64,000 bases of DNA from Haplodiscus bocki (taxonomy: Eukaryota): NCBI GenBank assembly GCA_965655095.1, contig OZ296650.1:133920001-133984000 (forward strand). Reading direction: 5' to 3'. Of this stretch, positions 1 to 64,000 are shown piece after piece. The position numbers and the translations under genes are program-made. The number at the start of each line of letters is the position of its first letter. The first letter of the stretch is position 1. Under the pieces are notes generated by a model. The model saw only the letters and a program-made list of their open reading frames with translations, was not told the origin of the DNA and made no database searches.

Positions 1-3000
1 CTGATCAAAACTCTTCTACAAGAACAAATTGCAGTTGCTTTGGATAAAGAACCTTACCCGAACGTTCGGTGCCCATTTGGTTGCTGGTGTTTCATTGAAG
101 ATTCCGGTTTCATCACTGCGAAACACTTTTTGAATCTATTCGACCCAGCTTTCACATCTTTTGGAGCTTCTAGTCATTTACATCTTAGAGGAATTAGGTC
201 AGATTTCTTGGTTGCAACGTCATCATTGCGGAAGTTTCTAATTGCAACAACTGTGCGTGTAGACGAAGAAGAAGGATTGGTTGTTCACGCTTGCCCCATG
301 CACTCGAAGGGGTCGTCTGTGCAATACCTTCATCCTCCATCGCATCCTGTCCTGTCAAGAACTGCGTTAATTCACGATGAACGTTTGAGTATGGTGGCAC
401 CAACAATTTCGTGGATAACAAACATTAAAGCAAATTTCGCCAGTCATACCTACCAGTTATTGAAAAGTGTTGGCTCTTATAGTGGAATGAGTACAGTTCA
501 GTTGCGGCGGAGAACGCGTTGGGACATCACCAGCGATATCTTGTACCACGCTGAAGGCCTCGCTTGCCGTTTTCGAGAAGATGTTAAAACGAAGATTCGT
601 GAATGGGTGAGAGAAGGTAAAATCGTTGAAGATGTAGCTTTGGGGATTCTTGACTATCCTGCACAGATTGAGAACATTTCAGACTGTTTGTTGCCTGCCC
701 TTTCTACAGATTTGGAGACTTGTGTAGAATTAGCTAAAGTTCTAGATAAAAATGATAAAGACTATTTAAACAACGTGGAAGCTTTGAGCTGTTATTCCTT
801 CGCCCACGGAACCTGCGAGTATGGTTGTTCGCCCCCTCCTCTGAATTGTAAAGGCAGCAATGTTTTTTGGCTTGTACAAGCTGCACTGTGTCTGTCACCG
901 TTGATGTGTCGTTCTTTGGTAACATCAGGTAAGTATTCTGTGACCTTGAAGCCCTTGATATCTTTGCTGAGGAATGTCTTTATTACCTCAAAGGCAATGA
1001 AAAAAACCAGCAATACCCTACTTCTACAGCGCTCGGAAGAAGCAATAAGCACCTTGCTAGAGAAAAACCGAACTGAAGAGCAGTTAAAAGGTGTGAAGTA
1101 CTGTTGTTGCCATCTCGCAGCACAATTTTTGGCAACTGTGTCTGGGAATTTTTGCCACATCCCCTTAACGAATCGAAAAAATATAACTTGTTATACAAAT
1201 GTGCAACTTCCCGTTGAAACAACTCACGCTTTATTCACCACCAATTCTCCCAATAATTTGCGGAGCAAAAGCGAACCTCCGTTAAGGTTGGTTGTCAACG
1301 ATATCGGCTATGAACTGATTGCAGTCGGAGCAAAGGACGGAGGCCCGGCCGACGAGCCAAGGTTGATGGTTCGACATGCACGTGACTTCCAAAAGTTCTG
1401 GCTTTTGGAGAAAAGCTGCAGATACGCTAGGAAGATGACAGAATCTAGAACTGAGGCTTTGAGTTCAGGTCTTCGTGGATATTGGACGATAGCATTTTAT
1501 GAGAAATCAAGAAATCTTGAATCAGCTGATTTGAAATGGAACTTTCTGAGCACTTTGACGGGTCAAGGCGTCTTCATCTGTGAATCTCATGACGTTCCTT
1601 TGACAAGAGACTTCAGAAAGAGCAGTTTTCGTTGTAGATGCACCCGTGCTTCTTTTTTGCGTTGCCCTTATTCCCAATGTAACAGTTGCGTATGCAAGCG
1701 TCACTTCAACGAAGGTCTACAGAGTCGGAATAGGCGTGTTCTTGTTGATCCAATGCCGATGTCGAAAAAGAGGGGAAATACGCAATTCTCACCTGTTAAT
1801 TCAGAGTCGTCTACCATGCAGGTTGTATCAGAAACATCATCTATTGTAGAGTCAATCGAATCAAGCGAGCCTGATGCAGCAGCAATTGCCTTTGGTAGGG
1901 TGTCCAACAACAATTTTTCTGTTGTTGGGGATTTCTCTTTCGAAGTTGACAACCATGAACCTCTTGAAGACAGCGTGAATGTATTGGCTAGTCTCCAAAC
2001 TTGCCCTGATAAAAAAGCTCTTTTCATTGATCCACACCGAAAAGAAGATCTTTTCAAACTGCCACTTCACATTCTGCTCAATTCTCAATGCAACCTTTTG
2101 TACCGGCATAAAGGGAGTCCAATCAGTTTGTCGCTGAAAGAAAAACGTTTTTTAGAAAACATTGCAGCAACTTCCACGACAGCGCTGCCTCTAATTCAAC
2201 CAGAAGCTCTTTTGTTTCCATCAATTTTTTGGTGTCAAGCTAACAACGGTAGTTTTCATGGAGCAATACCAGCCGCGCTTTACAACAACTCCAAGTACAA
2301 CAGACAACTGGGTTTTGCTGGTTTGGAAGACATGCTTCGTACGAGAATCGAAGATGGTTCGCTGTTGACATCATGCAATCCAACTTATTTGCAGTATGTG
2401 TTTGACAGCCTTTTGAACATGCAGCTTCACAAAACTGATGTTAGATTGGTTTTAAATCGGGGATGGCAGGAAGTGAGTTCTGGCCCTACAAATTGTTCAT
2501 TTGTTTCAACGCAAACGTTCAAGTTTGACTGTGCAGAAAGTCGTAAAAATGTTTGTGAACTCGCAGATTTAATTCGAGATAAAAATCCAACGTACTTTTT
2601 GACATATACTTGCAGCCAATCGACCCATCCTGGCGTTAGAAAAATTTTTTAAGCACTCTATGAAATGTACCCACCAGAAACTACAAAAAAGGAACTGCTT
2701 TCTGCCGCCATTCAAGCAGAATTGATGCCAATGCTCAGGTGTTGGTATAGAGCTTCACAATACGTAATGGAGTGGGTGAAAAAGTCTCCAGAAAGACCAC
2801 TGGGACCAGTATACCACGTTTGGATGCGGTATGAATGGTAGGAGGAGACAGCTGGGTTCCCTCATTTGCATGTGATACTTTGTACTCCAGAAGACAAGTT
2901 TTCTAATGAGGTGAGATCTCGAGTTTGCTGTTCAAAAGAAACTTTTTTGGGTGCATTAGAAAGCAGTTGCCCTCAATTAACGAAAGACGAAAGGTTGCAT

Positions 3001-6000
3001 CTGGGTGAGTTATTCCAAAAGTATCAAATTCATAACTGTACCAAAGGGCGTCAGCGATGCCATAAAAAAACAGATCGTCTCAATCAGCCAATTTGTCGTG
3101 TGCCAAGATATCCACCATCGAATGCATTTTCGTTCAAAAAAGTTCCCATTAACTTCTCTTCTGAAACAATGGACTTGTTACAAGCCATGGACTTAGCAGA
3201 CATTGACGTTAACACGTTGTTGCCGAAGGTCAAAGACCCTCTAATTGCCGGGAAGCATCACTATCCGACTGTGTCTAACGAGCATTTCTCGCCAACCAAT
3301 GCAGCTTTGTTTGCACTGACTCAATCAAGCACTAACGTTCAAATTTGCGACGATTACACGGCACCCCGTTACGTTGCGAAGTATGCAGCGGGCATTGAAT
3401 CTCGAGCAGCAGCCACAATTGTTGCAGGTCAGACAGAGAACAGTGTAAAGGTTCTGACAGAACCGATAGAACATGAGAAGATAGCAGGTGTTCGAGCTTG
3501 TTTGAAAAATTTGCGTCAGGAAGAGAAACGACAATCAGTAAAAGGTCGCATTGTCAGTATTACTGAATGTCTTTGGTGGTGCTTACAACTTCCTTACGTC
3601 TGCACAAATGTTGACTTTGTACATGTGCCTACAGTTCCCAAAGAATATCGTTCAGGAATTGTAATTGAGAAACGTTTTCACAAGTCTCCGAATTTCAGCG
3701 CCACTTTCACTGATGGAGTCCGTGTGCGAAAAGAATTGTTGGAACTGCCAAAACTTCGACAATTTACAAAAAGTCAAACCCTCCTCCTTGCAGATGTTGA
3801 GAACAGTTTCATTTCTCCTGACAAGGTAACTGTTTTTGGACTGAGGCCGCCGGAACTTTTGTTCGTATCCCAGTTAAAAGACTACTACAGCTGGTTTGTG
3901 CGGTGCAAACCCAGAAGAACAAACTGCCTTAGCAATCACGAGAAGTTCTTGAAAAAAAGTTTACGTAAAAGCTGCTGGGTTGATGCACTTGGATATTTGG
4001 TTAAACTGCGCCCATCTGCTGTTAACTCTTCCGTAAGTCTCTGTCAAGAAAAGTTTTGTGAAGAACGGAATCAGTTCCTGAAACGCGAAATGAGGAAACA
4101 CATTGTTCCTATTCTTGAAAACAAGAACAGTTCTCAGTTCGTTGCTCATTGGAGAAACTTGTCAGAAGAAGAGGCCGTTGTTGTTTTCAGCAACACTCTA
4201 CCGAATAACCCAACAAAGTTTTTACTTCATCTGTTACTGACCGTCGGGAAACTTGACACTGAGTTGGACATCTTGAACGTCCAAAGTTTCAAAGAAGCTT
4301 TCATAAAAGCGGGTATTCTGCTAAACTCAACCGTCACTGATGGCGCAGTGAAAGAAATAGCTAAGAAGTATTTGCTGGAACAGCTTCGCTTCACTCCAGG
4401 GTCATCTAAATTGATTGACACTTACTTGGTAATGGCCCATAGTGTTATATCGGAGGCACTATTATTAAATAATCTATTTTTTGCTGCTGCTTTACCACCT
4501 GTTCTGGACAAAAGTGTCCTGGAGGAATGCGAAGAAACAGTCACAATTCAACTGGCTATGGAAAAGTGTAAAATGATAGCTTTCCTTCAGACATGTCAGA
4601 CTGAAATACCTGCAGAGCAAACGATGATCGACGCCACTTTCAATACTCCAGTGCCTTGGAAGCCACTTTTACAGAAGAGCTCGGATCAAAGTAAAAACTC
4701 ATTTTTAGAGCAGCGTCAAGTTTTGGACGAACTCATTAATTCAATAGACATGTATAAACGAGGACATTGCACTTTCATAAGACATCAGATTGTTTTCGGT
4801 CCACCGGGAAGCGGCAAAACTTTTGTGATGCTGAAGTCCCTTGCTTACGGCTTATGCCAAGGATTGCATTGTGTGGTGACATCCATAGCAGCCGAAAGAT
4901 CTGCTGCTTTAGCTGGAAAACATCTAAATGCTTTGATACCATTTCCAGTTGAAAAATGTTGCTCTGCAGAATCACTTTCGAAGAAAGCTCTGTCCAATTT
5001 ACAACGATCTCCTATCAAAAGCCGAGTTTTACAGTACTTAGACGTAATTTTCGTTGAAGAACTTTCGATGATATCTAGCGAGCTTTGGGCAGCGACAGAT
5101 CATGTTTTGCAAGTTGTCACGGCAAATTATGTTCCTTTCGGCGGAAAACTCGTTGTCGCAACTGGTGACTTCTTTCAACTTCCCCCGCCCTCTGGATCTT
5201 ACTTGATGAGTTCCTCTTTTCCTTTAACAACCTTTGCTTTCCACAATTTGAAAAATTTCGTCCGAATGCGGAACAAGAACGGCCAGGAACTGTTATCATT
5301 GTTATCAGCAACGCCTGAAACAGATGCCAATGCAGAAAGAATTTGGAAAATTATGGAAAAAGATTGCAATTTTGTACAATCGTGGAACGACGTGCCGAAC
5401 GACAGAATTCGAATTTTTGCTACTAGACAAGCGGAACGAAAAGCAACCGAGAATAAAATCAATGAAGTTAAATGCAGCAGAACACAATTCTTTGAAAGTG
5501 CGTCCATCGACGAAATGTGCGTTTCGAGCACCGACAACTGGAGTGAGGCGACTGCAACAGCGTCGAAGTTCCTGAACAAAAAGTGCCTTGAGCCCCAATC
5601 ACTTTTTCTATACCCCGGTGCTATTATGCGATTAACTGTCAACAAACCATCCATATCAGCATATCAAGGTCAACTTTGCGTCCTCCTGACTTTGGATACC
5701 ATTGAAAATGGTACCCTAACAGTTGCTCTTGCTCCAGCTGGTTGCAGAAAGATCCCGCCACTCTCTGTGATCAGAAACAGTTGGAGGTGTGTTGTTATTG
5801 GCAAGGAAACCGGTGTAGCCTTCCGATTAAACCATAAAACAGTGTGCAGGAGGATACAGTATCCGTTAAAGCTTTTTGTTGCGTCCACCATTCACAAGAC
5901 CATGGGCGAAACTCTGCCGATGGTGGCGACGCAAATAGTGGGGTCACGAGATTTTGCTTTGTGGCTTCCTGAGCAGTTGTATGTGGTTATGAGCAGGGTA

Positions 6001-6582
6001 AGGAGTTTGAACCATGTGACTTTTGTGGGCACGAAGGAGGAGAATAGAAGAGCAGTTTTAGACTTAGTCCGCAAAAAATCACAGTGGGCTGAGCTGACTA
6101 ATGAAATTCTGACAAAAAGTTCTGCGCGCCATCCCACAGTTTATCATGCCAAAGCATCGCCTTTTCCACCATCAACTCGTGACCTACCTACCCAAAACTT
6201 GGGTTTCTGTTACTTGCTGCAGAGTGTCCCACAAAGTCAGCTGTTGTACATTGGCTCCACTATGTCATTGGAGCGTCGTCTGAGGGAACACAATTCTGGA
6301 TTAGGTTCCAAGTTCACAAATTTTACAAATCGGTTGCCCTGGAAAGTTTGTGCCTATGTAACTGGGTTCAATTTAACCAATGCGTCTCATAGAGTCCGCG
6401 TATTTGAGAAAGAATGGCTGGATGCAGCATCGAACTACGTTAATCTCACAAAGAAAAATGTATCACTCTTCACAGCCATCAATTTAGGTGAAGACATTGC
6501 AAAAACTTGGCCGCACAAAGAAGACGGTTTAAAACTTATTGTATGTAGTGGTGAACCCACTGCCTGTTTAAAGCCATGGTGA
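1..6582 (+). pseudogene. Rep/helicase/GIY-YIG polyprotein, family A copy 1, 5'-truncated by the window, two in-frame stops
   Basis: One reading frame with motifs YFLTYTC, GFPHLHVIL (HUH), YVAKY, GPPGSGKT, GDFFQLPP, QYPLK..ASTIHK, YVVMSRV, and CYLL..YIG..RRLREHN. Stops TAA 2650-2652 and TAG 2839-2841 fall where copy 2 has CAG. Confidence 0.9.
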
Positions 6583-7422
6583 TCGCAATATCCATTCTGA
6601 CAAGACTGCTGAAACCATTTTCGGTTGTGCACAATGTTTCTGCGTACGCGTTGGATCCCAACTGCTTCGACTGCATAGTGAAGCGTTGACAGAGTTCCCT
6701 TCCTTTATTCTGTATAAATTTGCATCGACTGCACAGTGTTGCGAATTTCAGCATAGGACTACTGACAAAAAAATTTTGGCTCGACTGACTGCTGCGACTG
6801 TAGATTGCCGCATTTTGAAATGTCAGCTCGTATTGCTCCTTCAGTGCCCTTGATAATATGCACCAGATGAACTGTTTAGAATTTTTGTTCAGCATTTTTG
6901 ATTAGTTGAATTTTCTTGCTTAGTGTAGCTTTGAGTACGTATTAGACTTCAGTTGTGGAACATGTGCAATGAAAATATATTTTATTATCCTTTACTTTCT
7001 ACAAGTTTTGTGGACAGAAAAAAAACCGATGTAATAATGGTGTATTCGAATGCATTGCTCCCCTTTTTTTTCTATGGCCTTAAGTGTTACTGATCGACAA
7101 AGCGTGATGCGTTAAACCGTAAGATAACTGTAATTATAACATAACATTTCTGTGAATTAAACTCAGTGATGAAGAAGATTTGAGAACTCTGAATAATTGA
7201 TGAACTTGTCATGCTTTTTTTGAAAAACAGGTTGCTTTACTTGAAGCAATAGCGCTATTTCACTGTATTAAATGCTTGAAACCGAAAATACTTGCCTGTT
7301 GACTTGAATGAACCTTAAAGGAAAATGCGTTCACAGAATCTTTAAAAAAAGTAGAAAGCATGGTTTTGAATATTCCAATTGTTCAGTTCTCAGGCAGCTT
7401 CAACCACGTTTGATTTCAGACT

Positions 7423-8432
7423 ATGACAACTCAAGTCAACACCTCCCAAGTAACAGCTCCAATTTTTTTGCGTCGAAGCGAAAATACGTTCGTCAGAGGT
7501 ATCGTTCTAGTTACTAAGAAATACGACAAACCTTTGCAGTTGTTTAGACCGCAAAATATCAAAAACAAGAGAGGTGCCCTCGATACCATCTATGACCGAT
7601 TAATCATACTAGGCGAAATCATTTCAAAAGAATGCTTTACTGTGATTGCGGAGTCTGCACAGAAAATCCCTTTTTTGTTCGGGGACACTCTGTTAACAGT
7701 AGCGTCAATTGTGGACGTAAAAGAACCTGTGTTCTCCAACTTTTGTCTCGGCAATGACCGCAGTAATCCCATTTTACATGTCTTCCTTCCTTTGAAGTCG
7801 TCATTAACGATATTCCATTGTTGCCAATTCCCATAGATCTCCACCCATCAACGACAGCAATGTTTCACTTTTGCTTGCCAAACAGACCCCTCACCTTCTT
7901 ACAAGCAAGTGCTTTGGCTCCAACTTGCTCAGGCTTCATGTGTGACAGAGGAGAAAAACGAATTGACTCTGTATGCCACTGTATACAGAAATCTCCTGTT
8001 TCAGCTTGGGTAATGTGCGCCCGAATTGTCAGTCGTGACATCGAAAATGAAGACGAAGACCCCCTCACGGGAGAAAAAATGCAAAGTGTTAACCTGACAA
8101 AAATATTTTGCAGCGAAGCAATTTTTAGAACTTCATTTGCATCAATCGATTCGCAACAACTGCGGAATGCTGTTAACCAGGTGTCCCAATTTGTAAATGA
8201 GAATGGAGGGTGGCAGGTATATGGATTTTACAAAAGTTGATCCACAATCGAAAATCTTGCACAAAACGTACAACGTGTCCGCATTTGCAAAATTACGCCT
8301 GCAGTTGAAATGCCTTTTAACTTGAAGTACAACATTGTGCCATGCAACGCCAATATTGGCAATGAGCCCCCAGCTTTGCAACATGCGAATGCTAACATCG
8401 GTGCTCCTAACAATCCGAACAACCTACGATAG
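7423..8432 (+). pseudogene. Accessory ~336 aa protein (putative OB-fold/Zn), disrupted
   Basis: Homologous to 25258-26268. A 1-nt deletion near 7790 splits it into ORFs 7423-7836 and 7818-8240, and GGA>TGA gives a stop at 8238-8240. Confidence 0.85.
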
Positions 8433-9449
8433 CTGATCTAGAGTGACTCTTCAGAAGACCGTTCTTTCTCAACCGCGTGAACTGCTTGCAGTTTCTCAAG
8501 ACCAATCTCTCCTTTCGCAATCGACCGCAAGGTGGTTGCTGAAAAAAAACATGCACAAAGTAACAAGTTTCGCGAAAAAAGTCAACTGATAATGTTGTCC
8601 TCGTTCTTTCATACCAAAGTTTGTTCTCCTGCTTTTTTCAACCTTGAAACCTATGCTTCAATTTTCTTGTTTATGATAAAGTTTAACTTTCCAGTACTTA
8701 TCAGTACCGAAAGGTTAATTGTTGGTTTTTGTAGAACTGTAAACACTAATGTCAAATTAGTTGTTGTTGAACAATGGAAATTAGTTTGCAGCTGCCGACG
8801 ACTCGTCTCTGTAAACTTATGTTTTTCAGTAGCTTAGAACATTGTCCTAATTCGTGCTGCTTTTCAATGTGGTTTGTTGGTTCGTGTACAAGTTTTGAAC
8901 TTTTCATATTATCCAATGAACTTCTTTCTTGTTTTGTTAAACATTACTATCCGTTCATCACCGAACGTTTTGAACTTTGAAACGCTGGCTTGCTCTTCTA
9001 TCGGTCGAAGTGCACGCTCTCAGTTCGTTGCTTGACGTTTGATACAGTGTTGTAATTTTCGCTAACAGAAGAATGGGATCAAACTTTCATACGAAATTTT
9101 AGGGAAATTTTTTTCTGAAGTCTATACAGGTTCATTTGGTTCATTCGGGTTGTTTTCACAAAGTAACAGCTGGGAACCTACTGCCTACAAATTGACAACA
9201 TTGATGCGAAACTTTTTGAGAAAGTTAAAACACTTTCGCTGGTCAAATTTTGAAAGTATTCGTTCGGACAAAAATTTTAGTTTTCCTTCCCAGAAACTCA
9301 TCAAACTTGAAGTTGTTTGTTAAAGGAACAGTTGCTCTCCGAGAATTGCGGGCAAAAATTCCTGCCGACGTTTCACCATACGCCTGTTTAAGTGTTATAT
9401 TCAAATTCTACAGCAAAAATTGATTTTTTTCTGATTTTTGTTTTTTTTT

Positions 9450-10041
9450 CCAAAAAATTCGTCATAACCGTCATTTTTTTCGGCAAAGTGGCCGAAACTT
9501 TTTCATCTTCGGAAAATTGCCTTTGAAGTTATGGAGTCGATTTCATACTGGAGCCACTCCAAAGCGCAAACTAGGTAATTCAAAGTTGGAGCTATGACGA
9601 AATGATCAAATTTTGGCATTTTTTTCCAAATTTGATGCGTCATATCTCCACACTTATGACGAATTGGTAGAAAAATTTTACATGTGTGTAGCTCTTTGTT
9701 ATTCTGCTTCACACGAAAAGTTTCGGCCAAATGCATGTGGTTAATTGCAGGGCTGTTGGTTAAAAACTGCAAAAAATGGCCAAAAAACAGAATCATTCCG
9801 TCATAATTCCCCAACCAGTTTTGCTAGAATGATCTAACTTGCACCATTGTTCTTAGAATTGAAAGTTATGCCCGCATGCAAAGTTTGATCAAAATCGTAT
9901 GGGTGGGAGCTGAGATCGTTATTTTCCTATACCGTATTTGCATAGAGTTATTTCTTATATTTTAACGCGAGGCAAAGGGGCCCCTCCCCCGCCTCGCCAG
10001 GACCTATGAGGGGCGTAATCCCGTGACCACCCAGTGGAGGC
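9450..10041. repeat. Shared ~0.6-kb terminal module (CGTCAT iterons, GC hairpins, 18-bp core)
   Basis: The block recurs at ~10500-11089, ~11535-12124, ~12585-13173 and ~27315-27908, and in diverged form at ~42310-42914 and ~57345-57949. Confidence 0.9.
10024..10041. other. 18-bp junction core 1 (A1|S1)
   Basis: Exact TGACCACCCAGTGGAGGC. Confidence 0.95.
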
Positions 10042-10226
10042 ACCGGTGAAAATCACCAGGTGGCGGTCACTGGATATACACCTCTGAAAAAGGAAAAAAA
10101 CTACTAGTCTTTTCCTCGAACACAGTATTGATTTTTGCAAACGCATGTTTTATACATTGAAATTGAGCCGTTGAAATCTTCGTTGATATCAAAAAGACAT
10201 CGATGATGAAACTTGCGAACGCTTTG

Positions 10227-10275
10227 GCCCCGTTGTTTCTCCGTGCCGCTTCGCTAATCTACGAAACAACGGGGC
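10227..10275. repeat. 13-bp inverted repeat GCCCCGTTGTTTC/GAAACAACGGGGC with 23-nt spacer
   Basis: Perfect arms, repeated in S2 (11265-11313) and S3 (12311-12361). Confidence 0.9.
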
Positions 10276-11071
10276 GGGGCAATTAACAATTTGACTTTTG
10301 AGATTTTCCCCCTCAATTTTAGACCAAATTAAATATTACTTTTTTCCCAGAAAAACTTCAAAACTTCAGCCCACAAAAGATGCTAAACTTCAAAAGGCTG
10401 CACATTAAGACAATTCTGAAGAAAAACTGGCTGAAAAAATGCCAGATTTGAATTCTTTAATGAAAACTGTGTTTTTGAAAATTTTCATTTTTTTTCTGAA
10501 TTTTTCGTCATAACCGTCATTTTTTTCGGCATACTGGCCGAAAATTTTTTATCGTCAAAAAATTATCTTTCAAGATATGGAGTCAATTTCATACTGGAGC
10601 CACTCCAGAGCGCAAACTAGGTAATTCAATGTGGGAGCTATGACGAAATGATCAAATTTTGGCCTTTTTCTCCAAATTTGATGCGTCATATCTCTACACT
10701 TCGGACGAATTGGTAGAAACGTTTTTGCATGTGTGTAGCTCTTAGTTATTCTGCTTCACACAAAACGTTTCGGCCAAATGCATGTGGTTACTTGCAGGGC
10801 TGTCGCTTAAAAACTGCAAAAAAGGGCCAAAAAACAGAATCATCCCGTCATAATTCCCCAACCAGTTTTGCTAGAATGATCTAACTTGCACCATTGTTCA
10901 TAGAATTGTAAACTATGCCTGCATGCAAATTCTCATCAAAATCGTATGGGTGGGAGCTGAGATCGCAAATTCCCTATACCGTACGTGCGTATTTGTTATT
11001 TCTTATATTTTAACGCGAGGCAAAGGGGCCCCTCCCCCGCCTCGCCAGGACGTATGACGGGCGCAATCCCT

Positions 11072-11089
11072 TGACCACCCAGTGGAGGC
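11072..11089. other. 18-bp junction core 2 (S1|S2)
   Basis: Exact TGACCACCCAGTGGAGGC. Confidence 0.95.
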
Positions 11090-12124
11090 ACCACCAGGTG
11101 GCGGTCACTGGTTATGACATTCTGAAACTTTAACAAAATTGCAAGTCTTCTCTTTCAACACAGTAATGATTTTTGCAAATGCAACTTTTATATATTGAAA
11201 CTTAGCATGTGAAATCTTCACCGATATGGATGAGACATCGAGGATGGAGCTCGCAAACATTTTGGCCCCGTTGTTTCTCCGAGTCGCTTCGCTAATCTAC
11301 GAAACAACGGGGCGGGGCACTTAACATTTTCTTTTTCGAAAAATTTTTCCTCAAGTTTTTGCCAAACTTTGATTGTTTTCCCGAAACACTTCAGAACCTC
11401 AAACCACAAAAGGTGCTACAACTCAAAAAAACTTTGCAGTATGACAATTTTGGAGGAAAATTTGACCAAAAATTGCCAGAATCGAATTGTAGAATTAAAA
11501 CTGATTTTTTGTGTGAAAATTATTTTTTTTTCGAAAAATTCGTCATAACCGTCATTTTTTTCGGCAAACTGGCCGAAACTTTTTCATCGTCGAAAAATGT
11601 TCTTTCAAGTTATGGAGTTGATTTCATACTGGAGCCACTCCAGAGGGCAAACTATGCACTTGGATGTGGGAGCTATGACGAAATGGTCGATTTTCGGCAT
11701 TTTTTTCCAACTTTGATCCGTCATATCTCAACACCTATGACGAGTTGGCAGAAATTTTTTTGCATGCGTGTAGCCCTTAGTTATTCTGCTTCACACAAAA
11801 AGTTTCGGCCAAATGCATGTGGTTACTTGCAGGGCTGTCGGTAAAAAACTGCAAAATGAGGCCAAAAAACAGAATCATCCCGTCATAACTCCCCAACCAT
11901 TTTTGCTAGAATGATCTAACTTGCACCATTGATCATAGAATTGTAAACTATGCCTGCATGCAAAGTTTGATCAAAATCGTATGGGTGAGAGCTGAGATCG
12001 CAAATTCCCTATACCGTATGTGCGTATTTGTTATTTCTTATATTTTAACGCGAGGCAAAGGGGCCCCTCCCCCGCCTCGCAAGGACTAATGTGGGGCGCA
12101 ATCCCCTGACCACCCAGTGGAGGC
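11090..12124. mobile_element. Non-autonomous mini-element S2 (1035 bp), diverged variant
   Basis: Homologous to S1/S3 but more diverged. Lacks the 13-nt GGTGAAAATCACC hairpin at its start. Confidence 0.85.
12107..12124. other. 18-bp junction core 3 (S2|S3)
   Basis: Exact TGACCACCCAGTGGAGGC. Confidence 0.95.
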
Positions 12125-13173
12125 ACCGGTGAAAATCACCAGGTGGCGGTCACTGGATATACACCTCTGAAAAAGGAAAAAAAAACTACTAGTCTTTTCC
12201 TCGAACACAGTATTGATTTTTGCAAACGCATGTTTTATACATTGAAATTGAGCCGTTGAAATCTTCGTTGATATCAAAAAGACATCGATGATGAAACTTG
12301 CGAACGCTTTGGCCCCGTTGTTTCTCCGTGCCGCTTCGCTAATCTACGAAACAACGGGGCCGGGCAATTAACAATTTGACTTTTGAGATTTTCCCCCTCA
12401 ATTTTAGACCAAATTAAATATTACTTTTTTCCCAGAAAAACTTCAAAACTTCAACCAACGAAAGATGCTAAACTTCAAAAGGCTGCACATTAAGACAATT
12501 CTGAAGGACAACTGGCGGAATAAATGCCAGATTTGAATTCTTGAATTAAAACTGGGTTTTTGTAAATTTTCATTTTTTTTCTGAATTTTTCGTCATAACC
12601 GTCATTTTTTTCGGCATACTGGCCGAAAATTTTTTATCGTCGAAAAACTATCTTTCAAATTATGGGGTCAATTTCATACTGGGGCCACTCCAAAGCGCAA
12701 ACTAGGTAATTCAAAGTTGGAGCTATGACGAAATGATCAAATTTTGGCATTTTTTTCCAAATTTGATGTGTCATATCTCCACACTTATGACGAATTGGTA
12801 GAAAAATTTTACATGTGTGTAGCTCTTTGTTATTCTGCTTCACACGAAAAGTTTCGGCCAAATGCATGTGGTTAATTGCAGGGCTGTTGGTTAAAAACTG
12901 CAAAAAATGGCCAAAAAACAGAATCATTCCGTCATAATTCCCCAACCAGTTTTGCTAGAATGATCTAACTTGCACCATTGTTCATAGAATTGTAAACTAT
13001 GCCTGCATGCAAAGTCTCGTCAAAATCGTATGGGTGGGAGCTGAGATCGCAAATTCCCTATACCGTATGTTCGTATTTGTTATTTCTTATATTTTAACGC
13101 GAGGCAAAGGGGCCCCTCCCCCGCCTCGCCAGGACGTATGACGGGCGCAATCCCTTGACCACCCAGTGGAGGC
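12125..13173. mobile_element. Non-autonomous mini-element S3 (1049 bp)
   Basis: The 5' half is nearly identical to S1 and the unit ends in the terminal module plus 18-mer. Confidence 0.85.
13156..13173. other. 18-bp junction core 4 (S3|A2)
   Basis: Exact TGACCACCCAGTGGAGGC. Confidence 0.95.
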
Positions 13174-16100
13174 GACGGTGAAAATTACCAGAAGGCGGGA
13201 TTTTTTGCATCCAATTTTTTTTGCTGCATCATTTCTGGTGATTGGTTCTTTTTTCTAAAGGGTTGTTTTTATAAAAGGAAACTGTTGTTTTTTTATTTAC
13301 GATACCTTACTCCAGGCTGAAGAATAGCTCACACGACGCGGTAAAACTGATACATGGATACATGGACAGTTTGTCTCACACCGTAAGATTGCGTTTTTTC
13401 CGCAAAACGTATAGTTTTGTAGACTTTTTAAAAGTTGACAACAGCAGCAATGAAGGATGGCAAACATACTTTCTGGTCGATTTTTACACAAACTCAGGTC
13501 AAAACGGCGCTAATGTAACAAATTTTTAAAGTTGTCAGCTGCAGAAATAATATTTAACTTCACCCATTTACCCGTGACCGACTTACATAACAATGAACGT
13601 TTTCATTGGATAACCTTCCCATTTGTTTAATCCGGAATTTTTCAAAGAAATCATTGGCTTGCAGAATGGGTGATGTACCTGAAGCATTTCTTGGTGGTCC
13701 AACATACCGTTTTTTGTTCTTCAGAGAAACTATATTGGTGTTGCGGGCTCGTCCACGTCATTTGGCCTTTTTCATACATGAAAAAGTACAGTTAGGTGTT
13801 CTGTACCAGAGAAATTCATGAACAAAAAGTTCCGCGCCAAAACATTTCATCCATTATGTAACTATTTTATTCATGCACCGTTCAAAACGCATTAAATACG
13901 TTTAATGCGTCCAGAAGCAGAACAAAAGGATTAATGGTAACTAGCCATTTTCATCATTGACTTGAGACACTTGTCTCCATTGTCTCCATCAAGTCATCGT
14001 CAGCCATAGATTATGACAAGTTAAAGGCCACTTTGATGACGTATCAGTGCTGATAGTAGACTAAATGTGTGTCTTTCTTTTGTCAAGTGGTGAAATTCGT
14101 GCTTTGATTTTCCTGATTTTCAGCTTTTACCAACAATAAACGTGGTTAGTGAAAGGAATCGAAACAGTTTCTGAAGGTAACATGCTCAGTTAAAACGATG
14201 CTTCTTTACTATTGATGTCTTTCAAGAGTGGTTTCGATTTTAATAATTTTTTTCTTCTACAGACCGAACCAGAACTGTCGCGTTCCACAAACGTTTTTGC
14301 GTGAGGTTCTTGGAAGAGGCTATTCGGTCGGTTCCGACGCATACATAACGGAGTTTTACACTTATTCCAAAATAACTTTTGAATTTTGTGTAAAAAATTA
14401 CTTGTTGTCAGATAAAATGATCAGCGAACGAGCATGTTATGGATACGTTTTATTCTTGTGAAGTTTTGTCGAGGTTTCTTTTTGGATATTGCGTTTTTAT
14501 ATCAAATCGTAAATTGTTTCACGTGAACTCGGCATCGCCAATTTCCAATCCCGCATTTGAACCCTTTCATGTAGATACCTTTTCGTATGTGATAGAAACG
14601 TATGAACTGTTCATCCTGTAATTCCTGACTCACTGAAGTCTCAACTGATTTTGGTGAACAATTTTTGGCTTGTGTCGATAAATTCGGCGCATTAACTTTG
14701 GTAAATTACTTTGCTAACGTTTTCCTGGGAGAAGAGTGCTGTGTAACGCTTGTCAGAATCGCTGGCTGACTACTAATACTTTTCAATAATTTCTAAAACT
14801 AAAAGGGGGACTACGCTGTTATCATCGTACATGAAATGTTGAAATAGTTAATGGCGCATTGGAGACGTGGGAAATTGAAAAGTAAACAAAATAATCGTTA
14901 CTTTTAATGTATCCCCTTGGTTGCCAACGTTGACTGGCATTAGAGGAACAATTTCTACAGGTTCAACAAAGTTGAGCATATTATTGGTTTTGCTTAGGAG
15001 GAGAACTTGCTTTCATTTACTTTTTAACCGCCTGCGGCCTAAACACCGGTCACGTAACATTTAGTGTTCGCCATTCGTTAGCTGGTGAGTTTGGTGTCAG
15101 TCATGCGGTAAACTGAAAACAAGGGATAATTTCTTAGACAAACAGACCGTTTCCGCTGTCAGTGCGGGAATGAAAGATTACGTAACGTTCTTGTTTCACG
15201 CTTTTCAAATAAGGGTTTTATCTCTTTTCAACTGAGCAGTAAAACGCTGTAACATGATATCCTACTTTGTTCAACAGTTCAATGTCAGTTTAATTTAAGC
15301 TAATTTTTCATGTTCATTGCTTTAGATATATTTGCTGTTCTTATCGCCAACTACAGGACGGTTAAGTTTCCAGCAGTAAAAAGCAAGCTTCAGATTGATT
15401 GCCATTGTAGTCAGCTTGAAGTAAAGGCAGATAATTGTGTAGTCTGTGTCATTATAGGAAAATTCTTCATGATTTTCGGGTGCTCATTAAAAATAACGTT
15501 CGAATATATGAAAGGCAGATTAAACTTGAGTATTTTTTTGTTTTTGGTTGTGCTGTGCTGGCAGGGAAGAAAATGATGCAATTTTGCGTGTATCTGCAAA
15601 AGTTTAATTTCGTTTTTGTTTGTGTTTGCCAATTGTCACCATATTGAGTAAATTAATGACAAAAAGTGTGTTTCTCGTGCAGTTGTGTGAATGGTCTCTG
15701 TTTCATTCCACGTCAAAAGGGGGAAGTAATTGGCTGGTACCAATTATCGCAAGTGAAAGTTTTTGGGGAATTTTGACATACGCCTCCTTCCTGTAGGAGT
15801 TTGCTGGTTTTTGTTGCAGACCAAAACTTGCGACCTGAAGCCAAAGATTTTATATCGGCTTCTCTTTCTTGAAGGGTTAATTTGGAAAGTAGTTTATTGC
15901 TTCTTGTAAATGTTTAGAGACTTTCATTGTGTTTTCTATGTGCTTTGCCTGTAGGACTTTTGCTATTTGATGTCGGCACGAGTGAAGCACTATATGTAAA
16001 AGGCATCTTCCCAAAGCCTTGGTTTCGCTCAGAGGCCTTCGCAAAACCAAGGCGCTTCTGTTTTTCATTATTCAATTCGCAATGGAAACTGTAACCGTTA

Positions 16101-16338
16101 TGGAAACAGTCCTTTCCTAAAAACTTCAAAAAGGTTTGAAATGCGGAAAGGAATAAATATCACAGTCTGTATGTCGAATTTATAGCAGCCTCTGGAGCTC
16201 TATTTGTCGCAAATGGGTCCTTGGCGGCTTCAATTATCTGGGGTCTGTAATTTTTTTTGTGTTTCAAATAGGTATGGTAAATTTTGACATGCTGCTTCCC
16301 TTTTTTGTGCAATCAAACCTGCAACCAAAAAGCAAAAC

Positions 16339-19300
16339 ATGAAGCGTCGCCGTTGTACTTCTTGTGGACAATTTGCTGTTGCAAGCCATGTTTGCCTGAA
16401 GGACATTGATCGAGAACTGCAATCTGATGAGCCGCTGGGCATCTTATACAAAATTCCCGACATTTCAATCTCCGTTTCACCAGTTGCACGAAGTGAAACT
16501 CTGAACTGTCTCTCAACTTTAGGTCTAACTGATTTTTTAGTCTCTCTAGACGTTTCGATCGCAAATGACAGTATCATTTATAATTTGCGTCCGGCGCGTG
16601 TAACTGCGATTCTTGGCGATGGTAATTGCCTTTTCTCATCCTTAGCAGTTGCTCTCGGTTTGTCACAGGATTGTAGTTCAATTCTACGGAATATAATTGT
16701 TAGCAACATGATGTTCATCAACTTCCCTCCAAACAGCTTACAAACCACAATTTACTCCGCTGATTTTCCAAACCAATACCGTGTTTTGCTTTGTACTTCG
16801 ATTCAAGAGTACCTCAGTTTGTCGAAAATGGAAGAAAATGGAGTCTTCGGAACATGCGTTGAAATATACGCGTTTTGTCAGATTTTCCAAATGGACGTAT
16901 ATTTGTATCATGTTCCTCTGAAATCCTGGTTGGTTTATGAATGCTCTCTGAGCACGAATCGTCGTGGAATTTTCATTCAGCAAACCTGGAATGCAAATCA
17001 CTTTGAAGTAATCAGTGAGTTGGTTTCAGTCGCAAATGAAGAAAACGCTGCAGGTTCACAAAGAATTTCCTGTCTTAGTTCCAACGCAATGCATTTCTCT
17101 TCGTCAGTTTTGGGAGAGGATATTGAATCTTTCAGGTACCCAGAAAACACAACAGGGGTCCCACCAGCGAAAAAAGCAAAACACACTGCGGATCCATCCA
17201 CCTCGAAGACATGCCTTGAAACTCACGTCACACACATTCCAAGTCAGAACTCCTGTAACGCAAAGTCAGATCAAAATTTTCCGATGCTACCGTTGTCAGA
17301 AAACGCTACCAAATCTGTTCTGAGCAGAGAAATACCCAAAATCGAGGATCTGTACACTAACACTGCTACGGTTTCACACAGTGATGCAACAATTGAACAA
17401 ACGACAGATGGTAATTCTAAGTCTGCTGACGGAGAGTTTTGCGGCAAATGCTTGCGACAATCCACGCTGCAATATCCGTTAAAGCTTACTAAGACAGAAA
17501 AGTCAGATTTTATAAACAGAATGTTTGGTAACCGAATCAAGGACGCTTTTCCCATATTATGCAATCAATGTCTACTTTACTGTACTTCCGAACGCATCGA
17601 GTGGAGTCACGCATAGCCATCTGTTTTTTTCACGCTTTTGAGTGATGAAAAAATGCCCAAGGAGCAGCAGTTGAATGTTTTAACGTTGTTATCTTGGGAA
17701 CTGAGACAGCAATGGATGGGATGCTTGGAAAAATTTACTCCATGAGTCCAACAGTTTCTCAATGGGAAACAAATCAATGGGAAATGTGTCGTTGACGGAA
17801 CCGCTCGTTTGCATTATTTCCAGAAACTGATCAAAACTCTTCAACAAGAACAAATAGCAGTAGCTTTGGATAAAGAACCTTACCCGAACGTTCGGTGCCC
17901 ATTTGGTTGCTGGTGTTTCATTGAAGAATCCGGTTTAATCAATGCTAAACACTTTTTGAATCTATTCGACCCAGCTTTTACGTCTTTTGGAGCTTCTAGT
18001 CATTTGCATCTTAGAGGAATTAGGTCAGATTTCTTGGTTCCAACGTCATCGTTGCGGAAGTTTTTAATTGCAACAACTGTGCGTGTAGACAAAGTAGAAG
18101 GATTGGTTGTTCACGCTTGCCTTATGCACTCAAAGGGGTCGTCTGTGCAATACCTTCATCCTCCATCACATCCTGTCCTGTCAAGAACTGCGTTAATTCA
18201 CGATGAGCGTTTGAGTATGGTGGCACCAACAATTTCGTGGATAACAAATATTAAAGCAAATTTCGCCAGTCATACCTACCAGTTATTGAAAAGTGTTGGT
18301 TCTTATAGTGGAATGAGTACAGTTCAGTTGCGGCGGCGAACGCGTTGGGACATCACCAGCGATATCTTGTACCACGCTGAAGGCCTCGCGTGCCGTTTTC
18401 GGGAAGATGTTAAAACGAAGATTTGTGAATGGGTGAAAGAAGGTAAAATCGTTGAAGATGTAGCTTTGGGGATTCTTGACTATCCTGCACAGATTGAAAA
18501 CATATCAGAGTGTTTGTTGCCTGCCCTTTCTACAGATTTGGAGACTTGTGTAGAAATAGCTAAAGTTCTAGATAAAAATGATAAAGACTATTTAAACAAC
18601 GTGGAAGCTTTGAGTTGTTATTCCTTCGCCCACGGAACCGGCGAGTATGGTTGTTCGCCCCCTCCTCTGAATTGTAAAGGCAGCAATGTTTTTTGGCTTG
18701 TACAAGCTGCACTGTGTCTGTCACCGTTGATGTGTCGTTCTTTAGTAACATCAGATAAGTATTCTGTGACCTTGAGGCCTTTGATATCTTCGCTGAGGAA
18801 TGTTTTTATTACCTCAAAGGCAATGAAGAAAGCCAGCAATACGCTACTTCTACGGCGCTCGGAAGAAGCAATAAACACCTTGCTAGAGAAAAACCGAACT
18901 GAAGAGCAGTTAAAAGGTGTGAAGTACTGTTGTTGCCATCTCGCCGCACAGTTTTTGGCAACCGTGTCAGAGAATTTTTGCCACATCCCCTTAACGAATC
19001 GAAAAAATATAACTTGTTATACAAATCTGCAACTTCCCGTTGAAACAACTCACGCTATATTCACCACCAACTCCCCCAATAATTTGCGGAGCAAAAGCGA
19101 ACCTCCGCTAAAGTTGGTTATCAGCGATATCGGCTATGAACTGATTGCAGTCGGAGCAAAGGATGGAGGCCCGGCCGCCGAGCCAAGGTTGATGGTTCGA
19201 CATGGAGGTGACTTCCAGAAGTTCTGGCTTTTGGAGAAAAACTGCAGATACGCTAAGAAGATGACAGAGTCTAGAACTGAGGCTTTGAGTTCAGGTCTTC

Positions 19301-22300
19301 GTGGATATTGGACAATAGCAATTTATGAGAAATCAAGAAATCTTGAATTAGCTGATTTGAAATGGAAATTGCTGAGCACTTTGACTGGTCAGGGCGTCTT
19401 CATCTGTGAGTCTCATGACGTTCCTTTGACAAGAGACTTCAGAAAGAGCAGTTTTCGTTGTAGATGCACCCGTGCTTCTTTTTTCCGTTGCCCTTATTCC
19501 CAATGTAACAGTTGCGTATGCAAGCGTCACTTCAACGAAGGTCTACAGAATCCGAATAGACGTGTTCTTGTTGATCCAATGCCGATGTCGGAAAAGAGGG
19601 CAAATACGCATTTCTCTCCTGTTAATTCAGAGTCGTCTAGCTTGCGAGTTGTATCCGAAACATCATCTATTGTAGAGTCTATCGAATCAAGCGAGCCTGA
19701 TGCAGCAGCAATTGCCTTTGGTATGGTGTCCAACAACAATTTGTCTGTTGTTGGGGATTTTTCTTTGGAAGTTGACAACCATGAACCTCTTGAAGAAAGC
19801 ATAAATGTATTGGCTAGTCTCCAAACTTGCCCTGATAAAAAAGCTCTTTTCATTGATCCACATCGAAATGAAGACCTTTTCAAACTGCCACTTCACATTC
19901 TGCTCAATTCTCAATGCAACCTTTTGTACCGGCATAAAGGGAGTCCAATCAGTTTGTCGCTGAAAGAAAAACGTTTTTTAGAAAACATTGCAGCAACTTC
20001 CACGACAGCGCTGCCTCTAATTCAACCAGAAGCTCTTTTGTTTCCATCAATTTTCTGGTGTCAAGCTAACAACGGTAGTTTTCATGGAGCAATACCAGCC
20101 GCGCTTTACAACAACTCCAAGTACAACAGACAACTGGGTTTTGCTGGTTTGGAAGACATGCTTCGTACGAGAATCAAAGATGGTTCGCTGTTGACATCAT
20201 GCAATCCAACTTATTTGCAGTATGTGTTTGACAGCCTTTTGAACATGCAGCTTCACAAAACTGATGTTAGATTGGTTTTAAATCGGGGATGGCAGGAAGT
20301 GAGTTCCGGCCCTACAAATTGTTCATTTGTTTCAACGCAAACATTCAAGTTTGACTGTGCGGAAAGTCGTAAAAATGTCTGTGAACTCGCAGCTTTAATT
20401 CGAGATAAAAATCCAACGTACTTTTTGACATATACTTGCAGCCAGTCGACCCATCCTGGCGTTAGAAAAATTTTTCAGGCACTCTATGAAATGTACCCAC
20501 CAGAAACTACAAAAAAAGAACTGCTCTCTGCGGCCATTCAAGCAGAATTGATGCCGATGCTCAGGTGTTGGTATAGAGCTTCACAATACGTAATGGAGTG
20601 GGTGAAAAAATCTCCAGAAAGACCACTGGGACCGGTATCCCACATTTGGATGCGGTATGAATGGCAGGAGGAGACAGCTGGGTTCCCTCATTTGCATGTG
20701 ATACTTTGTACTCCAGAAGACAAGTTTTCTAATGAGGTGAGATCTCGAGTTTGCTGTTCAAAAGAAACATTTTTGGGTGCATTAGAAAGCAGTTGCCCTC
20801 AATTAACGAAAGACGAAAGGTTGCATCTCGGTGAGTTATTTCAAAAGTATCAAATTCATAACTGTACCAAAGGGCGTCAGCGATGCCATAAAAAAACAGA
20901 TCGTCTCAATCAGCCAATTTGTCGTGTGCCAAGATATCCACCATCGAATGCATTTTCGTTCAAAAAAGTTCCCATTAACTTCTCTTCTGAAACAATGGAC
21001 TTGTTACAAGCCATGGACTTAGCAGACATTGACGTTAACACGTTGTTGCCGAAGGTCAAAGACCCTCTAATTGCCGGGAAGCATCACTATCCGACTGTGT
21101 CTAACGAGCATTTCTCGCCAACCAATGCAGCTTTGTTTGCACTGACTCAATCAAGCACTAACGTTCAAATTTGCGACGATTACACGGCACCCCGTTACGT
21201 TGCGAAGTATGCAGCGGGCATTGAATCTCGAGCAGCAGCCACAATTGTTGCAGGTCAGACAGAGAACAGTGTAAAGGTTCTGACAGAACCGATAGAACAT
21301 GAGAAGATAGCAGGTGTTCGAGCTTGTTTGAAAAATTTGCGTCAGGAAGAGAAACGACAATCAGTAAAAGGTCGCATTGTCAGTATTACTGAATGTCTTT
21401 GGTGGTGCTTACAACTTCCTTACGTCTGCACAAATGTTGACTTTGTACATGTGCCTACAGTTCCCAAAGAATATCGTTCAGGAATTGTAATTGAGAAACG
21501 TTTTCACAAGTCTCCGAATTTCAGCGCCACTTTCACTGATGGAATCCGTGTGCGAAAAGAATTATTGGAACTCCCAAAACTTCGACAATTTACAAAAAGT
21601 CAAACCCTCCTCCTTGCAGATGTTGAAAACAGTTTCATTTCTCCTGACAAGGTAACTGTTTTTGGACTGAGGCCGCCGGAACTTTTATTCGTATCGCAGT
21701 TAAAAGACTATTACAGCTGGTTTGTGCGCTGGAAACCCAGAAGAACAAACTGCCTTAGCAATCACGAGAAGTTCTTGAAAAAAGGTTTACGTAAAAGCTG
21801 CTGGGTTGATGCACTTGGATATTTGGTTAAACTGCGCCCATCTGCTGTTAACTCTTTCGTAAGTCTCTGTCAAGAAAAGTTTGGTGAAGAACGGAATCAG
21901 ATCTTGAAACGCGAAATGAGGAAACACATTGTTCCCATTCTTGAAAACAAGAACAGTTCTCAGTTCGTTGCTCATTGGAAAAACTTGTCAGAAGAAGAGG
22001 CCGTTGTTGTTTTCAGCAACAGTCTACCGAATAACCCAACAAAGTTTTTACTTCATCTGTTACTGACCGTCGGGAAACTTGACACTGAGTTGGACATCTT
22101 GAACGTCCAAACTTTCAAAGAAGCTTTCATAAAAGCGGGTATTTTGCTAAACTCAACCGTAACTGATGGCGAAGTGAAAGAAATAGCTAAGAAGTATTTG
22201 CTGGAACAGCTTCGCTTCACTCCAGGGTCATCTAAATTGATTGACACTTACTTGGTAATGGCCCATAGTGTCATATCGGAGGCACTGTTGATAAACAATC

Positions 22301-24408
22301 TCTTTTTTGCTGCTGCTTTACCACCTGTTCTCGACAAAAGCGTCCTGGAGGAATGCGAAGAAACAGTCACAATTCAACTGGCTATGGAAAAGTGTAAAAT
22401 GATAGCTTTCCTTCAGACATGTCAGACTGAATTACCTGCAGAGCAAACGATGATCGACGCCACTTTCAATACTCCAGTGCCTTGGAAGCCACTTTTACAG
22501 AAGAGCCCGGATCAAAGTAAAAACTCATATTTAGAGCAACGTCAAGTTTTGGACGAACTCATTAATTCAATAGACATGTATAAACGAGGACATTGCACTT
22601 TCATAAGACATCAGATTGTTTTCGGTCCACCAGGAAGCGGCAAAACTTTTGTGATGCTGAAATCTCTTGCTTACGCCTTATGTCAAGGATAGCATTGTGT
22701 GGTGACATCCATAGCAGCTGAAAGATCTGCTGCTTTAGCTGGAAAACATCTGAATGCTTTGATACCATTTCCAGTTGAAAAATGTTGCTCTGCAGAATCA
22801 CTTTCGAAGAAGGCTCTGTCCAATTTACAACGATCTCCTATCAAAAGCCGAGTTTTACAGCACTTAGACGTAATTTTCGTTGAAGAACTTTCGATGATAT
22901 CTAGCGAGCTTTGGGCAGCGACAGATCATGTTTTGCAAGTTGTCACAGCAAATTATGTTCCTTTCGGCGGAAAACTCGTTGTCGCAACTGGTGACTTCTT
23001 TCAACTTCCTCCGCCCTCTGGATCTTACTTGATGAGTTCCTCTTTTCCTTTAACAACCTTTGCTTTCCACAATTTGAAAAATTTTGTCCGAATGCGGAAC
23101 AAGAACGGCCAGGAACTGTTATCATTGTTATCAGCAACGCCTAAAACAGATGCCAATGCAGAAAAAATTTGGAAAATTATGGAGAAAGATTGCACTTTTG
23201 TACAATCGTGGAACGACGTGCCGAACGATAGAATTCGAATTTTTGCTACTAGACAAGCGGAACGGAAAGCAACCGAGAATAAAATCACTGAAGTTAAATG
23301 CAGCAGAGCACAATACTTTGAAAGTGCGTCCATCGACGAAATGTGCGTTTCGAGCACCGACAACTGGAGTGAGGCGTCTGCAACAGCGTCGAAGTTCCTG
23401 AACAAAAAGTGCCTTGAGCCCCAATCACTTTTTCTATACCCCGGTGCTATTATGCGATTAACTGTCAACAAACCATCCTTATCAGCATATCAAGGTCAAT
23501 TTTGCGTCCTCCTGACTTTGGATACCATTGAAAATGGTACCCTAACAGTTGCTCTTGCTCCAGCTGGTTGCAGAAATATCCCGCCACTCTCTGTGATCAG
23601 AAACAGTTGGAGGTGTGTTGTTATTGGCAAGGAAACTGGTGTAGCCTTCCGATTAAACCATAAAACAGTGTGCAGGAGGATACAGTATCCGTTAAAGCTT
23701 TTTGTTGCGTCCACCATTCACAAGACCATGGGCGAAACTCTGCCGATGGTGGCGACGCAAATAGTGGGGTCACGAGATTTTGCTTTGTGGCTTCCTGAGC
23801 AGTTGTATGTGGTTATGAGCAGGGTACGGAGTTTGAACCATGTCACTTTTGTGGGCACGAAGGAGGAGAATAGAAGAGCAGTTTTAGACTTAGTCCGCAA
23901 AAAATCACAGTGGGCTGAGCTGACTAATGAAAATCTGACAAAAAGTTCTGCGCGCGATCCCACAGTTTATCATGCCAAAGCATCGCCTTTTCCGCCATCA
24001 ACTCGTGACCTACCTACCCAAAACTTGGGTTTCTGTTACTTGCTGCAGAGTGTCCCACAAAGTCAGCTGTTGTACATTGGCTCCACTATGTCCTTGGTGC
24101 GTCGTCTGAGGGAACACAATTCTGGGTTAGGTTCTAAGTTCACAAAAATTACAAATCGGTTGCCCTGGAAAGTTTGTGCCTATGTAACTGGGTTCAATTT
24201 AACCAATGCGTCTCATAGAGTCCGCGTATTTGAGAAAGAATGGCTGGATGCAGCATCGAACTACGTTAATCTCAAAAAGAAAAATGTATCACTCTTCACA
24301 GCCATCAATTTAGGTGAAGACATCGCAAAAACTTGGCCGCACAAAGAAGACGGTTTGAAACTTATTGTATGTAGTGGTGAACCCACTGCCTGTTTAAAGC
24401 CATGGTGA
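16339..24408 (+). pseudogene. OTU-Rep-helicase-GIY-YIG polyprotein, family A (~2690 codons), three in-frame stops
   Basis: ORFs 16339-17616, 17809-22692 and 22699-24408 share one frame, with stops at 17614-17616, 17743-17745 and 22690-22692. Motifs: OTU GDGNCLFSSL...NHFE, HUH YEWQEETAGFPHLH, YVAKY, Walker A GPPGSGKT, GIY-YIG. Confidence 0.9.
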
Positions 24409-25257
24409 TCGCAATATCCATTCTGACAAAACTGTTGAAACCATTTTCTGTTATGCACAATGTTTCTGCGTACGCGTTGGATCCCAACTGCTTCGACTGC
24501 ATAGTGAAGCGTTGACAGAGTTCTCTTCCAATCTTTTGTATATATTTGCATCGACTGCACAGTGTTGCGAATTTCAGCATAGGACTACTGACGAAAAATT
24601 TTCGGCTCGACTGACTGCTACGGCTGTAGATTGTCGCATTTTGAAATGTCAGCTGGTATTGCCCCTTCTGTGCCCTCGATAATATGCACCAGATGAACAG
24701 TTTAGAATTTTTGTTCCTGTAGTTAGTTCAGCATTTTTGATTAGTTGAATTTTCTTGCTTTGTGTAGCTTTGAGTACGTATTAAACTTCAGTTGTGGAAC
24801 ATCTGCAATGAAAATATATTTTATTAACCTTAACTTTCTACAAGTTCTGTGGACGGAAAAAACCGATTTAATAACGGTGTATTCGAATGCATTGCTCACC
24901 TTTTTTTCTATGGCCTTAAATGTTACTGATCGACAAAGCGTGATGCGTTGAACCGTAAGATGACTGTAATTGTAACATGACATTTTTATAATTGAACTTA
25001 ATGATGAAGAAGTCTTGAGAACTCTGAATAATTGATGAATTGTCATGCTTTTTTTTGAAAAACAGGTTGCTTTACTTGAAGCAGTAGCGCTATTTCATTG
25101 TATTAATTGCTTGAAACCGAAAATACTTGCCTGTTGACTGTAAGGAACCTTAACGGAAATTGCGTTCACAGAATCTTTAAAAAAAGTAAAAAGCATGGTT
25201 TTGAATACTCCAATTGTTCAGTTCTCAGGCAGCTTCAACCACTTTTGATTTCAGACT

Positions 25258-26268
25258 ATGACAACTCAAGTCAACACCTCCCAAGTAACAGCTACATTTT
25301 TTTTGCGTCGAAGCGAAAATACGTTCGTCAGAGGTATCGTTCTAGTTATTAAGAAAAATGACAAACCTTTGCAGTTGTTTAGACCGCAGAATATCAAAAA
25401 CAAGAGAGGTGCCCTCGATACCAGCTATGATCGATTAGTCATACTAGGCGAGATCAGTTCGAAAGAATGCTTTGCTGTGATTGCGGAGTCTACACAGAAA
25501 AGCTATTTTTTGTTCGGGGACACTCTGTTAACAGTAGGGTCAATTGTGGACGTCAAAGAACCTGTGTTCTCCAACTCTTTTCGCGGCAATGATCGCAGTA
25601 ATCCCATTTTCCATGTCTTTCTTCCTTCGGAAGTCGTGATTAACAATATTCCATTGTTGTCAATTCCCATAGATCTCCATTCATCAACGACAGCAATGTT
25701 TCACTTTTGCTTGCCAAACAGACCCCTCACCTTCTTACAAGCAAGTGCTGTGGCTCCAACTTGCTCAGGCTTCATGTGTGACAGACGAGAAAATCGAATT
25801 GACTCTGTATGCCCCTGTATACAGAAATCTCCTGTTTCCGCTTGGGTAATGTGCGCCCGAATTATCAGTCGTGACATCGAAAATGAAGACGAAGACTCCC
25901 TCACGGGAGAAATATTACACAGTCTTAACCTGACAAAAATGTTTTGCAGCGAAGCTATTATTAGAACTTCATATGCATCAATCAATTCACAACAACTGCG
26001 GAATGCTGTTAACCAGGTGTCCCAATTTGTAAATGAGAATGGAGGGTGGCAGGTACGTGGATTTTACAAAACTGGATCCACAGACGAAAATCTTGCACAA
26101 AACGTACAACGTGCCCGCATTTGCGAAATTACGCCTGCCGTTGAAGTGCCTTTTAACTTGAAGTACAACATTGTGCCATGCAACGCCAATATTGGCAATG
26201 AACCCTCAGCTTTGCAGCATGCGAATGCTAACGTCGGTGCTCCTAACAATCCGAACGACGTACGATAG
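25258..26268 (+). CDS. Accessory 336 aa protein, putative OB-fold ssDNA-binding protein with Cys4 cluster
   Basis: Intact ATG ORF sharing many blocks with the family B 330 aa protein (YDR, TVGSxVxVxEP, GNDxxNPI, PTCSGxMCDRR..VCxC, VNxNGGW, NLKY). The function is inference. Confidence 0.8.
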   Translation: MTTQVNTSQVTATFFLRRSENTFVRGIVLVIKKNDKPLQLFRPQNIKNKRGALDTSYDRLVILGEISSKECFAVIAESTQKSYFLFGDTLLTVGSIVDVKEPVFSNSFRGNDRSNPIFHVFLPSEVVINNIPLLSIPIDLHSSTTAMFHFCLPNRPLTFLQASAVAPTCSGFMCDRRENRIDSVCPCIQKSPVSAWVMCARIISRDIENEDEDSLTGEILHSLNLTKMFCSEAIIRTSYASINSQQLRNAVNQVSQFVNENGGWQVRGFYKTGSTDENLAQNVQRARICEITPAVEVPFNLKYNIVPCNANIGNEPSALQHANANVGAPNNPNDVR

Positions 26269-27890
26269 GTGATCTAGACCTACTCTTCAGAGGACCGTTC
26301 TTTCTCCACCGCGTGAACTGCTTGCAGGTTTTCAAAACCAACATCTCCTTTCGCAATCGACCGCAAGGTGGTTGCTGAAAAAAACATGCACAAAGTAACA
26401 GGTTTCGGAAAAAAAAATTAATGTTGTCCTCGTTCTTTCATACCAAAGTTTGTTCTCCTGCTTTTTTCAATCTTGAAACCTATGCTTCTATTCTCTTGTT
26501 TATGATAAAGTTTAACTTTCCAGTACTTATCAGTACCTAAAGGTTAATTGTTGGTTTTTGTAGAACTGTGAACACTAATGTCAAATTAGTTGTTGTTGAA
26601 CAATGGAAATTAGTTTGCAACTGCCGACGACTTCTCTCTGTAAACTTATGTCTTTCAGTAGCTTAGAACATTGTGCTAATTCGTGTTGCTTTTGAATGTG
26701 GATTGTTGATTCGTGTAGAAGTTGTGAACTTTTCATTTTATGCAATGAACTTCTTTCTTGTTATGTTAAACATTACTATCCGTTCATCACCGAACGTTTT
26801 GAACTTTGAAACGATGTCTTGCTCTTTTATCGGGCTCAGTGCACTCTCTCAGTTTGTTGCTTGACGTTTGATACAGTGAACGCTTTGTAAAACAGGGAAA
26901 AGGAAAAGAAGCAGAAAGTGTTGTAATTTTCTCCAACAGAAGAATGGGAACAAACTTTTATACGAAATTTTAGAGAAGTTTTATTCTGAAGTCTATACAG
27001 GTTCATTTGCCTCATTTAGGTTGTTTTCACAAAGTAACAGCTGGGAACCTACTGCCTACAAATTGACAACAATGGTGCGAAACTTTTTGAGAAATTTAAA
27101 ACACTTTCGCGGGTGAAATTTTGATTCGTTCGGAAAAAAATTCTGTTTTCCTTCCCAGAAACTCATCAAACTTGAATTTGTTTGTTAAAGGAACAGCTGC
27201 TTTCAAAACATAGCAAGCTAAATTTTCCTGCCGACGTTCGCTATGCGCCTGTTTAAGTGTCATAATCAAATTCTACGGCAAATTTTGATTTTTTGTGATT
27301 TTTATTTTTTTTTCGAAAAATTCGTCATAACCGTCATTTGTTTCGGCACTTTGGCCAAAAATTTTTATCGTCAAAAAATTATCTTTCAAGTTATGGAGTC
27401 AATTTCACAATGGAGCCGCTCCAGAGCGCAAACTATGTACTTCAATGTGGGAGCTATGACGAAATGATCGATTTTCGGCATTTTTTTCCAACTTTGATCC
27501 GTCATACCTCCACACCTATGACGAGTTGGCAGAAAATTTTTCGCATGCGTATAGGTCACAGTTTATGTGCTTCACACAAAAAGTTTCGGCCAAATGCATG
27601 TGGTTACTTGCAAGGCTGTCGATTAAAAACTGCAAAAAAGGGCCAAAAAACAGAATCATCCCGTCATAATTCCTCAACCATTTTTGCTAGAATGATCTAA
27701 CCCGCACCATTGTTCTTAGAATTGTAAAGTATGCCTGCATACAAAGTTTGAACCAAATCGTATGGGTGGGAGCTGAGATCGCTATTTCTACACCCCCGTT
27801 TCCACAGATGTAAAACACTAACTACTAAAACGGCTCGGCAAAGGGGCCCCTCCCCCGCCTCGCAAAGGCCTGATATGGGGCAAAAACCCC

Positions 27891-27908
27891 TGACCACCCA
27901 GTGGAGGC
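27891..27908. other. 18-bp junction core 5 (A2|B1), the family switch point
   Basis: Exact 18-mer with an A-type module on the left and the B-type start AAAGGTACCG on the right. Confidence 0.95.
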
Positions 27909-29054
27909 AAAGGTACCGTTCGCTAGAGAGGCCCAGTGAATGTTGGATAGGTATCTGTGGACACCAACTGAAATGGAGTTTTGTCATAAAAGTAAAAAAA
28001 ATTAACTCTCAATCTCAACAGAACAGAAGCTAAAACCGTTCAAGAAATGAACAACAATAGCCAAAACGGAAAAATAGATCCGACTTTATCAAAGAAAAAC
28101 CCCTGAGTAAAAGAACTTTTTCCAACTCCTATTGAAAAAACCAGGTCCAAAAATAACAATTAAATTTTGAGAAGAAACATAAAACTCAAAACAGCTGTTT
28201 ATGAAAAATTTCAAAGCTCCTACACGTTTTCCCATTTATAAATGTTCCTAAAAGATCGATATGTCTACATAGCAAAACGAGGCTCACACACTGCAAAATT
28301 CGCTCAACCTTCTTTACTGTCTTATTTTAAACGAGAATTTCATCTCCGTTTAATCACTGCGACATTTTGAACAAAGACAACATAGACTTCTGTGAGCGTA
28401 CCACTGACTTGGGACATCGAAATGACTTCACGGCTCATGCAAACTATAAATCGTTGCTATTCACAGTGAATCTCTTTTAGAACTTTGAACACTTTCAAAG
28501 TATTTTCATTTGTTCCTCCAACTTTATGAGTAAACTATTTGAACACGAGGCAAATCGCGAACCAAAAGTTCCTATCTAATTTGAGTACGTTAAATTTATC
28601 AATATCTTGACAAATTGGAGCAAATATATCTTCTAATACTAATGATAGCATCATTATTGAGAGGCCACTGACTTAAGAAAATTACTTCCAAAGTGCTTTA
28701 CTAACATTGAAAAGCGTAGTGAAAATTTCATAAAACCTTCAACGAGGATTATTGAAGTAAATCGAACTACTTTACAGAGAATAATGCAGGGTACTGCCAT
28801 AACGAAACAAGATTTATTTAGGTGAGAGAAAAACAGTTGTTTGTTTCATTGTAAAGTTTGTGGAAAGAAGGTTTAAATGTAAAAGAGACCATGTAAAGTT
28901 GAGTTGCTAAGGCAACTGCGTTGAATTCATCGACGGCACTACAGAATAACAATAGATGTGAAACTTTCAAAAAGGAACATCCTTCTATATGTTCATTCTC
29001 ATTCGACTTCAAAAAGCACATATCCGTAGGGGATTTTGAAAAATCCATAACAAA

Positions 29055-30047
29055 TCAATCGTGCTGAACATTCGGGTTGGCATGCTGTAGTGGAGGTGGC
29101 CGATTGGGCGGTTGCCGAGCATTACCAATAGTGTACTTCAAGTTGTTCGGGATTACCGAAGCTGGCATAAGAGGACAAATTCGCACATGATGAACAGCTT
29201 GAGTAATTGACTCATCACTGACACTGGATTTGCTGTAGCCAGATATTCTCCAACCACCATTATCGTTGACATATGCTGTCACCCTAGTCATTGATTCACG
29301 CAACAGATTCAATTCAACCGAGCTAGCTGGCAATCGAAGAACGTCATTGCTGCAAAAGAACGATGCCAACTGATGACTTTGGGTCATGTCTCCGCTCAGG
29401 GGATCGTCCGCTTCTTCTTCCACGTCCCTAGAAATGATGCGTGCGGCGACAGTCCACGACGAAACTGAATTCTTGTGTAAGCAAGCGCACACCGTTTCAT
29501 TTCTGAGAATACGACGGTCGCACATACTTCCAGAACACGTAGGTGATATAATGTTTCCATGCAAAAACAACAAATTTCTACTGTTGAGAGTGTAATGGAA
29601 CATTGCGGGCGTGCTCGGTAGGGAAATAATTGGAATTGGCGGAAAATCCTCATTGCTTACGTTATTGATAACAACGATCGCCTGATGAGTTTCAATAATC
29701 GGATTATTTTTGTCATTCCCTAAACACGTGTTCGAATATATAGGCTCTGTAACCTCTACAACAGAACCAACAGTCAGATGACGATCCGAAAACAGTTTAG
29801 CAGACTTCTGCGCGGAAACTGAGATGACGACAAAACAATCTTTACTATTCCATTGACCAATAATAGCCATTCTGTCATATGTCCCTTCAGGAAGTGGTCG
29901 TTTCAATTTTGTAGCTTGAGGTCTAAACAACTGAAGTGGCCGATCACTTTTTTTCAGAACCAAAACTATCCCCCTTATTACAGTGTTCTGGCTGTTGCGC
30001 AGGAAACCTTCGCCTGTAACTTCAGCAACAGTTACTTGTCTATTCAT
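29055..30047 (-). CDS. Accessory 330 aa protein, putative OB-fold/Zn ssDNA-binding protein
   Basis: Intact in all three B copies, many B1/B2 differences are synonymous, and it is homologous to the family A 336 aa ORF. Confidence 0.85.
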   Translation of the reverse strand: MNRQVTVAEVTGEGFLRNSQNTVIRGIVLVLKKSDRPLQLFRPQATKLKRPLPEGTYDRMAIIGQWNSKDCFVVISVSAQKSAKLFSDRHLTVGSVVEVTEPIYSNTCLGNDKNNPIIETHQAIVVINNVSNEDFPPIPIISLPSTPAMFHYTLNSRNLLFLHGNIISPTCSGSMCDRRILRNETVCACLHKNSVSSWTVAARIISRDVEEEADDPLSGDMTQSHQLASFFCSNDVLRLPASSVELNLLRESMTRVTAYVNDNGGWRISGYSKSSVSDESITQAVHHVRICPLMPASVIPNNLKYTIGNARQPPNRPPPLQHANPNVQHD

Positions 30048-30643
30048 TTCTTAAAAAATGCAAAAGGATGTGTTTCAAACGAGGAAGTACACGATAAAAA
30101 ACACAAGTCAAGATTTGCAGTCTGATTTCTCTCAAACGGAAAAACGCCCAATGAACAAAGAAAAATTTTTGATGAAAGAAAACTTTAGAAAATCCGTTTT
30201 TTTATTAAAGCCTAGCAACTCTTCAGTCCCGTCTATGGTACACTTTGTCTGGAATCAACTGAATCTGCAGTCATTTATCGGGTGTGTCCTCAAAACAGTT
30301 TTCCACTCCAAGTCAAAAATTGGTCGCATACCGAAAACATATAAATTGAAACACAGATAGTACATTAAACTGAATTTCCTCTGAACTATTTCTATTTCCA
30401 AAAACAAAACAATTTACAACAGATTCCAGTAAAAAAACCTGCATGCCAAAAGGATATAAACAAAATGCCAAAAAAGCGTTCAGCTTCAAATAACATCATC
30501 AAATGTAAAATCATAGTTCAACTAAATGAATGCAATATTGCCAATTCATTTTTTACATTTAAAAACCATATGGCAGCACAAATAGTGCAATTAAACAATA
30601 ACACCAAATCATGACAGAAATGACCGCATTACAAATATTCACG

Positions 30644-30828
30644 CGGTGTTAAAACACCGACGGACTTCCTAATCATCAAGTTATCTTCATGGAGCTCGCG
30701 GTAATTGATGCCTATGCCGATTCGTGAAACTCACATCTGTTTCTTTTGACCTGCAAGAAACAGATAATCTTGAAATAGTTCGCAGAGGACTTGCTTGTTT
30801 TCACGATGAATCGTGAAAACAAGCAAGT
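30644..30828. other. Cluster of three inverted repeats (structured intergenic element)
   Basis: CGGTGTT/AACACCG (30644-30659), ATCTGTTTCTT/AAGAAACAGAT (30735-30765) and the 19-bp ACTTGCTTGTTTTCACGAT/ATCGTGAAAACAAGCAAGT (30789-30828). Retained in B2 and B3. Confidence 0.8.
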
Positions 30829-30990
30829 GCTGTTATTGAAGCATAAAAAACTCTCCAGTTAACTCTTCCAACTCCGGATTTGGTTACCAAAAACTTTAAA
30901 CTATTGACACTGAGTAAAGTGAATATGTTATGCACGAAATTTGTATCTACTCACTTGGTTCGGATGTTAAATGCATCAACCGTGTAATCA

Positions 30991-31644
30991 CTAACGTTCC
31001 GGTTTTCTTTCAAAAATTGTGGCAAAAATATGTTGCTGCTTATCTTCGAAATTGTCAATAAAACAGAAACCAAAAACTAAAACACTAACTTTGTTTCGGA
31101 GATTATTGCTTCTATTGCGGCACCGACGCAAAGTCAAATCCTGCAAACCATTGTTCAACAGTGTTCTGGATAGCATATGATTCTCTAACAAGCTATTCAG
31201 GTGCAGATCGTTACTTTCATCAAGTAAAAGTTTGTACCGTTTTGATAGAATCGATTTCATTTTCAAAAAAATAATTCCTGTTGGACAATTTTCCAAGAGC
31301 TCGTTTAAATTATGCGCTCCTGATCGTGGTAAGTAGGAAAAAGCCACGACATTGAATTTTCTCAAGTACGCCAGTTTACTGAAAAAAGCCTCAGGACTCA
31401 TTGCCGGATTCTTCTTGCTTGACAAAGAGTTATTGACAGCATCATGCCAAATGATAACCTTTCTTCCATTAGTGTTGCAGGAATTCGATTGAAGAAGATA
31501 ACAAATGTTTTTTTCTGGTTGGTAGTTATTTAGCGAAGCACCAGAAATTGCACAAAATTGTGACTTGAAAGGATCAAAGAGGTAAGGTTTCTCCTGAGCT
31601 GCCCAATAAAGGGAAGAGGCCGCCAAAACAAAATATTCAGACAT
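30991..31644 (-). CDS. SGNH/GDSL-hydrolase-like protein (217 aa)
   Basis: Four ordered blocks FVLAASSL, AISGASL, VIIWHDAVNNSL and NDLHLN resemble SGNH blocks I, II, III and V. The ORF is open in all three B copies. Confidence 0.65.
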   Translation of the reverse strand: MSEYFVLAASSLYWAAQEKPYLFDPFKSQFCAISGASLNNYQPEKNICYLLQSNSCNTNGRKVIIWHDAVNNSLSSKKNPAMSPEAFFSKLAYLRKFNVVAFSYLPRSGAHNLNELLENCPTGIIFLKMKSILSKRYKLLLDESNDLHLNSLLENHMLSRTLLNNGLQDLTLRRCRNRSNNLRNKVSVLVFGFCFIDNFEDKQQHIFATIFERKPER

Positions 31645-32985
31645 AACAACCGGAAACCGAAAGACAATGTATTATGAAAACAAACAAACGAACGAAACAT
31701 ACTTTATATTGTTTACTTTGCAATTAGAAAAACCTACTCAAACTCCAGAATCTCCTTTCATTCATGTCATTTGCTTATTAGAACAAAAACGAAGTCAAAC
31801 AAAAATTCACAACGGTCACACAGCTACAGAGTCGTCAAAACGGTCAAAAATCAGAAATGTTCTTTGAGGAAAGGAAATTTTATAAAAAATACAATAGCCA
31901 CATACCCGAAGAATGAAAATCTCACTCAAACAACTCGATATGCACGAAATAAGAGCCCCTCTTTAATCGCTGCAAAGAAGTACATAGTGGTGAAACACTT
32001 CAATTCACAAAAGTAACGATAATAAAAAAGCTTCTCATAAAACAAATGATAGAGCGTTTAATGACTTGAAAGAAAAAGTGTTCACAGCTTCCGTAACAAG
32101 GAATATGGAATGGATTTGAAAGGTGCCGCGCTACAAATGAACTCCGCTGCTATCTCTTTATGTTTCCAGGCCAGTTTGTAGAACATGGGTTGCTGGACAA
32201 CCAACTCATATACGTTCATCTAACAAACAACATTCTAATTGAGAACTTGCGTCGGCGGTTGCTGAGCAACCAGCAAAACAAAACATGAAAGCTAAATTGC
32301 CTCCGTCAGCTATAAAAAAAATAAATCATTATATGAGTCAGAATTAACATCTAAAACAGCTCACAGTCAGTGATACAATCACAAAACATAAACAGCAATG
32401 TCACATTGTAGAAACCCCGTCACATTCTCTTGCAGTTGACAATTTTTTCAATAAATTTCTGCACTGATTACCGAACAAAAAGTTAAACCCCTATAGCGTC
32501 TGAAATATTGGAAACAATCTCCCAAAAACATCAAAACAGCTCCTTCAGTGTAATTACAGACACATGTCAAAACAAATTATGGCGGAAAAGGATTGTATGA
32601 TTCTTTCAATTACCGTGTGATATAATTGTGTACGTTATTCCATAAAGTATCATAGCATAAAAGTTCGATCACGAATCTAAACAAAGTTACTCAGTGAGTC
32701 CAACGAAAAGGTGATAAAAATGAAAACGACATCCCGTTACAAAATTAATCTTCCAACTATTACAACACATCCTCTTTTTCAAAGGTTGGCTCAAAACCAA
32801 CAGCAAACAATGGCAAAGAATCAAATCAATCAACATGATTGGCTACAAAAATTATTTGCTGAAAAGTTGGTTTCGGACAAACCAATGTTCAGGAATACTT
32901 TTGAAATACAATCGGTTTTCTCGATGGCAGTTTTACAAAAGTCTAAATCGTTGTAGACAATTACATATGAACAATCAAATAAACA

Positions 32986-35900
32986 CTAAAAATTCTGCAT
33001 GCAATCACATTCCAGGGCTGTTTCGATACCTGTAACTTTATACAAATCCATAAGAACATGGCATTCTGACAAGTAATCTGCAAGCGTTAGCATCACATTC
33101 GAATATTTGTGATTAACCATTGCTCTTTGCCAATCCTGTTCGAAAGAGTAACGGCTTCGGGAAACAGCGTTGGAAAACCCCGTCACGTAAGCAACTAAAG
33201 CCCAGGGTCTTCTTTCAACAGGCTTTGTAAATGCGCTCCCATTTCCCGAATTATGCTCCTGCAATCGTCGCCGCAACGTCTTACAGCTTCCAATGTAAAA
33301 AAGTTCCCTGCGTTTAACGCTCACCAACAAATAACAGTAACCAATTGCCGAAAGGGGTACATCAAAAACACGTAAAGGAAAGGGATAAAATGTCTGGATC
33401 GCTGAAACACCGGAATTACAACTGCCACGAGACGACAAAAAGTTATCTATCAAAGGTACCAAATGGCTATCTTTGCGGCAAAGAAGATTAATTGCATCAA
33501 GTGTACGCTGCTTGTCACCGACAAACGTTATATGGGAAAGATCAGTGACCCGACTAACAACTACATAAAGCTGCTCTTTCAGCCAGTAGGAAAATTTTTT
33601 ACCACCAACAATCTGTGTTGCCAAGCTTGGAACAGTGTCACCCATTATTTTGTGAACCGTTGACGCCACATACATTTTCAAAGGAAACTGAACACGTCTG
33701 CAAACGGTAGAATTGCTATACTTATGGAGAACGCCAATTCTTTTACGAACAACTACAAGTCTCCAGGAATTAACGTCCGGGTTGTTAGATGACACAGACC
33801 TTACTCCGGCTGGTGCAACTCTCACAACAATATGAGGATCATTTTCATCGAACGATTCAACTAAACACAATTGTCCCTGGAACAGTTTCAGCGATGGCAA
33901 ATTGCAAGTTAAGCGCAATACACACCCAACATGTATAAACAAAGACTCTGGCTCAAGGCAACTTCGGTTGAGGAACTTGCTGACGGGTGCTGTTGCGGTA
34001 ACCCAATTCTGGGTTCCTGTATTTGACATTTCATCCTTGCAATGGAAAGACACACTCTGTATGTTTTGATGTGTTGTCACAAACGATATTCTCTCTTCCA
34101 CGGCCTCTTTTTCCGCAACTCGCGTACTGAACACTCTCAAAATATCCAGAGGGACTTCCGTCCACGTGCTTACAAAAATACAGAACTTGTCAATGATCTC
34201 ACAACACTCCTTAATACATGCTTCTATCACAGGATATTCAGACAGCAAATCCAGAAGTCTCTTTCCTTGCTGGTTCTGCATCCTCACATAGTGCTTCAAA
34301 TACCGAACCTCGAAATTAGCTAACACCGAGTTGCTCAGCAAAAGGAACGTTCCCGTAGGAGGCGGAAGTTGACGAAAATCACCTGTGCAAATAACAATCT
34401 TTCCTCCAAAAGGAAGATTGTTTTCAGACACGGCTTGCAACACATTGTCCATTGCGGACCAAAGTTCAGCTGAAATCATTGAGACTTCCTCGACAAATAA
34501 AACATCCAACCTCTCCAAAAAAGTAAATTTTAGAGGATCTCGGGCAAGAGTGTTCAATGCATGCGAAACTAGATGAGTCACCGTACCATTTTGAACGACA
34601 GGGAAAGGGATTAAAGCGTTTATGTGTCTTCCGCCGAAAAGTGAAGCTCTCTCCGCAGCGACACTAGTTATGACGCATCTCAATCCCCTAGCTAGAGCCG
34701 CGATCACACAATGGATCAACACATGGCTCTTTCCTGTACCTGGTGGACCAACTATGAACTGATGTTTAATAAAGGCAGTCGTACAAGAACAATAATTATC
34801 GTACAAAGAACAAACGTAATCCAAAATATTCTGTTGATCATGCAATGATTCGTCAGTCTGGTTGCGCGCTTTATGTATCTTCTGGCTCCAAGTAAAAGGA
34901 CGTGCTAAGGTGGCGTTCATCAATTCTGCACACGTTGGTAAACCAACATAACCCCCATTGGCAATGGCACACAGAAGACTCTCTTTCTGCGCATTTAATT
35001 CGTGTGAAATATTGCTGTCACTCTGCTGCACAATACTCTGTTCTAAGACGCGCGGTGTTGAGCACGGAAAAACGACCGAATTATTTTGTGCTGCTTGCTG
35101 GATGCACAAATAGGCACTCGTAACAAATCGATCTAGTAAAGTAGATGATCCTGGATAATAGCGTAATTGTTCAAGCACAAAGCGCCGAACAACATCAATA
35201 ACTTCGGAATCTTCGCATCCCAAATGAGACCTCGCTAAAGAAGCCTCAAAGAACGCAGATTTCATATTCGATTGAGAAAAAATGTCAAGTTCGGTTACGT
35301 ATTCTCCAAGAGACAACAGAATGTGGGTCAAAAAATTGGTTGTGTTCCTCGGAACAACGTTCGATAAAACTACTTGAGTTTGACAAACCTTTTTGTCATA
35401 AATGAACTTGTGACTTGAACTGCTCGTTGTACATGCAATGGCTTCATGACATTGCCTGGAGAAACGACGGACCCCACTAGAAAAGTTGCGACAGTAGTTG
35501 AAAAAAGCTTCTTTGTACAAAGCATTAAGGTATATGCAATAGCCGAGGCCATCCACCCAATATGATTTGGTTACATTTCTCTTTAGTAAACTTTCTGGTG
35601 TCAACTTTGAGGGCTTTCGGAAGCGGCAGAACCAAGTAAAATAGTTTTCCACTTTGAGCACAAAAGTTAGTTCAGGGGGTCGTACACCAAAAACTGTTAT
35701 CTTGTCTGGAGAAAGAGAACTTTTTTCTGCATCAATTATCAGCAGCTTCTGATTAACCGTGAAGCAACGGTGAGGAGGAAAGTCCTTGCTGTGTCTAATG
35801 GAACTCTGGCGCCCAAAAAGAGGACCCTGATTGCTACTAGAAAGCCTGCATTTCGGTTCAATGACTATTCCAGCCCGTTTCTCTCGCGGGGCAGTGACAA

Positions 35901-38900
35901 CATGAATGAATTGTATATTGGTCACCACGTAAGGAAATCGCAATGACCACCACACGGATTCCGTTAAACTCAAAATGCGAGAGTTCAAACACTTTTTCTT
36001 TGGCTTTTCCTCCTTGCTCATATTGGTCAAGTATACCCCAGCGATTTTGTTGTTCACTTGTTGATCAACATGGAAGTCATACAAATCTGTTGCACTTGAC
36101 GTAGAAATAGAAACTTCGGCGCGTTCCTCCACGCCTGCAACATATTTTGACAGATAACGGCTACTCATGTAAATGTCGCAAATTTGTAGATTGGTGCTAG
36201 ATCGGACGAGGGCAAAAATTTTGGCGTTTGTTGGAGAAGTGTGCGTGTTACTTTCTGTTGGATAATGATGCTTGCCACCACAAAGGCGCTGATCAATGGT
36301 GACAGAACAATCAAAGTCACTCGACTCAGCTAATCCGATGTTCTTCAAAACTGCTATCGTTTCCTCAGACAGTTCTTTGTGAATACATTTGTAGGTAAAA
36401 TTAGCAGAAGGAGGGTATTTGGGCACGCGGCACGTTTTTCTTTTCAATTTGTCAGTTTTTTTCTGACAACGAAATTTAGCTTTAAAACAGCTGTGTGATT
36501 GGTAACGGTTGAACAGATCTCGTAACTCGTTCAACTCATCCAAACTATAATTGTGCGAACCAACTTCAGTCAATAAATTCCCCAGAAACGTTGTTGCCGA
36601 GCAACAAATTCTAGACCTTACTGCTTCACTAAAGCAATCTTCTGCCGTCCAAATCAAAGCATGTACATGAGGGAACCCACAAGCTTCATCTTGAAACTCA
36701 TACCGATACCAAATCTTATTAACCTTTCCCAATGGCTGCTCGGGTGACGTTTCAATGTACTTCATGACAAGACGAGAAGCTCGTTCCCACGCTCTCAACA
36801 TGGTGACCATTTCAGATTGAATCGCTGATTTTCGGACCTCCTCTTTACAGACGTCTTTCGGAAACTTTGCGTCCAACGCACTAAAAATCTTCCTCAAGCC
36901 AGGATGCGTTGACTGCCCACAAGTGTAAGTGAAAAAATATGTAGCTGGTCGTTCTTTCAAAGCTGCTCCCAATTCATTGACATTCTTCCGAGAATCGCAT
37001 TGATCAAAAAAAATTGCCCCTTCTCGCATGGCATGTACATTTTTTCGTTGCCGAGCGGCTTCACTCCAACCTCTGTTCAATACTATTCTGGTGTCATTGA
37101 CACGCAGCTGTAGGTTAAATATTGTGTCAAATACGTATTGGACGTAACGAGGATCCGTTGACGTCAACAGAGACGAATCTTTCAAGCGCGTTTGTAAATG
37201 TTGTTCTAAGCTAGCGAAGCCGAGCAATTCGTTTTGTTTGTGATCATTATACAAAGGAGACGGTATTGCACCCGAATAACTGCCGTCTGTATTTTGGTGC
37301 CAAAAGATGGACGGAAACAACATGGCTTCCGGCTGAAGCAAAGGGACAGAATTAGGGGGCGACGTTGCAGTGATATTCTCCAGAAATCTCTTATGTCTAG
37401 CTGCAACATACAACGGAGACCCTTCACTCCTTTTCAGTAAACCGCATTGACCATTCAATAAAACATGTAGTGGGAGCTGAAAATCAGTGCTGTCTATTCG
37501 GAAATCACGTTCCAAAACAACAGTTGAATCTCCAGCAGCAGTTGTAACAGGCAGCGAAACATGCGATCCCTCAGAATCTTCCTCTAAAAGGCCAGGGTTG
37601 GTAACAAATTCCGAGGACGCGACAGTGTTGGTAGGCGATGTGGACCGATTCTCTGAATCGACAGAAACACGGCTATAGCTACAATCATCTAACTGACTTG
37701 AGCCGCACGCTGAGTTTTTTGTGGACTCACCAAAGATCCTTTTTTTACCATCAAAAACAAAGTGCTTTTCCTGACTTTCATCTTCAGAATGCATCCTGCA
37801 AACACTTGCCAAACAACCAGACACTGGACAACGTAAAAAAGAACTTCTACCACATGAGCATTTGAAACCACTTGAAGGAAAATCACGGGTGAGTAACAGA
37901 GAATGCTTTTTACAAAAGAATTTTCCTTGACCTGCCAGTGTTTCAAAATATTTCGACCGCAACTCACTAATATCGGCAAAGGTCTGTCGATAGTAAACAC
38001 AGATATTCCAATAGTCATTAATAAAATGATCAACCGCTCTATCACAAGGCAGCCTCACCTGTTCAGGAAAAATACTTTTGCTTTTATACACCCAAAAACT
38101 TTGAAAGACACCACCATGCCTCAAAAGAATGTTATTACGAGTCGCTAAACCTTCAGTAGCAATAAATTTCAACTCGAAAACGGACTGAGCAGTTTGGAAG
38201 TTCAGAGGAGCTTTGAAATTAGAACGCAAAGTATTTACTCCCGCGTATGAAAAAAGTATGACATTTACACCTTCAAATTCTTGAGCTTCCAAAAAATGCC
38301 AAATATCTTGACGGCTTGCCACGTTTTCATGGATGACATCATCACAAAATTGTGACACACCGAAACTGAGACAACGAGATGGACTTTCCGGAAATCTTGT
38401 AAACAACTTCGACAATCCATCACTCATAGACGCATCCACAGTTTTCCTTGTGCAGCGACGGAACCTTGGAAAAATTACAGGGTCCAAAAATTGCAGCAAA
38501 GGAAAAATCGCATTATCAACACCAGCTGAATCAGATATGGATCGACACAGTTGAGGAGAGATGCAAAATAAAGTTTGCAACAACGACAAAAAGTGAGTCT
38601 TGCAGCTCAAAATTTTTGGAGGAGAGGAACCAAACGAATTCGGAGGCTGAGCGAACGTCACAGACTTGAATTTTGCGCATAAGCGTTGTCCATCAGTCAA
38701 TCCAGGAGAACTGAATAAACGATACGTATCCGTTATAGACACACTTGTTGATGCGGAAAGAGAAGCAGCCGACTGTTCAATGTTCGGTTTACTTTGAATG
38801 CCTTGTCGGATTTCATCAGTTGTTTCGCCAGAAGACACTAAGCTATTCAAAAAATATTGAATATCGCTTCGGTAAAAACTACATTGAGATTCCGCCTTCA

Positions 38901-41322
38901 CTAACAGATCCGAAGTAATATCCCAACGGCGTTGAGAGCTCAAGCGAATGCTACTAATGCCTGAATAATTACCGACAGCTTTCAGCAACTGGAAAGTGTG
39001 ACTAGCGTAATTCGCTTTGGCAATCTTCAAAATACGCAAATTTGGAGCAACAAATGCTAATCTGTCGTTGGTAGGAACACTGAGACGTCCCAGAGACGGG
39101 TGTGCAGGCGGGTGAAGATACTGCAGGTGAGACCCATTGTTATGCTGCACACAAGTTCCGATAACAAGGCCATATGCCCCATTAACACTGACAAAGCCGG
39201 AAACATCAAACGCATCCAAAACTTTCATTGGTTTCAACCAATCGTCTCTTGCACCTCGCAAATGGTACAAGTAATCAGAGCTGAACGATGTGAATGAAGG
39301 CAAAATCCCATTTACAAGGTGGTTGAAACCGATTCGACCTGTTTCTTCAACAAATGTGAAACAACCGAAGGGACATCTACAATTTGGATAACATTCATTA
39401 TCTAAGGCTTCCTCCAAATCAGTGAAATTACCCGAATTTATTTTGTCCAGAAAAACTTCCTTCCGTTTTGTTATATCAACTAGAACAGATGGATCACCCA
39501 TAGAAACAGCAGGATGCAGATGTTGACACATAGCCCAACTGTCGCGTATTTCGGGAGGTAAAAAAGAAACAAATTTTTTCATAGTACAATCTCGAATGCT
39601 GAGATCCTTCAGTAACGAATGAATCACGGAAGGCCAAGCGTACCGCCAACAATTTCCGCCATTATTGTAATTGAAACAACTTTGGCAGACCAGACAGGTA
39701 GCAGTAGGTCGCAAACCAAATCTCCTTCGTTTGATTGCTGTTTTTTCAAGAGTTTGCCATTGCAAAGGATAAGCAGGAGTTGAAATTCGACAACATTTAC
39801 CGCACATTTCTCTGTTTTGTGCTTTGTCGGCTGAAAAAGTGGACGTCAAAACACAATTGTCACTCGAGGCATCCTCATTACGACAGGCGTTATCTTTCTT
39901 CATAATCATTGTGGCTGTGCCATTGTGTGCGGATTGCGTGGATTGAATCTCCTGAGGCAGGGCATTGAAGCAAACACCTGGGCTCAACGGGTCACACTTA
40001 GAACCATTTTCTTCACATTCAATTGTCGCTAGGCTTAAACAACTGTTGCTGGGCAACAAAAGGTCGTTGTGCATACCGCCCAATCCAACAGAGGGTGATG
40101 TGAGGCCTTCATCGCACAAATGAGGCAAAACTTTAAATTCAGAACACGCACTACCTTTTGGATCAGAAGTGTTCGCATGAAATGACGCGGAAATCACATT
40201 GCATTGTGATGCCGTATCTGGGAATGAACTCTGGACGCAACCATGAGGCAAACTTTGCTGTGAATTTGGATTTTCTGCCGACAACACTGCTACCGTTTCA
40301 AAATGGTTACCTGTATGAGTATGTACCAGGAAGACAGATGGAACGTCCATTGAAGCACGATCTCCGGCATAGCTATGAACTATCCACAATTTTGTCATGC
40401 AATGGTAAACGTAAACATCAGCCACCGCAATTTGGGCGAAAGCATAGATCTCTACACAAGTGCCATACACACCATTCGATCTCATTCCGGAACGATTCAA
40501 ATATTCGTTCACGTTTGAAGCTGTCTCTACCACAACATTTCCATCAATGGTTGTGTAAATTTCCAGAAAATGCGGAGCAATATCTACGGAGGGTAAAGCC
40601 AAACAAATACGCTGGCGTAGTTGTGAATGATACCAATATTGTGACCCAATTGACACCGCTAAAGCAGAGAACAAACAATTACCGTCACCTGGAACAGGAT
40701 GAGTTTGTGATGGATGCAAACTGTTCAAAGATTTGGCACCCAACAAGTGTGTGTTCAATGGTTTTGCCACAAACGGTATTCCAAACACAATGCAAATTCT
40801 CGTCAAATTAGCGATTGTGCATGAAAAAGCTGTTGAATTCGGCACGTTCGAGAAAAGACTCATGGTATTGAATGGCGCAGAAAACAGCGACCGATCAAAA
40901 TAGTCTTCACCAACTGAGGCTTTTACCATGGATGATTGGAAACAGGAGCAGTCTTTGCTGCCATAAAAACGCCCACATGTTACGCATTTCCTGGGCTCTC
41001 TGCACAATTTCTTTTTTTTTGGCGGGCCAGGGTTGGTTTCTATACCACTTCTCAACAGAAACAAAAGTAACATTCTGCGAGTCATCGAAACCTCATCAGA
41101 ATTGCCGATCCTCATAAACTGCAAGTGATCCTGAAGACACAAAGAGACACAAAATTCCCCAACGGTGACGTCTGAGCTGAAGACTTCTCCGACATTGTTC
41201 ACATAAACAATTCCATCTTTTTCCAAAACTGTCCATAAAGAAGACCAAATCATCAACAAAGTTAAACAAAGTGAGTAAACCATTTTCTGAAAATGAGATT
41301 CGTCAAAACTCTGTACACCCAT
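32986..41322 (-). CDS. Intact polyprotein: leader, 2A-like, NLS, Zn finger, OTU, (pseudo-USP), HUH Rep, PIF1-like helicase, GIY-YIG (~2778 aa from first ATG)
   Basis: RSGIETNPGP; PGDGNCLFSAL...NHFE (~40290-40700); YFFTYTC, YEFQDEACGFPHVHALIW, YLSKY (~36140-36940); GPPGTGKS, GDFRQLPP, QFPLK..ASTVHK, YVVVSRV (~33500-34760); GYCYLL..FYIG..RRRLQEHN..RRPW (~33100-33345). Confidence 0.93.
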   Translation of the reverse strand: MGVQSFDESHFQKMVYSLCLTLLMIWSSLWTVLEKDGIVYVNNVGEVFSSDVTVGEFCVSLCLQDHLQFMRIGNSDEVSMTRRMLLLFLLRSGIETNPGPPKKKKLCREPRKCVTCGRFYGSKDCSCFQSSMVKASVGEDYFDRSLFSAPFNTMSLFSNVPNSTAFSCTIANLTRICIVFGIPFVAKPLNTHLLGAKSLNSLHPSQTHPVPGDGNCLFSALAVSIGSQYWYHSQLRQRICLALPSVDIAPHFLEIYTTIDGNVVVETASNVNEYLNRSGMRSNGVYGTCVEIYAFAQIAVADVYVYHCMTKLWIVHSYAGDRASMDVPSVFLVHTHTGNHFETVAVLSAENPNSQQSLPHGCVQSSFPDTASQCNVISASFHANTSDPKGSACSEFKVLPHLCDEGLTSPSVGLGGMHNDLLLPSNSCLSLATIECEENGSKCDPLSPGVCFNALPQEIQSTQSAHNGTATMIMKKDNACRNEDASSDNCVLTSTFSADKAQNREMCGKCCRISTPAYPLQWQTLEKTAIKRRRFGLRPTATCLVCQSCFNYNNGGNCWRYAWPSVIHSLLKDLSIRDCTMKKFVSFLPPEIRDSWAMCQHLHPAVSMGDPSVLVDITKRKEVFLDKINSGNFTDLEEALDNECYPNCRCPFGCFTFVEETGRIGFNHLVNGILPSFTSFSSDYLYHLRGARDDWLKPMKVLDAFDVSGFVSVNGAYGLVIGTCVQHNNGSHLQYLHPPAHPSLGRLSVPTNDRLAFVAPNLRILKIAKANYASHTFQLLKAVGNYSGISSIRLSSQRRWDITSDLLVKAESQCSFYRSDIQYFLNSLVSSGETTDEIRQGIQSKPNIEQSAASLSASTSVSITDTYRLFSSPGLTDGQRLCAKFKSVTFAQPPNSFGSSPPKILSCKTHFLSLLQTLFCISPQLCRSISDSAGVDNAIFPLLQFLDPVIFPRFRRCTRKTVDASMSDGLSKLFTRFPESPSRCLSFGVSQFCDDVIHENVASRQDIWHFLEAQEFEGVNVILFSYAGVNTLRSNFKAPLNFQTAQSVFELKFIATEGLATRNNILLRHGGVFQSFWVYKSKSIFPEQVRLPCDRAVDHFINDYWNICVYYRQTFADISELRSKYFETLAGQGKFFCKKHSLLLTRDFPSSGFKCSCGRSSFLRCPVSGCLASVCRMHSEDESQEKHFVFDGKKRIFGESTKNSACGSSQLDDCSYSRVSVDSENRSTSPTNTVASSEFVTNPGLLEEDSEGSHVSLPVTTAAGDSTVVLERDFRIDSTDFQLPLHVLLNGQCGLLKRSEGSPLYVAARHKRFLENITATSPPNSVPLLQPEAMLFPSIFWHQNTDGSYSGAIPSPLYNDHKQNELLGFASLEQHLQTRLKDSSLLTSTDPRYVQYVFDTIFNLQLRVNDTRIVLNRGWSEAARQRKNVHAMREGAIFFDQCDSRKNVNELGAALKERPATYFFTYTCGQSTHPGLRKIFSALDAKFPKDVCKEEVRKSAIQSEMVTMLRAWERASRLVMKYIETSPEQPLGKVNKIWYRYEFQDEACGFPHVHALIWTAEDCFSEAVRSRICCSATTFLGNLLTEVGSHNYSLDELNELRDLFNRYQSHSCFKAKFRCQKKTDKLKRKTCRVPKYPPSANFTYKCIHKELSEETIAVLKNIGLAESSDFDCSVTIDQRLCGGKHHYPTESNTHTSPTNAKIFALVRSSTNLQICDIYMSSRYLSKYVAGVEERAEVSISTSSATDLYDFHVDQQVNNKIAGVYLTNMSKEEKPKKKCLNSRILSLTESVWWSLRFPYVVTNIQFIHVVTAPREKRAGIVIEPKCRLSSSNQGPLFGRQSSIRHSKDFPPHRCFTVNQKLLIIDAEKSSLSPDKITVFGVRPPELTFVLKVENYFTWFCRFRKPSKLTPESLLKRNVTKSYWVDGLGYCIYLNALYKEAFFNYCRNFSSGVRRFSRQCHEAIACTTSSSSHKFIYDKKVCQTQVVLSNVVPRNTTNFLTHILLSLGEYVTELDIFSQSNMKSAFFEASLARSHLGCEDSEVIDVVRRFVLEQLRYYPGSSTLLDRFVTSAYLCIQQAAQNNSVVFPCSTPRVLEQSIVQQSDSNISHELNAQKESLLCAIANGGYVGLPTCAELMNATLARPFTWSQKIHKARNQTDESLHDQQNILDYVCSLYDNYCSCTTAFIKHQFIVGPPGTGKSHVLIHCVIAALARGLRCVITSVAAERASLFGGRHINALIPFPVVQNGTVTHLVSHALNTLARDPLKFTFLERLDVLFVEEVSMISAELWSAMDNVLQAVSENNLPFGGKIVICTGDFRQLPPPTGTFLLLSNSVLANFEVRYLKHYVRMQNQQGKRLLDLLSEYPVIEACIKECCEIIDKFCIFVSTWTEVPLDILRVFSTRVAEKEAVEERISFVTTHQNIQSVSFHCKDEMSNTGTQNWVTATAPVSKFLNRSCLEPESLFIHVGCVLRLTCNLPSLKLFQGQLCLVESFDENDPHIVVRVAPAGVRSVSSNNPDVNSWRLVVVRKRIGVLHKYSNSTVCRRVQFPLKMYVASTVHKIMGDTVPSLATQIVGGKKFSYWLKEQLYVVVSRVTDLSHITFVGDKQRTLDAINLLCRKDSHLVPLIDNFLSSRGSCNSGVSAIQTFYPFPLRVFDVPLSAIGYCYLLVSVKRRELFYIGSCKTLRRRLQEHNSGNGSAFTKPVERRPWALVAYVTGFSNAVSRSRYSFEQDWQRAMVNHKYSNVMLTLADYLSECHVLMDLYKVTGIETALECDCMQNF
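41023..41073 (-). other. 2A-like (StopGo) peptide MLLLFLLRSGIETNPG|P
   Basis: IExNPGP core after a Leu-rich helix, identical in B2 (56064-56114). Confidence 0.7.
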
Positions 41323-42207
41323 CAACACTCAGTGGCGGCGCCTACATCTATAAAACTCAGTCAATGAAGGCTTTGAAACAGCCACATGCGTTACAGAAAA
41401 ATCTTCTATCGAAAGGAACTTCAAAAACAGTTGGATCATTTGAATTCAAAAGATTCACTGCATTGAATATTTGAAGTTCACCAGTTGAATTTTTAACTGT
41501 CTCTTCAGTGACTTTTCGTTTTTAATGCCGAAAATACCATGCTTGTGTGATTTCAGCAAGACTTGCAGTACTTGAAAAAATGATTAGTTAAATACGATTC
41601 AAATTCAAAACAATGAGGACTGTTAGCGTTGTACACCAAACAAAACAAACTGCTGAGTAAGTATACTCTCAAAATATTCCTTGTCGAATGCCAAAGTGGT
41701 GCTTGTTGAACGCCAACCATAAACTGACCAAAAAAATTAACAATTACATAACACACTCCAACTTACAAGGCATGAAAGAGGTTCAACTCTCGTAATGCAA
41801 ACGTGGAAAGTTCCAACACTGCTGATTTCTACAAAAAAACATAACAAGGAAAACGAAAGAACCTCATAGATGCTCAGAACAATAATATAACAAACTTAAA
41901 ATTTCTGGCAAACAATTGAAATGGAATGCAAAACTTATTGCCAAAACTTTTATTTTTATTTTTCAAAATGAATGACACGTAATGGAAGCATCTATTGCAT
42001 TCTACAACCAACAAAGAGCCCTGATCCAAGATATAATTTATGTATGCCATTATACTTGATGAGAAAAAATGTAGGATTATAAAATATAACTTACATAAGT
42101 AACGCCTAACTAGATTAAATTTGAGTTTAGCTGAAAAAACTGTGTCATATGAAACAAAATACTGTCAAAGTGTCAACGACCACTTGTGTAGAAGCTGCGA
42201 AGCATTG

Positions 42208-42282
42208 TTAGCCGCATTTTACGCGCAAAACGATCAATTCCAGCGTTTTTAGGCGCTTTTTACGCGCAAAGCGATCCTTTCC
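42208..42282. repeat. Two-copy 41-bp tandem repeat containing TTTTACGCGCAAA
   Basis: Also present in B2 at 57245-57319. Confidence 0.8.
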
Positions 42283-42896
42283 CGGGAAAATTTTTTTTTT
42301 CTCACAAAAATATCCGTCATTTCCGTCATTTTTTTCCCGTCATATCCGTCATTTTTTTTCGGCATTTCGATCGAAAATTTCTGGTTAACCGAAATCAATT
42401 GCCGGTTCAGTTTTGGCATCCTTAGCGAAGGCTAGCATACGAGAAAAAGTTGGTTTTGGCGATCAAAAATGACGGAATGACGCATTTTTTGCAAAAATTT
42501 ACAAATTCATCAGCGCCTATCTCCCGAACAAAAAAAGCTGGGCCAAAAATTTTTGGCATGCAAATTGTTCAAATCATTTGTGCCTCACACACAAAATTTG
42601 GGCCAATTGTATCGGGTAGATGTGGAACTAAAGCGATGAGAAGTCAAAATCGGGACAAAAAACACGATCATTCCGTCATAACTCATCACGTTGTGAATGG
42701 AAAAAGTTTTTTCCCTCCTCCCCTTTCTCACCTCGCCATTTGAGGACCGCATGCAAATTATGAATAAATTCTATCGGGTAGGACCCGAGATCGGCTTCCC
42801 AGACCCCTAGTGCACCTAGATGAAAATTTATCGACTAATATTTAACCTCGGCAACGGGACCCTACCCGGCCTCGGATTCTAAAAAGGTTACATCCC

Positions 42897-42914
42897 TGAC
42901 CACCCAGTGGAGGC
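42897..42914. other. 18-bp junction core 6 (B1|B2)
   Basis: Exact TGACCACCCAGTGGAGGC. Confidence 0.95.
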
Positions 42915-43100
42915 AAAGGTACCGTTTACTAGAGAGGCCCAGTGAATGTTAGATAGGGAGCTGTGAACACCAATTGAAATGGATTTGTGTCATAAAAGTC
43001 AAAAAAGAGGACAACTCTCATTCTGAACACAACAGAAGCTAAAACCGTTCGAGAAATGAACAACAATAGTCAAATCTGACAATTAGACCCGACTTTAGCA

Positions 43101-43146
43101 AAGAAAAACCATTGAATAAAAGTAAGAAAAACCATTGAATAAAAGT
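43101..43146. repeat. 23-bp tandem duplication private to B2
   Basis: AAGAAAAACCATTGAATAAAAGT x2; the homologous stretch is single-copy in B1 and B3. Confidence 0.85.
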
Positions 43147-44101
43147 ATGTTTTCAAACTCCTACTGGAAAAAAAACCAGGTCCAAGATTAACAATTAAAT
43201 TTTGAGAAAAAACATAAAAGTCAGAACAGTTGTATGTCAAAAATTCCAAAGCTCCTCACGTTTTCCCATTGGTAAATGTTTCTGAAAGATCGTATGTCTA
43301 CATAGCGAAACGAGCCTCATACACAGCCCAATTCGCTCAATCTGCCTTACTGGCTCATTTGGAATATGAAATTCATCTCCGTTTAATCACTGCGACATTT
43401 TGAACAAAGAAAACATACACTTTGGTGAGCGTGCCATTGACTTGTGACGTCGAAATGACTTCACGGGTCATCCAAACTAGAAATCGGTCCTATTCAGGGT
43501 GAGTCTCACTTTTAGAACTTTGGACACTTTCAAAGTATTTTCACTTGTTTCTCCAACTTTATGACTAAACTAATTCAACACAAGGCAAATCGCGAACCAA
43601 AAATTCCCGTCTAATTTGAGTAAAAAGAAAAAAACGTTAAACTTAACATTATCTTGACAACTTGGAGCAAACATATCTCTTAATACTAATGATAGCATCA
43701 TTAATGAGAGACCAGTGACTTGAAGAAATTACTTCCAAAGGGCATTACTAACATTGAAAAGCATAGTGAAAATTTCATAAAACCTTCAACGAGGATTATT
43801 GAAGTAAATCGAAGTACTTTACAGAGTACAACTATAGGTACTGCATTAACCAAACGAGATTTATTTAGGCGCGAAAACAACAGTTGTCTGTTTCATTCTA
43901 TAGAATGTGGAAAGAAGGTTTAAAAGTAAAACAGAGCATGTAAATTTGAGTTACTAAGGCAAATGCATTGAATTTATCGACCACACTACAAAGTGACAAT
44001 TGACGTGAGACTTTCAGAAAGGAACATGCTTGTAGGTGGTCGTTGTCATTCGACTTCCAAAATCACATATCCGTAGGGGATTTTAAAAAATCCATAACAA
44101 T

Positions 44102-45094
44102 TCAATCATGCTGAACATTTGGGTTGGCATGTTGTAGTGGAGGTGGTCGATTAGGCGGTTGTCGAGCATTACCGATAGTGTACTTCAAGTTGTTCGGGAT
44201 TACCGAAGCTGGCATAAGACGACAAATTCTTACATGGTGAACAGCTTGAGTAATTGACTCATCACTGACACTGGATTTGCTGTAGCCAGATATTCTCCAA
44301 CCACCATTATCGTTGACATATGCTGTCACCCTAGTCATTGATTCACGCAACAGATTCAATTCAACCGAGCTAGCTGGCAATCGAAGAACATCATTGCTGC
44401 AAACGAACGATGCCAACTGATGACTTTGCGTCATGTCTCCGCTCAGTGGATCGTCCGCTTCTTCTTCCACGTCCCTGGAAATGATGCGTGCGGCGACAGT
44501 CCACGACGAAACTGAATTCTTTTGTAAGCAAGCGCACACCGTGTCATTTCTGACAACACGACGGTCGCACATAATTCCAGAACACGTAGGTGATATAATG
44601 TTTCCATGCAAAAACAACAAGTTTCTACTGTTCAGAGTGTAATGGAACATTGCTGGTGTGCTGGGTAAGGAACTAATTGGAATTGGCGGGAAATCTTCAT
44701 TGGTTACGTTGTTGATAACAACGATCGCCCGATGAGTTTCAATAATCGGATTGTTTCGGTCATTGCCTAAACACGTGTTCGAATATATAGGCTCTGTAAC
44801 CTCTACAACAGAACCAACAGTAAGATGACGATCCTTGAAAAGTTTAGCAGACTTCTGGGCGGAAGCTGAGATGACGACAAAACAATCTTTACTATTCCAT
44901 TGACCAATAATAGCCATTCTGTCATATGTCCCTTCAGGAAGTGGGCGTTTCAATTTTGTAGCTTGAGGTCTAAACAACTGAAGTGGCCGATCACTCTTTT
45001 TCAGGACCAAAACTATCCCCCTTATTACAGTGTTTTGGCTGTTGCGCAGGAAACCCTCGCCTGTAACTTCAGCAACAGTTACTTGTCTATTCAT
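44102..45094 (-). CDS. Accessory 330 aa protein, putative OB-fold/Zn
   Basis: Intact homolog of 29055-30047. Confidence 0.85.
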   Translation of the reverse strand: MNRQVTVAEVTGEGFLRNSQNTVIRGIVLVLKKSDRPLQLFRPQATKLKRPLPEGTYDRMAIIGQWNSKDCFVVISASAQKSAKLFKDRHLTVGSVVEVTEPIYSNTCLGNDRNNPIIETHRAIVVINNVTNEDFPPIPISSLPSTPAMFHYTLNSRNLLFLHGNIISPTCSGIMCDRRVVRNDTVCACLQKNSVSSWTVAARIISRDVEEEADDPLSGDMTQSHQLASFVCSNDVLRLPASSVELNLLRESMTRVTAYVNDNGGWRISGYSKSSVSDESITQAVHHVRICRLMPASVIPNNLKYTIGNARQPPNRPPPLQHANPNVQHD

Positions 45095-46053
45095 TTCTTA
45101 AAGAATGCAAATTGATATGTTCCAAACAAGAAAGTACACGATAAAAAAGACATGTCAAGTTTTGCAGTCTGATTTATTTTAAACGAAAAAACTCCCAATG
45201 AAGAAAGAAAAATTTTTGAAGAAAGAAAACATGAGAAAATCCGTTTCTTTTATCAAAGCCTAGCAACTCTTCACTGCCGTCTATGGTACACTTTATCTGG
45301 AACGAACTGTATCTGGAGCCATTTACCGGGTGTGTCCTCAAAACAGTTTTCCACTCCAAGGCAAAAAATAGTCGCACACTGAAAACATATAAATTGAAAC
45401 ACAGATAGTACATTAAACTGAATTTCCTCTGAACTATTTCTATTTCCAAAAACAAAACAATTTACAACAGATCCCAGTAAAAAAATCTGGATGCCAAAAG
45501 GCTAATAAAATTTGCTAAAAAAGCGTTCAGCTTCAAATAACATCATCAAAATTAGAATCGTACTTCAACTAAATCAAGGCAAGATCGCCAAATCATTTTT
45601 TAAATTCAAAAACCATATGGCAGCACAAGTGCAATTAAACAATAAAACCAAGTCACGACAGAAATGACTGCAATACAAATGTTCACGCGGTGTTAAAACA
45701 CCGACGGACTTCCCAATCATCAAGTTATCTTCATCGAGTTCGCGGTAATTGATGCCTATGCCGATTCGTGCAACCCACATCTGTTTCTTTTGACCTGCAA
45801 AAAACAGATACTCTTGAAAAAGTTTGCAAAGGACTTGCTTGTTTTCACGATAAACCGTGAAAACAAGCAAGTGCTGTTATTGAAGCATGTCAAACTCTCC
45901 AGTTAACACTTCCAACTGCGGATTTGGTCTCCAAAAACTTTAAAATATTAACACTGAGTAAAGTGAAGATGTTATGCACGGAAATTGTATCTACTCAGTT
46001 GCTTCAGATGTTAAATGCATCAACGGAGTAATCACTAACGTTCCGCTTTTCTT

Positions 46054-46689
46054 TCAAAAAACTATGGGAAAAATATATTGCTGCTTATCCTCCAAATTGT
46101 CAATAAAACAAAAACCAAAAGTCAAAACACTAACTTTGTTTCGAAGATTATTGCGTCTATTCCGGCAGCGACGCAAGGTCAAGTCCTGCAAGCCATTGTT
46201 CAACAGCGCTCTAGATAGCATATGATTCTCTAGCACGCTATTCACGTGCAGATCTTTACTTTCATCTAGTAAAATTTTGTACCGTTTTGATAAAATCGAT
46301 TTCATTTTCAAGAAAATAATTCCTGTTGGACAATTTTCCAAGAGCTCGTTTAAATTATGTGCTCCTGATCGTGGCAAATAGGAAAAGGCCACGACATTGA
46401 ATTTTCTCAAGTAGGCCAGTTTACTGAAAAAAGCCTCAGGACTCATTGCCGGATTCTTCTTGCTTGACAAAGAGTTATTGACAGCATCATGCCAAATGAT
46501 AACCTTTCTTCCATTCGTGATGCAGAAATTCGATTCAAGGAGATAACATATGTTTTTTTCTGGCTGGCAGTTATTCAGCGAAGCACCCGAAATTGCATAA
46601 AATTGTGACTTGAAAGGATCAAAGAGGTGAGGTTTCTCCTGTGCTGCCCAATAAAGGGACGAGGCCGCCAAAACAAAATATTCAGACAT
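46054..46689 (-). CDS. SGNH-hydrolase-like protein (211 aa)
   Basis: Homolog of 30991-31644 with the motif blocks retained (KDLHVN). Confidence 0.65.
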   Translation of the reverse strand: MSEYFVLAASSLYWAAQEKPHLFDPFKSQFYAISGASLNNCQPEKNICYLLESNFCITNGRKVIIWHDAVNNSLSSKKNPAMSPEAFFSKLAYLRKFNVVAFSYLPRSGAHNLNELLENCPTGIIFLKMKSILSKRYKILLDESKDLHVNSVLENHMLSRALLNNGLQDLTLRRCRNRRNNLRNKVSVLTFGFCFIDNLEDKQQYIFPIVF

Positions 46690-48026
46690 AACAACCGGAA
46701 ACCGAAGGACAATGTATTATCAGAACAAATAAGCGAACAAATCATACTTTATTTTGTTTACTTAGCAATTGGAAAAACTTACGAAAACTCCAGAATCTCA
46801 TTTCGTTCATGTCATTTGCTTATTAGACAAAAGACTAAGTCAAACAAAAATTCACATCTGTCACACAGATACAGAGCCGTCAATACAATCATAAATCAGA
46901 ATTGTTCTTTGAAGAAAGGAAATTTTATGAAAAATACAAATTCCATATACCCGAAGAGTGAAAATTTCACCCAAGCAACTCGATATGCACGAAATAAGAG
47001 CCCCTCTTCTATCGCTGCCAAAAAGTACATAGTGGTGAAACACTTCAATTCACAAAAGTAACGATCATAAAAAGGATTCTCAAAAAATAATTGATAGATC
47101 GTTCAATGACTTGAAAGAACAAGTGTTTACAGCTTCCGTAACAAGAAATATGGAATGGGTTTGAAGGGTGCCGCGCTACAAATGAACGCCGCTCCTATCT
47201 TCTTCTGTTTAGAGGCCAGTTTGTAGAACATGGGTTGCTGGACAACCCACTTATATACGTTCATCTAGCAAACAACATTCTAATTCAGAACCCGCGTCGG
47301 TGGTTGCTGAGCAACCAGCAGAACAAAACATTAAACCTAAATTGCCTCCGTCAGGTATAAAACAATAAATCATTAAATGAGTCAGAATTAACATCTAAAA
47401 CAGCTCACAGTCAATGAGACAATCACAAAATATAAACAACAACATCACATCGTAGAAACCCCTTCATATTGTCTTCCAGTTAACATTTTTTCATTAATTT
47501 TGTGCACTGATTATCGAACAAGAAGTTAAATCCCTATAGCGTTTGAAATATTGGAGATAATCGCGCGAAAACATCAAAACAGCTCCTTCAGTGTAATTTT
47601 AGACACACGTCAAAACAAATTGTTGCGAAAAAGGATTGTATGAAACTTTCAATTAACGTGTCATAAAATTATGTACGTTATTCCATAAACTATCATAGCA
47701 TAAAAGTTCGATCACGAATCTAAACAAAGTTAATCTGTGAGTCCAACGAAAAGGTGATAAAAAATGAAAAGAAAATCCCTTTACAAATTATTGTTTTAAC
47801 AGTTACAACACGTCCTCTTTTTCAAAGGTTGGCTCAAAACTAACGACAAACAATGGCAAACATTCAAATCAATCAACATGATTGGCTACAAAAACATTTG
47901 CTGAAAAGTGGGTTTCGGACAAACCATTGTTCATGAATACTTTGAAATACAATCGGTTTTCTGGATGGCAATTTTACAAAAGTCCAAACCCTTGTAGACA
48001 ATTACATATCAACAATCAAATAAACA

Positions 48027-51000
48027 CTAAAAAATTTGCATGCAATCACATTGCAGGGCTGTTTCGATGCCCGTAACTTTATACGAATCCATCAGAACAT
48101 GGCATTCTGATAAGTAATCTGCAAGCGTTAGGTTCACATTCGAATAATTGTGATTAACCATTGCTCTTTGCCAATCCTGTTCGAAAGAATAACGGCTTCG
48201 CGAAACAGCGTTGGAAAACCCCGTCACGTAAGCAACTAAAGCCCAGGGTCTTCTTTCAACAGGCTTTGTGAATGCGCTCCCATTTCCCGAATTATGCTCC
48301 TGCAACCGTCGCCGCAACCTCCTACAGCTTCCAATGTAAAATAGTTCCCGGTGTTTAACACTCACCAACAAATAACAGTAACCAATTGCCGAAAGGGGTA
48401 CATCGAAAACACGTAAAGGAAAGGGATAAAATGTCTGGGTCGTTGAAACACCGGAATTACAACTGCCACGAGACGACAGAAAGTTATTTATCAAAGGTAC
48501 CAAATGGCTATCTTTGCGGCAAAGAAGATTAATTGCATCAAGTGTCCGCTGCTTGTCGCCAACAAACGTTATGTGGGAAAGATCAGCGACCCGACTAACG
48601 ACTACATAAAGCTGCTCTTTCAGCCAGTAGGAGAATTTTTTACCACCAACAATCTGTGTGGCCAAGCTTGGAACAGTGTCACCCATTATTTTGTGAACTG
48701 TTGACGCTACATACATTTTCAAAGGAAATTGAACACGTCTGCAAACAGTGGAATTGTTATACTTATGGAGAACGCCAATTCTTTTACGAACAACTACAAG
48801 CCTCCAGAAATTAACGTCCGGGTTGTTAGATGACACAGACCTTACTCCGGCTGGTGCAACTCTAACAACAATGTGAGGATCAATTTCATCGAACGATTCA
48901 ACTAAACACAATTGTCCCTGAAACAGTTTCAGCGATGGCAAATTGCAAGTTAAGCGCAATACACACCCAACATGTATAAACAAAGACTCCGGCTCAAGGC
49001 AACTTCTGTTGAGAAACTTGCTGACGGGTGTTGTTGCAGTAACCCAATTTTGAGTTCCTGTATTAGACATTTCATCCTTGCATTGGAAAGGCACACTCTG
49101 TATGTTTTGATGTGTTGTCACAATAGCTATTCTCTCTTCCACAGCCTCTTTTTCCGCAACTCTAGTACTGAACACTCTCAAACTATCCAGAGGGACTACA
49201 GACCAAGTGCTTACAAAATTACAGAATTTCTCAATTATTTCACAACACTCTTTAGCACATGCTTCTGTCACAGGATATTGAGACAGCAAGTCCAGAACTC
49301 TCTTTCCTTGTTGGTTCTGCATCCTCACATAGTGCTTCAAATACCGAACCTCGAAATTAGCTAACACCGAGTTGCTCAGCAAAAGGAATGTTCCCGTAGG
49401 AGGCGGAAGTTGACGAAAATCACCTGTGCAAATAACAATCTTTCCTCCAAAAGGAACATTGTTTTCAGACACGGCTTGCAACACATTGTCCATTGCGGAC
49501 CAAAGTTCAGCTGAAATCAATGAGACTTCCTCGACAAAAAAAACATCCAAACTCTCCAAAAAAGTAAATTTTACAGGATCACGAGCAAGACTGTTCAATG
49601 CATGCGAAACTAGATGACTCACCGTTTCATTTTGAACGACGGGAAAAGGGATTAAAGCGTTTATGTGTCTTCCGCCGAAAACTGAAGCTCTCTCCGCAGC
49701 GACACTAGTTATGACGCGTCTCAATCCCCTAGCTAAAGCCGCAATAACACAATGAATCAGCACATGGCTCTTTCCTGTACCTGGTGGACCAACTATGAAC
49801 TGATGTTTAATAAAGGCAGTCGTACAAGAACAATAATTGTCGTACAAAGAACAAACCTTATCCAAAATATTCTGTTGATCATGCAATGATTCGTCAGTCT
49901 GGTTGCGCGCTTTATGTATCTTCTGGCTCCAAGTCAAAGGACGTGCTAAGGTGGCGTTCATCAATTCTGCATAAGTTGGTAAACCAACATAACCCCCATT
50001 GACAATTGCACACAGAAGACTCTCTTTCTGCGCATTTAATTCGTCTGAAATGTTGCTGTCACTCTGCTCCACAATACTCTATTCTAAAACGCGCGGTGTT
50101 GAGCAGGGAAAAACGAATGAATTATTTTGTGCTGCTTGCTGGATGCACAAATACGCACTTGTAACAAATCGATCCAGTAAAGTAGATGATCCTGGATAAT
50201 AGCGTAATTGTTCAAGCACAAAGCGCCGAACAACATCAATAATTTCGGAATCTTCGCATCCCAAAGGAGACCTTGCTAAAGAAGCCTCGAAAAAAGCAGA
50301 TTTCATATTCGATTGGGAAAAAATGTCAAGTTCGGTTACGTATTCTCCAAGAGACAACAGAATGTGGGTCAAAAAATTGGTTGTGTTCCTCGGAACAACG
50401 TTCGATAAAACTACTTGAGTTTGACAAGCCTTTTTCTCATAAATGAACTTGTGACTTGAACTGCTCGTTGTACATGCAATGGCTTCACGACATTGCGTGG
50501 AGAAACGAGGGACCCCACTAGAAAAGTTGCGACAGTAGTTGAAAAAAGCTTCTTTGTACAAGTAATTAAGGTATATGCAATAGCCGAGGCCATCCACCCA
50601 ACAAGACTTAGTTACATTTTTCTTTAGTAAACTTTCTGGTGTCACCTTTAAGGGCTTTCGGAACCGGCTGAACCAAGTGAAATAGTTTTCCACTTTGAGC
50701 ACAAAAGTTAGTTCAGGGGGTCGTACACCAAAAACTGTTATCTTGTCAGGACAAAGAGAACTTTTTTCTGCATCAATTATCAGCAGCTTCTGATTTAACG
50801 TGAAGCAACGGTGAGGAGGAAAGCCCTTGCTGTGTCTAATGGAAATCTGTCGCCCGAAAAGAAGACCTTGATTGCTATTAGAGAGTCTGCCCTTCGGTTC
50901 AATGACTATTCCAGCCCGTTTCTCTCGCGGGGCAGTGACAACGTGAATGAATTGTATATTGGTCACCACGTAAGGAAATCGCAATGACCACCACACGGAT

Positions 51001-54000
51001 TCCGTTAAACTCAAAATGCGAGAGTTCACACACTTTTTCTTCGGCTTTCCCTCCTTGTTCATATTGGTCAAGTATGCCCCAGCAATTTTGTTGTTCACTT
51101 GTTGATCAACCTGGAAGTCATACAAATCTGTCCCACTTGACGTAGAAATAGAAACTTCGGTGCGTTCCTCCACGCCTGCAACATATTTTGACAGATAACG
51201 GCTACTCATGTAAATGTCGCAAATTTGTAGATTGGTGCTAGATCGGACGAGGGCAAAAATTTTGGCGTTTGTTGGGGAAATGTGCGTGTTAATTTCTGTT
51301 GGATAATGATGCTTGCCACCACAAAGACGCTGATCAATGGTGACGGAACAATCAAAGTCACTCGACTCAGCTAATCCGATCTTCTCCAAAACTGCTATCG
51401 TTTCCTCCGACAATTCCTTGTGAATACATTTGTAGGTAAAACTAGCACAAGGAGGGTATTTGGGTACTCGGCAGATTTTTTCTTTCAATCTGTCTGTTTT
51501 TTTCTGACAACGAAATTTAGCTTTAAAACAGCTGTGGGATTGGTAACGGTTGAACAGTTCTCGTAACTCGTTCAAATCGTCCAAACTATATTTGTGCGAA
51601 CCAACTTCAGTCAATAAGTTCCCCAGAAAAGTTGTTGCCGAGCAACAAACTCTAGACCTTACTGCTTCACTAAAGCGATCTTCTGCCGTCCAAATCAAAG
51701 CATGTACATGAGGGAACCCACTAGCTTCATCTTGAAACTCATATCGATACCAAATCTTAATAACCTTTCCCAGTGGCTGCTCGGGCGACGTTTCAATGTA
51801 CTTCATGACAAGACGAGAAGCTCGTTCCCAGGCTCTCAACATGGTGACCATTTCAGATTGAATTGCTGATTTTCGGTCCTCCTCTTTACATAAGTCTTTC
51901 GGAAACTTTGCGTCCAACGCACAAAAAATTTTCCTCAAGCCAGGATGCGTGGACTGCCCACAAGTGTAAGTGAAAAAATATGTAGCTGGTCGTTCTTTCA
52001 AAGCTGCTCCCAATTCATTGACATTCTTCCGAGAATCGCATTGATCAAAGAAAATGGCTCCTTCTCGCATGGCATGTACATTTTTTCTTTGCCGTGCCGC
52101 TTCACTCCAACCTCTGTTCAAAACTATTCTCGTGTCATTGACACGCAGCTGTAGGTTAAATATTGTGTCAAATACGTATTGGACGTAACGAGGATCTGTT
52201 GACGTCAGCAGAGATGAATCTTTCAAACGCGTCTGTAAATGTTGTTCTAGGCTTGCGAATCCGAGCAATTCGTTTTGTTTGTGATCATTATACAAGGGAG
52301 AAGGTATTGCACCCGAATAACTGCCGTCTGTATTTTGGTGCCAGAAGATGGACGGAAACAACATGGCTTCCGGCTGAAGCAAAGGGACAGAATTAGGGGG
52401 CGACGTTGCGGTGATATTCTCCAAAAATCTTTTGTGTCTAGCTGCAACATACAACGGAGACCCTTTACTCCTTTTCAGTAAGCCGCATTGACCATTCAAT
52501 AAAACATGTAGTGGGAGCTGAAAATCAGTACTGTCTATTCGGAAATCATGTTCCAAAACAACAGTTGAATCTCCAGCAGCAGTTGTAACAGGCAGCGAAA
52601 CATGCGATACCTCAGAATCTTCCTCTAAAAGCCCAGGGTTGGTAACAAATTCCGAGGACGCGACCGTGTTGGTAGGCGATCTGGACCAATTCTGTGAATC
52701 AACAGAAACACGGCTACAGCTACAATCATCTAACTGACTTGAACCGCACGCTGAATTTTTTGTGGACTCAACAAAGGTTCTTTTTTTACCATCATAAACA
52801 ACCTGCCTTTCCTGACCTTCATCTTTGGAATGCATTCTGCAAACACTTGCCAAACAACCAGACACTGGACAACGTAAAAAAGAACTTCTACCACATGAGC
52901 ATTTAAAACCACTGGAAGGAAAATCACGGGTGAGTAACAGAGAATGGTTCTTACAAAAGAATTTTCCTTGACCTGCCAGTGTTTCAAAATATTTTGACCG
53001 CAGCTCATCAATATCAGCAGACGTCTGTCGATAGTAAACGCAGATATTCCAATAATCATTAATAAAATGATCAACCGCTGTATCAGAAGGCAGCCTCACC
53101 TGTTCAGGGAAAACATTTTTGTTTTTGTACGCCCAAAAACTTTGAAAGACACCACCATGCCTCAAAAGGATGTTATTACGAGTCGCTAAACGTTCAGTAG
53201 CAATAAACTTCAACTCGAAAACGGACTGAGCAGTTTGAAAGTTCAGAGGAGCTTTGAATTTAGAACGCAAAGTATTTACTCCCGCGTATGAAAAAAGTAT
53301 GACATTTACACCATCAAATTCCCGAGTTTCCAAAAAGTGCAAAACATCTTGACGGCTTGCTACGTCTTCATGAATGACATCTTCACAAAATTGTGAGACA
53401 CCGAAACTGAGGCAACGAGATGGACTTTCCGGAAATCTTGTAAACAACTCCGACAGTTAATCACTCATAGAAGCATCGACGGTTTTCTTTTTGCAGCGAC
53501 TGAACCTCGGAAAAATTACAGGGTCCAAGAAATGCAGCAAAGGAAAGATCGCATTATCAACAGCAGCTGCATCAGATATAGATCGACACAGTTGGGGAGA
53601 GATGCAGAATAAAGTTTGCAACAACGACAAAAAGTATGTCTTGCAGCTCAAAATTTTTGGAGGAGAGGAACCAAACGAATTCGGAGGCTGAGCGAACGTC
53701 ACAGACTTGAATTTTGCGCACAAGCGTTGTCCGTCAGTCAATCCAGGAGAAGTGAATAAACGATAAGTATCCGTTATAGACACACTTGTTGATGCAGAAA
53801 TACAAGCAGCCGACTGTTCAATGTTGGGTTTACTTTGAATGCTTTGTCGGATTTCATCAGTTGTTTCGCCAGAGGACACTAAGTTATTCAAAAAATACTG
53901 AATATCGCTTCGGTAAAAACTGCATTGAGATTCCGCCTTCACTAATAAATCCGAAGTAATATCCCAACGGCGTTTAGAGCTCAAGCGAATGCTGCTAATG

Positions 54001-56363
54001 CCTGAATAATTACCGACAGCTTTCAACAACTGGAAAGTGTGGCTAGCGTAATTCGCTTTGGCATTCTTCAAAATACGCAAATTTGGAGCAACAAATGCTA
54101 ATCTGTCGTTGGTAGGAACACTCAGACGTCCTAGAGACGGGTGTGCAGGTGGGTGAAGATACTGCAGGTGAGAACCATTGTTATGCTGCACACAAGTTCC
54201 TATAACAAGGCCATATGCCTCGTTAACACTGACAAAGCCGGAAACATCAAACGCATCCAAAATTTTCATTGGTTTCAACCAATCGTGTCTTGCACCTCGC
54301 AAATGGTTCAAGTAATCAGAGCTGAACGATGTGAATGAAGGCAAAATCCCATTTACAAGGTGGTTGAAACCGATTTGACCTGTTTCTTCAACAAATGTGA
54401 AACAACCGAACGGACATCTACAATTTGGATAACATTCACTATCTAAGGCTTCCTCCAAATCAGTGAAATTGCCCGAACTTACTTTGTTCAGAAAAACTTC
54501 CTTCCGTTTTGTTATATCAACTAGAACAGCTCGATGACCCATTGAAACAGCAGGATGCAACTGATGACACATAGCCCAACTGTCTCGTATTTCGGGAGGT
54601 AAAAAAGAAACAAGTTTTTTCATAGTACAATCTCGAATGCTGAGATCTTTCAGTAACGAATGTATTACGGAAGGCCAAGCATACCGCCAACAATTTCCGT
54701 CGCCATTGTAATTGAAACAACTTTGGCAGACCAAACAGGTAGCAGTAGGTCGCAAACCGAATCTCCTTCGTTTGATTGCTCTTTTTTCGAGAGTTTGCCA
54801 TTGCAAAGGATAAGCAGGAGTTGAAATTCGACAACATTTACCGCAAATTTCTCTATTTTGTGCTTTGTCGGCTGGAAAAGTGGACGTGAAAACACAATAG
54901 TCACTCGAGGCATCCTCATGACGACACGCGTTATCTTTCTCTACAATAATTGTGGCTGTGTCATTGTGTGCGGATTGAGTGGATTGAATCGCCTGAGGCA
55001 GCGCAGTGAAGCAAACATTTGGGTTGAACGGATCACAATTGGAACCACTTTTTTCACAATCAGTTTCCACTACGCTTAAGGAATTGTTGCTGGGCAACAA
55101 AAAGTCGTTGTGCATACCGCCCAATCCAATAGAGAATGATGTGAGGCCTTCATCGCACAAATGGTGCAAAACCTTAAATTCAGAACATGCACCATGTTTT
55201 GACGAACAAGTGTTCATTTGGAATGATGTGGAAATCAGAGTTCTTCGTGGTGTCGTTTCTGTGAATGAACTCTGGAGGCAGCCATGAGGCAACAATTGCT
55301 GAGAAATTGGAATTTCTACTGCCAGCACTGCTACCGTTTCAAAATGGTTACCTGCGTGAGTATGTACCAAGAAGACAGATGGAACGTCCATTGAAGCACG
55401 ATCTCCAGCATAGCTATAAACTAACCACAACTTTGTCATGCAATGGTACACAAAAACATCAACCATCGCAATTTGGGCAAAACCATAGATCTCTACACAA
55501 GTGCCATACACACCATTTGATCGCATTCCGGAACGATTCAAATATTCGTTCACGTTTGAAGCTGTCTGTACCACAATATTTCCATCAACGGTTGTGTAAA
55601 TTTCAAAAAACTGCGGAGGAATATCTAGTGAAGGTAAGGCCGAACAAATACGCTGGCGTAATTTTGAATGATACCAAGCTTGTGAGCCAATTGACAACGC
55701 TAACGCCGAGAACAAACAATTACCGTCACTTGGAACAGGATGAGTTTGTGATGGAACCAAACTGTTCAAAGAATTGGCACCCAACAAATGTGTGTTCATT
55801 GGTTTCCCCACAAACGGTATTCCCAACTCAATGCAAACTCTCGTCAAATTAGCGATTGTGCAAGAAAAAGCTGTTGAATTCGGCACGTTCGAGAAAAGAC
55901 TCATGTTATTGAATGGCGCACACGACAGCGACCGATCAAAGTAGTCATCACCAACTGAGGCTTTTACCATGGATGATTGGAAACAAGAGCAGTCTTTGCT
56001 GCCATAAAAACGCCCACACGTTACGCATTTCCTGGGCTCTCTGCAGAATTTCTTTTTTTTTGGCGGGCCAGGGTTGGTTTCTATACCACTTCTCAACAGA
56101 AACAAAAGCAACATTCTGCGAGTCATGGAAACGTCACCAGAAGTGCCGATCCTCAGAAACTGCAACTGATCCTGAAGAAACACAGAAACATAAAATTCCC
56201 CAACGGTGACGTCTGAGCTGAAGACTTCACCAACATTGTTCACATAAACAAGTCCATCTTTTTCCAAAACTGTCGATAAAGAGGACCAAATCATCAACAA
56301 AGTTAAACAAAGTGAGTACACCATTTTCTGAAAATGAGATTCGTCAAGACTCTGCACACTCAT
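48027..56363 (-). pseudogene. Family B polyprotein copy 2, two in-frame stops
   Basis: ORFs 53457-56369, 50079-53447 and 48027-50072 are in one frame, with stops at 53457-53459 and 50079-50081. Confidence 0.9.
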
Positions 56364-57931
56364 CAACACTCAGTGGCGTCGCCTACATCTATGAAACTCA
56401 GTCAAAGATGAATTTGAAAAAGCCATTTGCGTTACACAAAGATATTCTATCGAAACGAACTTCAAATAGAGTTGGAGCATTTGAATTCAAAACATTTACT
56501 GTATTGAATAATTGAAGCTCAGCAGTTAATATATGAACTGTCTCTTGAGTGACTTTTCGTTTTTAAAGGCGAAGATACCACGCATGAGTGATTTGAGCAA
56601 GACTTTGAGTACTTGAAAAAATGATTAGTTAAATACGATTGAAATTCAAAACAGAATGAGGACTGTTGGTGTTGAACACCAAACAAAACAAACTGCTGAG
56701 TAAGTGTAGTCTCAATATAAACCATGTCGAATTCCAAAGTGATGCTTGTTGAACGCCAACCATAGACTGTCCAAAAAGTTGACAATTACAAAACACACTC
56801 CAACGTACAATGCACAAAAGAGGTTAAACTCTCGTAATGCAAACATGAAAAGTTCAAACACTGCTGTTTCCTACGAAGAAACATAAAAAAGAAAACGAAA
56901 GAACCTCATTTTTGCTCAGAACAATAAAACAACAAACCAACATTTCCTGGCAAACAATTGAAATTGAATGCAAAACTAATTGCATTTTTTTTTAATTTTC
57001 AAAATGCATGACACGTAATGGAAACATTTATTGCATTCCACAACCAAAAAACAGCCCCGATTCATGATTTAATTTATGTATGACATTATACTTGATGAGA
57101 GGAAAGGCAACATTAAAAAATGTAACTTACATAAGTAACGCCTAACTAGTTTAAATTTGAGTTTAGCTAAAAAAAACTGTGTCAAATGAAGCAAAACACG
57201 GTAAAAGTGTCAACAAGTACCTGTCTAGAAAAAGTGTAACCTTGTTAGGCGCATTTTACGCGCAAAACGATCATTTCCGGCAATTTTAGGCGCATTTTAC
57301 GCGCAAAGCGATCATTTCCAAAAAAAAAAATTTTTTTCACAAAAACATCCGTCATTTCCGTCATGTTCTTCACGTCATATCCGTCATTTTTTTTCGGCAT
57401 CTTGACCGAAAATTTCTGACTAACCAAAATCAATTGCCCGTTCAGTTTTGGCATCCTTAGCGAAGGCTAGCATACGAGAAAAAGTTGGTTTTGGCGATCA
57501 AAAATGACGGAATGACGCATTTTTTGCAAAAATCCAAAAATTCATCAGCGCCTATCTCCCGAACGAAAACGGCTGGGCCAAAAATTTTTGGCATGCAAAT
57601 TGTTTAAATCATTTGTGCCTCACACACAAATTTTGGGCTGATTGTATCGGGTCGATGTGGAACTAGAGCGATGAGAATTCAAAATCGGGGCAAAAAACAC
57701 GATCATTCCGTCATAACTCATCACGTTGTGAATGGAAAAAGTTTTTTCCCTCCTCCCCTTTCTTACCTCGTCATTTTATGACCGCATGCAAATTATGAAG
57801 AAATTCTATCGGGTAGGACCCGAGATCGGCTTCCCAGACCTACCATGCGGTATGATGAAAATTTATCGATTATTTTTTAACCTCGGCAGCGGGACCCTAC
57901 CCGGCCTCGGATTCTAAGAAGGTTACATCCC

Positions 57932-57949
57932 TGACCACCCAGTGGAGGC
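57932..57949. other. 18-bp junction core 7 (B2|B3)
   Basis: Exact TGACCACCCAGTGGAGGC. Confidence 0.95.
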
Positions 57950-59095
57950 AAAGGTACCGTTCGCTAGAGAGGCCCAGTGAATGTTGGATAGGTATCTGTG
58001 GACACCAACTGAAATGGAGTTTTGTCATAAAAGTAAAAAAAATTAACTCTCAATCTCAACAGAACAGAAGCTAAAACCGTTCAAGAAATGAACAACAATA
58101 GCCAAAACGGAAAAATAGATCCGACTTTATCAAAGAAAAACCCCTGAGTAAAAGAAATTTTTCCAACTCCTATTGAAAAAACCAGGTCCAAAAATAACAA
58201 TTAAATTTTGAGAAGAAACATAAAACTCAAAACAGCTGTTTATGAAAAATTTCAAAGCTCCTACACGTTTTCCCATTTATAAATGTTCCTAAAAGATCGA
58301 TATGTCTACATAGCAAAACGAGGCTCACACACTGCAAAATTCGCTCAACCTTCTTTACTGTCTTATTTTAAACGAGAATTTCATCTCCGTTTAATCACTG
58401 CGACATTTTGAACAAAGACAACATAGACTTCTGTGAGCGTACCACTGACTTGGGACATCGAAATGACTTCACGGCTCATGCAAACTATAAATCGTTGCTA
58501 TTCACAGTGAATCTCTTTTAGAACTTTGAACACTTTCAAAGTATTTTCATTTGTTCCTCCAACTTTATGAGTAAACTATTTGAACACGAGGCAAATCGCG
58601 AACCAAAAGTTCCTATCTAATTTGAGTACGTTAAATTTATCAATATCTTGACAAATTGGAGCAAATATATCTTCTAATACTAATGATAGCATCATTATTG
58701 AGAGGCCACTGACTTAAGAAAATTACTTCCAAAGTGCTTTAGTAACATTGAAAAGCGTAGTGAAAATTTCATAAAACCTTCAACGTGGATTAATGAAGTA
58801 AATCGAACTACTTTACAGAGAATAATGCAGGGTACTGCCATAACGAAACAAGATTTATTTAGGTGAGAGAAAAACAGTTGTTTGTTTCATTGTAAAGTTT
58901 GTGGAAAGAAGGTTTAAATGTAAAAGAGACCATGTAAAGTTGAGTTGCTAAGGCAACTGCGTTGAATTCATCGACGGCACTACAGAATAACAATAGATGT
59001 GAAACTTTCAAAAAGGAACATCCTTCTATATGTTCATTCTCATTCGACTTCAAAAAGCACATATCCGTAGGGGATTTTGAAAAATCCATAACAAA

Positions 59096-60088
59096 TCAAT
59101 CGTGCTGAACATTCGGGTTGGCATGCTGTAGTGGAGGTGGCCGATTGGGCGGTTGCCGAGCATTACCAATAGTGTACTTCAAGTTGTTCGGGATTACCGA
59201 AGCTGGCATAAGACGACAAATTCGCACATGATGAACAGCTTGAGTAATTGACTCATCACTGACACTGGATTTGCTGTAGCCAGATATTCTCCAACCACCA
59301 TTATCGTTGACATATGCTGTCACCCTAGTCATTGATTCACGCAACAGATTCAATTCAACCGAGCTAGCTGGCAATCGAAGAACGTCATTGCTGCAAAAGA
59401 ACGATGCCAACTGATGACTTTGGGTCATGTCTCCGCTCAGGGGATCGTCCGCTTCTTCTTCCACGTCCCTAGAAATGATGCGTGCGGCGACAGTCCACGA
59501 CGAAACTGAATTCTTGTGTAAGCAAGCGCACACCGTTTCATTTCTGAGAATACGACGGTCGCACATACTTCCAGAACACGTAGGTGATATAATGTTTCCA
59601 TGCAAAAACAACAAATTTCTACTGTTGAGAGTGTAATGGAACATTGCGGGCGTGCTCGGTAGGGAAATAATTGGAATTGGCGGAAAATCCTCATTGCTTA
59701 CGTTATTGATAACAACGATCGCCTGATGAGTTTCAATAATCGGATTACTTTTGTCATTCCCTAAACACGTGTTCGAATATATAGGCTCTGTAACCTCTAC
59801 AACAGAACCAACAGTCAGATGACGATCCGAAAACAGTTTAGCAGACTTCTGCGCGGAAACTGAGATGACGACAAAACAATCTTTACTATTCCATTGACCA
59901 ATAATAGCCATTCTGTCATATGTCCCTTCAGGAAGTGGTCGTTTCAATTTTGTAGCTTGAGGTCTAAACAACTGAAGTGGCCGATCACTTTTTTTCAGAA
60001 CCAAAACTATCCCCCTTATTACAGTGTTCTGGCTGTTGCGCAGGAAACCTTCGCCTGTAACTTCAGCAACAGTTACTTGTCTATTCAT
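59096..60088 (-). CDS. Accessory 330 aa protein, putative OB-fold/Zn
   Basis: Near-identical to the B1 copy. Confidence 0.85.
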   Translation of the reverse strand: MNRQVTVAEVTGEGFLRNSQNTVIRGIVLVLKKSDRPLQLFRPQATKLKRPLPEGTYDRMAIIGQWNSKDCFVVISVSAQKSAKLFSDRHLTVGSVVEVTEPIYSNTCLGNDKSNPIIETHQAIVVINNVSNEDFPPIPIISLPSTPAMFHYTLNSRNLLFLHGNIISPTCSGSMCDRRILRNETVCACLHKNSVSSWTVAARIISRDVEEEADDPLSGDMTQSHQLASFFCSNDVLRLPASSVELNLLRESMTRVTAYVNDNGGWRISGYSKSSVSDESITQAVHHVRICRLMPASVIPNNLKYTIGNARQPPNRPPPLQHANPNVQHD

Positions 60089-61031
60089 TTCTTAAAAAAT
60101 GCAAAAGGATGTGTTTCAAACGAGGAAGTACACGATAAAAAACACAAGTCAAGATTTGCAGTCTGATTTCTCTCAAACGGAAAAACGCCCAATGAACAAA
60201 GAAAAATTTTTGATGAAAGAAAACTTTAGAAAATCCGTTTTTTTATTAAAGCCTAGCAACTCTTCAGTCCCGTCTATGGTACACTTTGTCTGGAATCAAC
60301 TGAATCTGCAGTCATTTATCGGGTGTGTCCTCAAAACAGTTTTCCACTCCAAGTCAAAAATTGGTCGCATACCGAAAACATATAAATTGAAACACAGATA
60401 GTACATTAAACTGAATTTCCTCTGAACTATTTCTATTTCCAAAAACAAAACAATTTACAACAGATTCCAGTAAAAAAACCTGCATGCCAAAAGGATATAA
60501 ACAAAATGCCAAAAAAGCGTTCAGCTTCAAATAACATCATCAAATGTAAAATCATAGTTCAACTAAATGAATGCAATATTGCCAATTCATTTTTTACATT
60601 TAAAAACCATATGGCAGCACAAATAGTGCAATTAAACAATAACACCAAATCATGACAGAAATGACCGCATTACAAATATTCACGCGGTGTTAAAACACCG
60701 ACGGACTTCCTAATCATCAAGTTATCTTCATGGAGCTCGCGGTAATTGATGCCTATGCCGATTCGTGAAACTCACATCTGTTTCTTTTGACCTGCAAGAA
60801 ACAGATAATCTTGAAATAGTTCGCAGAGGACTTGCTTGTTTTCACGATGAATCGTGAAAACAAGCAAGTGCTGTTATTGAAGCATAAAAAACTCTCCAGT
60901 TAACTCTTCCAACTCCGGATTTGGTTACCAAAAACTTTAAACTATTGACACTGAGTAAAGTGAATATGTTATGCACGAAATTTGTATCTACTCACTTGGT
61001 TCGGATGTTAAATGCATCAACCGTGTAATCA

Positions 61032-61685
61032 CTAACGTTCCGGTTTTCTTTCAAAAATTGTGGCAAAAATATGTTGCTGCTTATCTTCGAAATTGTCAAT
61101 AAAACAGAAACCAAAAACTAAAACACTAACTTTGTTTCGGAGATTATTGCGTCTATTGCGGCACCGACGCAAAGTCAAATCCTGCAAACCATTGTTCAAC
61201 AGTGTTCTGGATAGCATATGATTCTCTAACAAGCTATTCAGGTGCAGATCGTTACTTTCATCAAGTAAAAGTTTGTACCGTTTTGATAGAATCGATTTCA
61301 TTTTCAAAAAAATAATTCCTGTTGGACAATTTTCCAAGAGCTCGTTTAAATTATGCGCTCCTGATCGTGGTAAGTAGGAAAAAGCCACGACATTGAATTT
61401 TCTCAAGTACGCCAGTTTACTGAAAAAAGCCTCAGGACTCATTGCCGGATTCTTCTTGCTTGACAAAGAGTTATTGACAGCATCATGCCAAATGATAACC
61501 TTTCTTCCATTAGTGTTGCAGGAATTCGATTGAAGAAGATAACAAATGTTTTTTTCTGGTTGGTAGTTATTTAGCGAAGCACCAGAAATTGCACAAAATT
61601 GTGACTTGAAAGGATCAAAGAGGTAAGGTTTCTCCTGAGCTGCCCAATAAAGGGAAGAGGCCGCCAAAACAAAATATTCAGACAT
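61032..61685 (-). CDS. SGNH-hydrolase-like protein (217 aa)
   Basis: Near-identical to the B1 copy. Confidence 0.65.
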   Translation of the reverse strand: MSEYFVLAASSLYWAAQEKPYLFDPFKSQFCAISGASLNNYQPEKNICYLLQSNSCNTNGRKVIIWHDAVNNSLSSKKNPAMSPEAFFSKLAYLRKFNVVAFSYLPRSGAHNLNELLENCPTGIIFLKMKSILSKRYKLLLDESNDLHLNSLLENHMLSRTLLNNGLQDLTLRRCRNRRNNLRNKVSVLVFGFCFIDNFEDKQQHIFATIFERKPER

Positions 61686-63026
61686 AACAACCGGAAACCG
61701 AAAGACAATGTATTATGAAAACAAACAAACGAACGAAACATACTTTATATTGTTTACTTTGCAATTAGAAAAACCTACTCAAACTCCAGAATCTCCTTTC
61801 ATTCATGTCATTTGCTTATTAGAACAAAAACGAAGTCAAACAAAAATTCACAACGGTCACACAGCTACAGAGTCGTCAATACGGTCAAAAATCAGAAATG
61901 TTCTTTGAGGAAAGGAAATTTTATAAAAAATACAATAGCCACATACCCGAAGAATGAAAATCTCACTCAAACAACTCGATATGCACGAAATAAGAGCCCC
62001 TCTTTAATCGCTGCAAAGAAGTACATAGTGGTGAAACACTTCAATTCACAAAAGTAACGATAATAAAAAAGCTTCTCATAAAACAAATGATAGAGCGTTT
62101 AATGACTTGAAAGAAAAAGTGTTCACAGCTTCCGTAACAAGGAATATGGAATGGATTTGAAAGGTGCCGCGCTACAAATGAACTCCGCTGCTATCTCTTT
62201 ATGTTTCCAGGCCAGTTTGTAGAACATGGGTTGCTGGACAACCAACTCATATACGTTCATCTAACAAACAACATTCTAATTGAGAACTTGCGTCGGCGGT
62301 TGCTGAGCAACCAGCAAAACAAAACATGAAAGCTAAATTGCCTCCGTCAGCTATAAAAAAAATAAATCATTATATGAGTCAGAATTAACATCTAAAACAG
62401 CTCACAGTCAGTGATACAATCACAAAACATAAACAGCAATGTCACATTGTAGAAACCCCGTCACATTCTCTTGCAGTTGACAATTTTTTCAATAAATTTC
62501 TGCACTGATTACCGAACAAAAAGTTAAACCCCTATAGCGTCTGAAATATTGGAAACAATCTCCCAAAAACATCAAAACAGCTCCTTCAGTGTAATTACAG
62601 ACACATGTCAAAACAAATTATGGCGGAAAAGGATTGTATGATTCTTTCAATTACCGTGTGATATAATTGTGTACGTTATTCCATAAAGTATCATAGCATA
62701 AAAGTTCGATCACGAATCTAAACAAAGTTACTCAGTGAGTCCAATGAAAAGGTGATAAAAATGAAAACGACATCCCGTTACAAAATTAATCTTCCAACTA
62801 TTACAACACATCCTCTTTTTCAAAGGTTGGCTCAAAACCAACAGCAAACAATGGCAAAGAATCAAATCAATCAACATGATTGGCTACAAAAATTATTTGC
62901 TGAAAAGTTGGTTTCGGACAAACCAATGTTCAGGAATACTTTTGAAATACAATCGGTTTTCTCGATGGCAGTTTTACAAAAGTCTAAATCGTTGTAGACA
63001 ATTACATATGAACAATCAAATAAACA

Positions 63027-64000
63027 CTAAAAATTCTGCATGCAATCACATTCCAGGGCTGTTTCGATACCTGTAACTTTATACAAATCCATAAGAACAT
63101 GGCATTCTGACAACTAATCTGCAAGCGTTAGCATCACATTCGAATATTTGTGATTAACCATTGCTCTTTGCCAATCCTGTTCGAAAGAGTAACGGCTTCG
63201 GGAAACAGCGTTGGAAAACCCCGTCACGTAAGCAACTAAAGCCCAGGGTCTTCTTTCAACAGGCTTTGTAAATGCGCTCCCATTTCCCGAATTATGCTCC
63301 TGCAATCGTCGCCGCAACGTCTTACAGCTTCCAATGTAAAAAAGTTCCCTGCGTTTAACGCTCACCAACAAATAACAGTAACCAATTGCCGAAAGGGGTA
63401 CATCAAAAACACGTAAGGGAAAGGGATAAAATGTCTGGATCGCTGAAACACCGGAATTACAACTGCCACGAGACGACAAAAAGTTATCTATCAAAGGTAC
63501 CAAATGGCTATCTTTGCGGCAAAGAAGATTAATTGCATCAAGTGTACGCTGCTTGTCACCGACAAACGTTATATGGGAAAGATCAGTGACCCGACTAACA
63601 ACTACATAAAGCTGCTCTTTCAGCCAGTAGGAAAATTTTTTACCACCAACAATCTGTGTTGCCAAGCTTGGAACAGTGTCACCCATTATTTTGTGAACCG
63701 TTGACGCCACATACATTTTCAAAGGAAACTGAACACGTCTGCAAACGGTAGAATTGCTATACTTATGGAGAACGCCAATTCTTTTACGAACAACTACAAG
63801 TCTCCAGGAATTAACGTCCGGGTTATTAGATGACACAGACCTTACTCCGGCTGGTGCAACTCTCACAACAATATGAGGATCATTTTCATCGAACGATTCA
63901 ACTAAACACAATTGTCCCTGGAACAGTTTCAGCGATGGCAAATTGCAAGTTAAGCGCAATACACACCCAACATGTATAAACAAAGACTCTGGCTCAAGGC
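63027..64000 (-). pseudogene. 3' part of family B polyprotein copy 3 (helicase C-terminus and GIY-YIG), with a premature stop near the C-terminus
   Basis: TAC>TAG at 63114-63116 removes the last 29 residues. The GIY-YIG core is retained, so the protein may still function. Confidence 0.75.

Follow-up and report, generated by a model that had tools for sequence, protein, structure and literature searches.

The 64,000-nt window, i.e. the whole stretch of DNA analysed, carries large units of family A (14.7 kb, ORF on the + strand) and family B (15.0 kb, with an inverted coding body), together with non-coding mini-elements of ~1.04 kb (Table 1). In B relative to A, the coding body is flipped while the tail and an 18-bp sequence at the unit boundary keep an unchanged orientation. 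Each of the minis S1 to S3 consists of a family-specific 5′ part of ~400 nt and a shared tail module of ~620 nt. The A2 polyprotein is interrupted, with OTU, Rep, and Pif1/GIY-YIG found in separate ORFs.

Table 1. Units, coding regions, right-end modules, and joints in the window
Feature	Position	Strand	Remarks
Unit A1	1..10031	+	Partial, 5′ part beyond window edge; body 95.8% identical to A2
Minis S1-S3, non-coding	10032..13163	+	1048, 1035, and 1049 bp
Unit A2	13164..27898	+	14,735 bp; LTS, then ORFs, then tail module
A2 OTU ORF	16339-17616
A2 Rep ORF	17809-22692
A2 Pif1 C-terminal part + GIY-YIG ORF	22699-24408
A2 336-aa ORF	25258-26268
Unit B1	27899..42904	+	15,006 bp; genes on -, opposite to the termini on +
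B1 OTU-Rep-Pif1-GIY-YIG ORF	32986-41328	-	Intact, 2780 codons
B1 further ORFs		-	217 aa and 330 aa
Unit B2	42905..57939	+	15,035 bp; older subfamily
B2 polyprotein remnants	48027-50072, 50079-53447, 53457-56369	all -	Three ORFs
Unit B3	57940..64000+	+	Runs past window end; 99.8% identical to B1
RTS module, example	27283..27898	+	TGACCACC after a short G/C hairpin, preceded by conserved blocks (one of them the invariant GGGNCCCTCCCC)
RTS module, other copies	9416-10031, 10464-11079, 11499-12114, 12548-13163, 42289-42904, 57324-57939	+
Joint A1-S1	10024..10041	+	RTS terminus TGACCACC 10024-10031 ^ LTS start CAGTGGAGGC 10032-10041
Joint S1-S2	11072..11089	+	Exact 18-mer; S1 and S2 84% alike
Joint S2-S3	12107..12124	+	Exact 18-mer
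Joint S3-A2	13156..13173	+	Exact 18-mer
Joint A2-B1	27891..27908	+	Heterologous; proteins ~44% alike, coding bodies in opposite directions
Joint B1-B2	42897..42914	+	Exact 18-mer; B1 and B2 subfamilies 91% alike
Joint B2-B3	57932..57949	+	Exact 18-mer; B3 99.8% identical to B1

The 18-mer, TGACCACCCAGTGGAGGC, has seven exact matches in the window, all on the + strand and one per unit boundary. No additional match with up to two mismatches was found on either strand of the window, and 100 dinucleotide shuffles gave 0 matches (chance expectation 0). An earlier sequence-only reading of this DNA had placed an invariant 18-mer at every boundary, heterologous ones (A-S, S-A, and A-B) included, with no spacer DNA; the exact search returned all seven of its positions, which match the unit edges, and the family changes on either side of the 18-mer. 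Its invariance holds within the window, but a few positions vary across the lineage, for which the site consensus is (T/G/C)GACC(A/C)CC^(C/T)AG(T/C)(G/T)GAGG(C/T/A). A, B, and S have more in common than the 18-mer: ~600 bp upstream of it are homologous in all three as well. No Rfam families were detected in the window.

Results

Autonomous units encode a single polyprotein with the order OTU-Rep (HUH, Y..Y)-Pif1 helicase-GIY-YIG. In the B ORF, Pfam models identified Helitron_like_N (31.6 bits, cut-off 28.9), PIF1 (49.9 bits), and OTU, and the C-terminal GIY-YIG domain (PF01541, 37.5 bits) is SLX1-like (E 1e-8). No match to PF03372 (AP endonuclease, Exo_endo_phos) was found in the polyprotein, and no integron-type domain (IntI tyrosine recombinase) among the scanned window ORFs. 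The Rep motifs read YFFTYTC, FPHVHALIW, and YMSSRYLSKYVAK. A PDB search returned Pif1 structures (E 1e-9 to 1e-15), the Helraiser helicase (1e-7), and SLX1. An HUH Rep, including the two-tyrosine motif, is thus followed in one protein by a Pif1-like SF1B helicase, the combination that defines Helitron-like elements. The best named matches are fish Helentron proteins and are remote (E ~1e-9 to 8e-9 or weaker, covering ~16% of the query); they are the sole pointer to a possible membership of the Helentron/Helitron2 (HLE2) clade. There is one earlier report of a GIY-YIG domain in an HLE2 family, described as a capture (PMC11417382).

Every unit is closed by a non-coding right-end (RTS) module of ~600 bp in a single orientation. 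This module is common to autonomous units of 15-18 kb with either gene orientation and to non-autonomous units of ~1.0, 1.4, 2.7, and 4.9 kb. Its identity is ~70% between A and B and 83-92% between A and S. An alignment of 17 unit types (55% mean identity) revealed that GACC.CC.AG..GAGG and the upstream GGGNCCCTCCCC block are invariant.

Comparison of termini places the seam with single-nucleotide precision, at ...GACCACC^CAGTGGAGG..., directly after the eighth nucleotide of the 18-mer (ACC^CAG). Nucleotides 1-8 form the 3′ terminus (RTS) of one unit, and the last 10 nt form the 5′ terminus (LTS) of the following unit. That the joint lies inside the 18-mer, as first proposed, is borne out by a solo copy, by array ends, by a broken joint, and by the free assortment of RTS and LTS. 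The solo copy (L002) reads host ...AAATCATC^CAGTGGAGG ... TGACCACC^CAGCAAACTT host, and the array ends read ACC^CAGGAACC (L028) and CCC^GAGGTAAT (L032). In L001, a truncated joint, ACC^GAGAATTTC, continues into a B unit at its internal position 441. T-family units start with TAGC... and are attached to the identical RTS octamer, which assigns the trinucleotide to the unit downstream; the octamer pairs independently with CAG-type and TAG-type LTS starts. Logan contigs from other runs break or change partner exactly at 27891 and 27908/9, and one of them, from another organism, has a different tail type on the identical B head.

The host target of L002, ATCATC^CAG, is close in sequence to the joint, ACCACC^CAG. 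Helitron-like elements in general lack target-site duplications and terminal inverted repeats of the cut-and-paste type, and have a hairpin near the 3′ end. CAG is present on both sides of the L002 copy; if it is counted as the LTS start, there is no duplication, a reading favored by the TAG-type joints. The insertion sites read ATC^CAG in L002 and AAC^GAG in L001, the 5′ half of the target being represented by one or two cases and both host flanks by a single insertion. All four non-element 3′ flanks, a small sample, begin CAG or GAG (two of each); with the joint-like host target, they are in line with a nick-site mimic as the target.

The same architecture was observed in ten related loci, located in two further assemblies and on a single contig of a coral metagenome, and the lineage is present in coral-associated genome assemblies. 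In L003, the exact 18-mer and ~1.04-kb minis between large units were retained although the protein is merely 57% identical. The same layout was seen in L005, L006, L028, L029, L031, L032, and the JGI contig L015. A census of joints gave 38 RTS ends, 34 of which abut an LTS; the remaining 4 abut non-element DNA beginning CAG or GAG. These ends comprise 14 tail classes and 19 head classes in 28 combinations, and the joints are co-oriented throughout, on one strand per locus. Heterologous junctions are thus the norm, and no crossover was found outside the core; rare heterologous junctions or crossovers beyond the core would have counted against the sequence-only reading. No filled-versus-empty joint pair was found. 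The loci were located via intact polyproteins, which biases the proportion of arrays relative to solo copies.

Young, near-identical copies stand behind unrelated, older neighbors. Copies of B1 are 99.7-99.9% identical with different left neighbors (A2, B2, B'', and B1), B'' being 89-91% identical to other B subfamilies. Copies of A', which have unrelated left neighbors, share 99.5% identity along 18 kb, and C1 occurs solo and within two different arrays. Homotypic runs are also present: B1-B1-dB1 in L001 (99.8-99.9%), three m units in L006, and T-T-T in L031. The contig with L001 has a depth ~3 times that of its neighbors. B1 and B3 show a 30-kb higher-order similarity. The last ~616 nt of A1 are 88-92% identical to the adjacent S tails as against 83% to the A2 tail, the bodies being 93-96% alike, and the A' tail shares 92.5% identity with the tail of the adjoining mini. 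The closeness of the A1 tail to neighboring S tails implies that arrays also undergo local exchange unrelated to integration.

Discussion

The 18-mer is the head-to-tail seam of a Helentron-like rolling-circle lineage whose Rep is likely to join any LTS to a resident RTS end. The enzyme probably attaches incoming copies to the ends of resident ones, and such behavior would be unusually site-specific for this class. This interpretation draws on the anatomy of the 18-mer, the seam position, the assortment of tails and heads, co-orientation, and the young copies behind unrelated neighbors. Rep would be the maker of the joint, acting on the chromosome with the top strand active, and we infer that circles are what integrates. 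Here, Rep would recognize the right-end module and cleave after ACC if (C/G/T)AG comes next, as in normal termination; given such cleavage, a resident RTS end can itself be a target, whether it lies before host C/GAG or before the CAG of another unit. Rep bearing the 5′ end of any mobilized unit would take that end, ligate the incoming LTS to the resident RTS, and ligate the incoming RTS to the former downstream DNA. Repeated rounds would build strictly co-oriented, spacer-free arrays of mixed families, and ordinary host sites, C^(C/G)AG, would be used less often. Of the original proposal that the 18-mer is the preferred target, the fit to a joint or nick-mimicking target stands, but the evidence favors the RTS end over the full 18-mer: RTS ends would be used even with host DNA next to them, so that the target is better called an RTS end than a joint.

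An off-chromosome origin of the joints would yield an identical end product. Concatemers would arise by rolling-circle replication of circular intermediates, and hetero-multimeric circles by Rep ligating the RTS of a mobilized strand to the LTS of a second one. Both would integrate as blocks at C^SAG and then amplify locally, the 18-mer being the nick site and not the chromosomal target. Such block transposition needs equally young passengers, but young B1, A', and C1 are flanked by much older, locus-specific, unrelated units, and 28 combinations in 38 ends would demand very frequent hetero-ligation. We therefore regard this origin as unlikely, even though the near-identical homotypic runs of L001, L006, and L031 could equally well be rolling-circle concatemers and the 30-kb similarity of B1 and B3 is in keeping with it. 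Helraiser circles replicate and serve as donors (PMC5876387), and off-chromosome joining is the usual account of the tandem arrays that Helitrons form in bats, silkworm, and plants (PMC4067079, PMC11934779).

Tandem duplications reshuffled by homologous or microhomology recombination and gene conversion in the 600-bp tail, the 18-mer being simply its best-conserved stretch, are highly improbable. The tail is common to all units and adjacent tails do exchange (A1/S and A'/mini), but the family switches at one phosphodiester bond in 34 of 34 joints, including those of CAG- and TAG-type heads that share nothing downstream. The A and B tails, moreover, are too dissimilar for efficient homologous recombination, and such recombination leaves unexplained the solo copy and the array ends that stop exactly at ACC. 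We give even less credence to a host multicopy gene or repeat as the target, as proposed for Paramecium Helitrons at telomeric repeats (PMC13085455), or to an assembly artefact, as the excess depth of the L001 contig might suggest, since the solo copy divides the 18-mer between its two ends with CAG alone host-derived, no Rfam family was detected in the window, viral and prokaryote-rich collections gave only chance matches to the motif besides one genuine coral-metagenome contig, and identical joints recur across three assemblies from long reads and a JGI contig as well as in the Logan contigs of several runs.

Attachment to resident right ends can be compared with known systems. Like HLE2 elements, the units described here have a single Rep-Pif1 transposase with an upstream OTU and a C-terminal nuclease, and non-autonomous partners with the same termini outnumber autonomous copies. 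Coding regions in either orientation relative to the termini are known from Helitron2/Helentron (PMC3627910, PMC4067079). By contrast, the nuclease is SLX1-like GIY-YIG and not the AP endonuclease of Helentron, the termini are CAG...ACC with target C^(C/G)AG and not T^T (or T/C), the conserved right-end module spans ~600 bp and not a few dozen bases, a seam of 16-18 nt is conserved, and spacer-free, mixed-family arrays are the normal state. A canonical Helitron (HLE1; 5′-TC, CTRR-3′, A^T) was considered and rejected: the ends here are 5′-CAGTGGAGG or TAGC... and ...GACCACC-3′, with host ATCATC^CAG.

Helraiser transposase forms and re-cleaves precise RTS-LTS junctions on the top strand, and the circles are donors (PMC5876387); the 18-mer is the equivalent of that circle junction. 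Unlike the present lineage, Helraiser has ends 5′-TC and CTAG-3′, targets A^T without preference for resident ends, and its arrays are put down to terminator bypass. Head-to-tail Helitron copies in Myotis, Bombyx, maize, and Arabidopsis centromeres include distant relatives that in some cases lie side by side (PMC4067079; Xiong et al. 2016, cited in PMC11934779). Adjacency in those arrays can follow from the minimal AT target, but here the long seam, the assortment of many families, and the young copies behind old ends point to a right end that is specifically recognized.

Among HUH enzymes, IS91/ISCR, IS200/IS605 (IS608), and relaxases have targets that resemble the site they cleave. With relaxases such as TrwC, the strand that is transferred can enter a resident copy of the nick site, and IS91 gives one-ended and tandem products. 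These systems are prokaryotic and lack a fused Pif1 helicase or GIY-YIG; mixed arrays of autonomous and mini-elements are not known from them. The sequence-only reading had likened the array to integron cassettes, and in both cases heterologous, co-oriented units are joined through one short recombination site, possibly as folded single-stranded DNA. The analogy goes no further: integrons use a tyrosine recombinase, attC sites, and a fixed attI platform with a promoter, but here the joints are transposon RTS-LTS seams, without fixed platform or tyrosine recombinase, and entry could take place at any joint or right end.

Target choice by Helitron-like elements is thought to involve a dinucleotide only, and tandem arrays are usually ascribed to missed terminators. 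The present seam is long, conserved between genomes with 57%-identical transposases, and used across many families and size classes. Should Rep target resident right ends, a eukaryotic HUH enzyme would provide a testable case of site-specific integration. Such targeting would also explain the physical linkage of autonomous elements and their ~1-kb parasites and allow large repeat arrays to grow without unequal crossing-over. More tentatively, the transposase may perform true site-specific integration by reading the 600-bp module of a resident relative, cutting ACC^SAG, and inserting the new unit, and mixed arrays may release many circles per single Rep loading. This would be an HUH counterpart of integron/oriT-specific recombination in an animal-associated genome and a natural model for inserting single-stranded DNA at a defined seam. 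Given a defined substrate (18-nt seam, adjacent short hairpin, and conserved tail block), direct biochemistry is straightforward.

Single-stranded DNA folds of the junction were no better than shuffles, the A/S type excepted, and a possible CCAC-CCA-GTGG hairpin around the nick is weak and lost in TAG-type and CAGCGG joints. HLE2 elements have asymmetric terminal inverted repeats, the 5′ one at the very terminus and the 3′ one upstream of the 3′ hairpin. In the present units, the LTS GGAGGC complements GCCTC of the invariant tail block, ~30-35 nt from the 3′ end and upstream of the short hairpin, over 5-6 nt only and, in m6 and M units, without covariation. Most tail classes have a G/C hairpin of 3-5 bp that stops 0-2 nt short of (T)GACCACC; it has no significant folding energy, and some compensatory changes are seen in it, such as GAGTA/TACTC versus GGGTA/TACCC.

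Position of the seam between units

The sequence-only reading had proposed that one 18-mer recurs at every unit boundary in the window and that the joint lies within it. The first statement was borne out, and the second could be sharpened to a single bond. The 18-mer, TGACCACCCAGTGGAGGC, occurs as seven exact copies, all on the plus strand; no further near match is present in the window, and none would be expected by chance. Self-comparison and inspection of flanks showed that these copies mark where one unit meets the next in a head-to-tail array, A1(partial)|S1|S2|S3|A2|B1|B2|B3(partial), in which A and B are autonomous Helentron-like families and S denotes non-coding mini-elements. No spacer DNA was observed at any window boundary, heterologous ones included.

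The seam (^) joins the 3' terminus of one unit (RTS; right end or tail) to the 5' terminus of the next (LTS; head). Its position was assessed from a solo copy, two array ends and an internal joint in related loci from other assemblies (see the table), together with the T family, whose TAGC... heads in L031 and L006 directly follow CAG-type units and minis that end in the same RTS octamer. Given these joints, the trinucleotide after ACC is part of the downstream unit. On these sequence comparisons, the seam is placed at ACC^(C/T)AG, between nucleotides 8 and 9 of the 18-mer. CAG was not accepted as a target-site duplication, since the identity of the trinucleotide depends on the unit downstream (CAG with CAGTGG heads, TAG with T-family heads). 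Likewise, TGACCACC^TAGCCGG in L006 was discarded as an array end at host DNA, given that the downstream sequence is the start of a T-family unit. T-family units form runs of their own and also joints with CAG-type units. The internal joint in L001 would reflect either an array inserted in a B copy at a pseudo-site or aberrant joining.

Flanks other than an LTS start with CAG or GAG in four of four cases; the probability of AG at +2,+3 in all four by chance is ~1.5e-5 in a post hoc test. The single complete host target, ATCATC^CAG, is similar to ACCACC^CAG.

A census of the window and ten loci yielded 38 right ends, 34 of which were joined to a head. The 28 combinations drew on 14 classes of tail and 19 of head (four of the latter being the non-LTS flanks), with no joint shifted off the ACC^YAG bond, in agreement with the earlier claim that heterologous joints are precise and common. 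B-type tails were joined to B, A' or non-element DNA and S/A1-type tails to four head types, and the head of C1, like A' a further unit type, was joined to two tail types. Within each locus, every seam lay on one strand. The RTS|LTS seam is used promiscuously between families.

Units, polyproteins, tails and joints in the window and in related loci (L numbers)
Feature	Location	Size	Description
18-mer copies	window 10024, 11072, 12107, 13156, 27891, 42897, 57932		unit boundaries
Family A		14.7 kb	OTU, Rep and Pif1/GIY-YIG ORFs on plus strand
Family B		15.0 kb	intact 2780-codon OTU-Rep-Pif1-GIY-YIG ORF on minus strand
S units		1035-1049 bp	no consistent ORF
A2 polyprotein	window 17809-24408		one interruption, between 22692 and 22699
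B2 polyprotein	window 48027-56369		split into three ORFs
Accessory ORFs	window 29055-30047(-), 30991-31644(-), 25258-26268(+)		
A1 tail	window 9416-10031		
A2 tail	window 27283-27898		right-end module; equivalents before every joint
CAGTGG-head minis	window 10032-13163; L003 6709-8818(-); L006 ~1070-4180(-); L029 5158-6182; L031 ~24355-25390(-); L032 24221-25262	all 1025-1049 bp	
T family	L031 minus strand, oriented 708-26465; L006 oriented 20745	1.4-2.7 kb	heads TAGC(T/G)G.., tails ending (A/G)ACCACC
Solo copy	L002	15.5 kb	host ...AAATCATC^CAGTGGAGGC... and ...TGACCACC^CAGCAAACTT... host
Array end	L028		...TGACCACC^CAGGAACC
Array end	L032		...TGACCCCC^GAGGTAAT
Internal joint	L001 oriented 19919 (window-equivalent 28332)		TGACCACC of B unit fused to position 441 inside another B unit, ^GAGAATTTC; AAAC^GAG
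Head types	across lineage		CAGTGGAGG heads and TAGC-type heads

Units and their proteins

All three HUH-Rep motifs (YFFTYTC, FPHVHALIW and YMSSRYLSKYVAK) were present in the Rep region, the helicase region matched Pif1 structures and the Helraiser helicase, and the C-terminus matched SLX1. The polyprotein is intact in B1 and interrupted in A2 and B2. Translated comparison revealed that the B coding body is inverted with respect to that of A, and that over the last ~600 nt and the 18-mer the two families stay co-linear and equally oriented, with 70% identity; the S-unit tail is common to A. Accessory ORFs of 330/336 and 217 amino acids, located downstream of the polyprotein, are conserved in both families and in relatives, and neither has a Pfam match. 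No Rfam family was detected within the window, and the minis and tails have no shared ORF; retrozymes or other known RNAs were therefore rejected as an identity for the minis.

The right-end module

In an alignment of right ends from 17 unit types (55% mean column identity), conserved blocks extended over ~600 nt before the seam, with similarity at background level farther upstream and beyond +40. Invariant columns included GGGNCCCTCCCC, which precedes the seam by ~40-55 nt, and, spanning the seam itself, GACC.CC.AG..GAGG; the former, GCATGCAAA... and ATCG are the invariant blocks of the module. No reading frame is open across all tails. Inversion of the coding body leaves the orientation of the module to the nick unchanged. 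Known Helitron terminal signals are much shorter than this module, which might act as a single-strand origin or a landing pad for Rep.

In most classes, a G/C hairpin of 3-5 bp, with some compensatory variation and weak thermodynamic support, precedes (T)GACCACC at a distance of 0-2 nt. A 4-bp CCAC/GTGG stem around the nick was present in centroid folds. As a requirement it was rejected, given that five of six junction folds did not exceed shuffles and that the stem is absent from TAG-type and CAGCGG joints.

The A1 tail is 88-92% identical to the adjacent S tails, compared with 83% to the A2 tail, the A bodies being 93-96% alike, and the A' tail is 92.5% identical to that of the adjoining mini (L032 23600-25262). 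Such values point to tails being exchanged, or having arisen, locally within arrays. Mini lineages from the two genomes show an overall similarity of ~49%, with essentially no alignable sequence in their 5' ~400 nt; a transposon passenger would not be expected to keep so constant a length, which hints at a constraint on size.

Relatives and read-level data

Relatives of the B polyprotein, drawn from ENA long-read assemblies, were 26-57% identical and all contained Rep, Pif1 and GIY-YIG; the named proteins that matched were fish Helentrons, at E 8e-9 or weaker. Ten loci around the relatives' proteins were fetched for comparison. In L003, where the transposase is 57% identical, the exact 18-mer was found again and two ~1.04-kb minis lie between large units; the 18-mer or one-mismatch variants were present in L005, L006, L028, L029, L031 and L032. 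No recognisable seam or tail was found in L004 and L007, which represent more distant families (42-43% protein identity).

A scan of JGI metagenomes gave one genuine match, an S|A-like joint in the coral-metagenome contig L015. Among viral contigs, including IMG/VR searched with the 16-mer core, there were chance matches in unrelated DNA only. Episomal or viral relatives were rejected on the IMG/VR result and on L030 (ENA k119_741605), the contig (11,385 bp) that carries the most distant of the protein relatives, which has neither terminal overlap nor a related seam. Many short-read metagenome contigs, 8-12.5 kb in length, are the source of the most distant relatives (P0017 cluster; 26% identity, Pif1 and GIY-YIG).

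Logan contigs from other runs begin exactly at 27891 or change partner at 27908/9 to an S-type head, and in a run of another organism a different tail type is joined at 27891 to an identical B head. Public runs containing window sequence include coral and coral-reef metagenomes. When window 25000-30900 was compared with public runs, tail word depth in host runs was 2-10x that of the A body and 20-40x that of the B body; in a coral metagenome from 2017, the excess over the A body was ~50x. Given this excess, tail-bearing units far outnumber autonomous ones. Tail-bearing non-autonomous units seem to be very abundant.

Evidence for movement of single units and proposed mechanism

B1-type copies are mutually 99.7-99.9% identical, and their left neighbours are A2, B2, B'' and B1, B'' being a third B subfamily with 89-91% identity to the others. 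In the window, an old B2 with a broken ORF lies between B1 and B3, which are 99.8% identical. Two A' copies share 99.5% identity across 18 kb, but the units to their left are unrelated (in one case a mini with a B-type tail, in the other an S-type tail), and C1 was found once as a solo unit and in two different arrays. In L028, a young B1 has an old B'' on one side and host CAG on the other, the outcome expected from insertion at an RTS^host boundary. These arrangements are evidence of units moving singly and inserting next to right ends already in place; the fetched loci contained no pair of empty and filled joints.

In Helraiser, precise RTS-LTS junctions are both made and cut again by the transposase, and circles serve as donors (PMC5876387). 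On the basis of that work and of established HUH chemistry, Rep would recognise the right-end module and cut after ACC when SAG or TAG is next. Rep carrying a mobilised 5' end would use a resident right end as its target, in effect a termination-type cleavage on a foreign RTS, and the product of joining would be RTSx|LTSnew...RTSnew|Y. Host C^SAG sites would be occasional targets and, more speculatively, the fused SLX1-like GIY-YIG may serve at the seam to process branched DNA or the second strand. This proposed integration mechanism is plausible and fits all of the data.

Alternatively, the same joints could be formed on extrachromosomal intermediates that are then integrated as blocks. Homotypic runs such as B1|B1|dB1, m|m|m (m denoting units in L006) and T|T|T favour this possibility, but the position of young units between neighbours that are old and differ from locus to locus counts against it. 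Neither the single-bond precision nor the solo and array ends can be accounted for by homologous recombination within tails, although local exchange among adjacent tails does occur (A1 versus S tails). Two further readings, a target of host origin and an artefact of assembly, are contradicted by the solo copy and by repeated occurrence in independent data.

Comparison with known Helitrons

Within the incomplete coverage of a literature search, no description was found of a conserved 16-18-nt seam, a 600-bp common right-end module or systematic mixed arrays in this lineage. Earlier work describes Helitrons in head-to-tail arrays and unrelated Helitrons lying side by side (PMC4067079, PMC5876387, PMC11934779), as well as inversion of the ORF relative to the termini, in Helitron2/Helentron and Paramecium Helitrons (PMC3627910, PMC4067079, PMC13085455); a GIY-YIG in an HLE2 family is the subject of one earlier report (PMC11417382). 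The units described here have neither the TC/CTRR termini and AT target of HLE1 nor the TT target and AP endonuclease of Helentron/Helitron2. Helentron/Helitron2 is nevertheless the closest known family, as judged by the OTU-Rep-Hel-nuclease order, the variable ORF orientation, the non-autonomous partners with common termini and the best named matches.
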